From: Mobula hypostoma
Taxonomy: Eukaryota
DNA: 64,000 nucleotides
NCBI RefSeq assembly: GCF_963921235.1
Contig: NC_086097.1
Coordinates: 72,108,001-72,172,000 of the forward strand
Direction: 5' to 3'
Both the position numbers and the translations under genes were made by a program. Under the pieces are notes generated by a model. The model did not search any database. It saw only the letters and a program-made list of their open reading frames with translations, and was not told where the DNA came from. The first letter of the stretch is position 1, and the number at the start of each line of letters is the position of its first letter. Below are positions 1 through 64,000 of this stretch, piece after piece.

Positions 1-270
1 AACATTCTCCCTTTTACATGGCTTTTCAATCTCTCTTTGTAATTTCAATCCACCAGAGTTCTGCATATAACTCCCATCAGGCTCTTTTTACCCTTGAAGT
101 TTCTTAACTCTATCCACAAGGATTCTACATCTTCTGATTCTATGTCACTTCTTTCAATGGATTTGATTTCATTTTTTACCAACAGAGCCATTCCACCCCC
201 TCTACTTAGGTGTCTGTCCTTTCGACGCCATGTGTACCCTTGGATGTTAAGCTCCCAGCTTCTTTCAGCC
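1..270 (-). mobile_element. CR1-clade LINE fragment (ORF2 APE endonuclease region)
   Basis: Minus ORF 45..317 reads WELNIQGYTWRRKDR...GGGMALLVKNEI...VESLWIELRN.KGKK, typical of the CR1 ORF2 endonuclease. It is truncated. Confidence 0.85.
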
Positions 271-274
271 ATGA

Positions 275-628
275 CTGTGAGAACAGCTGAGAGGATCATA
301 GGGGACATCGGGGACATTTATCAGGAGCGCTGCATATGCAAGGCCCGTAGTATTACTAAGGATCCCACCCATCCACCCATCTATCCAGCATCCTCCTTGA
401 CTTTCTACCATCAGGCAGGAGACTACAATGCATAAAATCAAGAACGGTCAGGATGAGAAACAGTTTCTTCTCCCAGGCTATTAGGCTTCAGGACTCCCAG
501 CCACATCATATTCAAAGTGTCACTGGCTAATCTATTACGTACCTTACAATATTTAATATTAATGCATTTCAGTTTGTTATTTATATGTGATTCATCTGTA
601 GATTCAATCCTTCCCTTCATAAATTATC
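275..628 (+). mobile_element. Older Rex1/Babar LINE 3' end; its 3' UTR resumes at about 2069-2165 after a nested insertion
   Basis: Translation VRTAERIIG..DIYQERC..KARSI.KDPTHP matches the Rex1-type C-terminus. An AT-rich 3' UTR follows and is interrupted at about 629. Confidence 0.7.
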
Positions 629-2068
629 ATGTGTTTCGCCATGTATTCAACCTGAGCCTGAGGCTCCGGAGGGTTCCTGTGCTGTGGAAGACGTCCTGCC
701 TCGTCCCTGTGCCGAAGACGCCGCACCCCAGCGGCCTCAATGACTACAGACCGGTGGCATTGACCTCCCACATCATGAAGACCCTGGAGAGACTTGTTCT
801 GGAGTTGCTCCGGCCTGTAGTCAGGCCACACTTAGATCCCCTCCAGTTCGCCTACCAGCCCCGACTAGGAGTTGAGGATGCCATCGTCTACCTGCTGAAC
901 CATGTCTACGCCCACATAGACAAGCCAGCGAGCACTGTGAGGGTCATGTTTTTTGACTTCTCTAGTGCGTTCAACACCATCCGCCCTGCTCTGCTGGGGG
1001 AGAAGCTGACAGCGATGCAGGTGGATGCTTTCCTGGTGTCATGGATTCTTGATTACCTGACCAGCAGACCACAGTACATGTGCTTGTAACACTGTGTGTC
1101 CGACAGAGTGATCAGCAGCACTGGGGCTCCACAGGGGACTGTCTTGTCTCCCTTTATCTTCACCATTTACACCTTGAACTTCAACTACTGCACAGAGTCT
1201 TGTCATCTTCAGAAGTTTTCTGATGACTGCCATAGTTGGATGCATCAGCAAGGGAGATGAGGCTGAGTACAGGGCTGCGGTAGGAAACTTTGTCACATGG
1301 TGTGAGCAGAATTATCTGCAGCTTAATGTGAAAAAGACTAAGGAGCTGGTGGTAGACCTGAGGAGAGTTAAGGTACCGGTGACCCCTGTTTCCATCCAGG
1401 GGGTCAGTGTGGACATGGTGAAGGATTACAAATACCTGGGGATACGAATTGACAATAAACTGGACTGGTCAAAGAACACTGAGGCTGCCTACAAGAAGGG
1501 TCAGAGCCGTCTCAATTTCCTGAGGAGACTGAGGTCCTTTAACATCTGCCGGACAATGCTGAGGATGTTCTACGAGTCTGTGGTGGCCAGTGCTATCATG
1601 TTTGCTGTTGTGTGCTGGGGCAGCAGGCTGAGGGTAGCAGACACCAACAGAATCAACAAACTCATTCGTAAGGCCAGTGATGTTGTGGGGATGGAACAGG
1701 ACTCTCTGACGGTGGTGTCTGAAAAGAGGATGCTGTCCAAGTTGCATGCCATCTTGGTCAATGTCTCCCATCCACTACATAATGTACTGGGTGGGCACAG
1801 GAGTACATTCAGCCAGAGACTCATTCCACCGAGATGCAACACAGATCATCATAGGAAGTCATTCCTGCCTATGGCCATCAAACCTTACAACTCCTCTCTT
1901 GGAGGGTTGGACACCCTGAGCCAATAGGCTGGTCCTGGACTTATTTCCTGGCATAATTTACATATTGCTATTTAATTATTTATAGTTTTATTCCTATTTA
2001 TTATTTATGGTGCAACTGTAACAAAAACCAATTTTCCCCAGGATCAATAAAGTATGACTATGACTATG
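629..2068 (+). mobile_element. Young 5'-truncated Rex1/Babar LINE (RT plus C-terminal domain), disabled
   Basis: ORFs 517..1089 and 1223..1927 give LNDYRPVALTS..MKTLERLV, DPLQFAY, FFDFSSAFNTI, GAPQG and KFSDD (1216-1227), then YKYLG and K.QSRL.FLRRL. There is one premature TAA (1087-1089) and a small frameshift after the DD. It ends with AATAAA and a (TATGAC)n tail. Confidence 0.92.
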
Positions 2069-3564
2069 GTTATGTGCTTTACACCCTGGTTCAAAGAAAC
2101 ATCTCATTTCTATGTATATTATATACATATATGTAGTTAAATGACAATAAACTTCACTTGACATTTGACTTGACTCAGCCCACAACATCATACCTGAAAA
2201 TTTCTAACTGCTCTACAAGACCATCTATCTTATTTCATATACTGTGTGCCTTCAAATATAACACCATTAGTTCTATATTCAACACTTTCTTTCACTTCTG
2301 TCTCCGTGTCGCCTGATGTAATGCTAATTTAAGACAGACTTCCTGTTCACAAGCCTGTGCCAGGTCCCAGTCACATGCTTCAGTGACAGTGGACATTTGG
2401 CAATGCTTAACACCATTCCTCATTTTTGGTGATTGTTTTCCATGTCTCTGTAGCTGGTTGGGGGAACATAACTGCTCCCTGTGCAAAGAATTACAGCTAT
2501 TATCATATTTCATTTCCTTACCAGTGAACTGTAATTCTTGAGAAATGAATTCCAGCATTCAGTACAAACTGAGGATTGTGCCCAAAGGGACAATAGAAGG
2601 AGACGATGGGGTGGTGGAGGGGTAGAGGCTGGTACGAGATCACAAAAGATCAAACGTGACCATTGAGAAATGTTCTGGTTGAACTGAAAAAAAGAATCTC
2701 TCTCACTGCAATGCAGCAAGGAGAAGAGAATGATGGAAGCAAATAGTAGAACACTTGCACAGCCAGACTTATTGTTGGTTTATTTGATATATACTTAAAG
2801 TTCAGGTTCCAGATGTATGGCACAGTTAAGGGAATTGCAGTTGGGTAGCAGTCTGTTTGATCACTGTCATTTCACCTCTGGGACCTGGGCTTGCTTTCAG
2901 TTCAGACAGAAGAGATGATTGTTTCTTCCTCCTGACAGCTGTCAAGGGGACTAATTGAAATAACTTGGGAAGCTCACTTCAGTTCCTGGTGAACATGAAT
3001 CTACAGCAAACAATCGTCCTTGGACTTGGTGCTTATTTGGTAATTTTGGCTAGAGCGGTCACGGGAAGACAATGATGCTGAAAATGAATAAATCAAACAA
3101 GAAAACTCAGGTGCTCCCCAATTTTGCATGGAGGATTTCAATGAGGGCTGTATACGTAGGTACATCTTACATTATATGTGAAGGGTGCGAATAGAGGATT
3201 GCTTTCATCTCTCTGCCACTTGAACGCCAACTTACGTTAGTGATCTCACAATTCACCAGGAAATGTAATTCTCTACGGCTTTTAGCTGTTCCTCTGACTA
3301 ATGGGTCACCTGGCATGTTGACTTGTCTTTTCTATTTACAATGGTGTAACTGTCTGCTACGTTTCAACATTTTCAGATTGTGCATTTTTTTTAACAGTGG
3401 TTGTTTTTATTTGACACAGCCAACAAACACTGTTTTTCTCCATGTGGTAGTTTATCAGGTTTCATAAGTGTTTTAGATTTTTGAATATTAAGGAATCAAG
3501 TGATATGAGGTCAGGACATGAAAGTAATCTCGGGATGAAAAGCTGCATTTACTTCAACTATTTT

Positions 3565-4366
3565 GCCACCTAACGGCAACTCCTTTGCTTGCATCTTCGG
3601 AAGCAGCTCTATTTCTATCTTTAACATCTCCTTTTTTTCCTTTTCAGGGTTCTTTTAAAGACCCTGACCTGGAGTTACACGCTGACTTTGGTTCTTTGCA
3701 GAAATGGGACCACTCTCGGGCCTCGCGGCTGGCGACTTTTCGATATGTCAAGGAGGTGACCTGGAAGACTAGTGCACCTTCAGGGTGCCGGGTTTCGTGG
3801 CTCTGGAGATTGGCTGATTCGAAGCTGGTGCCACCGCCTGATATGCCGTGGGAGTGCACGGAAGATCGAAAGCAGTGAGCTGGATGCTGGCTGTGCCAAG
3901 AGACTCGAGATCTTTGGGCACAGGGCTCAGAAAAAGTGGCTCAACAGACTTTTAACACCATAAATCAACAAGTTGTTTTGTTACGTTCCCCTCTCGGTGT
4001 GAAATGGAGGAACCTCTTTCTCCCTTAGTAGGGAGAGAGAGAGCCTGTATGTTGAATTATTGGGTGAGTGAGTAGTCTTTAGGGTACTGCAAATCTGTGT
4101 GTTCATTGATGCTTTGCTGCGCACTTGAGTGCTCCGTGAGGGGTGCAGATGCTTTTTTTGCTGGTGGGGGAGGGGGGTCGTCGCTTTGCTGCTGCTTATG
4201 TGTGGGAGGGGGGAGATGGGGGGTGCTTGGGGGTCCTAACATTTAATTGTCATTCATTTTTTGCGACACTCCTCTGTTTTCGTGGATGGTTACGAAGAAA
4301 AAGAATTTCAGGATGTATATTTTATACATTTCTCTGACATTAAGTGTACCTATTGAACCTATTGAA
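3565..4366 (+). mobile_element. Non-autonomous retroposon (SINE-like) with a Rex1-type 3' tail
   Basis: CpG-rich non-coding body. Its 3' end (AAGAATTTCAGGATGTATAT...) resembles other Rex1-type 3' UTRs in the window (about 31165-31230 and 53640-53710). It ends in a tandem (CCTATTGAA)2 tail. Confidence 0.6.
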
Positions 4367-4571
4367 AATAGTTGAAGTCTAATGTTCCTTGTTTTCATTG
4401 GGCTACAGTGGAATATTGTAGGTGACAATATTCCAACTAGTGCCTGCAAGTCAGAGACACGAGAGACTGCAGATACTGGCAATCTGGATCAGCACACACA
4501 AAATCCTCCACAACCATGTCATGGTTTGAAGGGTTGCATGCCTCAATGAACTGGAGAGCTGGAGTCAGAGC

Positions 4572-5417
4572 TGTTGGTCAGAAGGAACTGCAGTCTACAA
4601 ATTAGTGAATTCGAATGAATCAAGGGCAGTGGAAGCTGACAAGAAGAACTACAGTCTACAAATGAGTAGATTCAGATGAATCAAAGTCAGGAGGAGTAAA
4701 CAAATCAATTGTCTTTGTCCCCCCAAATTGTTGTTCTGGGTTAATCTAATCAGAGCAATTGAATGAGAATCCAAGGAGTTTCAGATAATGACCTGCTAAA
4801 CCTGAGACCATTTTCAAATGAGTAGCTATTTATTATGTAAAGTGCCAGACCTACCAAGGAAGAAATCTGCAATCGCATCAGTGTCTGGGTCCCTAGTTTA
4901 ATGGTTTGGACCACTCAGAGTTGAAAGACACAAATACACAAGGTGTGTGGGGGGGCAGGGGGGCGGGCAGAGCCATGAAACAACATTGGTTGTAGCCCTG
5001 GACTAGAACCACTAAGAAAGTGACCCAGGTAGGTCAGGAGACCTTGAGCCAGTGGGCTGGAGATCTACCAGTTCAAATGATGAGGAACACTATAAGGATC
5101 AGAATCTCCAAACATGTGATGGCAATAATTCTCCAGCAATCAGAGACCAACCATCATGGTTGAGGAGGACCCCACAGGGACATGGAGATCAGGGCCACGA
5201 GGAATGCCTGGCCAGCGTAGACTCCTTTCACAGGTAATACCTTTTCTCTGCATTGACTGTCCATGGAGGATCAGAGAATTCTAATGTGTGTGCACACAGG
5301 TGGTTAGTTTGTGAACCCACATGCTTTTTAGTTGAGACAATAAAGGTTACTTGTCAGTAAATACATCTTCTCTCTGTGCCTCTCAGATCATGATTACCAG
5401 GGGTGATTTTTGTAACA
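4572..5417 (+). mobile_element. LTR of an endogenous retrovirus or LTR retrotransposon
   Basis: Begins TGTT and ends AACA. Has an ~60-bp tandem duplication near the 5' end (about 4580-4690), TATAAG at 5091 and AATAAA at 5339-5344. A primer-binding site follows immediately. Confidence 0.75.
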
Positions 5418-5421
5418 GAAT

Positions 5422-5439
5422 TGGCATCCCTGGGTGGGC
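5422..5439 (+). promoter_or_regulatory. Primer-binding site complementary to tRNA-Asn
   Basis: TGGCATCCCTGGGTGGGC matches 17/18 of TGGCGTCCCTGGGTGGGC, the reverse complement of the vertebrate tRNA-Asn(GUU) 3' end. The single mismatch is a CpG-type transition. Confidence 0.85.
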
Positions 5440-5805
5440 CCCAGTAGGTGTGCAACATTTACAAGGCTTTGGCTCTTGGTAGGGTTTTCCATGCCAAACA
5501 GGCCAAAGGGTAGAGGCCAGGCTAAGAGTAGACTATTGGCCCTCCATGTTCAGGAGTTCAGCTCAGGGCTGATAGCCTTAACTGGTAAAACAAAATTGTT
5601 ATGGAAACAGAAATGAAGAATACTTGTACATCTGAGTGTGACAGTATTCCTGAATCTCCACCTGACACTTGCTTGACCGACAATAGTGAAAATTGAGAGG
5701 AAGCTATTGACATAATGAAGAAAGCTCTGAATATTGTCAGAGATGCAGGACCTTTGCCCCAAACACCAGCAGTGTAATGGACGGTAATTAGGTAAGTGAG
5801 TAACT

Positions 5806-5986
5806 CACAAAATACTAGAAGAACTCGGCAGGTCAGGCAACAGCTGCGTAGAGAAATGGACAGTTGATGATTTGGGCCAAGCCCCTTCATCAGGACTCAG
5901 GCAAGGTCTCAGCCCAAACATCAGTTGTTCATTTTCTTCTATAGATCCTGCCTGACCTGCTGAGTTCCTCCAACATTTTGTGTGTG
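5806..5986. mobile_element. Old inverted pair of Penelope-like terminal repeats with degenerate hammerhead cores
   Basis: CACAAAATACTAGAAGAACTCGGCAGGTCAGGCA ... TGCCTGACCTGCTGAGTTCCTCCAACATTTTGTG form inverted arms around CCCTTCATCAGGACT. Confidence 0.75.
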
Positions 5987-6499
5987 AAGTGCCTACAAGT
6001 TCCTGATTGTTTTTGTAACTTACCCAGGATTGGTAGTTGATCTGTATTTGCCATCTGCTGCACCCCCCCCCCACCCCCAGTGTAATGAGATGCTACTTCT
6101 AGCTATGGGTACATAAACAAATATGAAGGAAGTAGAAGTACATCACAATTCCATCAACACGACATTTTGAGGGCCTGTTGATGGAAGGGAGTAAAATGAC
6201 AGCTGTCGTATCCCTTGCACTTGTATGGAACCTGATAACGTAATATGTTAAATACAGTTAGCCAGTTTTGTGTGTGTGCAGTGGGTGTTAGGGGCAAGTA
6301 GGGAAGTAGCTTAAAAGACATTTTCTGCCAAGGGAGACATGTTGAGCCTGCAGGTTCATGGAAATGGTATGCCAATGTGTTATGGATGTACCACAGATGA
6401 CCTAAGTTACTGACAAGGTGATGGAGCAGAGATCTATTTTACCAGAAATGTAAAGGCCTCGAGCTGAGGGCAAGGGTGGGTCATAGTGTAGCCTTTCAC

Positions 6500-6690
6500 A
6501 TGGCCAAAGTGTTAGCTAGCATATTGAGAGAAACTTTTTCTTCGAATGCTACTCCAGAAGTATCTGTATGAACTAGAGAGGGAAGATGAGATCTCAGTTT
6601 AACTCTCAACCAGGAGACAGTGTCTCCAACTTGCAGTGCTCCCTCAGTGCTGTGTTGGATGGTTACTTTTGAGTACAGGAGCACCTGTTG
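6500..6690 (-). mobile_element. Degraded Deu-domain SINE remnant (SacSINE/AmnSINE-like)
   Basis: CTCAGTTTAACTCTCAACCAGGAGACAGTGTCTCC...GCTCCCTCAGTGCTG resembles the recalled reverse complement of the Deu-SINE core. It is heavily diverged. Confidence 0.45.
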
Positions 6691-7626
6691 CTGTGGGAAA
6701 CATTGGTCTCAGCATTGATCTGCCATTATGCTGATGGTACCTTTTGCATGACAATGACTTCAGTTAAAGATGATGTCATCCCAGGCAACATATCTGAATT
6801 CTCAGATATTATTTTGTTTTCTTTTGTTCTACCTCTGAGTTTTTCTAATAACCTGTGGTGCAGCTTGCCCTTTAGAGGAATTATGCTTGACGATGTATCA
6901 ATTTACAAAAATACACCCCTTCTGATCCCAAAAAGCTAAACAATACAGTCGTATACTTGGATGAAGCATACATTAAAAAAGCTTGTGGAAAAATAATGAA
7001 TCTTGTTCTGTCTCAAAAATTTTCAGTAGATTCAAAACAAATTTAGTAATGACCAATATCTTGTGGATTTGGTACAACAGGCAGATGAAAACAATCAAAA
7101 ACTAAATTGTGAGTGCTGATGATTTCTTTAAATAGCAATTTTCAAATACTTGTCGAACCGTGCAAAGCTAGAATGAGGAATTAGGGTGCATATTGATCTC
7201 CACCATGGCAGTACTGATCGATGCCCTGAGTTGCTGATGTCCAGAGAATATGCTCAGCAATCTAGTACACTTTGGCCTACAGATGTCAAATTCATGTCAG
7301 GAATACCAATATGGCAACAGAATGAGACTGGTTCAACTCACCCAAAGTGGCTAAAGAGCAGAATTACAAGTGCGAATTCTGTCCTAATTTTAAAAAATTG
7401 CACTGGAAAGCAGCACCACCAACAGTATGGAAAATTATAACAAATTCTGAGTTTCCTTTAATTGTACTTTTTTTACAAACTTTCCAGCAAACCTTTAAAA
7501 TTGTTTGCGCAAGAGCATCTTTGATGTCTTTTTAAAAATTTCAATAAAAACTTTATGAAAAAAAACTGTACTCTGTGGAAACTACTTACAGCATAGTGAA
7601 GTTTAAATAGATTGTATCTTAGAATC

Positions 7627-10600
7627 ACACAAACTGGCTAAGCCAGTGACTCCCAGGAAAAGGCTGGGTGACCACCGAATAGATTGGTGATGACTGGAGA
7701 GACAGTTGACAGCACGGAAAGACAGCAAACGTGGCAGGGAGGGGGAGCAGACCAACCTGCATCTTCTCTGAAGAAGAACCCAAGAAAGCTATAGATATAC
7801 CCAATGAAAGCCACCCCCAGGGGAGCCTGAGGGGTGGGGGGCAGAATGAGCACTCCAATAGGACAGACCTGATAACAACGACCAAGGCAAATGGATTATC
7901 GATGACAAGAGATGCATTTGCGTCACGGTTTGTAAGAACAAGCGCAGCCTAAAGATCCATCAGGCCAGAATGAAGTGCTTGGAGCAGGAGAATGTTCGCA
8001 GCGCGCAGGATTTATGCCTTGTGAGACACAGGAGGAGCCCGGCCTGGAGTCACCCCACAGAGCCCAGAACCTCCAAGCGTCAGAAGCTTCTGTCCCAAGC
8101 AACGTAGTTCAACAGCACCAGATCAAGTGGCCCCCAGTCAGCAACAAGAAAGAGTGGCTCCAGTTTGATGGGGATGTAGCAAGGATCATAGAGTTGACAG
8201 CCAAGGGAGATGTTGACGGACCACTTCAGACAATGATCATCATCATTGTCAGCTCTGCTACAGAGAGGTTTGGGATAGAAGAGGGAAAGACCACCAGATC
8301 CCAATACACGATGAACCGCAGGGCAGCCCAGATCCACCAACTGCGCCAAGTGCTCCGGTCCCTGGCACGGCAGTTCACGGTAGCAATGGAGGAGGAGAAG
8401 CCTCCCCTGGTTGAGCTCCAGAACATCTGCAGGAAGAAGCTAATGACCCTGTGCAGAGCAGAATGGCACAGGAGGCGAGGGAGAGAAAGAGCCAGGAAGC
8501 GAGCTGCCTTCATAGCCAATCCATTTGGTTTTACAAAACAACTCCTAGGATAGAAATGCAGTGGCCACCTTGTGTGCCCTAAAGAAGAGGTAGACCATTT
8601 CCTTCATAACATCCTGAGTGACCCTGCAAGGGAGCAAGAGCTGGGCCTCCACAGAGCCCTTACAAGTTAACCACTCCCCATGGTGGAGTTCGATGTGAGG
8701 GAGTCCACCTGGAAGGAAGTTGTGACTTCAGCCAGAGCCAGTTCTGTGCCAGGACCCAGCGGAGTACCCTACAAGGTGTACAAGCACTGCCCGGAGCTTC
8801 TCAAGATTCTTTGGAAGATCCTGTGAGTGATCTGGCACAGGGGGACAGGGGCAGACCAGTGGAGGTATGCAGAGGGAGTTGGATTCCCAAGGAGGAAAAT
8901 TCGTCTGACCTGGAGCAGTGTAGATCCATCTCGCTGCTTAGTGTGGAAGGGAAAATCTTCTTTAGTGTCTAGTCCTGCCAGATGGCAGACTTTCTCCTCA
9001 AGAACTTATACAGTATCGACACTTCAGTGCAGTAGGGTGGAATTCCCGGAGTGCCTGGGTGCCTGGAACACACTGGAGTAGTCACCCAGCTGATCAGGGA
9101 GGCACAGATGGGGAAGGGGGACCTGGTCGTGCTTTGGCTAGATTTCGCCAATGCGTATGGGTCAATACCCCACAAACTGGTGGAGTTTACACTAGACCAA
9201 CACTATGTTCCCAGAACTATCAAGGACCTCATCATGAACTACTATGGGAACTTTAGACATGGAATCACTTCTGAAGCTATGACATCAGGCTGGCAGAGGC
9301 TGGAGAAGGGGATTATAACTGGGTGTACAATCTCCGTAATTCTCTTTGCCCTTGCCATGAATATGATAGTCAAGGCAGCTGAGGCAGAGTGTAGAGGCCC
9401 ACTGACCAAGTCTGGTGTTCGGCAGCCCCCGATCAGAGCCTTTATGGATGACCTCACTGTCACGACAACATCAGTTCCTGGCAACAGGTGGATCCTCCAG
9501 GGCCTGGAAAAGCTCATCACATGGGCAAAGATGAGCTTCAAACCAGCTAAATCCAGGTCCATGGTGTTGAAGAAGGGCAAAGTGGTGGACAAGTTTCGTT
9601 TTACCTCGGATGGCACTACAATTCCATCTATCACCGAGAAGCCAGTCAAGAGCTTGGGGAAGGTCTTTGACTGTAGCCTCAGCGATGCAGCTGCCGTCCG
9701 ATCAGCTTCCAAGGAGCTTGAGAGCTGGATCACCACGGTGGACAAGTCAGGCCTACCTGGAAGGTTCAAAGCCTGGATTTACCAGCATGGCATCCTACCC
9801 CCAATCCTATGACTGCTACTGATATACGAGGTGCCTGTGACAACTGTGGAGAGGAAGGTCAGTAACTACCTTCGAAGGTGGCTGGGCCTACCTCGTAGTC
9901 TGAACAGTACAGCACTGTATGAAAGGTGCAAAGAGCTGCCACTTCCCTTCAGCAGCCTGGACGAGGAGTTCGGGGTTTCCCGCATAAGAGAGGTGCTGCA
10001 GTACAGGGATTCCAAGGGCCCTAAAGTGGCAGCAGCAGGCATCCAGGTATGGACGGGCAGGAAGTGGAAGGCACAGGAAGGGCTGGTGGTAACAGAGTCC
10101 CGGCTGAGTCACAGGGCTGTGGTGGGGACAGTGTCAACTAGGCGAGTGGAGCTGGGCTCCGTTTCACAACCTCTCTATGACAAGGCCAAAGGCAAGGACA
10201 GACAGCAACTAGTCCTGGAGGAAGTGCGGGCTGGCATTGGAGAGGAAAGGAATAGCAGGATGGTGGGCATGAGGCAGCAGGGAGCATGGACAAGGTGGGA
10301 AGGTGCGCTGGAGCGGAAAATCTCCTGGTCTGACATCTGGCAGGCAGAACCCCAGTGCATTAAATTTATGATCCAGGCTGTCTATGATGTCTTACCAAAC
10401 CCTGAAAACCTCCATGTCTGGAGCAAGAGCGATACACCAGCATGTCCTCTCTGTCCAGGAAGAGGATCACTGGAGCACATCCTTAGCAGCTGCTTTAAAG
10501 CCTTGGGCGAAGGTGGCTACCAGTGGCGTCATGACCAGGTGCTGAAGTCAGTGTCAGAGAGCATTGCGATGGCCATGACCACCAGCAAACAGAGTGGTCA

Positions 10601-11220
10601 GAGGAAGAACATCTCCTTTGTCAGAACCGGAGCACAGCCCTTACGTCAGCCCAGACCAGCATCATCATCGGGCCTGCTTAGCACCGCAGCAGATTGGCTG
10701 CTTCAGATTGACCTGGGGAGGCAGCTGAAGCATCCCGACCAAACAGCAACAACTTCACTGAGGCCAGATGTGGTCCTTTCTTCAGTGTCCTCGAAGCAGG
10801 TTGTCCTCATCGAGATGGCAGTTCCCTGGGAGGACCGCATTGAGGAAGCAAATGAGTGGAAGCGGGCCAAGTACCAGGAGCTGGTGGAGCAGTGCTGGAG
10901 GCAAGGCTGGAAGGTTCACTGCAAGCCCATCGAAGTGGGGTGCAGGGGTTTTGCCGGCCACTCACTCTGCAGAGTCTACACCCTACTTGGCATCACTGGG
11001 GCTGGCAAGAGGAAAGCGATCACAGAGGCCACTGAGAGAGCCTCAAGATGGCTGTGGATCAGGAGGGGTGACCCGTGGGCCAATGCTGCTGGGACACAAG
11101 CTGGGGTCTGATCAACCCCGGCGGGATCACCTGGGTGAGGGTGCATGATGTTGAAAGACCGGAAACACCCGACGACCCCAGGTTACATCACTGATGATGT
11201 GTCCCAGCGCATCCACAGGA
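7627..11220 (+). mobile_element. Apparently full-length HERO-clade non-LTR retrotransposon (restriction-like endonuclease type)
   Basis: Flanked by TGTATCTTAGAATC (7613-7626) and TGTATTTTAGAATC (11221-11234). Contains a 5' UTR, one disrupted ORF and a structured 3' UTR. Confidence 0.88.
7913..11111 (+). pseudogene. Disrupted HERO polyprotein: N-terminal zinc finger, reverse transcriptase, CCHC knuckle, PD-(D/E)xK endonuclease
   Basis: CICVTVCKNKRSLKIHQARMKC from 7913; PGCLEH; WLDFANAYGSIPH; GIITGCTIS; FMDD (9441-9452); CPLCPGRGSLEHILSSC (10443-10493); LRPD..IEMAVPWE..K..KY..IEVGCRGF. Several in-frame stops and frameshifts split it into ORFs 7975..8553, 9051..9812 and 9831..11111. Confidence 0.9.
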
Positions 11221-14144
11221 TGTATTTTAGAATCTTTTTCCATGATTGTTAGACCAGATGTTTTGATTAAATTGTCATCAGATTGTATTGATAAAATGGT
11301 GCCATGCTATTAGTTTTAGGTAGACCAAATAATACAGTATTTTCAAAATATATACAATAAAGCCCAATTCCACTAGATCTCAAATGATTTTATTTTTTGA
11401 ATGGAAACTAAAGTCACAAAATAAATCTGGAGAACAAGCACAATTTTGAGTTTAATTTGTGCCCAGAATGCACCCAAAGTGAGAGGTCTACACCTGTTAT
11501 GGTTGAACATTTACCGCATTGATGTTTTGTGAGTGCAGCACATAATACAACAAGAAAAGGATTAAATTGAAAAAAGTAGGAAGTAAAAGCAATATGACTA
11601 CTGGAGCATTCATTGTTTCTGTATGTGTAAGATCAAATCTATGTGCAAACGGAAGGCTGCAACTTCTGAACTAAAACCCACTTTAAAGAAAAATTGGAGC
11701 TTGAGGTGAGAGATTGGATCAAGAATTGAATCTGCAGAGCTCTGTGAGTTTTTCTTAAGGGTATGATAGTTCCCCATGACTAACTCTTATGCCTTTAAAA
11801 GCGCAAAGAGGAAACTATCCACACCAACAAGCTTTCTGCTTATTCTTGTGACTCAATCTAACATTAATCTCCCTGCCCTATGTTCCTTCCATCAAGCACT
11901 TTATTTTCCTCTTTCCTACCCATACTTGGCTAATTCCACCATCTTGGTGAACATGTTGCAGTCGTTGTCAGGATAATGAAGTTTCACCTGGCCTCTTCCT
12001 TCCTTCCCTTAATACCACTTCATTGCCAATCCCTCATCACCCAGATAATTTTCTGGTTTCCTCTATCTAAGCTTCACATGCTTTTTTTAAAAAAAATCTG
12101 GTCTTTTTCTTTTTTTGAGAAGGTTAGTCAAGAAATAATATTTGGTTTGTGATATATTGTCCTAGTTTATTACAGGAAGTGAGATTGCCAAAGAATTTGG
12201 CCCAGCTGGATGGTGCAGTCCTTTCTGACATCCAGAGCAGCCTGGTTCAGTAGTAAGTAGCTAACCCAGAGAGCGGGAGGAAGGGAAGTCATGGCTAGGA
12301 GCTCCAGAGGACCACTGCAGGTTAGTTGGGCAATGGAGGTCTGGCCTGGAGCAGAGCAAAGGCTTCCTTGACAGGTCACCAGGGGTATCCTCTTGCTCCC
12401 TGGCATATGAGGAACCACTTATGGTATCAATTGCTCATGCCCATATTTCACTGCTGTGTTTCCAGAACCACAGGAAACCATGCAGCAGCAATTAATTTCA
12501 AACAAGCTCCTTATCACCCTGTTGGATGCCATGTCAAAGATGCTAAAACTGGCATGCTTGTCCGCACTGGGACCTCTGTCTACTACTGTGACTGTATCTA
12601 TCAAAAAAAGTAGAAAACAATCTCCTTCTGCCACCCATATTGTATATGTGGGTGAAATCTCACCTTTATGTCTGGGCAGAAAATAAAGCAAAGTCAGAAA
12701 CAAGTAGTTAATCCCTGTTTGCTGCTTGCAGTAAAATTAATACTCGTCCCTAGCTTCCAATATGTGATTGTTGTACCAGGGAGACCTGATTTTGTCTAGT
12801 AATGGTCAGTCAGTTCCCTCTTTAATCTAATCCTGTGTCCTTAAGTGTTTGGCACTGGACTGACTGTGGAGAATTCACAGAATTCAATATCTGATGATAC
12901 CATGATCCATTTAATAACATGAAATGGCTGCGCTGGTATCAGTTTGTTAATAGCTCAGTTGAATAGTTTAGGGTGTTATTTAGATTTTAGGTATTTAAGT
13001 CAAAAAGTTGGTATGCCAATACCAGATGTAGCCTTAATATTTTATATGCTTTGCACTATTGCTTTTGGACTTCAACGGATGAAAACTGCCTTGAAAATGT
13101 AATTATTGTGGTTAGAGAAAAATATAGGGCTATGTAGGAGGGAAGGGTGAGATTGATCTGAGAATAGATTAATAGACTGGTGAAACATTGTGGGCTAAAG
13201 AGCCTGAACTGTGCTGTAATGATCTACGTGCTGTGTTCAGTGTAGAAGCTAAGCTGATAATGAGATAGTCTTATTATAACCCTGATTTGATTCATGTAAC
13301 TTTAACTGTATTAATGAAACTTTGGAACTGCATTTCCCCTTAAACAACAAAAAAAAATGAGTGAGTAGTTACAGTGCACCGAGACATCAAGGTGAGAGGA
13401 GTATGATCTAACAGCAGAATTGCTCAAAATTAAAAATCATTGTAGGTTAACATGAATCCATTTTTAATTTTCTTTTGTGCATTTTGATTTTTAGAGGAGT
13501 GATGATTAGTTCTCATCTCATTTCAGAAAGTGAAGGATTCTGGGCTGGAGACTGTAGCTCCTACAGTGGTCCAACATTGGGTGTGCTCCAGACAGCATCC
13601 ATGTCAGGACTTTGGCTCACATACATCCAACCACAGCTTAATGTTAAGAGGTTTCTAGAGCCTTTTACAATTACAGTGTAGCAGGAACAGGCAAGACTTT
13701 GCAGGAATTCTCATATCCCTGGACCACAGAGGGAGTTGGCAAGACAAGGGTAACAGAAGGCATCCAGATTGCTTACAAATGTTCACAGCAACCATTTTAG
13801 AATGACTAGTCCAGTGTTAACAAAGGAATCTGCATTGGACTTTCTGGTCAAGATTCCCGTATGGGAGTTCTTAAAGTAAAGCAAATGAAGGATCTGTGTT
13901 TTAATGTTGCAATGCAGATTCCTTTGAGTGACATTGCTTACTTTAACTAAAGTAGTTGCCAGGAAGACCTAAAGAAAATTTATAAACAAATGTGGTGGTC
14001 TTCTAGGAAGGCAGGTGAGTACAATGTGTCCTTTTTGCCATGAGATGCAAACTGACATGAAATGGAGAAACTCCCTCTGAATTTGAAGAATTCACCAGGC
14101 CACCCATGTGGTCTAGGAAGTCTCCTCCTTCCTAATAACTTTCA

Positions 14145-14600
14145 AAGAAAATTTATTATCAAAGTACATACACATCACCATATACTACCCTGGGATTCAT
14201 TTTCTTGTGAGCATTCACAGTAAATACAAAAAAATGCTCAATGGAATCAATGAAAAACTCTACACAGTAATGAAGGGCAAACAACCAATGCACAAAAGAT
14301 GACAAATTGTGCAAGTACAATAAGAAAAAACAGAATACTAATAATAGTTGTAATGAGTTGTAGAGTCCTTGAAACAGAGTCCAAAGGTTATGGAATCAGT
14401 TCAGTGTTGGTGTGAGTGAAGTTATCTACTCTGGTTTGGGATCCTGATGGGTGAAGTGTAATAACTATTTCTGAACCTGGTGCTGTGCAGCCTAAGGCTC
14501 CTGTACCTCCATCCTGATGGCACCTGTGAGAACAGAGCAAGGCCTAGTTGATGGTAGTTCTTGACAATGGATGCTGCTTTTCTGCAAAACCACTCCACAG
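14145..14600 (-). mobile_element. Rex1/Babar LINE 3' end
   Basis: Minus ORF 14422..14691 contains CRKAASIVK..H...LFS..PSG.RYRSL...STRFRNSY, followed by the characteristic 3' UTR. Confidence 0.8.
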
Positions 14601-15172
14601 GAGAGAGAGAAAAAGAATATATATATAAAAAATAAATAACAGATGGGGTACGAGGGGGAGGAGGGGCATTAACGGAAGTTAGAGAAGTCAATGTTCATGC
14701 CATCAAGTTGGAGGCTACCCAGACAGAATATAAGGTGCTGTTCCTCCAACCTGAGCGTGGTATCCCATCCGTTATTTTATATATATATTTTTTTTCTTTT
14801 TTTCTCTCTCCTTTTTCTCCCTTTGTCCCTTTCACTATACTCCTTGCCCATCCTCTGGGCTTCACCCCTCCCCTTTCTTTCTCCCTAGGCCTCCTGTCCC
14901 ATGATCCTCTCATATCCCTTTTGCCAATCAACTGTCTGGCTCTTGGCTCCATCCCTCCCCCTCCTGCCTTCTCCTATCATTTTGGATCACCCCCTCCCCC
15001 TCCCACTTTCAAATCTCTTGCTAGCTCTTCCTTCAGTTAGTCCTGATGAAGGGTCTCAGCCCAAAACGTCAACTGTACCTCTTCCTAGAGATGCTGCCTG
15101 GCCTGCTGCGCTCACCAGCAATTTTTATGTGTGTTACTTGAAATTCCAGCATCTGCAGATTTCCTCGTGTTT
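14600..15172. mobile_element. Penelope-like element fragment with inverted architecture and a degenerate hammerhead (15039-15074, +)
   Basis: Minus 14670-14760 encodes RLEEQHLIFCLGSLQLDGMNIDFSN (PLE GIY-YIG C-terminus). 14600-14650 is inverted relative to 14760-14812. The plus-strand terminal repeat has AGTC-CTGATGA-AGGGTCTCAGCCC-AAAA-CGTC-AACT. Confidence 0.85.
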
Positions 15173-16119
15173 TCGTTTAACCACCGGAAACAGGTGGGCT
15201 TGGACTGAATGGGAAGCTAAATTGGGAAACATCCGAAATATTATCTTTTTTTACAGAGGAAGCCCAGAGACCATAGTAGATGAAGAGAACGTTTGATAGA
15301 ATCGTCAAATTCCCAACTCCAGTTGACATTGAAGATGCTGTTATCAAGATGTCATGCTATTTGAGCTATCAATAGGTTATGGTAAATACATGGCTCTTTC
15401 CAACATTTGCTGTGAACACTCGGTGGCCGTTATGTTGTGGGTTGCAGGTGGAAATATTCTCATTTGGTATATCAGGTGAACTGCTTGCCTGTTTAGAGTT
15501 AATTCAGTACATTCCACACAGATTCTGAAAACAGCACAGTTCTATGCAGTAATTATACCAAATGTCAGGATTTTTCTGTAGTGTACACTCTTTCAAATCC
15601 TGGCTCATCTGTGCCAGACAGCACCATATCAGACAGTGACTAACATCCTGGCTATCATTACTCTCCTGATTAGGAAGGAAGTAACTGGGTGAAATCACAG
15701 ATGTTGGAAATCTGAAATAAAAACAGAAAATGCTGGAAAAACTCAGTATGTCAGGCATTAACTATAGAAAAAGAAACAGTTAATGTTGTAGGTCTGGGAC
15801 CTCAGTTGTAAATGAGAGTGAAGCAAGTTAGTTTGCTGGGAAAGTTATAGAGTGTCAAGGACAAGAGGAATTTCTTTCAGTATCAAACAATCTGTAAAGT
15901 GAAAAGAACTGTCGATATTTTGGATTAAAAAGCTGAATCAGGGTAACTGCTGGGTGTCTGAGATGGGATTTCAATCTGAAACATCCACAGTTCTACGTGA
16001 ACTTTACCCATGGCCTTTGACAAAACCCTACATGTTAGAATTCAAAGTACCTCGGATGTGCTATCCAAGGCTGGCTTAGTGAAAGAAGTCAAAGGATGCT
16101 GAGGAGGATTATGTTTTAC

Positions 16120-17085
16120 ATTGGAAGCCTGTGACATGTGACGTGCCACACGAAGATCAGTGCTGGGTCTGCTATTGTTTGTCGTAAATATTAATGATAT
16201 GAGTGTGAGTGGAAGTGCTTTGATTGGTAAGTTGAATATGACATCAAATTTAGTGGTATAGTAGACAATGAAGAAGATTGCCTAAGATTACAACAGTATA
16301 TTGGTGAACTGGGAAAGTGGACAAGGGAATGGCGGATGGAATTTAACTTGGACAACTGCAAAGCAATGTAATTTGGGAAGTTAAAACAGGCCAAGACATA
16401 CATGGTGAATAGCAGAGCTCTGGTAAGTGTTGTTGAGTAAATAAACCAGGGGGTACATGTTCTCTAGAAGTTAAGATACATTTAGGCCATGTGCTAAAGA
16501 AGACATTTGGTGTGTTTGCCTACCCAGTTGGAGCATTAGAATTAGGAAGTCACTTAACAGTTGTACAAAATATTGATTCGACTGCACTTGTAGTATTTTG
16601 TGTAGTGTCTGCAGTTCTGGTCACCAAGCCAAAGGAAGGATGTGATAGAACAGCAGAGGATGTAGAAAGGTTCACAAGCTTATTGCTGGTAATGCAGGCA
16701 TTCAGTGATGAAGAGAAACTGGATAAGCTGGGAACTGTTCTGAAGAAGACTGCAGTTTATAAAATCATAAGGAATGCAGATAATATAGATTGTTATCGTC
16801 TTTTTTCCCCCAGAATACAAGAGTCCAAAACTGAAAGATGCAGATTCAAAGTGAGAGAGGAAAACTATAAGGGAAATCTAAGGGGCATTTTTTTTCAGAA
16901 GATAGTGCCAACATTGAACAAGTTGCCAGAGTAAGAGATAGAGACAAGTGCAATTACACCATTAAAAAAAACATTTGGACAGGTACATGGATGAGAGAGG
17001 TTTGGATGTATATGGGTTATACATAGGCAAATGGGACAACTTGGACAACCTAGCCTAAAGGGCTTGTTTCTGTGTGGTGTAACTA
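16120..17085 (+). mobile_element. Degraded CR1 LINE 3' portion
   Basis: Remnants of GSVLG.LLF..YIND, W.MEFN..C and the CR1 C-terminus (R.FSL..., F.Q.IV..N.LP), plus a CR1-type 3' UTR. Confidence 0.8.
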
Positions 17086-17879
17086 CCCATCAATGAAAAC
17101 ATTACACAGACTCTACATCATTGACAACACATTAGACAGACAAAGGAGCTTCACTGCCCTTAGCTGGCCTTATTTCACCCAACAGAGGAATTCAGTTTGT
17201 AGGACCATTGCCCTTTCGTCATTTGCCTCCTCTGCCTAGACTAACCTGTCTATGTTCCAATGGAAGGTTCTAGAAATGAAATATAAACTCATTGGTGCTG
17301 TTTAACCTGCAGAGTTTCACTATCATAATATTGGTTACATACCATGACAGCAGGGCCCACTCTGCCATTAAAATCATCACTGAGCACGTAATTGTCATTC
17401 TTAAGGCATATTCCTACTCCAATTTTATCTCTTACTCCAGTTCCTGCCACTCATATGGTCGCTGTGTCATCTTACATACATACCTTCCCTAGCTTAACTC
17501 TTTGACATCATTCTGAAGATTATAGCCAGGATGAGGGAAATAAGTCGTTTCAGAGGAGCGCAGTAATGACCTTTGCTCACTGACCTCTCCTCTTCACTGA
17601 TTCTTCTTGCTTCCTCATGATGTGTAAGGGTGGTCTTTCTGACTTACTCCCTGTGGTGTTATGTGCCATCTCCGTCCAAGAAGTAAAATTCAGACACTGT
17701 TGACAGAGGAAAAAATATTTCAAACCATGTGTCTGCATTCATTCTAGAAAAGGATACTGGTCAATACATGAATGAAATTTCCAATGCAAAACTTTGTGGA
17801 AGGGGTATCCATACCTGATTATGAGAAAAAGATCATTTGGAGATTCAGTATGACATGCACTCTTTGTATTTTGACCACA

Positions 17880-20605
17880 ACTTCCAGACCTTTAGCATAG
17901 CCTTGGATAAGAATAGGAGCAGATAGCATGGAAAAGAATTTAATTGGTGGAGGATGAATTATTATGCTATTAGGCAGAAACTTGGGAGTGTAAACTGGAA
18001 ATAAATATACTCAGGGAAATGCACAGCAGAAATGTGCAGATTGATTAGGAACATGTCAATGGGTTTCTGGACAGATTTGTCTCCTTGAGGCAGGGTAAAG
18101 GAACCATGGTTGTCAAGAGATGAGGAGCATCTAGTCAAGAGGAAGAAAGTAACGTCCCTCGGTAGTCATGAAGGATTGGTTCCACGGCCCCCTGGGGATA
18201 CCAAACTCCGCGGATGCTCAAGTTCCTTATATAAAATGGCGTAGTATTTGCATATAACCTACGCACATCCTCCCGTATACTTTAAATCATCTCTAGATTA
18301 CTTATAATACCTAATACAATGTAAATGTTATGTAAATAGTTGTTATACTGTATTGTTTAGGGAATAATGACAAGAAAAAAAAGTCTGTACATGTTCAGTA
18401 CAGATGCGAACATCGTAGCTCTTCTGGGAACACTGATGCTGCCTCGGCATCAGCCAATGCCAATTCTCCCGTGATCTTTAAGTTCTTGAGGCTGTAGCGC
18501 TTTACATAGCTAGCCAGCCGTCCCTTACTAGCCTTAAACTCCTTCCTCTCGCTCACAACACAAGAAGCGAATGAACGAGATGCGAGGCGGACAATGCTCA
18601 AACAACGAGTGCTGGAGAGAGACTGAGGAGCTGTGAAATGGCGGGAGGCTACAGCAGGGTATGCCTACACATCACTTCATTCACGTGCATTCAGCGTAGT
18701 GCTCAGCGTGTGGCAAATTCAAGTTTTGCTTGTGAAACTTTCTGGAATTTGTTTTCGAATATTTTCAATCCACGGATGCGAAACCCACGGATACGGAGGG
18801 CCGACTGTATTTCAATTTCAGGAAACAAGGAACAGACAGGGCTGTTGAGAGTCACGAGGTAGCCAGGAAGGAGCTTAAGAATGGACTTAGGAGAGTTGGA
18901 AGGGGCATGAAAAGGCCTTGGTGGGTAGATTTAAGGAAAACTGAAAGACATTCTACACATATGTGGAGAACTGAAGGATGACTAGAGTGAGGGAAGGACC
19001 AATCACGGATTTTTTTTAAAAAAGTGTGCCTGAAATCAGAGGAGATAGAGGAAGTCCTTAATGAATATTTTGTTTCAGTATTCACCAGTGAGAGAGACTT
19101 TGACGAATGTGAGGTTAGCATTGAACAGGCTGATGATCATACATGTTGATGGTAAAAAAGTGCTGGTACTCTTGAAAAACATTAGGATAGATGAGTGATC
19201 GTGGGCTGGTTGGGATTTACTCCAGGTTATTGCGGGAAGTGAGGGAAGAGACTCCTGTACCTTTAATGGTGGTCTTTACATCATCACTGGTCACAGGAGT
19301 AATGCAGAGGACTGGAAGGTGGGAAATGCCATTCCTTTGTTCACAAAAAGGTAAAAGGAATAACACTGGGAATTATAGACCACTGAACCTTGTGTTGGTG
19401 GTGGGCAAAGAACTGGAGAATAATCTTAGAGACAGGATCTATAAGAATTTGGAGACATACAGTCTGATTAGGGGTAGTCAGCATGGCTTTGTGAGGGGCA
19501 GGTCATGCCTAACAAGCTTGACTGAATTCTTTGAGGAGATGACAACACATGTCAATGATAGCAGAGCAGTGAACTTGGTTGCATGGAATCAGAATTGGCT
19601 TGCCTACAGAAGGCAGAGGGTGGTAGTAGATGGAGCATATCCTGCCTGGAGGTTGGTGATTAGCAGTTTGCTGCATGGATCAGTTTAGGACCCCTGCTCT
19701 TTGTGATTTTAATAAGTAACTTGGATGAGGAAGTGGAAGGGTGGGTTAGTATGTTTGCAGATGACACATAGGTTGGGTGGCATTGTAGATGGTGTAGAAG
19801 GTTGCCATAGATTACAATAGAACATTGATGGGCTACAAAGTTAGGCTGAGAAGTAGTAGATGGAGTTCAATCAGAAATGTGTGAAGTGATACTCTTTGGA
19901 AGGTCGAAATTGAAGGCAGAATACAAGATTAATGGTAGGATCCCTAGTAGTGTACAGGGACTGGGGGGTTTGGGGGGCTACACCCATAGGTCCCTCAAAG
20001 CTGCGAAAGTTGATAGAGTGGTTAAGAAGGCATACGATACGTTGGCCTTCATTAGTCGCAGGATTTAGTCCAAGAGCTGCGAGGTAGTATTGCAGCTCGA
20101 TAAAATTCTGGTTAGACTGTACTTGGAGTATTATGTCACCTCATTATAGGAAGGATGTGGAAGCTTTAGAGAAGGAACAGAGTAGATTTACCAGGATGAT
20201 GCCTGGATTAAAGAGCACATCTTATGAGGAAATTTGAGTGAGCTAGGAAACAAAGGAGCACAAGACATGATTTGACAGTAGTATATATGATGATAAGACA
20301 TTGATAGAGTGGACAGTCAGCACCCTTTTCCCAGGGTGGAAATGGCTAATATAAAAGGGCATGAATTTTAGGTGAATGGAGCAAAGTGTCAGAGGTAGGC
20401 GTTTTACATAGAGAGTGGTGGGTGTGTGGAACGTGCTGATGGGGGTGGTGTTAGAGGCACAAGGGACATTTAAGGCAAATGGATGCAAGAAAAATAGAGG
20501 TTTACATGGGAGAGAAACATTAGTTTTATCTTGGAGTGGGGTCAAAGTGTGGCACAACATGGTGGGCCGAGGGGTTTCTGTTGTGCTGTACTGTTCTGTC
20601 TTCTA
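17880..20605 (+). mobile_element. Degraded CR1 LINE ORF2 and 3' UTR, interrupted by a Tigger element
   Basis: ORF 19191..19688 has GNYRPL.L..VVGK and SQHGFVRGRSCLT.L.EFFEE. FADD lies near 19750. The 3' UTR ends CTGTACTGTTCT. Confidence 0.9.
18153..18809 (-). mobile_element. Internally deleted Tigger/pogo DNA transposon (MER2/Tigger3-like)
   Basis: Terminal inverted repeats CGTCCCTCGGTA ... TACGGAGGGCCGACTG followed by TA (18808-18809). The internal minus ORF 18395..18601 (EFKASKG..YVKRYSLKNLKITGE..ADAEAA..FPE) is a CENP-B-type pogo transposase fragment. Confidence 0.9.
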
Positions 20606-21679
20606 TAATCTAACAGCCTGGTGAAGGGAAGTGGTTTGGTAGAAAGGCATAGGGTGTTGCAGACATCTGGCAACATCAAACATGCTCCTTGAACAATGAT
20701 GTAAGTAATCAGATGATCCGCTATTCTTGCTGAAGTTTGTTGATGATAATTGTTGGTCCAAATACCAGTAGTTCTTTTTGAATAAAGGTCTGACTAAAAG
20801 TCCTCAAAGCTCTGGTGACTACCAAGTCCTTGGAATTCCTTCAGTATCGCATTAACTTAGAAAAGGAAGTAATGACTTTACAAATCCACATTAATAAAAT
20901 CCTTAATTTCATCTCTAGAAGAGTGGAAATTGAGTCTAATTTATCCTTAACAAATCATAAAACATAGCTGTAGTCTGGGTTTGCACTTTAACCTTTCCTG
21001 TGTGAATTCTATTATTAATCATTGTAAATATATAAAATTGGATAATTGCATTAAGCAGCTTGGTCTCAAAGTTGGTATTAAGCCTTAACTGAGACTAGAT
21101 GTGATTGTTTCTATTTTTCTGATAAAATTAAAATGAAGGGACATGTGGTAAGTTACCTTTGAAAAAATTCTCTTCTGTACATGAACATTGTTAAGAATTG
21201 AAGAAAAGGATTAATATTGAAATGAGAATTCACTTTTCATTTTGACAAAGAAAGGACAACATTTTGAATATTTAATTTGGTATATTAATGATCATTCATC
21301 AAGAGCAAAAATGATTATAGTGGATATAAAATATGGAAACATTGTTCTATAAACTTTGACACGGCTCATTTAACAAAAGAAGCAGTGAAAGTATCATCAA
21401 TATCTTCCTCCCAAAAGAGTGAGAAACCTTGTATATTTTACCACTGCCACATTCACAAATATTCCACATCTGTAATCTTCTTCAAGATAAATTCACTGAT
21501 CCTGCACAATGAAGGCAGTGGGCTTGAAACTAAGTGTGAAGTATTGTCGTTCTAATCAAACCCAGTAAGTGTGAGAACAGAGATGCAAGAGACTGCAGAT
21601 ATTGAAATCTGGAACAAAAACAACAAAGCTGAAGTGTTCCTTATGACAGAGTCTCCAATTGCACAACTTACAATACAGA

Positions 21680-21920
21680 AGAGAGATGTCAGGGGTAAGT
21701 TTTTTACTCAGAGAGTGGTGAGTGCGTGGAATGGGCTGCCAGCAACAGTGGTGGAAGCGGTTACGATAGGGTCCTTTAAGAGACTATTGGATAGGTACAT
21801 GGAGCTTAGCAAAATAGAGGGCTATAGGTAAGCCTAGGTAATTTCTAAGGTAGGGACATGTTCAGCACAACTTTGTGGGCCGAAGGGCCTGTATTGTGCT
21901 GTAGGTTTTCTATGTTTCTA
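21680..21920 (+). mobile_element. Young CR1 3' terminal fragment
   Basis: DVRGKFFTQRVVSAWNGLP..VVEA....FKRLLDRYM, then a 3' UTR ending TTTCTATGTTTCTA. Confidence 0.9.
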
Positions 21921-22691
21921 AATGTAAACAATTGCAGGAACTTGATGGGTCAAATAGTGTCCATGGAGACAAAGGGATGGTCATTGTTTCGGGTCAGGGC
22001 CCTTCTCCAGCAGTAAGAGTGTAGCAGGAAGATAACAAGTATAAATAAGTAAAGGTGAGACAGAGTCTGGTAGGAACCCAATGAGGAGGAGATGATGGGC
22101 AGTTGCAATCAGGTGAGGTAGAGCAGAGAATAAAATTCAAATTCAAGTTCATATTCAGTGGCCATTTTATTAGGTACACATGTACACATGCTTGTTAATG
22201 CAAGTATCTAAATAGACAATCATATAGCAGCAGCTCAATGTATAAAAATGTGGAGACATGGTCAAGAGGTGCAGTCATTGTTCAGAATGGAGAAGAAATG
22301 TGATCTAGGTGGGTTTGACCATGAAGTGATTGTTGGTGCCAGACAGTGTGGTTTGAGTATCTCAGAAACTGCTCATTTCTGAGATGTTCATACACAACAG
22401 TCTCTAGAGATTATAGAGAATGGTGCAAGAAATAAAAACATCCAGCGAGCAGCAGTTCTGTGGATGAAAATGTCTTGTTAATGACAGAGATCAAGGGATA
22501 ATGCTCAGACTGGTTCAAACTGACAGTAACTCAAACAACAATGGTGTGCAGAAGAGCATCTCAGAATACACAACACAATGAACCTTGAAGTGCAAACAAC
22601 AGGAATTCTGCAGATGCTGGAAATTCAAGCAACACACATCAAAGTTGCTGGTGAACACAGCAGGCCAGGCAGCATCTCTAGGAAGAGGTGC

Positions 22692-22727
22692 AGTCGACGT
22701 TTCAGGCCGAGACCCTTCATCAGGACT
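22692..22727 (-). ncRNA. Minimal type-I hammerhead ribozyme motif (intact core)
   Basis: Minus strand reads AGUC-CUGAUGA-AGGGUCUCGGCCU-GAAA-CGUC^-GACU. Stem I is AGUC/GACU, stem II is AGG/CCU, stem III is the palindromic ACGU, and the cleavage triplet is GUC. Confidence 0.8.
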
Positions 22728-22746
22728 AACTGAAGGAAGTTCAGTT

Positions 22747-22782
22747 AGTCCTGACGAAGGGTCTTGGCCTGAAACATCGACT
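22747..22782 (+). ncRNA. Minimal type-I hammerhead ribozyme motif (stem III palindrome broken)
   Basis: AGUC-CUGACGA-AGGGUCUUGGCCU-GAAA-CAUC^-GACU. Confidence 0.65.
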
Positions 22783-22959
22783 GCATCTCTTCCTAGAGAT
22801 GTTGCCTGGCCTGCTGCGTTCACCAGCAACTTTGATGAACCTTGAAGTAGATGGGCTACAGCAACAGAAGACCACAAACAAACACTGAGTGACTACTTTA
22901 TTAGGTACAGGAGGGGCCCAATAAAGTGGTCTCTGAGTGTACATATCTAGTGTACTGCC

Positions 22960-23545
22960 ACTGATGTAAAGATCATCAGTCTATAATTTGCCGAATTATA
23001 CTTGTTGCCCTTTTTAAACAAAGGAAAAGAATGGCTAATCTCAAATCTTGTGTTATCTTCCCTGTGGCTGAAGAGGAAACCAAGATCTCAGTCAAGGCCT
23101 CAGAAATTTTCTCCATTGGTTCCTTCACTCTTCTGGATTTTATCCCATCAACCTCTCCTTAATATCAACATGGCCTAGAATATCAACATACCCTTCCTTA
23201 ATCTCACTATTATCCATGTCCTTCTCCAACTCGATAAGGAGCATATATTTCCTCAAGCATAAACCCCTCCTTTGTCCTTAAGTGGGCCTACATTAGCTAT
23301 CCTCTTCCTCCTCTTATACCTACTTTTAATCTGTTTTGGGATTCTCACTAATACTGCTTGTCAATTAAATTTCACAACCCATTTTAGCCTTCCAAATTTC
23401 TTGTTTAAGTTCCCTCTTGCTTCTTTTATATTGCTCAAGTGCCTTGTCTGAACTCAGCTTCCTGAACCTTACATCTGCTTCCTTTTTATCTTTTTGATAA
23501 AATTGTAATATCTCTTGTCATCCAAGGTTCCCATGGTTCCCTTAA
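22960..23545 (-). mobile_element. Degraded CR1 LINE fragment
   Basis: Reverse complement of the NYR.I.L.SV and EPW..RDI segments of CR1 ORF2. Confidence 0.65.
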
Positions 23546-23549
23546 GGAA

Positions 23550-25252
23550 AAATATTTCCTGACAAATCCATTGGAACTCTTTGAAGAAATAAAAGCAAGA
23601 TAGACAAAGGAGAATTGGTGGATGTTGTATACTTGGATTTTCAGAAGCCTTTTGACAAGGTGCCTCATGTGAGGCTGGTATTACAGAAAAGCGACTAGCC
23701 TGGATAGAGGATTGGCTGATTGGCAAGAGGCAAAGAGTGGGAATAAAGTGATCTTTTTCAGGATGGCTGTCAGTAACTAGTTGTGTTTCACAGATGTCTG
23801 TGTTGGGACCGCTTCTTATTACTTTGTATGCCTACGATTTGGATGATGAAATTGATGGGCTTGTGACCAACTTTGCAGATAAGTGAAGGGGCAGGTAGTG
23901 TTGAGGAAACAGAGAGGCTCCATAAGGATTTAGACAGATTAGAAGAATGGGCATAGAGGTGACAGATGGACTACAGTGTTAGAAGTGTATAGCCATACAC
24001 TTTGGCAGAAGGAATACGAGCATAGACTATTTTCTAAACGGGGAGAAATTTAAAAACTCTGAGTTACATAGAACATAGAACATAGAATAGTACAGCACAG
24101 TACAGGCCCTTCGGCCCACAATGTTGTGCCGACCCTCAAACCCTGCCTCCCATATAAGCCCCCACCTTAGATTCCTCCATATACCTGTCTAGTAGTCGCT
24201 TAAACTTCACTAATGTATCTGCCTCCACCACTGACTCAGGCAGTGCATTCCACGCACCAACCACTCTCTGAGTAAAAAACCTTCCTCTATTATCCCCCTT
24301 GAACTTCCCACCCCTTACCTTAAAGCCATGTCCTCTTGTGTTGAGCAGTGGTGCCCTGGGGAAGAGGTGCTGGCTATCCACTCTATCTATTCCTCTTATT
24401 ATCTTGTACACCTCTATCAAGTCTCCTCTCATCCTCCTTCTCTCCAAAGAGTAAAGCCCTAGCTCCCTTAATCTCTGATCATAATGCATACTTTCTAAAC
24501 CAGGCAGCATCCTGTTAAATCTCCTCTGTACCCTTTCCAATGCTTCCACATCCTTCCTATAGTGAGGTGACCAGAATTGGGAGTCCTCATGCAGAATTAC
24601 CTTAAGGTTAATTTGCTGGTTGAATTGTTGGTGAGGAAGGAGAATGCTATGTTAGCATCCATTTCAAGAGGGTTGGAATATAAAAGTAAGGATGTAATGA
24701 TGAGGCTGTATAAGGTACTGGTGAGATCTCACTTGGAGTATTGTTAATAGTTTTGGGCTCCTTATTCAAGAAAGGATGTGCTTACATTGCAGAGAGTTCT
24801 GAGGAGGTTCCCAAGAATGATTGGGGAATAAAAAGATTATTACATGAGCAGCGATTGAAGGCACTGGGCCTGTACTTGCTGGAATTTAAAAGAATGAGAG
24901 GATAAAGCCTAGATAGAGTAGACGTGAAGAGGATATTTCCTTTGGTGGGGGAGTCAAGGACCAAAAGACACTGCATCAAAATAGAAGGATGTGTATATAG
25001 AACAAAGATGAATCAGACTTTCTTTCGCCAGAGGATGATAAATCTGTGGAATTTGTTACCACAGGTGGCTGTGGAGGCCAGGTCACTGGGTGCATTTAGG
25101 GTGAAGGTTGATAGGTTCTTGATTAGTCAGGATATGGGGAGAAGCAGAAGAACGGGGTTAAGAGGGAATTGAAACTGCCATGATAAAATGGTGGAGAGGA
25201 CTCGTTAGACTGAATTACCTAATTCTGTTCCTATGTCTTATGGTCTTATGGT
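23550..25252 (+). mobile_element. CR1 LINE RT and 3' portion, with a nested antisense CR1
   Basis: LTN.LE.FEE, VDVVYLDFQKPFDKVPH, FAD and IFPLVGESRT remnants. The tail is CTTATGGTCTTATGGT. Confidence 0.88.
24067..24580 (-). mobile_element. Young 5'-truncated CR1 3' end nested in an older CR1
   Basis: Clean minus ORF 24136..24549 (ALERVQRRF.RMLPGL..YSLERRRMRGDLIEVYKI..FFTQRVV.AWNALP). (ACATAGA)n tail at about 24066-24086. Confidence 0.93.
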
Positions 25253-25289
25253 TCCGGAACCTCGCTGTCTTTGCTCTTTGTTTTCACAA

Positions 25290-27000
25290 AAGCATACTTG
25301 ACCTTAACTCCCAATCTATTCCTCCAAGTTTCTTCCTCATACTAGCCTTCCTCCAATTTTGCAATTTAACCTAAAGACCTTTAAGTAAGGTCTTAGCCTT
25401 ATTTATAACTATCTTAAAACGTATAGAATTATGGTCACTGTTCCTAGAAGTATCCCTTATTGAAACTTTGATCATCTGGCCAGGCACATATCCCAATATA
25501 AAATCTAGTACAGCCCATCCCTCGTTGAACCATCTATATATTGTTTCAAGAAACTCTCCTGAATACACCAAATCAATTCTGCCCATCTAAATTCCCAGCA
25601 CTAAGAGAGTCCCAGTTAAAACTGAGGAAGTTAAAATCATCCAGTACAATAATCCTGTTGTTTTCACATCTTTCCATGGTCTATATGCATATCTGTTCAC
25701 CTATCTACTGCTGACTATTGGGAGGCTATGGTATAACTTCATCATAGTGATTCCATCTTTCTTATTTCTGAGTTTGCCCCATATGGCTTGTTGTATGAGC
25801 CCTCCAAGACATCCTCTCTTAGTGTAGCTATGACATAGTGTTGAGCTGTCTTTCTCCTTCTTTCTCAACCAAACCTCTGTTAATGTCTGCAACATCCTAG
25901 CTCCATGTATTAAACCAGGCCCTAATTACATTTGCTCTACTGTTACACTTCTTGCATGAAAATAAATATATCTCAGGCCACTAAACTGCATCATTAATTA
26001 TTCTGGCCCTGCCTGTTGTCCTGTTGAGTCTTATTTGACTTAACGTCTAACTTCTCCTCAATCACTCCACCTGCTGATTCCTGTTTCAGTTCCTATCTCC
26101 CTGCCACACCAGTATAAACCCTCCTGTGTAGCACTCATAAACTTCACCATGATATTAGTCCCCCACCCCCTGATTTTAGCCGCAACCTTTCCTTTTGGTG
26201 CAGATTCCACCTGCTCTGGAGAAAAGCCCAAAGGTTCAACTACCTGAAGATTCCCTACTCCCACCTCTAAGACCAGCTCTTTAGCCACAAATTTGGATGC
26301 ACTATCTTTCTATTGCTACCTTTGCTTGTACATGGCCCTAGGAGGAAACCCAAGATTACAACCCCAGAGGTTCTGTTCTTCAACTTTCTACTTCACTCTC
26401 TCAATTTGCCATGCATCTTCTCCTCTCTCTTCTTACCTATGTAACAATATGGAGCAGGACCTCTGTCTGCTCAGCCTCCCTTTTCAAAATGTCTGTTCAG
26501 AGATATCCTTAACACTGGCACCAGGGAAGCAGCATACCATCCTGGAGTTTCGCTCATAGCTACAGAAATGCCGCCCCCCCCCCCCACCACCCCGTGCCCA
26601 TGACTATGGAGTCCCCTATCACTGTTGCTCACCTAGACCTTGACTTTCCCTACTGTACAACAGAGCCATTTGTGGTGCCTCTGATCCGGCTGCTGTTATT
26701 GCTTTCACTTGAGTGGATGCCTTTCCCCCCAACAGTATCCAAAACAGTTACAGGGGACTTCGGAATTACCTCATTGCCCATTCAAGTGATTACCCATCTA
26801 TCTGGCTGAATCTGTGATGTGACCAACTTTATGAAAGTCTATGCACCTTCTGCCTCCTATATGTTCCTCAGTGAGCCCAACTGATCCATGTAGTCTGAGG
26901 AGGATACACTACTTGCAAATGCAGTTGTCAGGGACAACTGACTTCACCCTGGTCTTCCTCAGCTCATAGAGGGAGCATGCTACTCTCTACTGACAGTTAT
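25290..27000 (-). mobile_element. Degraded CR1 5' half (endonuclease and ORF1 remnants)
   Basis: Minus-strand SDHNSIRFKI and IW..LRNKK..IT...Y motifs, plus an ORF1 remnant near 26500-26620 (IGDS.V and C.PGA-type motifs). Confidence 0.7.
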
Positions 27001-27249
27001 TTCTTCTTCTGGAGTTAGAACTGGGTTAAAAGAAAGGAAGAGGAAAGACAGAACATTGACATAATGGGTCCTGTCCTGTGCAAGACACCTTGATAAAGTC
27101 TCATTGGTCAAATTTTCTGTTCTTAGACCTCAAGCACAGCCCTTCCGCCGCAAAACAGCCAGTCTCAAAAATTATTTAAAATTATTTGAATAGCATTTAA
27201 ATATCGCTGACTCATTTTTGTCAAATGTGCTCGAGTTTTTATTTATTTC

Positions 27250-27552
27250 ATTTTCTTTAAAGATACAATGTGGAAGAGGTCCTACCCGCCCCCCCACAAC
27301 CCCCATGCCCAATGAACTGCACCACCCAGCAACCCACTCATTCGACCCCTGCCTAATCACAGGACAATTTACAATGAGTAATTAATCTAATAACCAGTAC
27401 GTATTTGGACTTCGGATGGAAACCAGAGCACCAGGAGGAAACTCACACACTCACGGGAAGGATGTACAAATTCCTTACAGAGGACATTGCAAATGAACTC
27501 CAAACCCCAAGACACCAAGCTGTAAGAGCATCGTGCTAACTCATATGCTACT
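27250..27552 (-). mobile_element. V-SINE (HE1-like)
   Basis: The reverse complement contains the V-domain (GGAATTTGTACATCCTTCCCGTGAG..GAGTTTCCTCCTGGTGCTCTGGTTTCC..CCGAAGTCCAAA). Confidence 0.8.
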
Positions 27553-28148
27553 CTGTAGACAATGCCTCGTGGGCTGAGTCACTCTGCGGAACCAAAACCG
27601 CAAATGCTGCAGACACTCAGCAGGTTAAATTGCATCGGTAGAAGGAGAAATAGTCAGCATATCATGTCTGTAACCTTTCCCCAGAAGTAGGGCAGAAAGA
27701 GATTTCAGTTTGTTTTCATTAGCAGAGGACGTTGGGAAGGAGTGTGTGGAACAAGGGATGAATCAGAATAAATCAGTACATTAAACAATGCAGAACCTCT
27801 GGACCTCAGGATTGGTCCTGGGGTGCTGCAGGTTAAATTGTCTGACCTTCTGTATCCAGAGAATATGAATGCTTTTAGGAAATATTGGGCTTTAGAAAAT
27901 GTCAGGCCCAAAACTGCCAGCTCATGATGTATTGTGTCAGGTGATCAGATCTCTCAGGTCAGAGGACAGAATATACTCAATAGAATTTATACAGCACTTG
28001 TGAAAATTGATTAAGTGGGATAAAAATCTGACATATCTGTTTCCAAGACCACTAATTCCAATTAAGTGACATTTTTTCCATTTTCCATTTTCTTCCATTT
28101 TTATTTAAATCATATAACAGAGCAGCTGAGAGCTGGTTTGAGAGGGTT

Positions 28149-28520
28149 TGTCATGATATGCGCTGGCAAAGACTGAACCCAGGTGTGGAGGAAAGACTGA
28201 ACCCAGGTGTGGAGGAAAGACTGAACTCCCATGTAGAGATGGAAACAACAGTTTATCCATAGAAATTCCTGCAGAACATCTGTGGCTCCACCGAGTGACA
28301 CTGCGAGACAAATCATTCTCAAAACAAGGATCCTGCGATGAGCCCTAATCAGGAGTGCACTTTAAATAATCACAGTCAAAATAAACTTGACAGCATTAAA
28401 CAGAAAGCACAAGTGCTTACCAATTCTAGTTGAGACAAGAATTAGCAAACACCGGTGCTCTAGAAATCTCAGAGCCCAACGCTCTCCGGCTCACTGCACA
28501 GGCCCACGGGGCTTATGACA
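28149..28520. mobile_element. Solo LTR with 5-bp TSD GGGTT
   Basis: TGTCAT...ATGACA termini. GGGTT at 28144-28148 and 28521-28525. Internal 24-bp tandem duplication. Homologous to 42585-42935. Confidence 0.88.
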
Positions 28521-30228
28521 GGGTTAGCAGTAGGCCAGCACAAGAGGTAGCTAGCAACCCCTTTTCGACTGTATGCGGGTGATAAGGAGTGGAAAGCCTG
28601 GGCTGATGTTCCCAGAGACGACCGAGTGGTGTCCAAGGAGGTGATGGTGAGCAGCAGCACAAAGTTGCGAGGAGAGAGGCTGATGATTATGCCTTGCTTC
28701 ATAAAGACAACAGTAACTCAGCTCCTGAAGCCGGAAGATATTTATTAATGTTGCCAAACCCTGAGTGTGTTCCATTACTTTTTGGCTGTGACAGGTGTCC
28801 CTACATTTTCACCAATTACAGGCCCCACTGTGTTAGGAAAATACTTTCACTTGATCCGACCCCTGACTTTGAACGAGACCATGAAAGTTTGAGGTGGGAT
28901 TTTTAATTTCATCCAAATTGTTCAAAAGAGGAAGTTTGTTAACGAATTACGGTTCAGACAGGAATGACTCTGAGGAGATTGTCGATAAGAAAACATTGCA
29001 AGTAAAGCATAACCTAGCTTTGCAAGCAGCTATTAATTAGGAACAAAGAACAAGTAAACAGTATTTCAACCCATCTATGTTGTTTCTCCATCCAGTCAAT
29101 CATGGCTATTCTATAACTCAAACCCATTCACACAACTTTGCTCTGTAGCGCTCAGCAGATTTGTCTCAGAACAGAAATCATTCATCATATTCAGTCTCAA
29201 ATTTACAGTATTTCAGATCTCTGTTGCCCTCAATTTGCAGAAACACAAACTGGAAATTTCCTTCAGTCTTGGGCAAATTGAGCACAGCAGGTAACTGGAC
29301 CTCACTGACCTTGTGCTCACATATTTCATTGGATTTCTTCTCTCCTTTCAGGTATGTGACTCTTCCTTCTGTGAACACTTCTGTATTTTTCACATGTTAC
29401 TTTTTGTCTGTATACTTGGTTCCTGACACGGTAAAATAGCACTCCTCTGATTCACAATTTGATTGGAAAATCTGCTGAGATTTTTGAAATAATCTTTTTG
29501 CTCCAATCTCCGGGATCATTCAAAGGAGATGAAATTTTACTATTATACTGGAACCAAAATGTTTAATATTAAGTAGAATGTATCTAATTGAGATTGGTAT
29601 CTTTATTGTAAGTCTAGATTTTCACCAAGACTCATATCTTTCCTTTAGCAAATTAATTTTCTATTGTTCTGACCGCTGAAGCTACTATAAATAGTGATAA
29701 ACCATTACCAATGCTTATTCTGATATAGGTTGGCAGTGTCTTTGTCTTCTTCCTAAAATTATCCTTGCATTTTAATCAACATACATTCTGCTGTAGTTTG
29801 AATGCCTCACTTTTAAAAAAAGTATTCATTTATCCTCTGTCAACTGATATCACCTACCTCAATTCCTAATACTGAGTTATTACACTTCACAAGCCAACAC
29901 CTAGTTAGGAGGCCATTTGAACATCTCCTTGACTGTCTTAATGCATTGTGGTCTGTACTTGGTCTTTGTGGGTATACAAGTATTTTAGACCTGCTTATCT
30001 ACAATTCATAGCTTTGCTGAGATAACAAATATTTGTGAACTATTATCACACAAATGTGTCTATTCGCCCTCTGCAGTGTGACAACTTGAATTTGTTTTAC
30101 CATTGGGTAAATTGTTTTAATATTGTCCCATGTACTGAGATACAATGAATCCAGTTCCTACAGATCATTTCATTACAATGGAGCACTGAGGCAGTCTGAG
30201 TTAAAAATAATAATAGAATATAGAGTAA

Positions 30229-30787
30229 TGTCATAGTCCGGTCCATGAAGTCCGCATTTTGGTTCATGGACTGGTCCATCGATCCTTATTCCAGGTTTTC
30301 TGGTTTTCCTTTGTTCTGTTGGATGCTCTAATTGAGGCACATGATTCTTGTCTAGGCAGACACATAAATACCTCCGGAGACGAGGGGTTGGCTGCTGGAT
30401 TGTTCCTGTCAAAACTCCCTGTCTGAATCCCTTCTTGGCCCCTTCCTCCTGAAGCCGAGCTGTACCTCGTCCTGTCCAAGTCATGGCTTTGTGTTCTCGT
30501 CCTGTGCAAGAGTCTCATGTCCTGTTCCGTAGCCACGCCATGTCCTCGCCTAGTTCTGGGGTCCGAGCCTGAGTCAAGACCCAGGTTCTGGGTCCTTGTC
30601 CAGTCTCTGGCTCGGAGTCCAAGCCCAGGCTCCTAGTTCCCAGTTCCTTGTCCGGGTTCCGGGTTTATTAGCCAATGTCCAGCCCAAGTCTGTGTTCTTG
30701 TCCCAGCTCTCAAGTCAAGTCCTGTTCCTAGTATTTCAGTGTTTGTGTCTTGCATTTGGGTCTGCCACCATCACCCACCTTATAACA
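30229..30787. mobile_element. Solo LTR with 5-bp TSD AGTAA, inserted in a Rex1 3' UTR
   Basis: TG...CA termini. AGTAA at 30224-30228 and 30788-30792. The flanks rejoin into a minus-strand Rex1 3' region (about 30090-31010). Confidence 0.88.
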
Positions 30788-31239
30788 AGTAATGTCTTAC
30801 AGTTATGGAGAAAGTGCACTGCAAGTAGACAATAAGGTGCAAGTATATTGCAGGTAGTCAAGAGTCCATCTTATTGTACTAGGGAACTATTCAATACTTG
30901 TAAAACAGTGGGATAGAAGCTGTGTTGAGCCTGGTGATATGTGCTATTAGGCATTTGTGTCTTCTGCCTGGGGTGGGTGGGGTCATTGATTATGCTGGCT
31001 GCTTTACAGAGGCAGGCTCCTGATCCCGCATGGAAAACTTCAATCAACACTGAACTGATTCCACAACCTATGGTCTCTGAATTTTGCAGACCAATTGTCT
31101 GTCTTTCTAGTAGTTTCTCATTGATTCTGATGCATTTCTTTAACCTACTGTGAATGCCTGCAAGAAAATGAATCTTGGGGTAGTATATGGTGACATACTG
31201 TATACATAGTTGGATAATCAATTTACTTTGAACGTTGAG

Positions 31240-32900
31240 TACTTGGAGGGGAGGCTGGTTTTGTTCACGCTCAGCAACTTGAAGTTCTCAACCCTCTCCA
31301 CATCAGCACTGTTGACATAAATAAGGGCATATGTATCGTCCACTTCCTGAAGTCAATGACCAGCTCTTTTGTTTTGCTACCATTAAGAGAAAGGTTCTCA
31401 TGAGACTATGTCACTAGGCCCTCTGTCTCATTCCTGTCCTGTGACTCAGTGTTATTTGAGAAACGACCCATGATGATAGTAGCATCAGCAAACTTGTAGA
31501 TGTAGTTGGAGCAGAATCTGTCACTGCATTGATGAGCATATAGAGATTAGAGCATGGGGGATGAGGTCACAGCTTTGTGGGGCACCAGTGTTGAGGATAA
31601 TCCTGGCAGAGGTGTTGCTGCTTATCCTTACTGATGGTCAGGAAGTCGATGATCCAATTGCAAAAAGCGGTGTTGAGTCCCAAGTCTAGGAGTTTGGAAA
31701 TGAGCTTGCATTGTTTGGAAAGCAGTGCTTTAGTCAATAAATCTAATGTAACACAGGTTTCTTTACTGTCCTGATGCTCCGGTGCTGAGTGTAGAGCCAG
31801 GGAAATGGTCTCTGCAGTAGGCAATTGCACTACGTGGAGGCTGTCTAGGAGTCTGGAGTTCATGTGTGCCAGGACTAGCCTATTGAAGCACTTCATGATG
31901 GCGGATGCTAGAGGGTGTCACTGCTTGAGCATTAAGATACGTTACCATGTTTTTCTTGGGTACTGGAACACTAGTGGCCTTAAAGCTGCTGGGAACCTTA
32001 GATTGGAGCAGGAATAAGTTCAAAATGTCTGCAAATAGCCCAACCAGCAGATCCACACAAGATCTAAGGACATGACTAGGGACATCACTAGGCCAGGTGC
32101 TTTCTTCAGGTTCACTCTCTGGAAAACTAATCTTGCATCTGCAATTGTGACTGTGGGTTGAGGGGCATTGGAGGCTGTTTGGTTGCGGGGTGACATTTTA
32201 ATCCCCTTCTGTTCTAAACTTGCATAGAATGTGTTAAGTTCATCAAGAAGAACTGAAGCATTGCCTGCCTTTGTTTTGTAACCCGTTATGTCATGTATTC
32301 CCTGCCACAATTGACAGCTGGTCTGCAACTTGATTTTGGACTGGTTTTGGCTCTTGGTATCTCCAATGGGTTTGCAGAGGTTGTATCTCAATTCCTTATA
32401 AAACTCCTCAACAGACTTGCTTGTAAACTCTGTGATGGACTCACCTGGCTAGCCACTGAGTCTTTAAACATGGATTAGTCTAGTGACTCAACGCAGTCAT
32501 GTAAAAACTCACCATTTCCTCAGGCCAGCACAATACAATTTTCTCTGCTGGATTACCGTATTGCAGTTTCTGCTTGTTTGCAGGGAGAAGGAGCACAGCC
32601 TGGTGATCTCATTTACCAAAGTGTGAGAGTGAGCGGGATGTTTCGGTAGGCATCTTTGATAGTTGTGCACCAATGGTAACATACTCTTGGGGTCACCAAT
32701 GATGAAAAGGTCCTCAGGGTATTCGATAGAACACAGTTCTTTGAGTCCAGGCTTCACATCCACTTGGGGTGGGATGTAAATTGCCATCAGGATGGCTGAA
32801 GTGAACTCCAGTGGTAGGTGTCAGGGGTGACATTTCACTGTTAGATATTCCAAGCTGAGTAAACAGGAACTTGCTAGGACCAACACACCTGAGTACCACA
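31240..32900 (-). mobile_element. Degraded Rex1/Babar LINE (endonuclease to RT)
   Basis: Minus ORFs show AIYIPPQ, LWQGIH.ITGYK, DELN.FYA, MKCF.RLVLAH and CNWI.DFL. Confidence 0.85.
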
Positions 32901-34539
32901 AGCAAGAGAAAGCCAGACTAGAGAGTGCCATCTTCCAAATTAAGTGGATGCTTCCACGTAACAGTGGAAAAATATTTCCAGAAGAGAAACAAACAGTTTA
33001 AAAATTCAAAACATCAAAAAGGTCCTGCATAGGAGTACTGGGAGACACAGTAAGCTGTACGCCTTCATCAAATAATGAGTTGTACAAATCAAGATCAACA
33101 CCATCTTCAAAAGCATGTTTTAAATGACACTGCACTGATAACTGTGCATTTTCTGCCATGCAGTTCTGAGTTTAAACTAAAAAAAAAGTAAGTGTCTTTA
33201 GTGAGGAACCTGATGACTAATTCTATAGGTTAAAATGAATCAGTTTTAATGTATACCATACTATTAAAGATAGCGCACACATTGAATCAGTTGCAAAGAA
33301 CAGATGTTCAATTGCACTTTAGACATTGGGGAATGTTCTGGCTAGCACTGAATACCAGCTAGCATCCTAGTTTTTACGCTGGCTGCTTGCTATCTGGATT
33401 TGCTTATAGTCTGGCTCCTTCCTTATTCATCGCACTACACCCAAGTCCTGCACATGATAACTTGAATGCTATATTGCATAATGGAGCAAGAGAATTGCTC
33501 TGAAAGGTCAGTATTGAAGACCTAAAGAATAAAGAAAATAAAGGTCAAGAGAGAAAAGCAGAAGTTATAAATGGAAACAGATGAAAGGAAGGGAGAGTAT
33601 GAAATGGGGAAGAGCCAGAGGTACAAGCGGAGATATACAGCAAAGATAAGGACTGACAGGAAGGAAAGAAAGCTACAATAACAGGGGGACTATGTGGCAG
33701 AAGAAGGCAACTGGAATGTTAGTGGAGTGAAAGAGACTTCCTTCCTCAACAGCTTCATCTTTGTCCATATGCCAATCCCACTTATGTTTGTACAATTCTG
33801 AAGTAATACAACAGCTCAGATATTTCACCAAGCATGTATCAGTTCCTCTTCTATACATAAATGTCTGTTTATATTATTTTCCACCTACTTCCCAAAAGAA
33901 TTTGTTATGCTGACTGCAAAAACCCCGTGGGGTTTCAAGCCTAATATTTTCAATTGGATTATGCATATGTTATTGGAATGAAATATTCTGTGCTGGATAT
34001 TTTGCATAAATTGATTTAACTCTGCATTGCCTTCAGCCAGCACCATGTACTGTATAGATTTCGTAAAATCAGAATTTTGTTCTACCACTAATCAGGGAGC
34101 AAATATTTGCTGATCCACTCGGCAGTTAGTAACTTATTACTGCACAGAATAATGCCATTCAGGCCATTGGGCTTATGCAGATTTACAGCAGAACAATGCC
34201 AATCCCATTTCCTCTTTTCCTGTACATCTGCAAATTGTCCTCTATGTCCATTTGCACTCTTGACTCTTTTGCTACTTACAGTGGCCATTTAACATACCAA
34301 CATACCTTTAGGACACCTCCGAAGGCCTTTCCACATTGACACTATTGGAGATCGGGATCAAATTTTGTTCACTGGAGCAGTGAGACTGTTGGATTTGGAA
34401 AAAGATGAAGATGATGGAATGCTTGGGAAGTCAGAGGCAAGCGGTGATGAAATTGTGAGGTAAAGGAGCATTATCGAGAAAATTAGAGTAAAAATAAATT
34501 TAGAGAGCAAATTCAGAATTTGGTAAATTAAATTGGTGA

Positions 34540-35030
34540 ATGGGTTTATTGTTGCCACCTGTACTGAGCTACAGTGAAACAGTTTGTTTTGCATGCCATG
34601 GTCACAGATTATTCAACACATCCGTACATTGAGGAAGTACAAGGGAAAAGCCATAGCCAGATGTAGAATAAAGTGTCGTAGTTACAGAGAGAGTGGAGTG
34701 CAGCCCAACAATAAGGTGCAAGGCCATGAAGAAGTGCATTGTGGGAGCAAGTGTCCATCTTTGCATTCAAGAGGTCCATTTGATCTTCCTATAAGCCTTG
34801 AGCTTAGGGTGCATGCTTTCAGACTTCTGTATCTTTTGCCTGATGGGAGGGGTCTTTATTTTGGCTACTTTACCAAGGCAGCATGAGTTGTAGACTGTCA
34901 ATGGAGAGGGGTTTGGTTTATGGTGTGCTGATCAGCGTCCATAACTTCCTGTAGTTTCCTGTGGTCTCAGGCAAAGAGTTGCCATACCGAGCTGTGATGC
35001 ACCCAGATAGGATGCTTTCTGTGGTCTATC
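34540..35030 (-). mobile_element. Rex1/Babar 3' end remnant
   Basis: Reverse complement of LPSGKRYRSLKA.T plus a family-typical 3' UTR. Confidence 0.7.
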
Positions 35031-37149
35031 TGGTGAGCTGGTCATTCAGAAAAACTCCTTGACACAAAGGGTATGAATCTTTGGGATCAGTAACTGAGCT
35101 CAATAGATTTTTGAGCAAGTATGAAAGGATATAAGGCCAAGGCAAGAAATGTTGAGCAGGTCTGGAAGTTCAGCACTGACATTAGCTAATTTATTTTCAA
35201 TTCTCACAACATACTAACAAAGACTAGTTCAATGTTCAATGTTGTCACCTTGCCAGAAAACTATATTAAAACACTTAAAGATACTATTCTGTAAGATTAA
35301 AGCATTTTAAGTGTTGCTTCCTTTTCTACACCCTCATCACCCCCTACCAACCCAAGCAATCCCCTCTCCATTCAGAGTAGTTTCATTGGTGCTAAAGCTA
35401 CCTTAATGCTATTTGCCTAGCACCAGCCCAAATACAATATTGTTTCTAATAATTACCATACTGAATATGAATCATTTCCTTACCCTTGTTTCTTTCACTA
35501 TGTGATAAAACTGAATGAGGAACTAAAAAGCAACATGCAATTTTCCACTTGAACTGAAGAAGTAGCTGTGATTGCTTACTGCTACAAACAGATAAACACT
35601 CTCCAGTGAATTATTTAAAACAGAAAGTTTCAAGAATGGCTGTGGTTTTGAATTCCACTTCAGTAAATGGGATCCTCGGTCAATGACAAATTGAAAGAAT
35701 ATGTATGTTCAGTTTAAAACCTGCCCTTGTTTGCTGGTCTTTTCATCTTTCATTAATTTCACACTTTCTCCAGTCACTTTCACTGGTGAGCAAAACCATG
35801 GCTGTGATTAAGCAATAACACTGTAAATAAAAACAGAAAGTACTTAGCGACTCTGACATTACTTGTGAAGAATGGTGCACAATTAGCACTTCAAGATCAG
35901 CAAGTTTTCGTCATAACCAGACCAGATATATTAGGCTCAATTCCCTGCACAAATACTGCCTGACCAAGAAGTGCTTCAGCATTTTCTGTTTTCATTTTCG
36001 AGTTCAGGCATTGGCAATATCTTTGTTTTCGGACAATTAATTGGTCTCTAAGCAGGTGCAAACTGTACATTTGCTCAAAACAGCCGGTGCATTTACTGCA
36101 TTGCCGCTTTGCAAATGAGAGGAAGATGGAATTAATCTGGATGGGGGCCCACTGGTTGGTATGGTCATGGTGAGCAGAAAAGTCTACAACTCTACAATCT
36201 ACAGGGAGGCTTCATATTACTTGACCCACTGTCATTTCAATCATTACTCTTCCTGGCACCTCCACTCACCAAACCCAACACTGCCCAAGGAAGAAAACTG
36301 CTTACATCTTGGAGCCAGCGATTCTCACTTGCTATTCACCCCAAGAGGTCCCCATGTCTGAGAAACTTGCCAAGCAGCAGTGTTTTTTAATGTATTAGGT
36401 TCTCAACTGCATCGTAAGTGTTAGATCTAGCTATGTTAATGAATGTCCCATCCTTGTGGGCCACTAGTGCCAGTTTGTAACATGATGAGCAGAGCTCTTA
36501 ATATGCATATAATAGAGGGCTTTATCTTAAAATCTTAATCTTCTATCCCTTGGCTCAGTCCCTTTGAATTGAAGATAGTTTGCTTCCACTCTAGTTCATT
36601 GGGTTGTGGGGTGATTTATGAGACTACTATGGGATCACAATTGGGCAGGAGGTACCCAATGTAGTCCCTGATCATGGTGGCTGAGCAGGTGCTACACCTT
36701 GCCCAAGGATGACGTGCAGGCTGGCAGAGGGAAGCCTTTGATATAAGGAGGTTATAGTCTATGTTCTCCCATTATGGTCACAGGGAAAACATAAACTCCA
36801 TGGAGATAGCACCAGCGGACTGAAACCAGATCACAAGGTCTGTGAGATGGCATAACTACATGCTATCAGTATAGACCATGAACTTCATGGCATATCTGGG
36901 TCTCCATCTTCCTTGGACACAACACAATTTTTGCTAGCGCACTGAAGGCAGTAGTAAGTTTCATTACTGATGCCTGGCTTCTCTGGGAGATGGCTTCCTC
37001 ATTTTTTTCAGTCTCAGTGCAGATATTTGTTGACAGAGATCGAGCTATGTCGTAGCAACAGGTTAGTAGAAGACTTCTTCCTTTGTAAATGTTTATTACT
37101 AGGCCCATCCTTTTGGACACTTCAGAAAGTTGGTAACTGATGACTCAGA

Positions 37150-37550
37150 GATCAGCCTTCAAAGTCAACGTCAGCAAGACCAGCAAATGACTGGGGATTT
37201 TAGGAAGGGACAAAGAACTCACACCAGTCTTCTTTAAGGGGTCAGCAATGGAAAGGGTGAGCAGCTATGAGTTCCTGCGAGTCAAGATGCTAGAAGATCT
37301 ATCTTGGGCCCAACACATTGATGCAATTAGAAAGAATGCACACCAGTGCTTCTACTTCATTTGGAATTTGAGAAGATTTGGTACAGCATGTCACCAAAGA
37401 CTCTTGCAAATTTCTGGACATGTATGGTGAAGAGTATTCTGACTGGTTGCATCACCACTTAGTATAGATGTGCAGCGTTGAGGAGCAAAAGAGGTTGCAG
37501 AGGGCTGTAAACTCAGCCATCTCCATTATGTCTATAACAACCTCCCACAA
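37150..37550 (+). mobile_element. Rex1/Babar C-terminal fragment
   Basis: ERVSSY.FL.V...EDLSW..H.DAI.K.AHQ..YF...LRRFG followed by SILTGCIT. Confidence 0.8.
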
Positions 37551-38633
37551 ACCCTTTGTCTTCAGTTCATTAGCTACTGCATTTCCTGGTTATCGCCATT
37601 AAATCAGCCTTGGTGTTTTCAGACAGAGGGCCCAAGAGTCTCTTTGCAGATGCTATGTGTTGTTGTTTAAAGAGCATTCCAGACACTGTGCATACTTTGT
37701 GGTTCCTGTTAGTTGGGGATCCTCAGACTGTTTCTGAGACATTGCTTGATACACAGAAACACATTCTTACATGATCAAGGTTCTTGGGATAGTGTGGCTA
37801 TTGTGACTTTGATATTCTCAAAACTTAAGGGCTCAATTTTATCTCGGAGCATGAACTAAACAAACTTCAGCATTAAATTATTATAATGCTTAGGAATCTT
37901 CATTTATGTCTGTCCAAGTAAAACACACATTATTCTAACTCTCAGGTTTTATTTCTAGTCACTGGTGAGTATCCTATCCTGTGGAAAACCAGGACCAACG
38001 TATACTACATGACACTGCACATCAATAGTTACACTATTGGGCTATCTATTGAATGATCTTCTCGGTCATTCTCAGTCTTTGGGACTATGGAATTGTTCCA
38101 CGTTATAGTTTTAATGTGTGTTCACTCCCAATGGGACCAAGTAGAGGTCAGTTACCAGGAAAGGCATTAGGCCTTCATATTTGAAAAAGTCAAAGTGAGA
38201 ATACTCTAGAAGCTGAGCATTAAATGCACATTTCCCATGGCAGTACCATACTGACTATTAATCAAAAGTAATAGGAGGAGAAACTTATTATAATGTTTAT
38301 GACCAGGCAAAATCTGCAGAGATGCTTCCTCCATCAAGCATTGCCTGTCCTGAGTATTTGCAGAATTTTCTGTTTTTATTTCATATTTTCAACATAAACA
38401 GAATTCTGCTTTTGCCCATTTCAAAGGCAGTTAATTAGCTCTTGTAGTGCTTTGAGACATCCTGAAAGGGGCATCCAAGATGCTATATAAATGCAAGTCA
38501 ACCTTTCTTGGAAAAGAAATACGTACTCGAATCAGTGGCAGAAGTCTCAGGAAAAGCCATTCAAGCATAGTAAGACCATTGAAAAATGTGATTACAAAAT
38601 ACAGCCCTTGTATAGATTTACTTATACTTTCAC

Positions 38634-39353
38634 TGTAGATTTCAGGGGGTTTCAACTTTTATGTTACTGCAGAGGTTAATTAAAATGGTGTCCTTGTTAT
38701 GTTAATCTGGGGAATGCGACTTTGTTGTGTTAAACGCTGAAAAAGTTTGCGCTAGCAGCTTGTTTTGGTTTAGAGTGTGATAAGAAATATGTTATTAACC
38801 AATTGGGATAGCTGTTATGGTTTTGGTGTATTTGAAGATACTGTATGCGCGGGGTTTTGGGGCAGAAGGCGGGAGAGCGAGACAGAGGATGGACCAGGTG
38901 CTGTGATGTCCGCTAATGGGGTCAGACCCCGATAGGGGCGCTCGGCGAGGAGAGGAGACGGAGACGGACTCGTGTGGAGCATCTGGTCGACCACTGTTGT
39001 TGGTCCCAGGCGGCCGGTCGAGGTGGTCCGAGGGGTTGCAGGGTGAAGAAGAAGGTCCTTGAGCTCCAACAGTTTTGTGCACGAAGAGATTGAACTTTGA
39101 TAAGTGTGGCACCTTTTATTTTCCTTCTATATTTTATTCTCTCTTAAATTATATAGTTCCAGTAATATCTATAAACTGTAAACCATTTAATTGTATCTGG
39201 TGTATTGTCTGTTATTTGGGCGAGGTGGGGTACATCACACAGCATCCACACAAACGAGTTATCCAGTTTGGCGGGGCCGAGGCTGTTTCCCTAGACGACA
39301 GCAAGCCGAGCAACCCTGAGGGTGGCCGGGGGTGGGGGGGGGTGGGGGCTACA
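38634..39353 (+). mobile_element. Solo LTR, CpG-rich and probably recent
   Basis: TGTAG...CTACA inverted termini around a CpG-rich non-coding block with a G-rich 3' end. No exact TSD was found, so the 5' boundary and strand are uncertain. Confidence 0.6.
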
Positions 39354-39384
39354 ATTGTTACTTTCTGTGAGACCAGATACAACA

Positions 39385-39800
39385 TAAAACATAGAACACT
39401 ACAGCCCAGTACAGACCTTCAGCCCACAATATTGGGACAAACTTTTAACCAACTCCAAGATCAATCTCACACTTCACTCCCACATAGCCCTCCATTTTTC
39501 TTTCATCCATGTGCCTATCTAAGAGTATCTTAAATGGTTCTAATGTATCTGACTACCACCATTCCTGGTGGAATGTTCCACACACCCACCACTCTCTTGT
39601 GTCTCTGACATCCCCCATACTTTCCCCTAATTATGCCATCTCATATTAGCCATTTCTACCCTGGGAAAAAGTTGCTAGTTCTCCACTATATGAAAGCCTC
39701 TTATAATGTAATATACCTCTACCAAATCACCTCTAGACCTGCTTTGCTCCAAAAAGAACCCCTAGCTCACTCAACCTTTCCTTATAAGACATGCTCATAA
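39385..39800 (-). mobile_element. CR1 3' end remnant
   Basis: CATAGAACACTACAGC tail and the reverse complement of RVVGVWN.LP. Confidence 0.75.
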
Positions 39801-41469
39801 AACATGAAAGGCATAGAACACATTGCCACCACAAAACTTCAGTTAGGGATCAAATAACTAATAAACATGCAAGGTAATATTTTACCTGGACTTTTTTTGT
39901 AGCAGTAACAAATTGGCAGCATTCTACCCATTAAAATAGAGATGGTTCATTTAATTCCTGTCATTATTTGACTGTGCATGAACATTAAGTGGTACTCCAG
40001 GTAAATTAGCTGTCCCATGGTGGGCAGGGTTGTTGACTATTTATTACTAAATCAAATGGGTGTTTCAGAAATGATCCAAATGAGTACAAAGGTTAAGCAC
40101 TGTGTCCCAGTTAGCTTCTTGAGGGACTTTGCATGAAAGATATAAAATTAGAACAAACATCCAAAAGGAGCATGAAGTGAGTGGATGGAAAGTAGCCAGA
40201 CAGAGAGAGCACAAAGTCAATAGTGGGCGTGCGTGGTGTTCCGGATGGTCGAGTGCAGCCAATGATGCATCTGATGCAAAAAAAAAGATATATACTGGTA
40301 TGGTAATCCTAAGGCAGGATAATCAGAGGTTAGAGATGGAGGAAGAGAACTTGAAGAAAATAAGGTATTTAGCTTGTGAAGTTAGAGAGAAAGGGCAGCT
40401 GAGATCAAAAGAGGACAGTCTGGATGAAGATGCAAAGCAATGGTTATTCTGAAGGAAGCAGACCAAGGTGGATAAGAGGAAATATTGAAAGTCAGAGTGA
40501 AGGAGACAAATAAGAGGTGAGATCAAAAGACTATCATGGCATCCTGCTTGATTATATTAAAATGACATCCAGGCAGCTCATTAGAGAAATCTGCAGCAAG
40601 AAAACAAAAGCAAAATATGAACCTCAGATAAATTCTCCAGTTGATCACATTACTGTCACAAATAATCTGAAAAATCAATCTGAGAATTGATCAGAATTTA
40701 TTTGAAGTGTCGTGGTATTGGGTTGCAGTGGCAGACAGAACAAGCATGATTAGAAATTGGACATGGATGAAATTATCACTAGAGTTTCTTGTGCTTTGAT
40801 TGAAGCAGTAATATCAGCACTATGAGAACAGCATTAGTTAGGGAGTGAAGTAAGTCTGGTAGAGCAACAGCAACTAATAAAACTATTTGTTTCATCTCAT
40901 CAGATAACCTTGAGAAAATTCATAGTGTTCAATTGTATTGATATTTTGCGTGTTGTTAATAGTAATGATGTTTTTTTTAATTTAAGTATATTCCATTTTG
41001 TCTATTTTGTCCAATAAGCAAATCGCCTTCTTCCTCTGTTATATTTAATTATCAGTTCCTCCGACCTTTCTTTTAAACCCCATCTACCTGAAACACGACT
41101 AGTGAGAAATTTGACTTGTATACCACATGATCCAAATTTGAGATAAAAATGAATCATGAGGAAGTACAAGGAGTTTGATGCCTGATTGAAATAAATATTT
41201 TTGTTTTGTTTGTTCAGGATTGCTCTGACAACGGTGGTGGTGCTGCAGCTAAATTCAGGAACCAGCAATCTAGATATCTGAACTCAAATCTCACCAAGGC
41301 AACTGCAGAGTTTAAATTCAGTTAATAATCTGTTCTAAAGATGAAACTGCATCATGTTTAAGGATAACCAGAAAATTATTTTACAGTTGATGCATTTTTC
41401 CTCCTCACCTTGTCCACTCTTCCCTTTCCACTAACCACCCTCATTTATATGCTACTTGCCCTTGAAACC

Positions 41470-41625
41470 GCAGGTGCTATCCTTTCACCTCCTCACTCCC
41501 TACCATCTGGAACCCAAGCAGACTTTCCAGCTGAACAATAATCCACTTGTACGTCTTCCAATGTTTTGTAATGCATTTCATTTGCATAATGCAGTCTCCT
41601 CTGTATTAGAGAAACCAAAAGCAGA
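41470..41625 (+). mobile_element. Old Penelope GIY-YIG remnant
   Basis: Frameshifted PKQTFQ...TCTSSN....C..C.LL.I.ETK.R pattern. Confidence 0.55.
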
Positions 41626-41924
41626 CATAAAATCAAAATCAGCTTTATTAACACAGACATATGTCATGAAATTTGTTGTTTTGCAGCAGCAAAACATGAC
41701 TGTAGATAAAATATACTCTAAGTCACAGTAAGTCATGGATAAAAGCTCTATAGTTTTATTTTGATCCTGTGCAGTGGCTCCTTAATACACCAATTAGAAT
41801 GCTTTCCACGGTACATTTGTAGAAAGTTGTCAAAGTCTATGATTAGAGATTTGGACATACCAAACCTTCCCAAACTCCTAATGAAATATAGCCACTGGCA
41901 TGCCTGCCTCATAATTGCATCAGT

Positions 41925-44900
41925 ATAAGACCATAAGACATAGGAGTCATCCTCCATCTTCCTACCCATAATCTTTGATGCTATGACTAATAAAGAACTT
42001 ATCAACCTCCACATTAGACATACTCAGTGACTTGGCCTCCACAGCTATCCATGACAATGAATTCCACAAATTCACCATCCACTGGCTAATGTAATTCCTC
42101 ATCTCCATTCTAAATGGATGTCATTTTATTCTGTGGATGTACCTTCCAGTTCTAGACTCATCCACTATAGGAAACAGCCTCTCCACATCTACTCTACCTA
42201 GGCTTTTAATATTCAATATGTTTCCATGAGATAGCCCCTCATTCTTCAAAAGTCCAGTGAGTACAGGACCTGAGCCAGCAAACGCTCCTCATACATTAAC
42301 TTCCTCATTCTCAGAATCATTGTTGTGAACTTCCTCTGGACCCTCTCCAAGACTTAGATATGGGGCCCAAGACTGTTCACAATACTCCAAGTGCAGTCTG
42401 ACCAGTGCCTTATAAAGCCTCAGCATTACATCCTTGCTTTTATATTTTAGTCCTCTCAAAACAAATGCTAATAATGATCTTGCCTTCCTCACCAATAAAT
42501 CAACCTCCAAGTCCCTTAGCACCTTTTATTTTTGAATTTTCTCCCCATTTAGAAAATAGTCTGTGCTTTTACTCCTCCTACCAATGACATAATGTGCTCT
42601 CGGAGGACGGGACCCAGGTGTGGAGGAACAGCAGGTTCTCCTGGAAAAGGAGAAACAAAAGGTTGAACATCAGAACCAGATTTTTGGAGGAGTGACTAAG
42701 TAACACCACAAGGTAATTCATCCTCTCCAACATAATGACCTCACTAAAGCCCAGACTGAGAGTCCTTCTTAAATAATCATAGACTGCTGGAAACACTTGT
42801 CAGCCACAATTAACTTGACAAGAGAAAACCAAAAACACAAGGGCTTAACTCTAGTTAAGATAATGATTAGTAAATACAGGTGCTCAAAAACCCTAGAAGT
42901 TCAATGCTCTATGGCAAGCCATAGGAATCATGGTAACCAAAGTGGATGACCATATATTTCCCATACTAGTATCCATTTGGAACCTCTTTTCTCATACTCA
43001 CAATATGTCTAAGTCCTTCCACAGACTCAATGCTTCCTCAACACTGTCACCTACCTTTGTATCATCCACAAAGAGCCAAAAGCCATCAATTCCATCATCT
43101 AAATCATTGATACACAATGGAAAATGAAGTGGTCCCAATACCGACCCTTGTGTAACACCACTAGTCTCTGGCACCCACTCAGAATAGGCCCACTTTATTC
43201 CCACTTTTTGCCTCCTGCCAGTCGGCCAATCTTCTATCCATGCTAATATCTTTCTTGTAATACCATGGGTTCTTGTCTTGTTAAGCAGCCTCATGTGTGG
43301 CCCTTGTTAAAGGTCTTCTGAAAGTTGAAGTAAACAATATCCACTGACTCTCCCTTGTCTATCCTGCCTGTTATTTCCTCAATGAATTCCAATAACTTTT
43401 TCAGGCAAGATTTCCCCTTTAGAAAACCATACTGATTCGGTCTACCTTATCATGTGCCTCCAAGCACCCCAAAACCTCATCCTTAATAATAGACTCCAAC
43501 ATCTTTCCAACCATTGAAATCAGGCTAACTGCCTATAATTTCCTCTCTTCTGCTTCTCTCCCTTGAAGAGTGGAGTGACGTGCAATTTTCCAGTCCTCAG
43601 GAACCATTCCAGAATCTAGTGATTCTTGAAAAGCCATTACTAATGAGTCCACAATCTCTTTAGCTACCTCTTTCAGAACTCTGGGGTATAGTCAGTCTGG
43701 TCTATGTAATTTATCCACCTTCAGACCTTTCAGCTTCGCACCCACCTTCTACTTAGTAATAGCAACAACACTCATTTCTGCTGTCTGACACTCTGGCATA
43801 CTGTAATGTCTTCCACAGTGAAGACTGATGCAAAGTACTTTTTAAATTTGTCTGCCATTTCTTTGTCACTCATAACTACCTTTACAGCATCATTTTCCAC
43901 TGGACCAATATCCACTCTTGCCTCTCTTTTACTCTTTATATATCAGAAACTGTTGTTATCCTCTTATATTATTAGCTAGCTTGCTTTTGTAGCTCATCTT
44001 TTCTATCCTTATTGATTTTTAGTTGCCTTCTGTTGATTTCTAAAAGCTTGCCAATTCTCTAACTTGACACTAATTTTTTCTATATTATATGCCCTCTCTT
44101 TTGCTTTTATGCTGTTGTTGACTTCCTTTGGATGCCTCATCCTCTCTTTGAAATACTTCTTCATCTTGAAGATGTATCTACCCTATTGAGTTGCTACCAG
44201 GAACTCTAACCATTGCTGTTATACCATCATCACTGACAGTATCCTCTTCCAGTCAACTTTGGTCAGCTCATCTCTCATGCCTCTGTAATCCCCTTTACTC
44301 CATTGTAACACTGATACTGACTTTATCTTCTCCCTCTCAAATTATAGAGTGAATTCTATCGTATTATGATCACTGCCTCATTTACCTGAAGGTTCCTAAT
44401 CAAAACTGGTTCATCGCACAACACCCGATCCAGATTTGCCTTTCTGCTGGTGGGGTCCACCACAGGCTGTTCTAAAAATCCATCTTGTAGATATTCTACA
44501 AACACCTCTCTTAGGATCCAGCACCAATCTGATTTCCCCAATCTACCTGCATATTGAAATGCCTCGTGACTATTATAACACTGCTCTTATTAAATGCCAT
44601 TTCTATATCCCATTGTAATTCATATCTCACATCGTGGCTACTGTTTGGAGGCCTGTGTACTGTGTAACTCCCATCAGGGTCTTTTCACTCTTGTAGTTTC
44701 TTAACTCTTCCCACAAGGATTCTACACCTTCCAATCCTATGTTACCACTTTCTAAGAATTTAATTTTATTTTTTATCAGCACAGCCACCCCATTCCCTCT
44801 GCCTTCCTGCCTGTCCTTTTGATAAAATGTGTGTCCTTGGATGTTACGCTCCCAACTACGATCTTCTTTCAATCATGACACAGAGATGCCCTCTATGTCA

Positions 44901-45620
44901 AACCTGCCAATCCCCAGAAGAGATTTTAATGATCCAGAAATCTGAAACCTGCCCCCTGCACCACTTCCTCAGCTACTCATTGATATGTACTGTCATCCTA
45001 TTTCTGCCCTGACAACCACAAAGATCACTACCTTGGAGGTCCTGCTTTTCAACCTCTTCCCTAACTCCCTATACTCACTGTGTAGGATCTCTGATCCCTT
45101 TCTACCTGTGTAGTTGGTACCAATGTGTACCGTCACCTCTGACTGCTCACCCTCCCTCTTGCGAATATTCTGCAACCACTTGGAAACATCCTGACCTCAG
45201 CACCTGGTGGGCATCACACCATTTTTGCATCGTTTTCACAGACAGAATTTCCTGTCCATCCTCCTAACTATTGACTCTCCTGTCAATATCACTTCGCCTG
45301 ACTTTACCACCCTGCCACCTTCTTGACTGGTGCTGCTGTGCCCTGATAGGTCATGCGAAGGAGCCCTGCACTGCCTGCTTGCTCCCATTACTTCTCCTAC
45401 TGGTTGCCCACCTACTCTCTGACGCCAGCACTCTGGGTGTGACCACCTCAGTAAAAGTCTTATCAATGAGGTTTTCACCCTCTCAAATGACCCTGTGTAC
45501 ATCTTGCTCTAGCTCCAGTTCCTTGATCTTGTCTCTCAGAAGGTGAAGCTGAGCACTTCCTGCAGATGTAGTAATAGACTGTTAGGTACCCTGAAATCCC
45601 ACATCTAACAGGAGGAGCTT
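41925..45620 (-). mobile_element. Near full-length degraded CR1 LINE (ORF1 SGNH esterase plus ORF2 EN/RT)
   Basis: ORF1 remnant GEQ.EV.VHIGTN..GRK.SE.L..EYRELG.RLKSRTSKVVI (44993..45175). EN remnant at 44627..44872. RT remnant SGV.QGSVLGPL.F...INDLD...FVDDTK (42998..43294). Tail (ATAAGAC)n at about 41925-41940. Confidence 0.9.
42585..42935. mobile_element. Older solo LTR (same family as 28149-28520) with 5-bp TSD ACCAA, nested in CR1
   Basis: ACCAA at 42580-42584 and 42936-42940. Shares ACCCAGGTGTGGAGGAA and the TTAG.AAA.AC.GGTGCTC block with the 28149 LTR. The CR1 flanks rejoin. Confidence 0.8.
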
Positions 45621-45919
45621 TACACTACTTTGAGTACCATCTGCCTACACAATAGCCAGTTCAACAATGGCCAGTCGGCTTATGCCTCACGTTTTTTATT
45701 GGCCCCTGCTGCTGTGAAGTTTCAAAAAGCCCCAAGCTCTTTTTAAGCCTTGCTCTGCCACCCGAGGAACGAATTCTCGCAATGATTGCGGCCTGATGAA
45801 GTATGGGTGATCACTTTTCAGACTACCTGGTTTAGTTTCAGTCCACAGCAACAATTCTGAGCTTCTGATCCTGCCTGACACTTTAATTCTCTGAGCCACT
45901 CCACTCTGATCTATCAATC

Positions 45920-46435
45920 TCCTGCAAAGTTTTAATGAGGCCAAACACACACTGGGAGAATAGCATTTTGCCCTCCATTGGCCGCTTTTGCAGCTTTATA
46001 GATGGAATATTGATTTCTACTACTTCAGGTATTTTTTCACCTGTATTAGTCATCTATCTGTGATATTGGCTCGGCTTGCTTCTTTCTTTCCTCCTTTTCC
46101 AGTAGGATTGCTGGCATGTGGCACGTCTTCCTCCTCTGCCTTTTCAGTTTCCCCATTCTTTCCCCTAGCTTCTCCTTCCCTCACTGCTCCCATTCACTCT
46201 TTGACCAGGTCACCATGTTCACAGTTTACCCGCTCGTAGTCACACAAGCTTTACTCCATCGGAGACATCCCAGTCCCCACATTTACTGCACCTTAACCAG
46301 CTTCTCTTGTCTCCCTCTCAGTTCTGAGGAAGGGTGTTCGACCTGAAATGTTGACTGTTTCTCCTTCCACAGACGTAACCGGGCCTGCTCACTATTTCCG
46401 GCACTTTAATTCTTTTTGATTTCCAGCATCTGAAG
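45920..46435 (+). mobile_element. Old Penelope-like 3' region with a hammerhead motif at 46320-46356
   Basis: Degraded C-terminus near 45930-46020 and terminal repeat AGTT-CTGAGGA-AGGGTGTTCGACCT-GAAA-TGTT-GACT, followed by GATTTCCAGCATCTG. Confidence 0.7.
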
Positions 46436-46529
46436 TTTTGTTAAAATGGTTTTCATGTATTTTATCCCCAGTTCTGAGTAAACGATGGTGAGAAGCCGAT
46501 CTGCTGGAAACAATGTACAGAAGGAGGTA

Positions 46530-46790
46530 AAGAGGTGGCCTAGTGGTGCAGCAGTAAATGTTGCCTGGATCCCAATGCTTCCTGTGGCTTTACACATATT
46601 CCCTGCGACCGTTTGGGTTTCTCCCGGTGCTCAGGTTCCCTTCCACATACCAACAACATGCTGGCAGGTTAGTTGGTCACTGCAAATGAATCCGTCGGGA
46701 TTATTAGGGGAGTTGATAGGCAAAAAAAGGAGAATAAGCTGCAGGGGTATAAGGAGAATAGGACTAATGGGATTTTATTCTGCAGAGCCA
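46530..46790 (+). mobile_element. Degraded V-SINE (HE1-like)
   Basis: tRNA-like head GGTGGCCTAGTGGTGCAGC and V-domain TTCCCTGCGACCGTTTGGGTTTCTCCCGGTGCTCAGGTTCCCTTCCACAT. Confidence 0.75.
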
Positions 46791-47599
46791 TTATGAACCC
46801 TATGGATCTAGTGGCCACCTTCCTGCTGTAATAAATAAAGAAGATAGGAGTAAACAGTGATAGGTAATTAAATATCCACACTCCATCTCCATTAATTATT
46901 CACACTTCATGGCTTGGGAAATAGCTGCTCGTCTTCCATCTGAGCATTGTGCAGCCTTCGAGGCTAATGCTGAGTTCTCCACCTTTAGGGAGCTGACTGC
47001 CTGCCTGTATTAGACTGGCCATTAATGCCTGCCTTCACTTTGGTTCAGTTTCAGTTTACATAGTCTGGCCATTTACAACACAGTACACTGAATAAGAGTT
47101 TTAATGTGCTAATCTCTCTGTGGGGGTGGGGGTGGTGTACTGGTTGGGAATGATTGTCAGATACATTGGTTTAAAAAAAAATCACTGCAATTCCAAATCT
47201 TGAAAAGGTAGTTGATATAATTGGGATGAGTGATAACTGTTGTCATAATTTCGGAGGGTGGGGGAAATGCCCCAGAAGTGGGCCATATTTTGTTTCCCCT
47301 CAGTTTTTCCCAGGAGATTGCATTATTGATTGGGTAGTGTGGTCAATGATGTGGCTAAGTCGTGTCACATTTAGATGATGTGCCAGGTTTGATGGATCAG
47401 TTAATATTTTTCAATTCCTTGCTCATCTGTCCAGGAAAAGGAATCTGTGAGGACATCAGGGACTGCAGATGCTAGAATCTCCCTTGCATCTTGTCTCATG
47501 CAATGAGCTCATATGACAGCTCCAGCTTCTTTTGCTGTATATGGAAATCAAAACAAAACTGCAGATACTGGAAGATTGAAATAAAATCACTTTAGATCA

Positions 47600-48252
47600 T
47601 TCCCGGTGTGGCCTCCTATATGTCAGTGGGACCCAAAGTAGATTAGGAGACTGCTTCGCTGAGCACTCATAGCGACCCATTTTAATTCCACTTCCCATTC
47701 CCATTCCATCATGTCAATCCAGGGCCCCCTCCACTGTTGTGATGAGGCCACACTCTGGTTGGAGGAGCAACACCTTATATTCCGTCTGGGTAGCCTCCAA
47801 CCTGATGGCATGATCATCAATTTCTCTAACTTCGAGTAATACCCTCCACCCCCTCCCGTTCACCATTCCCCATCCCCTTTTCCCTTTCCTTGCCTGACCA
47901 TCAGCTCTCTCTGCTGCTCCTCCTCCCTTTTCTTTCTTCCAGGGCCTTCTGTCCTCTCTTATTAGATTCCCCCTTCTCCAGCCCTGTAACTCTTTCACCA
48001 ATCAACTTCCCAGCTCTTTATTTCACACCCCCTCCCTCCTGGTTTCACCTATCACCTTGTGTTTCTCCCTCCCCCATCCCCCGCCTTTTAAATTTACTCC
48101 TCATCTTTTTTTCTCCAGTTCTGCCGAAGGATTTCGGCTCGAAACGTCGACTGTACCTTTTTTCCATAGATGCTGCCAGGGCAGCAGAGTTCCTCCAGCA
48201 CTTCTTGTGCGTTGCTCAGATTTCCAGCATCTGCAGATTTTCTCTTGTTTGT
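47600..48252 (+). mobile_element. Penelope-like element 3' part (GIY-YIG endonuclease plus terminal repeat)
   Basis: SRCGLLYV..TQ.RLGDCFAEH..HFNSTSHSHS..LEEQHLIFRLGSLQPDGM.I.FSN. Hammerhead remnant AGTT-CTGCCGA-...-GAAA-CGTC-GACT at 48117-48152 has a mutated core. Confidence 0.9.
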
Positions 48253-48894
48253 CACTTTAAATGAAATACTGGAAACACCCAGCGGTTCAGGTCGTACATG
48301 TGGAAAGAGAAACAGAGCTAGCAGCTCAAGGCAGGGAGATTTCGTCAGAGTGGCTACATGTAATATTATTAATAGAATGGAGAAATTAGTTATATCAATT
48401 AGGTTTAAAGTTTCACTTCAGATCACAAAACTAAAAGGTCAGTAATTAAACTTCATTGACTTAATTTACTTTCATATTCAGTGCAGAACAAATATTGAAA
48501 GGGAGGATTATTTTTGGCATCCTTTTAACCCTGCCATTAAGAAATGTGCCTATTTTTTCTAATTGCACTCTGACTGAGATACTGTTTGTTCCGGTTGTAA
48601 AATTGACTGTTCCATATTCGGCTGCTCAAGAGAGGTATAACAAATGATTGTTAAAAAAAAATGAAATTGCTTGAAACTAGATTTTAAATGGTCGGATCCT
48701 CTACAGAATACAATCTCAACTATCAGACAAACCTTTCAGTCCATATTTCTGAAGGCATTTAATAATTTAGACTATTTTTAATTAATTAACATCAAGAACA
48801 TTAGCAATGAGATTAAAAAAAGTTTCACAATAATTTGTCATATGTAGATTAGATAAGGCGAATATATTCCGAACCCATTAACAACAGTGTAAAT

Positions 48895-49240
48895 TAAGCA
48901 ACATACATCAAAGTTGCTGGTGAATGCAGCAGGCCAAGCAGGATCTGTAGGAAGAGGTGCAGTCGACGTTTCAGGCTGAGACCCTTCGTCAGGACTAACT
49001 GAAGGAAGAGTGAGTAAGGGATTTGAAAGTTGGAGGGGGAGGGGGAGATCCAAAATGATAGGAGAAGACAGGAGAGGGAGGGATAGAGCCGAGAGCTGGA
49101 CAGGTGATAGAACTAACTGAAGGAAGAGTGAGTAACAGATGGGGTACGAGGGGTGATATACTGCGTCCAGTGCTCCCGATGTGGCCTTTTATATATTGGC
49201 GAGACCCGATGCAGACTGGGAGATCGCTTTGCTGAACATC
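48895..49240. mobile_element. Mosaic Penelope-like insertion (inverted terminal repeat joined to a plus-strand GIY-YIG fragment)
   Basis: Minus-strand terminal repeat at 48895-49110. ORF 49153.. reads IYCVQCSRCGLLYIGETRCRLGDRFAEHL (GIY-YIG). Confidence 0.9.
48961..48996 (-). ncRNA. Minimal type-I hammerhead ribozyme motif (intact core)
   Basis: Minus strand reads AGUC-CUGACGA-AGGGUCUCAGCCU-GAAA-CGUC^-GACU. Confidence 0.8.
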
Positions 49241-49419
49241 TGTCCCAGTTTCACAGCATACCAGAGCAAAGATGCATTGTAGACTTCCTCCAATTAAGGT
49301 CCTTGTGCAGAGAGCATCACACAACACAGGGCTTGCCTAAATGCTTCTCTGATATGGAGGGAGTAATACATGCATTAAGTACTTCTCCTCCCAATCTTGT
49401 GACCTCTACCACCTTCAAA

Positions 49420-50900
49420 ATTGCTAAATTGATTTATTATTGTCTCATCTACCAAGGTACAGTGAAAAGCTTGTCTTGCCTACCATTTCATACAGATCAA
49501 TTCATTACAACAGTACACTGAGGTAGTACAAGGTAAAACAACAACAGAGTACAGAATTAGGTGTTGCTGTTAGAGAGAAAATGCAGTGCAGGTAAAGAAT
49601 AAGGTATAAGATCATAACAAAGTATACTGTGAGATGGAGGTCATCTCCTTGTACTGAAGGAACCATTCAATAGTGTTATAACAGTGGGATAAAAGCTATC
49701 CTGATATCTCAGTGAAATGTGATTTCAGGCTTTTGTATATTCTGCTTGATGGGAGGGGGAGAAGAGGGAATGACTGTGGTGGGTTTGGTCTTTGAATTTG
49801 CTGGCTGCTTTACCAAGGTAACAAGATGTGTAAATGAGTCCATGGAGGGGAGGCTGGCTTCTTCCCCTCCAGAGGTCCACAATTCTCAGTGGCTTGTTGT
49901 GGGCAGAGCAGTTGCCTTGCCATACCAAGTCATGATTCATCCAGATAGGATTCTTTCAGTGACGTATCGACAAAAATTGGTTAAGGGTTGTTACGTACCC
50001 CGTAACTGGGTTGCCAAACCAGCAGAAATGGATCACTCAGTTGGAGTCTGGATTACTAGAACTAAGAAAGTTTTATTAAAGAAACAAGCAACACAGAACT
50101 CTAATCAAAAGGATAATAAATGCAACAGTTCAGCAATGATAAACACACATGTACACAGAATTAAGATAACAGGATCAATCAAGCTCTATCGTTGTCTAGG
50201 GGTAAATGACCAGTTTCAAAGTGACGCAAAGTTCAGTTCAATTTAGTTCAGTTCAGTTCGCAGACAGTGGGGGGAAGGAGAGAGAGAGCAAAACGAATGA
50301 ATATTCAAACGGCTTCCACACACAGACCTTCGCAGTCAGCTTTCGGGCGAGCCCTTTGTGATGTCATCTGAGGTCACCGACCGTGACCCCTCCGTTTCCA
50401 GATACAATCGTTTCTCTGCGGTGAACCCGGCACCCAGGCAAGGGTGGACACTCACCAGGTTCCCGCCGATCGTGCCTTTCCACCCTGTGCGTCTATGGCT
50501 TGTCCCGCGACCAACTGTCCAAAAACTTCCCACCGACTTGTGGGAGACGCACCGCTTCCAGGGTCTCGTTACCTCAGGGTGTCGTGTATGTCTTGCCTTA
50601 GCAAACCTGTCCCTTTTTTTACCCCCTGCTGGGGTATCGCCTGTCCATCACTTCAAACAGTTCAGGGTTCAAAGGGGGAGCCGATCTTGACAGCTCTCCT
50701 TCCGTTACTCTCTCCCATCCCTTCATTAACATCTCCAAATGCTGCTCCATTGTTTTCCTTATCTCTCTCTCTCCTGAAGACAGGTGGCAGACCAACTGCT
50801 GATCCCACTGGTGCCAGCACAGGACAGCTAACATCTTAATCTATGTGTATTCTCATCACAGGGTTAACAGGGACAGGCCAAATTTCTTTAGCAGGTTGCT
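49420..50900 (-). mobile_element. Rex1/Babar 3' remnant split by a solo LTR
   Basis: Minus ORF 49725..49940 (WQGNCSA...L.R.V...CYLGKAASKFKD.THHSHSLFS). The flanks rejoin across the LTR. Confidence 0.75.
49989..50860 (-). mobile_element. Solo LTR with 4-bp TSD GGGT
   Basis: TGTTAC...TCACA termini. GGGT at 49985-49988 and 50861-50864. CpG-rich, with AATAAA on the minus strand near 50072. Confidence 0.9.
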
Positions 50901-51099
50901 GTACTGCTCTTTCAACTACTGCAACAAGTGGATAGAATGTGTCTTGGAAGTCAAAGTTGTCCATCACCCTGGGCTCTAGGTTTCAGCCACAGTTGAGAGC
51001 ATAAGTATAGCTTCCGTCATGAGGTCACAGGGAGCAATCTGTGAACTGGCATTGGATGATGAAGTGATTTGGCTGCATGTCTCCTCAGAATGAGTCCTG

Positions 51100-51510
51100 T
51101 AGTACCACCAAGAGACAATCACATTGCATGTGACAGCAATGAACCCTGCACTCCTGAGAAGCAGGGTACTACCTGCCAGCACCTCAAGAGATTGGAAAAC
51201 CACCATCTACATGTCTCTGCAAAAATTCCAAATGCGCTCTGCTGCAGTATGGAGTGTGTGAGTACTGTCATGCATTGGTAGATGCAATTGACTCCTGTCT
51301 TCATTGCACTTGACCAGTGGGGCCTAGAATCTTGATGCATTATACCTAACATTCCCCTCTCTGATCACCCCCTCAAACAGCTGCTTTATTTCAGTCCATG
51401 ATGGGTTTCTGCAACTGAAGAGATGGGATCTTCTGTTGGGTTTCCATATCATCCTCCAGTCAAGGTCAGAAAAGTGAGGTATCCAGTCCAAGGTCAGGTC
51501 ACACAACAAC
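51100..51510 (-). pseudogene. Possible PIF/Harbinger transposase fossil
   Basis: Collinear degenerate motifs across three minus frames: LCD, W.P...SH, QLFEG, LG, QSAFGIF, FQSL, FIAVTC. Confidence 0.4.
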
Positions 51511-52460
51511 CCCTCCCCCCAACCCCTTCTCAGTAATAGTTGAAATTGTTGCTCACCTCACCTTCAGGAACTGTATGTGCATCATGAATTCACAAAGCTT
51601 AGTTTCTGCTGGTGAGCAGGTCTCCTGAGTTAACCCAGACCCAGCAAATGGGTCCTTTTATTAGCCCATTAATAGCTTTTCAAGCCTTAGGTGCTCTAAA
51701 GCTCCTGGTTACACCTTGGAGCCTGGAGGTGAAGCAATACCTCACTGGAAATGAGTTGGAATGTAAAGCAAGCTTTACATCAGGGAGTACTCATATGGAG
51801 ACTCTGTGAAAAGGACATTCAGGAAGGTGCTTTACTTACTGTTTTTTAACTTTATTTTAATTGGTTTATTATTGTCTCATACTGAGATACAGTGAAAAAC
51901 ATTGTTTTATATGACATCTATATAGAGTAGATTATTTCAAAACGTAAGTACTTTGAGGTAATGGAAAGGGAAATGTAATAACAGAATGCAAATTATCGTG
52001 TACAGAGGATGTGTAGTGTGGCCAAACAAATAAAATGCAAGCACCATGATGAGGTCAAGAGTTCTGAACTTCCATTAAAATAATGTTTTGTTTGAATTAT
52101 TTAAATCTATTTGAATAGTTTTAAAGTGTCACTTTGACCAAAGACATTTAAAACCTATGAGAAGCCTTTTGTGCTCCAACAGCTGGAGAACTGCCAGGGA
52201 GATGCAAATATCTGATGTAAGATTTAATAGGGCAATCAGACTGGAAAACTTTCCAAAGAAATTAATTGGACAGATAGAGTCAGGACACCAGATCCAGGAA
52301 GTTATTACCCTCAACGATTGGGCTCCTGAACCAACACGGATAACTTCACTCACCTCAACACTGAACTGATCCCATGACCTATGGACGCAGTTCCAGAGAC
52401 TCTACAACTCGTGTTTTCAGTATTATTTATTTACTGTTTATTATTATTGTACTTTTATTT

Positions 52461-53187
52461 TCTCTTAGCTCAAGCTACTAAAACCTGAGGTATGGGCATA
52501 GCTAAGCGCACTTGTTTCTCTATTGCTAGGAACTTTTGGAATGTTCTAGTGTGGTTGTAGTCCCACACAACTTCAGTGGAGGTGTAGTGACTGTGGGATG
52601 ATACCAGTTGTAGATATTACTATTGAGACAATGTATACCCTGTTCATCGTCATCAAATCTGCTCAGATCGTGGGGATGTCTTCCATGAAGGGTCACACTC
52701 TTCCAGTGGTTAACTTTTTCTTCTGCATTTTTCCTTATCAGAATTGCTTATGCTAACTTGGAATGCCGAATCCTGTTTTCATTGATGGAAGTATATCTTT
52801 AGAAGTTTTATCTAAGTACATTCAAGTGTACACAGTCTTTTCAAAAATTTGTCATTTCAGTTCTTATTTTTCTTTGTAAATTTTCCAGATTGGTTTCAGA
52901 CCAAGGGATTATGCCAAAAGGATACATTAATATGGGCATTCCAAAAGAATATTATTTTTTTTGTCTCTCAGCTCAAGGAGGTAAAACCTGAGGTATGGGC
53001 ATAGCCAAGCATGCTCATTTGTCAATTGTTAGGAACCTTTGGACTGTTCTAGTAGTGTTTGGTGCTGTGGCTTTCTGAAGATTTACATAGATACTGTGTA
53101 GCCCGAATTTTTAATGCTATTGTGTGGTGACTTTGGGATGGCACCAGTTGTAGATATTACTATTGGGACAATGTATATCCTGTTCAT
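52461..53187 (+). repeat. Imperfect direct duplication (52461-52647 and 52963-53187), each copy carrying an AG-[21 nt]-GT cassette
   Basis: Shared blocks AAAACCTGAGGTATGGGCATAGC, TAGGAAC.TTTGGA.TGTTCTAGT and ACCAGTTGTAGATATTACTATTG.GACAATGTATA.CCTGTTCAT. Confidence 0.85.
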
Positions 53188-56100
53188 GTGCCAAAGTCTT
53201 TCAATTTCCACTTTCAATTAAGCATATCTCTGGTGTTTTTCACATTGATTTCTATAAGTTATTTGTGTTTGGAATGGCTATATCTATTAAATATGTTGTT
53301 CTTGCTTATTTATCTTGTATTATTATATCCCGATGGTTATTATGGATTATCCTAATTGTAATAACTGATTAGTCATAATATATTTTGTGGTATTCTGACT
53401 CGAAAATGGAATCAGGCTTGTATTTATAGTAAGGTGTGACTTCATTTAAAAGTTTGCATTTTAAAGCAAGATTTTAATAAATGAAGTTTGCCTCATGATT
53501 TTGCCTGTGTTATTTTTATTATTATTATTATTATTATATTTGTGCAACTTGTCTTTTTTTTAACATTGATGTTTTGCCAGTCTTTGTGTATAGTTTTTCA
53601 TTGATTCTATTGTATTTCTGTGTTCTTCTGTGAATGTCTGCAAGAAAATGAATCTCAGGGTAGTCTGTTGTGAAATATATAGTATATACTTCAATAACAA
53701 AGTTACTTTGAACTTTGGGAAAGCTGCATGAGTCAAAACAATTTGGTCCAATTTGTGCTAAGCAGGATTCTAACAACTGAGGCTCTTAAATGGCCATGAG
53801 GTGCATAAGTAGTAAAAGCACATCAAATGCGCCACTGGAAATTGGGGTGAAGGCCTGCACAGTGCCTATTAATGGTGACTTAATTTTCTGACCTGTAATT
53901 GTGAGTTAGTTTTGACTGTTTAATAACGTAATTTGTTCAGCAGCTGATTATTCAACTTCAGTGATGGGTTCATTTGAAATACCTGAATATTACAGGCAAA
54001 AGCTTCTTGTTTCAAGTTCTGACTCTGGATATAAACTATTGTTCCAACTGCACTTTATTGAGGAAATAGTGTTCCACCTCCAACACATGAATAGTGAAAC
54101 TTTTGGAATGGGGTATCTACCAGAATGCACTACTTTTCCAATCCATTTGGGAAATCTGATAAAATTAGTGCAAAAGCTTGCAAGTTTTCAAGTCAAGTTA
54201 CCTTAAGAGCAACTTGAGTTCCAAAGTTTGTTTCACTGCTCTTGAATCATGTTGTTAGAAGCCAGCCACTGTCATAAAACTATCCATGCCTCCAGGGTAA
54301 ATTAATCAATCACCTTTGCAAATTTCCATTCATTGTGTTCGGTTGCAGACTTTCAAACAGATTTCAAAAACTAAGTTATATTTTACAGGTGTAAGGGCAC
54401 TGTTAAGCACCTCTTAGAAGCGTTTATACATTTAAGTTCACTAAGGAACTGAGAGCAATATAAGCAGAAATTGTCACTGCACCATTCATTTTTCACATTT
54501 ATTTTCAGTTATTTAAAATCAGGTTATTTGTAACTATTGAATGAAATCTACAGAATTAAAATGCTCATGTATAAAGGTGAACCATAATCACTCAGTAATA
54601 GCAGCAAAACTGAACAAAGGGAACAGATGAGACAGGTTAACGAAAAAAATCTGCTAAGTTTCTAACTGAGAATTTTTAAATGTCCAGTGTGTTGGGCATG
54701 AATGACTCTGCAGTGGACGTGATAAACATAAGGAAATTGTTTGTACTCATTTTCCTATGACCATCCAAAACATACAAGGTGCTTGTGAATTGAGGACTGC
54801 ATTAAAGTGGTGGAGCTGCAGCCTATTTCCTGCTTAGTAGAACCCACTTTGATTCGCAAAGCTGACCATTCCAGATGTGAAAATTTTAAGGTAATGAGCC
54901 TCCCCGGAGATAATGCTATTTAAAGTCCATTTGAAAATTACAGCAGATTGTTTAGATGCTATTTATACAGATGATGGTGAAATATCCTCCCTCTCTTTCA
55001 GCAGCAGAATTAACCTGTTCAGTTTTAAGATGTGCTAAAGTAAGGTTGGTACAGATTCAAACAAAGTTGTTGCACAGGACTTTTATGTCCTTAGTTAGTA
55101 AAGCATTTATAGATTTGTCACAACCAAAGGACAAATGCATGACATTATCCAATGAAGTATTTATTCATTGTGTATCCTTGCGTACAGTCTGGAAAGAACT
55201 TCATATAAACAGAATGTACCTCTGGAGCTCTCCATATATCTCATGTAATCACTCTGCATAGTCCACATATCACTCCTCTATAGACTGGGAATCCATAGGG
55301 ATGTGTGCTTTACAATCATTCATCCTCTTCTGCCTAAATAAATAAGCGTAAGCTGACTTTCACTGAAGACCTATTGAACCGGGATTACAAATGTGCCAAT
55401 GAATGTATGTGACAGAGTATTGAGCATAAAATCTGGGGTCAGCAATGCAGAATCATAAATGACAGAAGAAAACAAAGAGCAGAAGAATAGAATTAAAACT
55501 GTGAGACACTTTTACTGGCAACAGATGCAGGTGGGTAGCAGACCACTGCGCAGCTGCCTGAAAATTGACTGGCCTCTTTAATGCCCTTGAAGTTTGACCT
55601 CACATAATTAACCAAAATCTTGTGTAAATTCTGTCCAGTGCACTAATGCCAACTAGAATTGGATTGCAAGTCAAATATGTAACAGGTCTCTACCTTGTTT
55701 GCAGATCAGTTATGTAAAGTTATATCCATTAACTGCATAAAAACACTCAGAAACTACCCAATAGCCTGTCTTGCTCCAACCGTGTTAACACCACATCCAA
55801 GAAAGCTCATCAAAGCCTTTACTCCCTCAGGAAGCTAAAAGAATTGACCTGTCCCCTTGACCCTCACAATCCACCTTGTTATGATCTTGCACGTTATTGT
55901 CTATCTGCACTGCACTTTCTCTGTAACTGTAGCTGTTGCATTCTGTTACTGCTTTGCCTTGTACTAGCTCAATGCACTGTAATAAATTGATCGGTTTGAA
56001 GAATACATGAGACAGTAATAAACCAATTCTAATTCCAGTTCCAAATTCTACTCTCACAGCCTCTTCCATCAGAGTTAAATCTTAGACTTAATGAAATTAT

Positions 56101-59100
56101 TATGAAAAAGGTTGTATATATCAAGAATTATCTGCAATGCAACAGACCAAGCGAATGTTTACAAAACTAGTGTTCTGATTTAGCAGCAAAAGGGACTATG
56201 AAATTATTGAAGCTTTCATCATCTTTTGCCATATCATTCTGCATAGTCTAAGCTTGTTCAGTCATAATTTGTGACAAGAACACTAATGTGTTTGTGAATT
56301 GATAAGAACATTTTTCAAAGTCTGGATCTTAGATCTTTCATTGTTTGTCTCTGGATGTTTGGTTATAGCTGCCATGAAGTTACATTATGGGAAAAAAAAT
56401 TGAGACTAATTCTGATGATGTTCAATCCCTCTCTGCCCTCCAAAATAAATAAGTAAATGCTTAATTTTATCTGGGATGATGGGTTTCAGGGCAGATTTTG
56501 CATGGAGGGCATGCTCAAGTTGGGTATGGATAAGTTACATAGTTGCTGTTTTCTGCTCCATTCAGAACAAAATTGGTAGCTAACATTGACATATTGGAAA
56601 CAAGCATACAAAAAAATAAAAATGGAGACACAGGATTCTATAATCTGGAATAAAGACATAAACTGCTGGAGCAACTTGGTGAGTTGAACTGCACCTGTGG
56701 AGACAAAGGAATATTTAATGTTTTGAGTCAAGACCTTGCATCAGGACTGAAAATAAAAATATCTACCAATCATCTGATGAACATGCAGGTGATTCATCGT
56801 GCTTTTCTGTTTGGTGGCAGTTACTTACCTAAAGTATATTCTGATTCTTGCATCTTAGAATTTAATTTTGTTTGAACAGATGATTAGCCTCATGTTGTGG
56901 TTATTTCAATTCCAATCAGGATATGCCTGTGCTGGGCTTGCAGCAGACTTCCTTGTTTCTCTCAGAGGCATTGTCTGATAACTGACTCTCAGAACTGGGA
57001 AGCTAACCAATAGCAAACTTCTTGTGGTCATTATCTAGTTAAAGTAATTTATATTCTTGTTAACAGCTTGCATATAAGCTTTTACTCCATCACTCCTGCA
57101 CACAGTTGGACTGACCATCAATAATTTTATGAGACATGTCTTGTTCTATCACCATTCATCATGTCATCTGAGACTTTGGACACTGGATCTTTTCACATTG
57201 TTGATTTATCTTTTATTCTGTTGTCAACTCCTAGTGTGCAAACCTGCACCACTCTGAAGTACATTATTTTCCAGAGTGATCATGAAGCTGATGTCGCTGA
57301 TTATTTTTGGTATGTTGAGTTTTGGAAGATGTAACTTTGTTCGCTAATCAAATTATTTAATATTGATTCGTCTGTTTTCACTCTGAATTGGGCATCATAG
57401 CCTCTTTCTTGCAAATTGTTCTATAATTATTACATACAATGTGATTTCTCTACTTCTAAGCCAGCAGGAGTATATTTCTAGTTTAGTCTGTTGGCTGTAC
57501 GATGATATGCCAAATTAGATTACAAAATTTGCATAGAAAAGCAAAGCACTGAGTTTGCAGCAGCCTCTCTAGTTCATCTGGGATACCATCTGCTGCCAGG
57601 GCTTTGGTGGGATTTTATTCTTTTGCTGCAGCTTTGACTTCTGTTTTCAAGGGTAAGAGTTTCATTGGTAAGTTCTCTGGAGGCCACAGAGTTGGCTGCA
57701 TTCATGCTTGTTCATCATGCAGCTTTGCTCTGCATCTTTTTTCATTGTGTGCCTGGTCCTCATCACCTTACCATTCAATATTATATGAACAACTACCCAG
57801 GCTTATATTTAGGGTTCAATTTTTTTAACTGTATATGTATTTGCAATTTTATACACAGCAATTTCAGTCCTCTCATCTTTTAAACCATAGCTGATCCTAT
57901 ATTTGTATCTTGTTTTCTCCTTCAGTGGAGGAAAACATTTTTTTCATTAGCAAGAGGCTGTTTGGGGCTTACACCTAGACAGATCATGCAGTTGCTGGCT
58001 GCCTTAGCAATTATTACTTCTTATTGCACTTGTTTATTAATAATGCCTTGAATGACCTGTTGCTTAGCAGCGATTTGCTACAAGGGTTATCATTTCATAA
58101 TTACTTTTACTTCTAGAGCATTTCTGGCTTGCACAATATTTTTGATTTAATTTTTTCGGACTTATGGTAGGAAACAATTCTCTCTTGGTTTGCTGCGTGT
58201 ATAGTGTTTTCTGCTAGTGAGCATCAATTCTTCATTCTAAGGTATTATTCTACTGTTTCAAGTGACAATGCCCTGGAACTGGGTTCACACCACTTGTAAA
58301 ACTTGGGCTGGACAGAGTTAGGTTCAGGTTTCACTTGAATGAGAGCAATAACATATAGATGGATTCATAGAGTCATAGAACAATACAACACAAAAAAAAG
58401 TCCTTCGGCCCAACTAGTATGCGCCGAGCAATTTGAACTGCCTGGTCTTGTCGACCTGCCCCCGAATCGTAGCGCTCCATACCCATTCCATTCATGCATC
58501 TATTCAAACTTCTCTGAAATATTGAAATTGAGGTCACATGCAACACTTACACTAGCAGCTCGTTCCACACTCTCACCACCCTCTGAGTGATGAGGATTCC
58601 CCTCATGTTCTCCTTAAACTTTTCACCTTTCACCCTTAACCCATGACTTCTACTTGTACACCCACCCAACCTCAGAAGAAAAAGCCTTCTTACACTCTCC
58701 TAACCTATACCACTCATGATTTTGTTTACCTTGAATAAATCTCCCCTCAATCTTCGATGTTCTAAGGAATAACCGATTCAATTCTTCCTTATAACTCAGG
58801 TCCCCCAGTCACGACAACATCCGTGTATATTTTTCTGTACTCTTCCAACCTTATTTACATCTTTCCTGTAGGTAGGCGATGAAAACTGCGCACACTACTC
58901 CAAATTAGGCCTCACCAATATCTTATGCAACTTCAACATAACATCCCATCTCCTGACTTTGATTTATGAAGGCTAATGTGCCATAGAGCTTTCTTTACGA
59001 CCCTATCTACCTGTGCCGCCACTTTCAATGAATTGTGGACCAATATTTCCAGATCCCTTGTTCTACTGCACTCCTCAGTGCCCTACTCTTCACTGTGTAA

Positions 59101-59224
59101 GACCTACCCCAGATAGTCCCACAAAGTGCAACACCTCACACTTCTCGGCATTAAATTCCACCTGCCATTTTTCAGCTCCTTTTTCCAGCTTGTCCAGATC
59201 CCGCTGCAAACTCTGATAGTCTTC

Positions 59225-61067
59225 AGAGCTAGGGTACTGTATCAGAGATATATTAGGACCATTTATGTCTTTCATTTCACAGAATCTTGTTTAACCCTTT
59301 CTGTTCCTGTTCCAAACACAATAGTTCATATTGACAGGTTCACAATACACCACCAGGATAGGACTGCTGAGTCTTTAAAATCCAAAGGCCGGGGGTAGGA
59401 GGGGGAGTTGCAGTTTGCTTCATGATCAGTTTCTTGTGGTGTACAAATGTGGCGGTGTTGTCACAGTTCTGCTCACCAGACCTGGAACATCTCACAATCA
59501 AATTACTGGCCATTTTACCTGCTGTGGAGCTTTCAGTGATCATTTTAGTAGTGGTGTACATCCCACTGCAGGCCAGCGTCAAACAGGCTCGAGATGATCT
59601 GAGCAATGTAATCAACTGGTGAAACAGCACATCCTGATACCTTCCCCCATCATTCTGGAGGATTTTAACCAGGCCAGCTTAAAAAGGTCCCTAAATAATT
59701 ATTATCAACAAATCACTTGTAGTATCAGAGGAACCAACACACTGCACGACTAACACCACGATCAAGAGCAGTTACCCTGCTATTCCATGCCCACACTTTG
59801 GAAAGTCTCATCACTTGACTCACCTGAGTACAGACAGAGACTGAAGATTGCAGCACTAGTAGTGAGGACCAAGAAAGTATAAACAAGGGAGGCACAGGCG
59901 CGCTCACAGGACTGCTTTGAATTAGTGGACTGAACTGTATTTAGTGATTCATCTTCAAGTCTGAATGGATATTCCACAGCTGTCACTAACTTCATTAAAA
60001 CCTGTGTGGATGAGTGTGTGTCTACAAGAAGATACCGTACATATCAAAATCAAAAGCCTGTGGATGAACCAGGAGATTTGTAGTCTGCTGAGGGCTAGAT
60101 CTGTGGCATTTAAGTCTGGCGACCCAGGTCTGTATAAGAAAACCAGATATGTCTTGTGGAAGGCTATTTCAAGGTTGAAGAGACAATTCTGAGCAAGCTT
60201 GAAGGCGATATCAGATGCATGTCAATTCTGGCAGGATTTGCAGGACAAAGCAAAACGCAACAGCATGAATGACAGTGATGCTTCACTCCCAGACAACTCA
60301 AGGCCTTTTATCCTCACTTTTAAAGGGAGAATAAAACCACGGCTATGAGGATCCATGTAGTACCCGGTGACCCTGTGATTTCTGTCTTAGAGTCAGACAT
60401 CAGGCTATCTTTCAGGAGGATGAACCCTCACAAGGCGGCAGGCCCTGATGGACTATCTGGTAAGGCTCTGAAAATTTGTGCCAGCCAGCTGGCAGGAGTG
60501 TTCAAAGACATTTTCAATCTCACAGTGCTGCAGTTGGATGTTCCCACCTGCTTCAAAAGGGCAACAATTATACCAGTGAGGACCATCTGGTATTTGGGGG
60601 GCTACTGCACAGGATCAAAGTAAGCAGCAGAAAATTGTAAAATTATTCAGCTCCATCATGGGTTCTAGCCTCCATAATATCCAAGACATTTTCAAAGAGC
60701 AGTGCCTCAAAAATGTGGCATCCATCATTAAGGACTCCTGCCTCCCAGGATGTTCCCTCTTCTCACTGTTACCATCAGGAATGAGGTACAGAAGCCTGAA
60801 GGCACACACTCAGCCAATCAAGAACAGCTTCTTTCCCTCGGCCATCCAAGTTCTGAATGGACATTGAACCTGTGAACACGACCTCGCTACCTTTTCTATT
60901 TCTGTTTTTGCACTACTTACTTAATTTAGCTATTCGATATACATATATATACTCTCTGTAATTGATAGTTTTTTAAATCTATCTTATCATGTATTGCATT
61001 GTACTGCTGCCGCAAAGTTAACAAATTTCATGACATAGGCTGGTGATAGTAAACCTGATTCTGATTC
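59225..61067 (+). mobile_element. Internally deleted Rex1/Babar LINE nested in CR1
   Basis: CSPDLEHLTIK, VVYIP, GDFNQA, HKAAGPDG..G.ALK.CA.QLAGVF.DIFN and LLPSG.RYRSLKA. Tail AAACCTGATTCTGATTCT at about 61051-61068. Confidence 0.88.
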
Positions 61068-61973
61068 TTCCACTACACCCCCAATCTTGGTGTCCTCTGC
61101 AAATCTGGTGATCCAGTTAACTACATTGTCATCCAGATCATTGACATAGATGACAAACAACAACGGACCCAGCACCGATCCTGCAGCACTCCACTAGTCA
61201 CAGGCCTCCATTCAGAAAAGCAACCACCTATTACCACTCTCTGGCTTCTCCCACAAAGCCAATGCCTCATCCAACTTACTACCTCATCTCAAATTCTGAG
61301 CGACTGAACCTTCTTGAACAACTTCCCATGTGGACCTTGTCAGATGCCTTGCTGAAGTCTGTGTAGACAATGTCCACTGCCTTGCCTTCATAAACTTTCC
61401 CAGTAGTTTTCTCAAAAAACTCTGAAAGATTGGTTAGACACGACCTACCATGCATGAAGCCATGCTGACTATCCCTAATCAGTCATATCTATCCAAATAC
61501 TCATACATCTGGTCCCTGAGAATACTTTCCCACTACTGATGTCAGGCTCACCACCTATAATTTCCTGGTTTACTTTTTAAATGCCTTTCTTAAGCAACAG
61601 AACAACGTTAGCTGTCCTCCAATCCTCCGGTACCCCACCTATCGCTAAGGATGATTTAAATATCTCATGCCAGGGCCCCTGAAATTTCTGCATTTGCCTC
61701 CCGCAGGGTCCAAGGGAACACTTTGTCAGGCTGTGAGAATTTATCCACCTTGATTTGCCTCAAGACAGCAAACACCTAATGTGTATAGTGTCATGACCTC
61801 ACTGCTGCTTTGCTTCACTTATATATACTCTATATGTCTCCTGAGTAAATACAGATGCAAAAAATCCACTTAAGATCTCCCCCATCACTTTTGGCTCCAT
61901 GCATAGATTAGCATTCTGATCTTCCATTGGACCAATTTTGTCCCTTGCAATCCTTTTACTAACATATCTGTAG

Positions 61974-62535
61974 GTGGCTCTGCTGAAAGTGAGTGACTAC
62001 TTACTGAAGGCTACCAAAACAAGTAATTCAACTAAATACTTTATTAATAATACTTTTTCTGTAAAAAGAGTTATTAATAAGGTGAACAATCACCTCAAAT
62101 AATGGAGAGGTGAACAAAGGCGAGGCTGAGTTGAGGGTTGCAGTGTGAGGCTGCAACGCGGTCAGAGAAAGTCGAGGCACTTCAAGACAAGGTTGGGGCG
62201 AGAAGAGTGGAACAAGGCTGGAGTGGAGGAGAGGCAAACTTGAGATAGACTAACTAAACCGAGCGAGGGCTGCTTTGGACAGTGGTCTGCTCCAGTTGCT
62301 CGGGGCTCCATGTCTGTGGGCTCCATGACGTCTACTCCACTATGTGCTGAACTAAGGGTAAGGCTGAGGGTGTGATCTGCTCTGGTTATTCCAGGCTCCA
62401 TGTCTGGGGACTCACTTTCTTTCTAAATGCTATTTGCATATTTTTATTGGTTACATGATTTGTTTTTCTTCTCTCTGCACATTGGGTGTTCATCGGTCTT
62501 CTTTTATGGGTTCTTTTGGGTTTCTTTGTTTTGTG
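61974..62535 (+). mobile_element. Unclassified non-autonomous retroposon fragment nested in CR1
   Basis: It interrupts the CR1 reading frame. Its T-rich 3' part (GGGTTCTTTTGGGTTTCTTTGTTTTGTG) resembles the Rex1-type 3' UTRs elsewhere in the window. Confidence 0.5.
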
Positions 62536-64000
62536 CCTCCTGATTTCTTTCTTAAGTGTTCTCTTGCTTTTCTCCATAACTACCTCATTTGCTTCTACCT
62601 GTCGATACCTGCTATGCACCTCCTCTTTTTTCTCAATCAGGGCTTCAATATCTCTTGAAAACCAAGGTTCCCTAAACATGTTATCTTTACCTTTTATTCC
62701 AACAGGCACATACAAGCTTTGTACTGTCAACATTTCACTTTTGAAGGCCTCCCATTTACAACGTACATCTTTACCGTAAACAGCCTGTCCCAATCCACGC
62801 TTGCCAGATTCTTTCTGATACCATCAAAACTGGCCTTTCTCCAATTTAGAATCTCACCCCAAGGGCCAGACCTATCCTTTTCTATATTTACTTTGAAGTT
62901 AATGGCATTATGATCACTACATTATGACTGGCATTATGTTCCCTCCTTCAACTTCGGTCACCTGCCCTGTCTCAGTCCCTAATACCAATACATGTATCAC
63001 ACACTCTCTCTCATTGGGACTTCTAGGTACTGATTAAGGAAACTTTCCTAATCACATTTGACAACCTCTATCCTATCTAGTCCTTTTACAATATGGGAGT
63101 CCCAGTCAATATGTGGAAACTTAAAATCACTTACAATGACAACATAGTGTTTCTTGCAACAGTCTGTGATCTCTCTACAAATTTGTTGCTCTAAATCATT
63201 TGGACTGTTGGGTGGTCTATAATATAGCCCTATTAATGTTGTCATATCTTTCTTATTCCTCAGCTCCACCCATAAATCCTCACTAGATGAGTTCTCCAGT
63301 CTGTTGTGACATAGCACTGCCATGACATTTTCCCTGACTAATAATGCCACCACTCCAACTTTAATTCCTCCTGCTCTGTCACATCAAAAACAATGGAACC
63401 CCAGAATACTGAGCTGCCATTCCTGCCCCTCCTGCAACCAAATCTCATGAATGGCTACGATGTCATAATTCTAGGTGCTGATCTATGACCTGAGGTCATT
63501 TGGCTTTCCAACAATATTTCTTCCATTGAAATATATGCAGCTCAGGACATTATTCACACATGCTCAACTTTTTGATTCCTGACTTTGTCTGGGGTCTTCG
63601 CAACAACTGTCTCTACAACCTCTCCACTATCTGATCTAACACTTTGATTCCTATCCCAATGCAACTGTAGTTTAACCAACCCCCCACCCCCTCCCCTGTG
63701 CAGCACTAGCAAAGCTTCCCAGTAAGATATCAGTCTCCCTCCAGTCCAGGTGCAAACAGTCTCTTCTGTACAGGTCCCACCTTCCCTGGAAGACAGCCCA
63801 ATGATCCATAAATCTGATGCCCTCCCTGCTACACCAATTCTTTCATCACATGTTAAACTGTATGATATCCCTATTTATGGCCTCATTAGCGCGTAGCACA
63901 AGCAGCAATCCTGAGACACGATGCTGGAGGTCCTGCCCTTTTAATTTAGCACCTAACTCCCTGAACTCACTTTGCAAAACTTCATCACTCTTCCTACCTA

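What the first reader, a model, noticed from the sequence alone, without database searches (positions are those of the whole stretch)
22692..48996. Dispersed family of minimal hammerhead ribozymes carried by Penelope-like termini
The motif AGUC-CUGANGA-(AGG..CCU)-GAAA-CGUC^-GACU recurs. Intact cores are at 22692-22727(-) and 48961-48996(-). Variants are at 22747-22782(+) and 46320-46356(+). Decayed copies are at 15039-15074(+), 48117-48152(+), about 5862-5897(-) and about 56715-56748(-). Stem III is reduced to the palindrome ACGU, the architecture known for PLE-associated minimal hammerheads that are thought to act as dimers. Adjacent GIY-YIG fragments confirm a PLE origin. About eight copies in 64 kb implies a very large genomic ribozyme load (inference) that could affect host pre-mRNAs or generate small or circular RNAs.
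Basis: partly seen in the sequence, partly recalled or inferred. Interest (0 to 1): 0.7.

Follow-up and report, generated by a model that had tools for sequence, protein, structure and literature searches.

The report
Penelope hammerhead relics in a ray
The repeated 36-base motif is real and is the already described minimal hammerhead ribozyme motif of Penelope-like jumping genes; here it sits in broken, scattered copies, only two of which are intact, so it is likely an inert leftover of insertions and not a device acting on host RNA.

Summary
All eight listed sites hold the motif; 2 of 8 have an intact core (shuffles: 0.005 per window). They lie in the end repeat (pLTR) of 5'-truncated or inverted Penelope-like copies. 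One copy runs GIY-YIG, 3'UTR, hammerhead, tail between 8-bp target duplications. Its closest proteins are from rays and carry the Neptune/Nematis zinc-finger linker. The 36-nt block is conserved where subfamily flanks diverge, and the same core with covarying stem I occurs in metagenome contigs, often beside PLE ORFs. That fits selection on active elements. Inserted copies decay at CpG sites, including catalytic G12. The pair at 22692-22782 is head-to-head on opposite strands: a predicted ~120-bp hairpin, not a dimer. The two intact copies are 26 kb apart, no tandem array exists, and no host exon was found, so cutting of host pre-mRNA or circular RNA output is unsupported. Stem II is better drawn as bulged A plus GGGU/GCCU. 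Cleavage was not tested. The class is published (Cervera 2014), and this scan noted the same family many times in this genome and in shark genomes.

The parts
22692..22727 (-). Intact minimal type I hammerhead motif (left arm of inverted mini-insertion); predicted cut after GUC between 22696 and 22695
22747..22782 (+). Hammerhead motif of the right arm, G16.2>A (CpG transition) breaks the palindrome
22592..22834 (.). 243-bp head-to-head inverted pLTR insertion; left arm carries the full tail, right arm stops about 50 nt short; predicted ~120-bp RNA hairpin
22578..22591 (+). 14-bp target-site duplication, left copy
22835..22848 (+). 14-bp target-site duplication, right copy; its first 3 bases also continue the element's tail
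48961..48996 (-). Intact minimal hammerhead motif; predicted cut between 48965 and 48964
48888..49242 (.). Rearranged PLE copy: 3'UTR, hammerhead and tail on - (48888-49108), 27-nt duplication (49109-49135), inverted GIY-YIG fragment on + (49150-49242, 29 of 31 aa identical to P0001)
47595..48251 (+). Older collinear 5'-truncated PLE: GIY-YIG/EN C-terminus (47601-47836), 3'UTR, dead hammerhead (48117-48152, A6>C), tail; 8-bp target duplication at 47587-47594 and 48252-48259
14643..15172 (.). PLE copy with 5' inversion: EN C-terminus on - (14643-14766), then 3'UTR, dead hammerhead (15039-15074, G12>A and G1.1>A) and tail on +
45879..46445 (+). Old PLE copy: weak EN C-terminal remnant, 3'UTR, decayed hammerhead 46320-46356, tail
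5803..5985 (.). Older head-to-head inverted pLTR pair; dead motif at 5862-5897(-), partial motif from about 5900(+)
56618..56757 (-). Decayed pLTR with dead motif (about 56713-56748)
21933..22017 (-).
   Evidence: E 5e-7
15691..15801 (-). Additional decayed pLTR relic (3' half of motif and tail)
   Evidence: E 2e-15
27602..27689 (-). Additional decayed pLTR relic
   Evidence: E 7e-7
41391..41625 (+). Old PLE ORF fragment covering the RT-EN linker and start of GIY-YIG, no hammerhead beside it
   Evidence: (E 8.5e-5)

Best explanation
The motifs are minimal type I hammerhead sequences in the end repeats of truncated Penelope-like retrotransposon copies, likely of the Neptune type in a ray genome; the motif likely works only in the RNA of an active tandem element, as a dimer or with the element's protein, and the scattered copies are likely inert. 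Shown: motif, position downstream of the GIY-YIG end, target duplications, inversions, CpG decay, conservation of the block across subfamilies. Inferred: the endonuclease nicks the target and reverse transcription starts inside the tail about 60-110 nt past the hammerhead on an uncleaved RNA (every copy spans the cut site). At 22592-22834 both target strands were likely extended and both cDNAs ended 7-12 nt 5' of the motif, giving a head-to-head pair. Such short pLTR-only products would explain the high copy number. After insertion there is no same-strand partner and no sign of selection.
For: Motif non-random. Collinear EN-UTR-HHR-tail copy with 8-bp TSD; 14-bp TSD around the inverted pair. 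EN piece 79% and 71% identical to Mobula and Hypanus proteins with RT thumb, CX4CXXC linker and GIY-YIG; full RT+EN relatives at about 50%. The linker marks Neptune/Nematis. In two other organisms' runs, summed depth over the motif (0.9-1.8 M) is far above the adjoining flanks (0.04-0.39 M), and the most frequent listed loose ends in all 4 runs fall at the motif's edges, 48959-62 and 48994-96. In 83 distinct metagenome matches to the core, 42 have stem I of 4 bp or more (shuffled partners: mean 7.9, max 16 of 1000) with A-U/C-G/G-C swaps; 31 of 122 loci have a PLE ORF hit. Decay: core CpG positions differ in 9 of 40 cells against 3 of 72 for non-CpG core; G12>A tracks the share of copies with a CpG there (ratio 0.11-0.18 in 4 of 4 runs). 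Inverted pair: -208.6 kcal/mol hairpin, hammerhead stems at probability 0. Literature: monomers inactive, dimers weak (PMC4209133); protein-assisted and dispensable for insertion in vitro, no RNA-seq ends at the cut site (PMC11167929).
Against: No cleavage assay or RNA-end data. No compensatory change among the 9 window copies (0 of 9 pairs). The window copies were picked for resembling the motif, which inflates core conservation, and they are not independent. G8>A is below 3% in all 4 runs although often in CpG context (deduced); this may be seed bias or selection, and is unresolved. The Neptune call rests on homologues and one degenerate fragment, with no tree; Nematis is not excluded. No intact or tandem element lies in the window. 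The double-hammerhead fold (-11.5) is less stable than two misfolded monomers (-18.4, -22.0) in a nearest-neighbour model, so dimer activity of this family is not predicted without help.
Confidence: 0.8

Rival explanations
1. The 36-nt block is kept in active elements for a non-catalytic role (protein binding, promoter, or a stop point for reverse transcription), and cleavage is vestigial in this lineage.
For: Insertions come from uncleaved RNA (all copies span the site). Arms at 22592-22834 and 5803-5985 begin at or just before the motif's 5' edge, and many loose ends with long, dissimilar flanks sit at 48994-96. The best-matching run mostly has U at 11.1 (79% by depth), weakening the usually conserved G-C pair. 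Cleavage was not needed for insertion in vitro (PMC11167929), and Naiads spread without canonical hammerheads (PMC8557442).
Against: The exact catalytic core, NUH site and covarying stem I recur in distant metagenome contigs, as expected for catalysis. The anole element's motif does cleave with protein and shows C3/G8 rescue (PMC11167929).
Confidence: 0.12
2. One reading: the many intact dispersed copies cut host nascent RNA (in trans dimers or with element protein) or release small or circular RNAs.
For: Density is high: 2 intact per 64 kb (31 per Mb, 95% interval 3.8-113); 31,981 contigs of one DNA run were laid on a 224-bp piece. Xenopus retrozymes are depleted in introns (bioRxiv 10.64898/2026.07.22.740005), which hints at a cost.
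Against: No same-strand intact partner within 26 kb; no tandem array; monomers predicted to misfold; inverted pair sequestered; free CpG decay of G12; no host exon found here; low activity in print.
Confidence: 0.05
3. The copies are non-LTR retrozymes (non-autonomous tandem hammerhead repeats that make circular RNAs).
For: Short, protein-less, hammerhead-bearing units; retrozymes are reported in one chondrichthyan and derive from pLTRs (bioRxiv 10.64898/2026.07.22.740005).
Against: No tandem units; 4 of 8 copies are attached to EN fragments; copies span the cut site rather than start at it; the motif is minimal, not canonical.
Confidence: 0.02

Closest known systems
Minimal hammerheads (min-HHR) in pLTRs of metazoan Penelope-like elements (Cervera and De la Pena 2014, PMC4209133; read parts 1-2 of 4 and searched supplement file 2)
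   Same: Type I core, short helix I (4-5 bp), unpaired base between 9 and 10.1, palindromic 15.2-16.2 with no loop 3, mostly solo copies, and opposite-strand pairs close together.
   Different: Helix II is 4 bp here (7-8 bp in Schistosoma). The young subfamily here has U at 11.1 (G-U in place of the conserved G10.1-C11.1). No cartilaginous fish appears in the parts I read.
Neptune/Nematis-clade EN+ PLEs (Craig et al. 2021, PMC8557442; passages read)
   Same: C-terminal GIY-YIG, CX2-5CxxC linker in close homologues, hammerhead near the 3' end, 5' truncation, inverted 5' partners, tail at one end only.
   Different: Only fragments lie in the window; Neptune versus Nematis was not resolved by a tree; clear 8- and 14-bp target duplications in non-microsatellite DNA.
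Poseidon element PAc of Anolis (Frangieh et al. 2024, PMC11167929; read parts 1-2 of 4)
   Same: Internal RT start sites defining the tail and extension of both target strands fit the 22592-22834 insertion; uncleaved RNA is the template.
   Different: Different clade (Penelope/Poseidon). In PAc the ORF starts inside the hammerhead; here most laid copies have CUGACGA, with no AUG at that place.
Non-LTR retrozymes (Cervera and De la Pena 2020, PMC7229834, passages; Li et al. 2026 bioRxiv, parts 1-3 of 5)
   Same: Type I hammerheads in dispersed non-coding repeats; very high loads are known (126,247 motifs in axolotl).
   Different: Retrozymes are tandem arrays that release circular RNA; these copies are solo or inverted and tied to PLE ORF ends.

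Membership tests
PLE minimal hammerhead (min-HHR) | Catalytic core C3 U4 G5 A6 N7 G8 A9 / G12 A13 A14 / NUH site | tested here: met
   Met in 2 of 8 listed copies; broken in the other 6 or at the palindrome
PLE minimal hammerhead (min-HHR) | No helix III/loop 3; palindromic 15.2-16.2 | tested here: met
   A-CG-U in both intact copies
PLE minimal hammerhead (min-HHR) | Helix I of 4-5 bp, supported by covariation | tested here: met
   5 bp with terminal U-G in intact copies. No compensatory change within window copies; strong covariation among metagenome matches, 42 of 83 against a mean of 7.9
PLE minimal hammerhead (min-HHR) | Unpaired base between 9 and 10.1, and G10.1-C11.1 pair | tested here: inconclusive
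   Bulged-A register favoured. 11.1 is C in 4 of 8 window copies, 73% and 56% of depth in two other organisms and 69 of 83 metagenome matches, but U in both intact window copies and 79% of depth in the best-matching run: G-U wobble variant
PLE minimal hammerhead (min-HHR) | Located in the pLTR of a PLE | tested here: met
   Collinear EN, 3'UTR, motif, tail at 47595-48251; EN pieces at 4 of 8 copies
PLE minimal hammerhead (min-HHR) | Self-cleavage as a dimer or with protein | not testable with these tools
   No assay; nearest-neighbour model does not favour the dimer
Neptune/Nematis EN+ PLE | RT followed by C-terminal GIY-YIG with CCHH | tested here: met
   Window holds EN fragments; homologues P0001, P0003, P0009 show RT then GIY-YIG
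Neptune/Nematis EN+ PLE | CX2-5CxxC linker before GIY-YIG | tested here: met
   Present in P0001/P0002 and P0003/P0004/P0009; only a degenerate remnant in the window at 41391-41625
Neptune/Nematis EN+ PLE | RT phylogeny placing it in Neptune rather than Nematis | not tested
   No labelled reference sequences were retrieved
EN+ PLE insertion structure | 5' truncation, inverted 5' partner, tail at one end | tested here: met
   22592-22834, 14643-15172, 48888-49242, 5803-5985
Non-LTR retrozyme | Head-to-tail tandem units each with a hammerhead | tested here: not met
   No tandem array of the unit in the window; genome-wide not testable

The most novel reading that the evidence does not exclude
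A young ray subfamily with a G-U pair at the base of stem II has spread to very high copy number as pLTR-only mini-insertions; enough intact sense-strand copies sit in transcribed DNA that the element's protein, or trans pairing through the ACGU palindrome, cuts host nascent RNA, making this a genome-wide ribozyme burden measurable as intronic strand bias and defined RNA ends.
Probability: 0.05. Interest if true: 0.6.

Novelty: new member of a known kind. Interest (0 to 1): 0.14.

Why it matters
As it stands it is ordinary: another family of the known PLE minimal hammerheads. Its use is as a test bed. The role of these motifs in transposition is still open, and a genome with this many copies allows well-powered tests of intronic strand bias, core versus CpG-matched decay, and where cDNAs end relative to the motif.

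Tried and rejected
Rfam scan: no hammerhead family hit at E up to 10; this only shows that the minimal form escapes the models. Whole genome not held, so there is no genome-wide count, tandem search or strand-bias test. Viral contigs: 0 matches to the family pattern. No RNA holder listed. One run guessed to be RNA had 4,236 contigs laid, and 1 of its 8 listed pieces bridges the cut site with 31 or more letters each side; the RNA label is a guess and contigs cannot show ends, so it was not used as evidence. Summed depth is not a copy number and was not converted. Covariation inside the window: none. The 22692/22747 pair as a cis dimer: rejected (opposite strands, hairpin). Poseidon clade, my first guess: rejected on the linker. 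Selection on G8: unresolved, since 48978-48996 is the longest exact match to the reference and variants there are likely under-laid. Host gene: none found by Pfam in 368 of 399 ORFs of 55 aa or more; 31 ORFs inside the retroelement at 7792-11182 were skipped and small exons would be missed, so the window may still be intronic. No target duplication of 7 bp or more for the copies at 14643-15172 and 5803-5985; only doubtful 7-mers for two others. Lunse et al. (PMC5785218) is not held; I saw only its title and a review's summary. Supplement file 1 of PMC4209133 could not be searched and bioRxiv supplements are closed; either could list a cartilaginous-fish family.
Full report
Observation. All eight coordinates carry the motif on the stated strand. 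A strict type I minimal descriptor finds 2 sites in the window, 22692-22727(-) and 48961-48996(-); 200 dinucleotide shuffles gave a mean of 0.005. The two 'variants' fail it: 22747(+) has G16.2>A and 46320(+) has C15.2>U and C17>U. The four decayed copies have lost core bases: G12>A at 15039; A6>C at 48117; several at 5897 and 56748. A profile built from 9 copies finds 3 further relics covering part of the motif and 4 weak tail-only hits. Rfam has no hit to a hammerhead family at E up to 10.

What carries the motif. The stretch 47595-48251(+) is a collinear 3' end of a Penelope-like element: GIY-YIG endonuclease end, pyrimidine-rich 3'UTR, motif, tail, between 8-bp target duplications. Endonuclease pieces also adjoin the copies at 15039 (inverted), 48996 (inverted, 29 of 31 residues identical to P0001) and 46320 (weak). 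The 58-residue piece 47663-47836 retrieved 2 proteins among 4 candidates, from Mobula (79%) and Hypanus (71%), so the host is likely a ray. Both proteins have RT thumb, a CX4CXXC linker and GIY-YIG. A search with P0001 for longer proteins gave 85 hits, the best being RT+EN proteins of about 800 residues at 50-52% identity with the same linker. Craig et al. name this linker as the mark of Neptune and Nematis (PMC8557442, passages). I built no tree, so 'Neptune' is likely, not shown.

The pair at 22692-22782. It is one 243-bp insertion, two pLTR arms head to head between 14-bp target duplications. The left arm has the full tail; the right arm stops about 50 nt earlier. Both arms begin 7-12 nt 5' of the motif. 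This fits the tail-at-one-end and inverted-partner structure in PMC8557442 and the internal RT starts and two-strand extension shown for the anole element (PMC11167929, parts 1-2); the mechanism for this locus is inference. The motifs are on opposite strands, so they cannot form a cis dimer. A read-through RNA is predicted to fold into a hairpin of about 120 bp (-208.6 kcal/mol, z -23) with hammerhead stems at probability 0. A second, older inverted pair lies at 5803-5985.

Structure. The register with an unpaired A followed by GGGU/GCCU scores -7.0 against -5.6 kcal/mol for AGG/CCU and matches the unpaired base and G10.1-C11.1 pair of Cervera and De la Pena (PMC4209133, parts 1-2). Position 11.1 is C in 69 of 83 distinct metagenome matches and in 73% and 56% of depth in two other organisms' runs, but only 21% in the run that best matches the window. 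The young subfamily here thus likely has a G-U pair; the reference carries U, which biases these shares toward U. Alone, each intact copy is predicted to misfold by pairing its core with CGUC. The double-hammerhead fold scores -11.5 kcal/mol against -18.4 and -22.0 for two monomers; this model ignores tertiary contacts.

Is the motif under selection? Between subfamilies, yes. With 48885-49108 as reference at 80% likeness, 31,981, 4,236, 9,527 and 14,410 contigs were laid from four runs. In the two other organisms, summed depth peaks over the motif (0.9-1.8 million over 48965-48996) and falls to 0.04-0.39 million in the bins beside it. In all four runs the most frequent listed loose ends lie at the motif's edges (24 rows shown, 730 not shown). 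In the window, non-CpG core cells differ from the majority in 3 of 72 cases against 99 of 436 in the 3' flank; these copies were chosen for resemblance and are not independent. Of 83 distinct matches, 42 have stem I of 4 bp or more, against a mean of 7.9 with shuffled partners, with A-U, C-G and G-C swaps; 31 of 122 loci have a PLE ORF hit, usually just upstream. Within the 9 window copies there is no compensatory change. After insertion, no sign of selection: among the 4 young copies core and flank differ alike (2 of 56, 11 of 220), core CpG cells differ in 9 of 40, and catalytic G12>A scales with the share of copies having a CpG there, ratio 0.11-0.18 in 4 of 4 runs. One result against: G8>A is under 3% in all four runs; I read this as likely seed bias but could not settle it.

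Host effects. The two intact copies are on the same strand but 26 kb apart, and there is no tandem array. Pfam found only retroelement-type domains in 368 of 399 ORFs of 55 residues or more; the weak ALKBH8_N and separase hits lie in retroelement ORFs; small exons would be missed. Every copy spans the cut site, so it was copied from uncleaved or rejoined RNA. In print, min-HHR monomers did not cleave and dimers cleaved weakly; the anole motif cleaved only with protein, was dispensable for insertion in vitro, and left no RNA-seq ends; 1 of 9 Xenopus retrozyme dimers cleaved (bioRxiv 10.64898/2026.07.22.740005, parts 1-3). Extrapolating this window gives 31 intact copies per Mb (3.8-113) and about 190 relics per Mb (97-328); this is not a genome count, as no genome is held. 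Loads above 100,000 hammerheads are known in axolotl (PMC7229834, passages).

Novelty. The class, the dimer model, the solo and opposite-strand copies and the massive spread were described in 2014. Four paper searches and a supplement search (file 1 unreadable) showed no paper devoted to ray or shark PLE hammerheads, though the 2026 preprint includes one chondrichthyan. This scan has noted the same family repeatedly: 81 notes in this genome fit the words 'hammerhead Penelope'; these are unchecked AI notes and are not used as support. Verdict: a correct catch of a known kind; the host-RNA extension is unsupported. Hammerhead numbering (G12 as catalytic base, NUH rule) and CpG hypermutability in vertebrates are from established knowledge, not from a call.

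Noticed in passing
window 22878-22944: 67-bp inverted-repeat hairpin, 30 bp from the inverted pLTR insertion; weak Rfam mir-9256 hit (33 bits, gathering 80). Likely a small non-autonomous DNA transposon (recalled resemblance to Tc1/mariner ends, not tested).
   Followed up: no
window 7936-11110 (+): Fairly well preserved non-LTR retroelement: RT (E 1e-13) followed by a zinc-binding region and a likely restriction-like endonuclease end; several frameshifts.
   Followed up: partly
window 457-1927 (+), 19191-19688 (+), 24136-24651 (-), 43001-43306 (-), 63048-63383 (-): Fragments of other LINE-type elements (RT and AP-endonuclease hits at four of the five); the window is largely retroelement debris.
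   Followed up: partly
window 48973 (position 11.1 of the motif): U is the majority in the best-matching run (79% by depth) but C in two other organisms (73%, 56%): a lineage-specific subfamily with a G-U pair, which also removes the CpG at G12.
   Followed up: partly
window 48994-48996, 22727-22747, 5897-5900: 5' ends of insertions and inversion junctions gather at the 5' edge of the motif, not at the cut site; may mark the transcription start or an RT stop.
   Followed up: partly
window 49109-49153: A 27-nt duplication of the sequence just 5' of the motif, joined to a more upstream 3'UTR piece and an inverted GIY-YIG fragment: likely template switches during insertion.
   Followed up: no
L003 1060-3609: Metagenome contig with a near-full PLE ORF, a same-strand hammerhead about 135 bp after its end and an inverted hammerhead at its 5' side: the same architecture in another organism.
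   Followed up: partly
window 48987 (G8): G8>A is under 3% in all four runs while other CpG guanines reach 9-15% in two of them; likely seed bias, worth a genome-wide check.
   Followed up: partly
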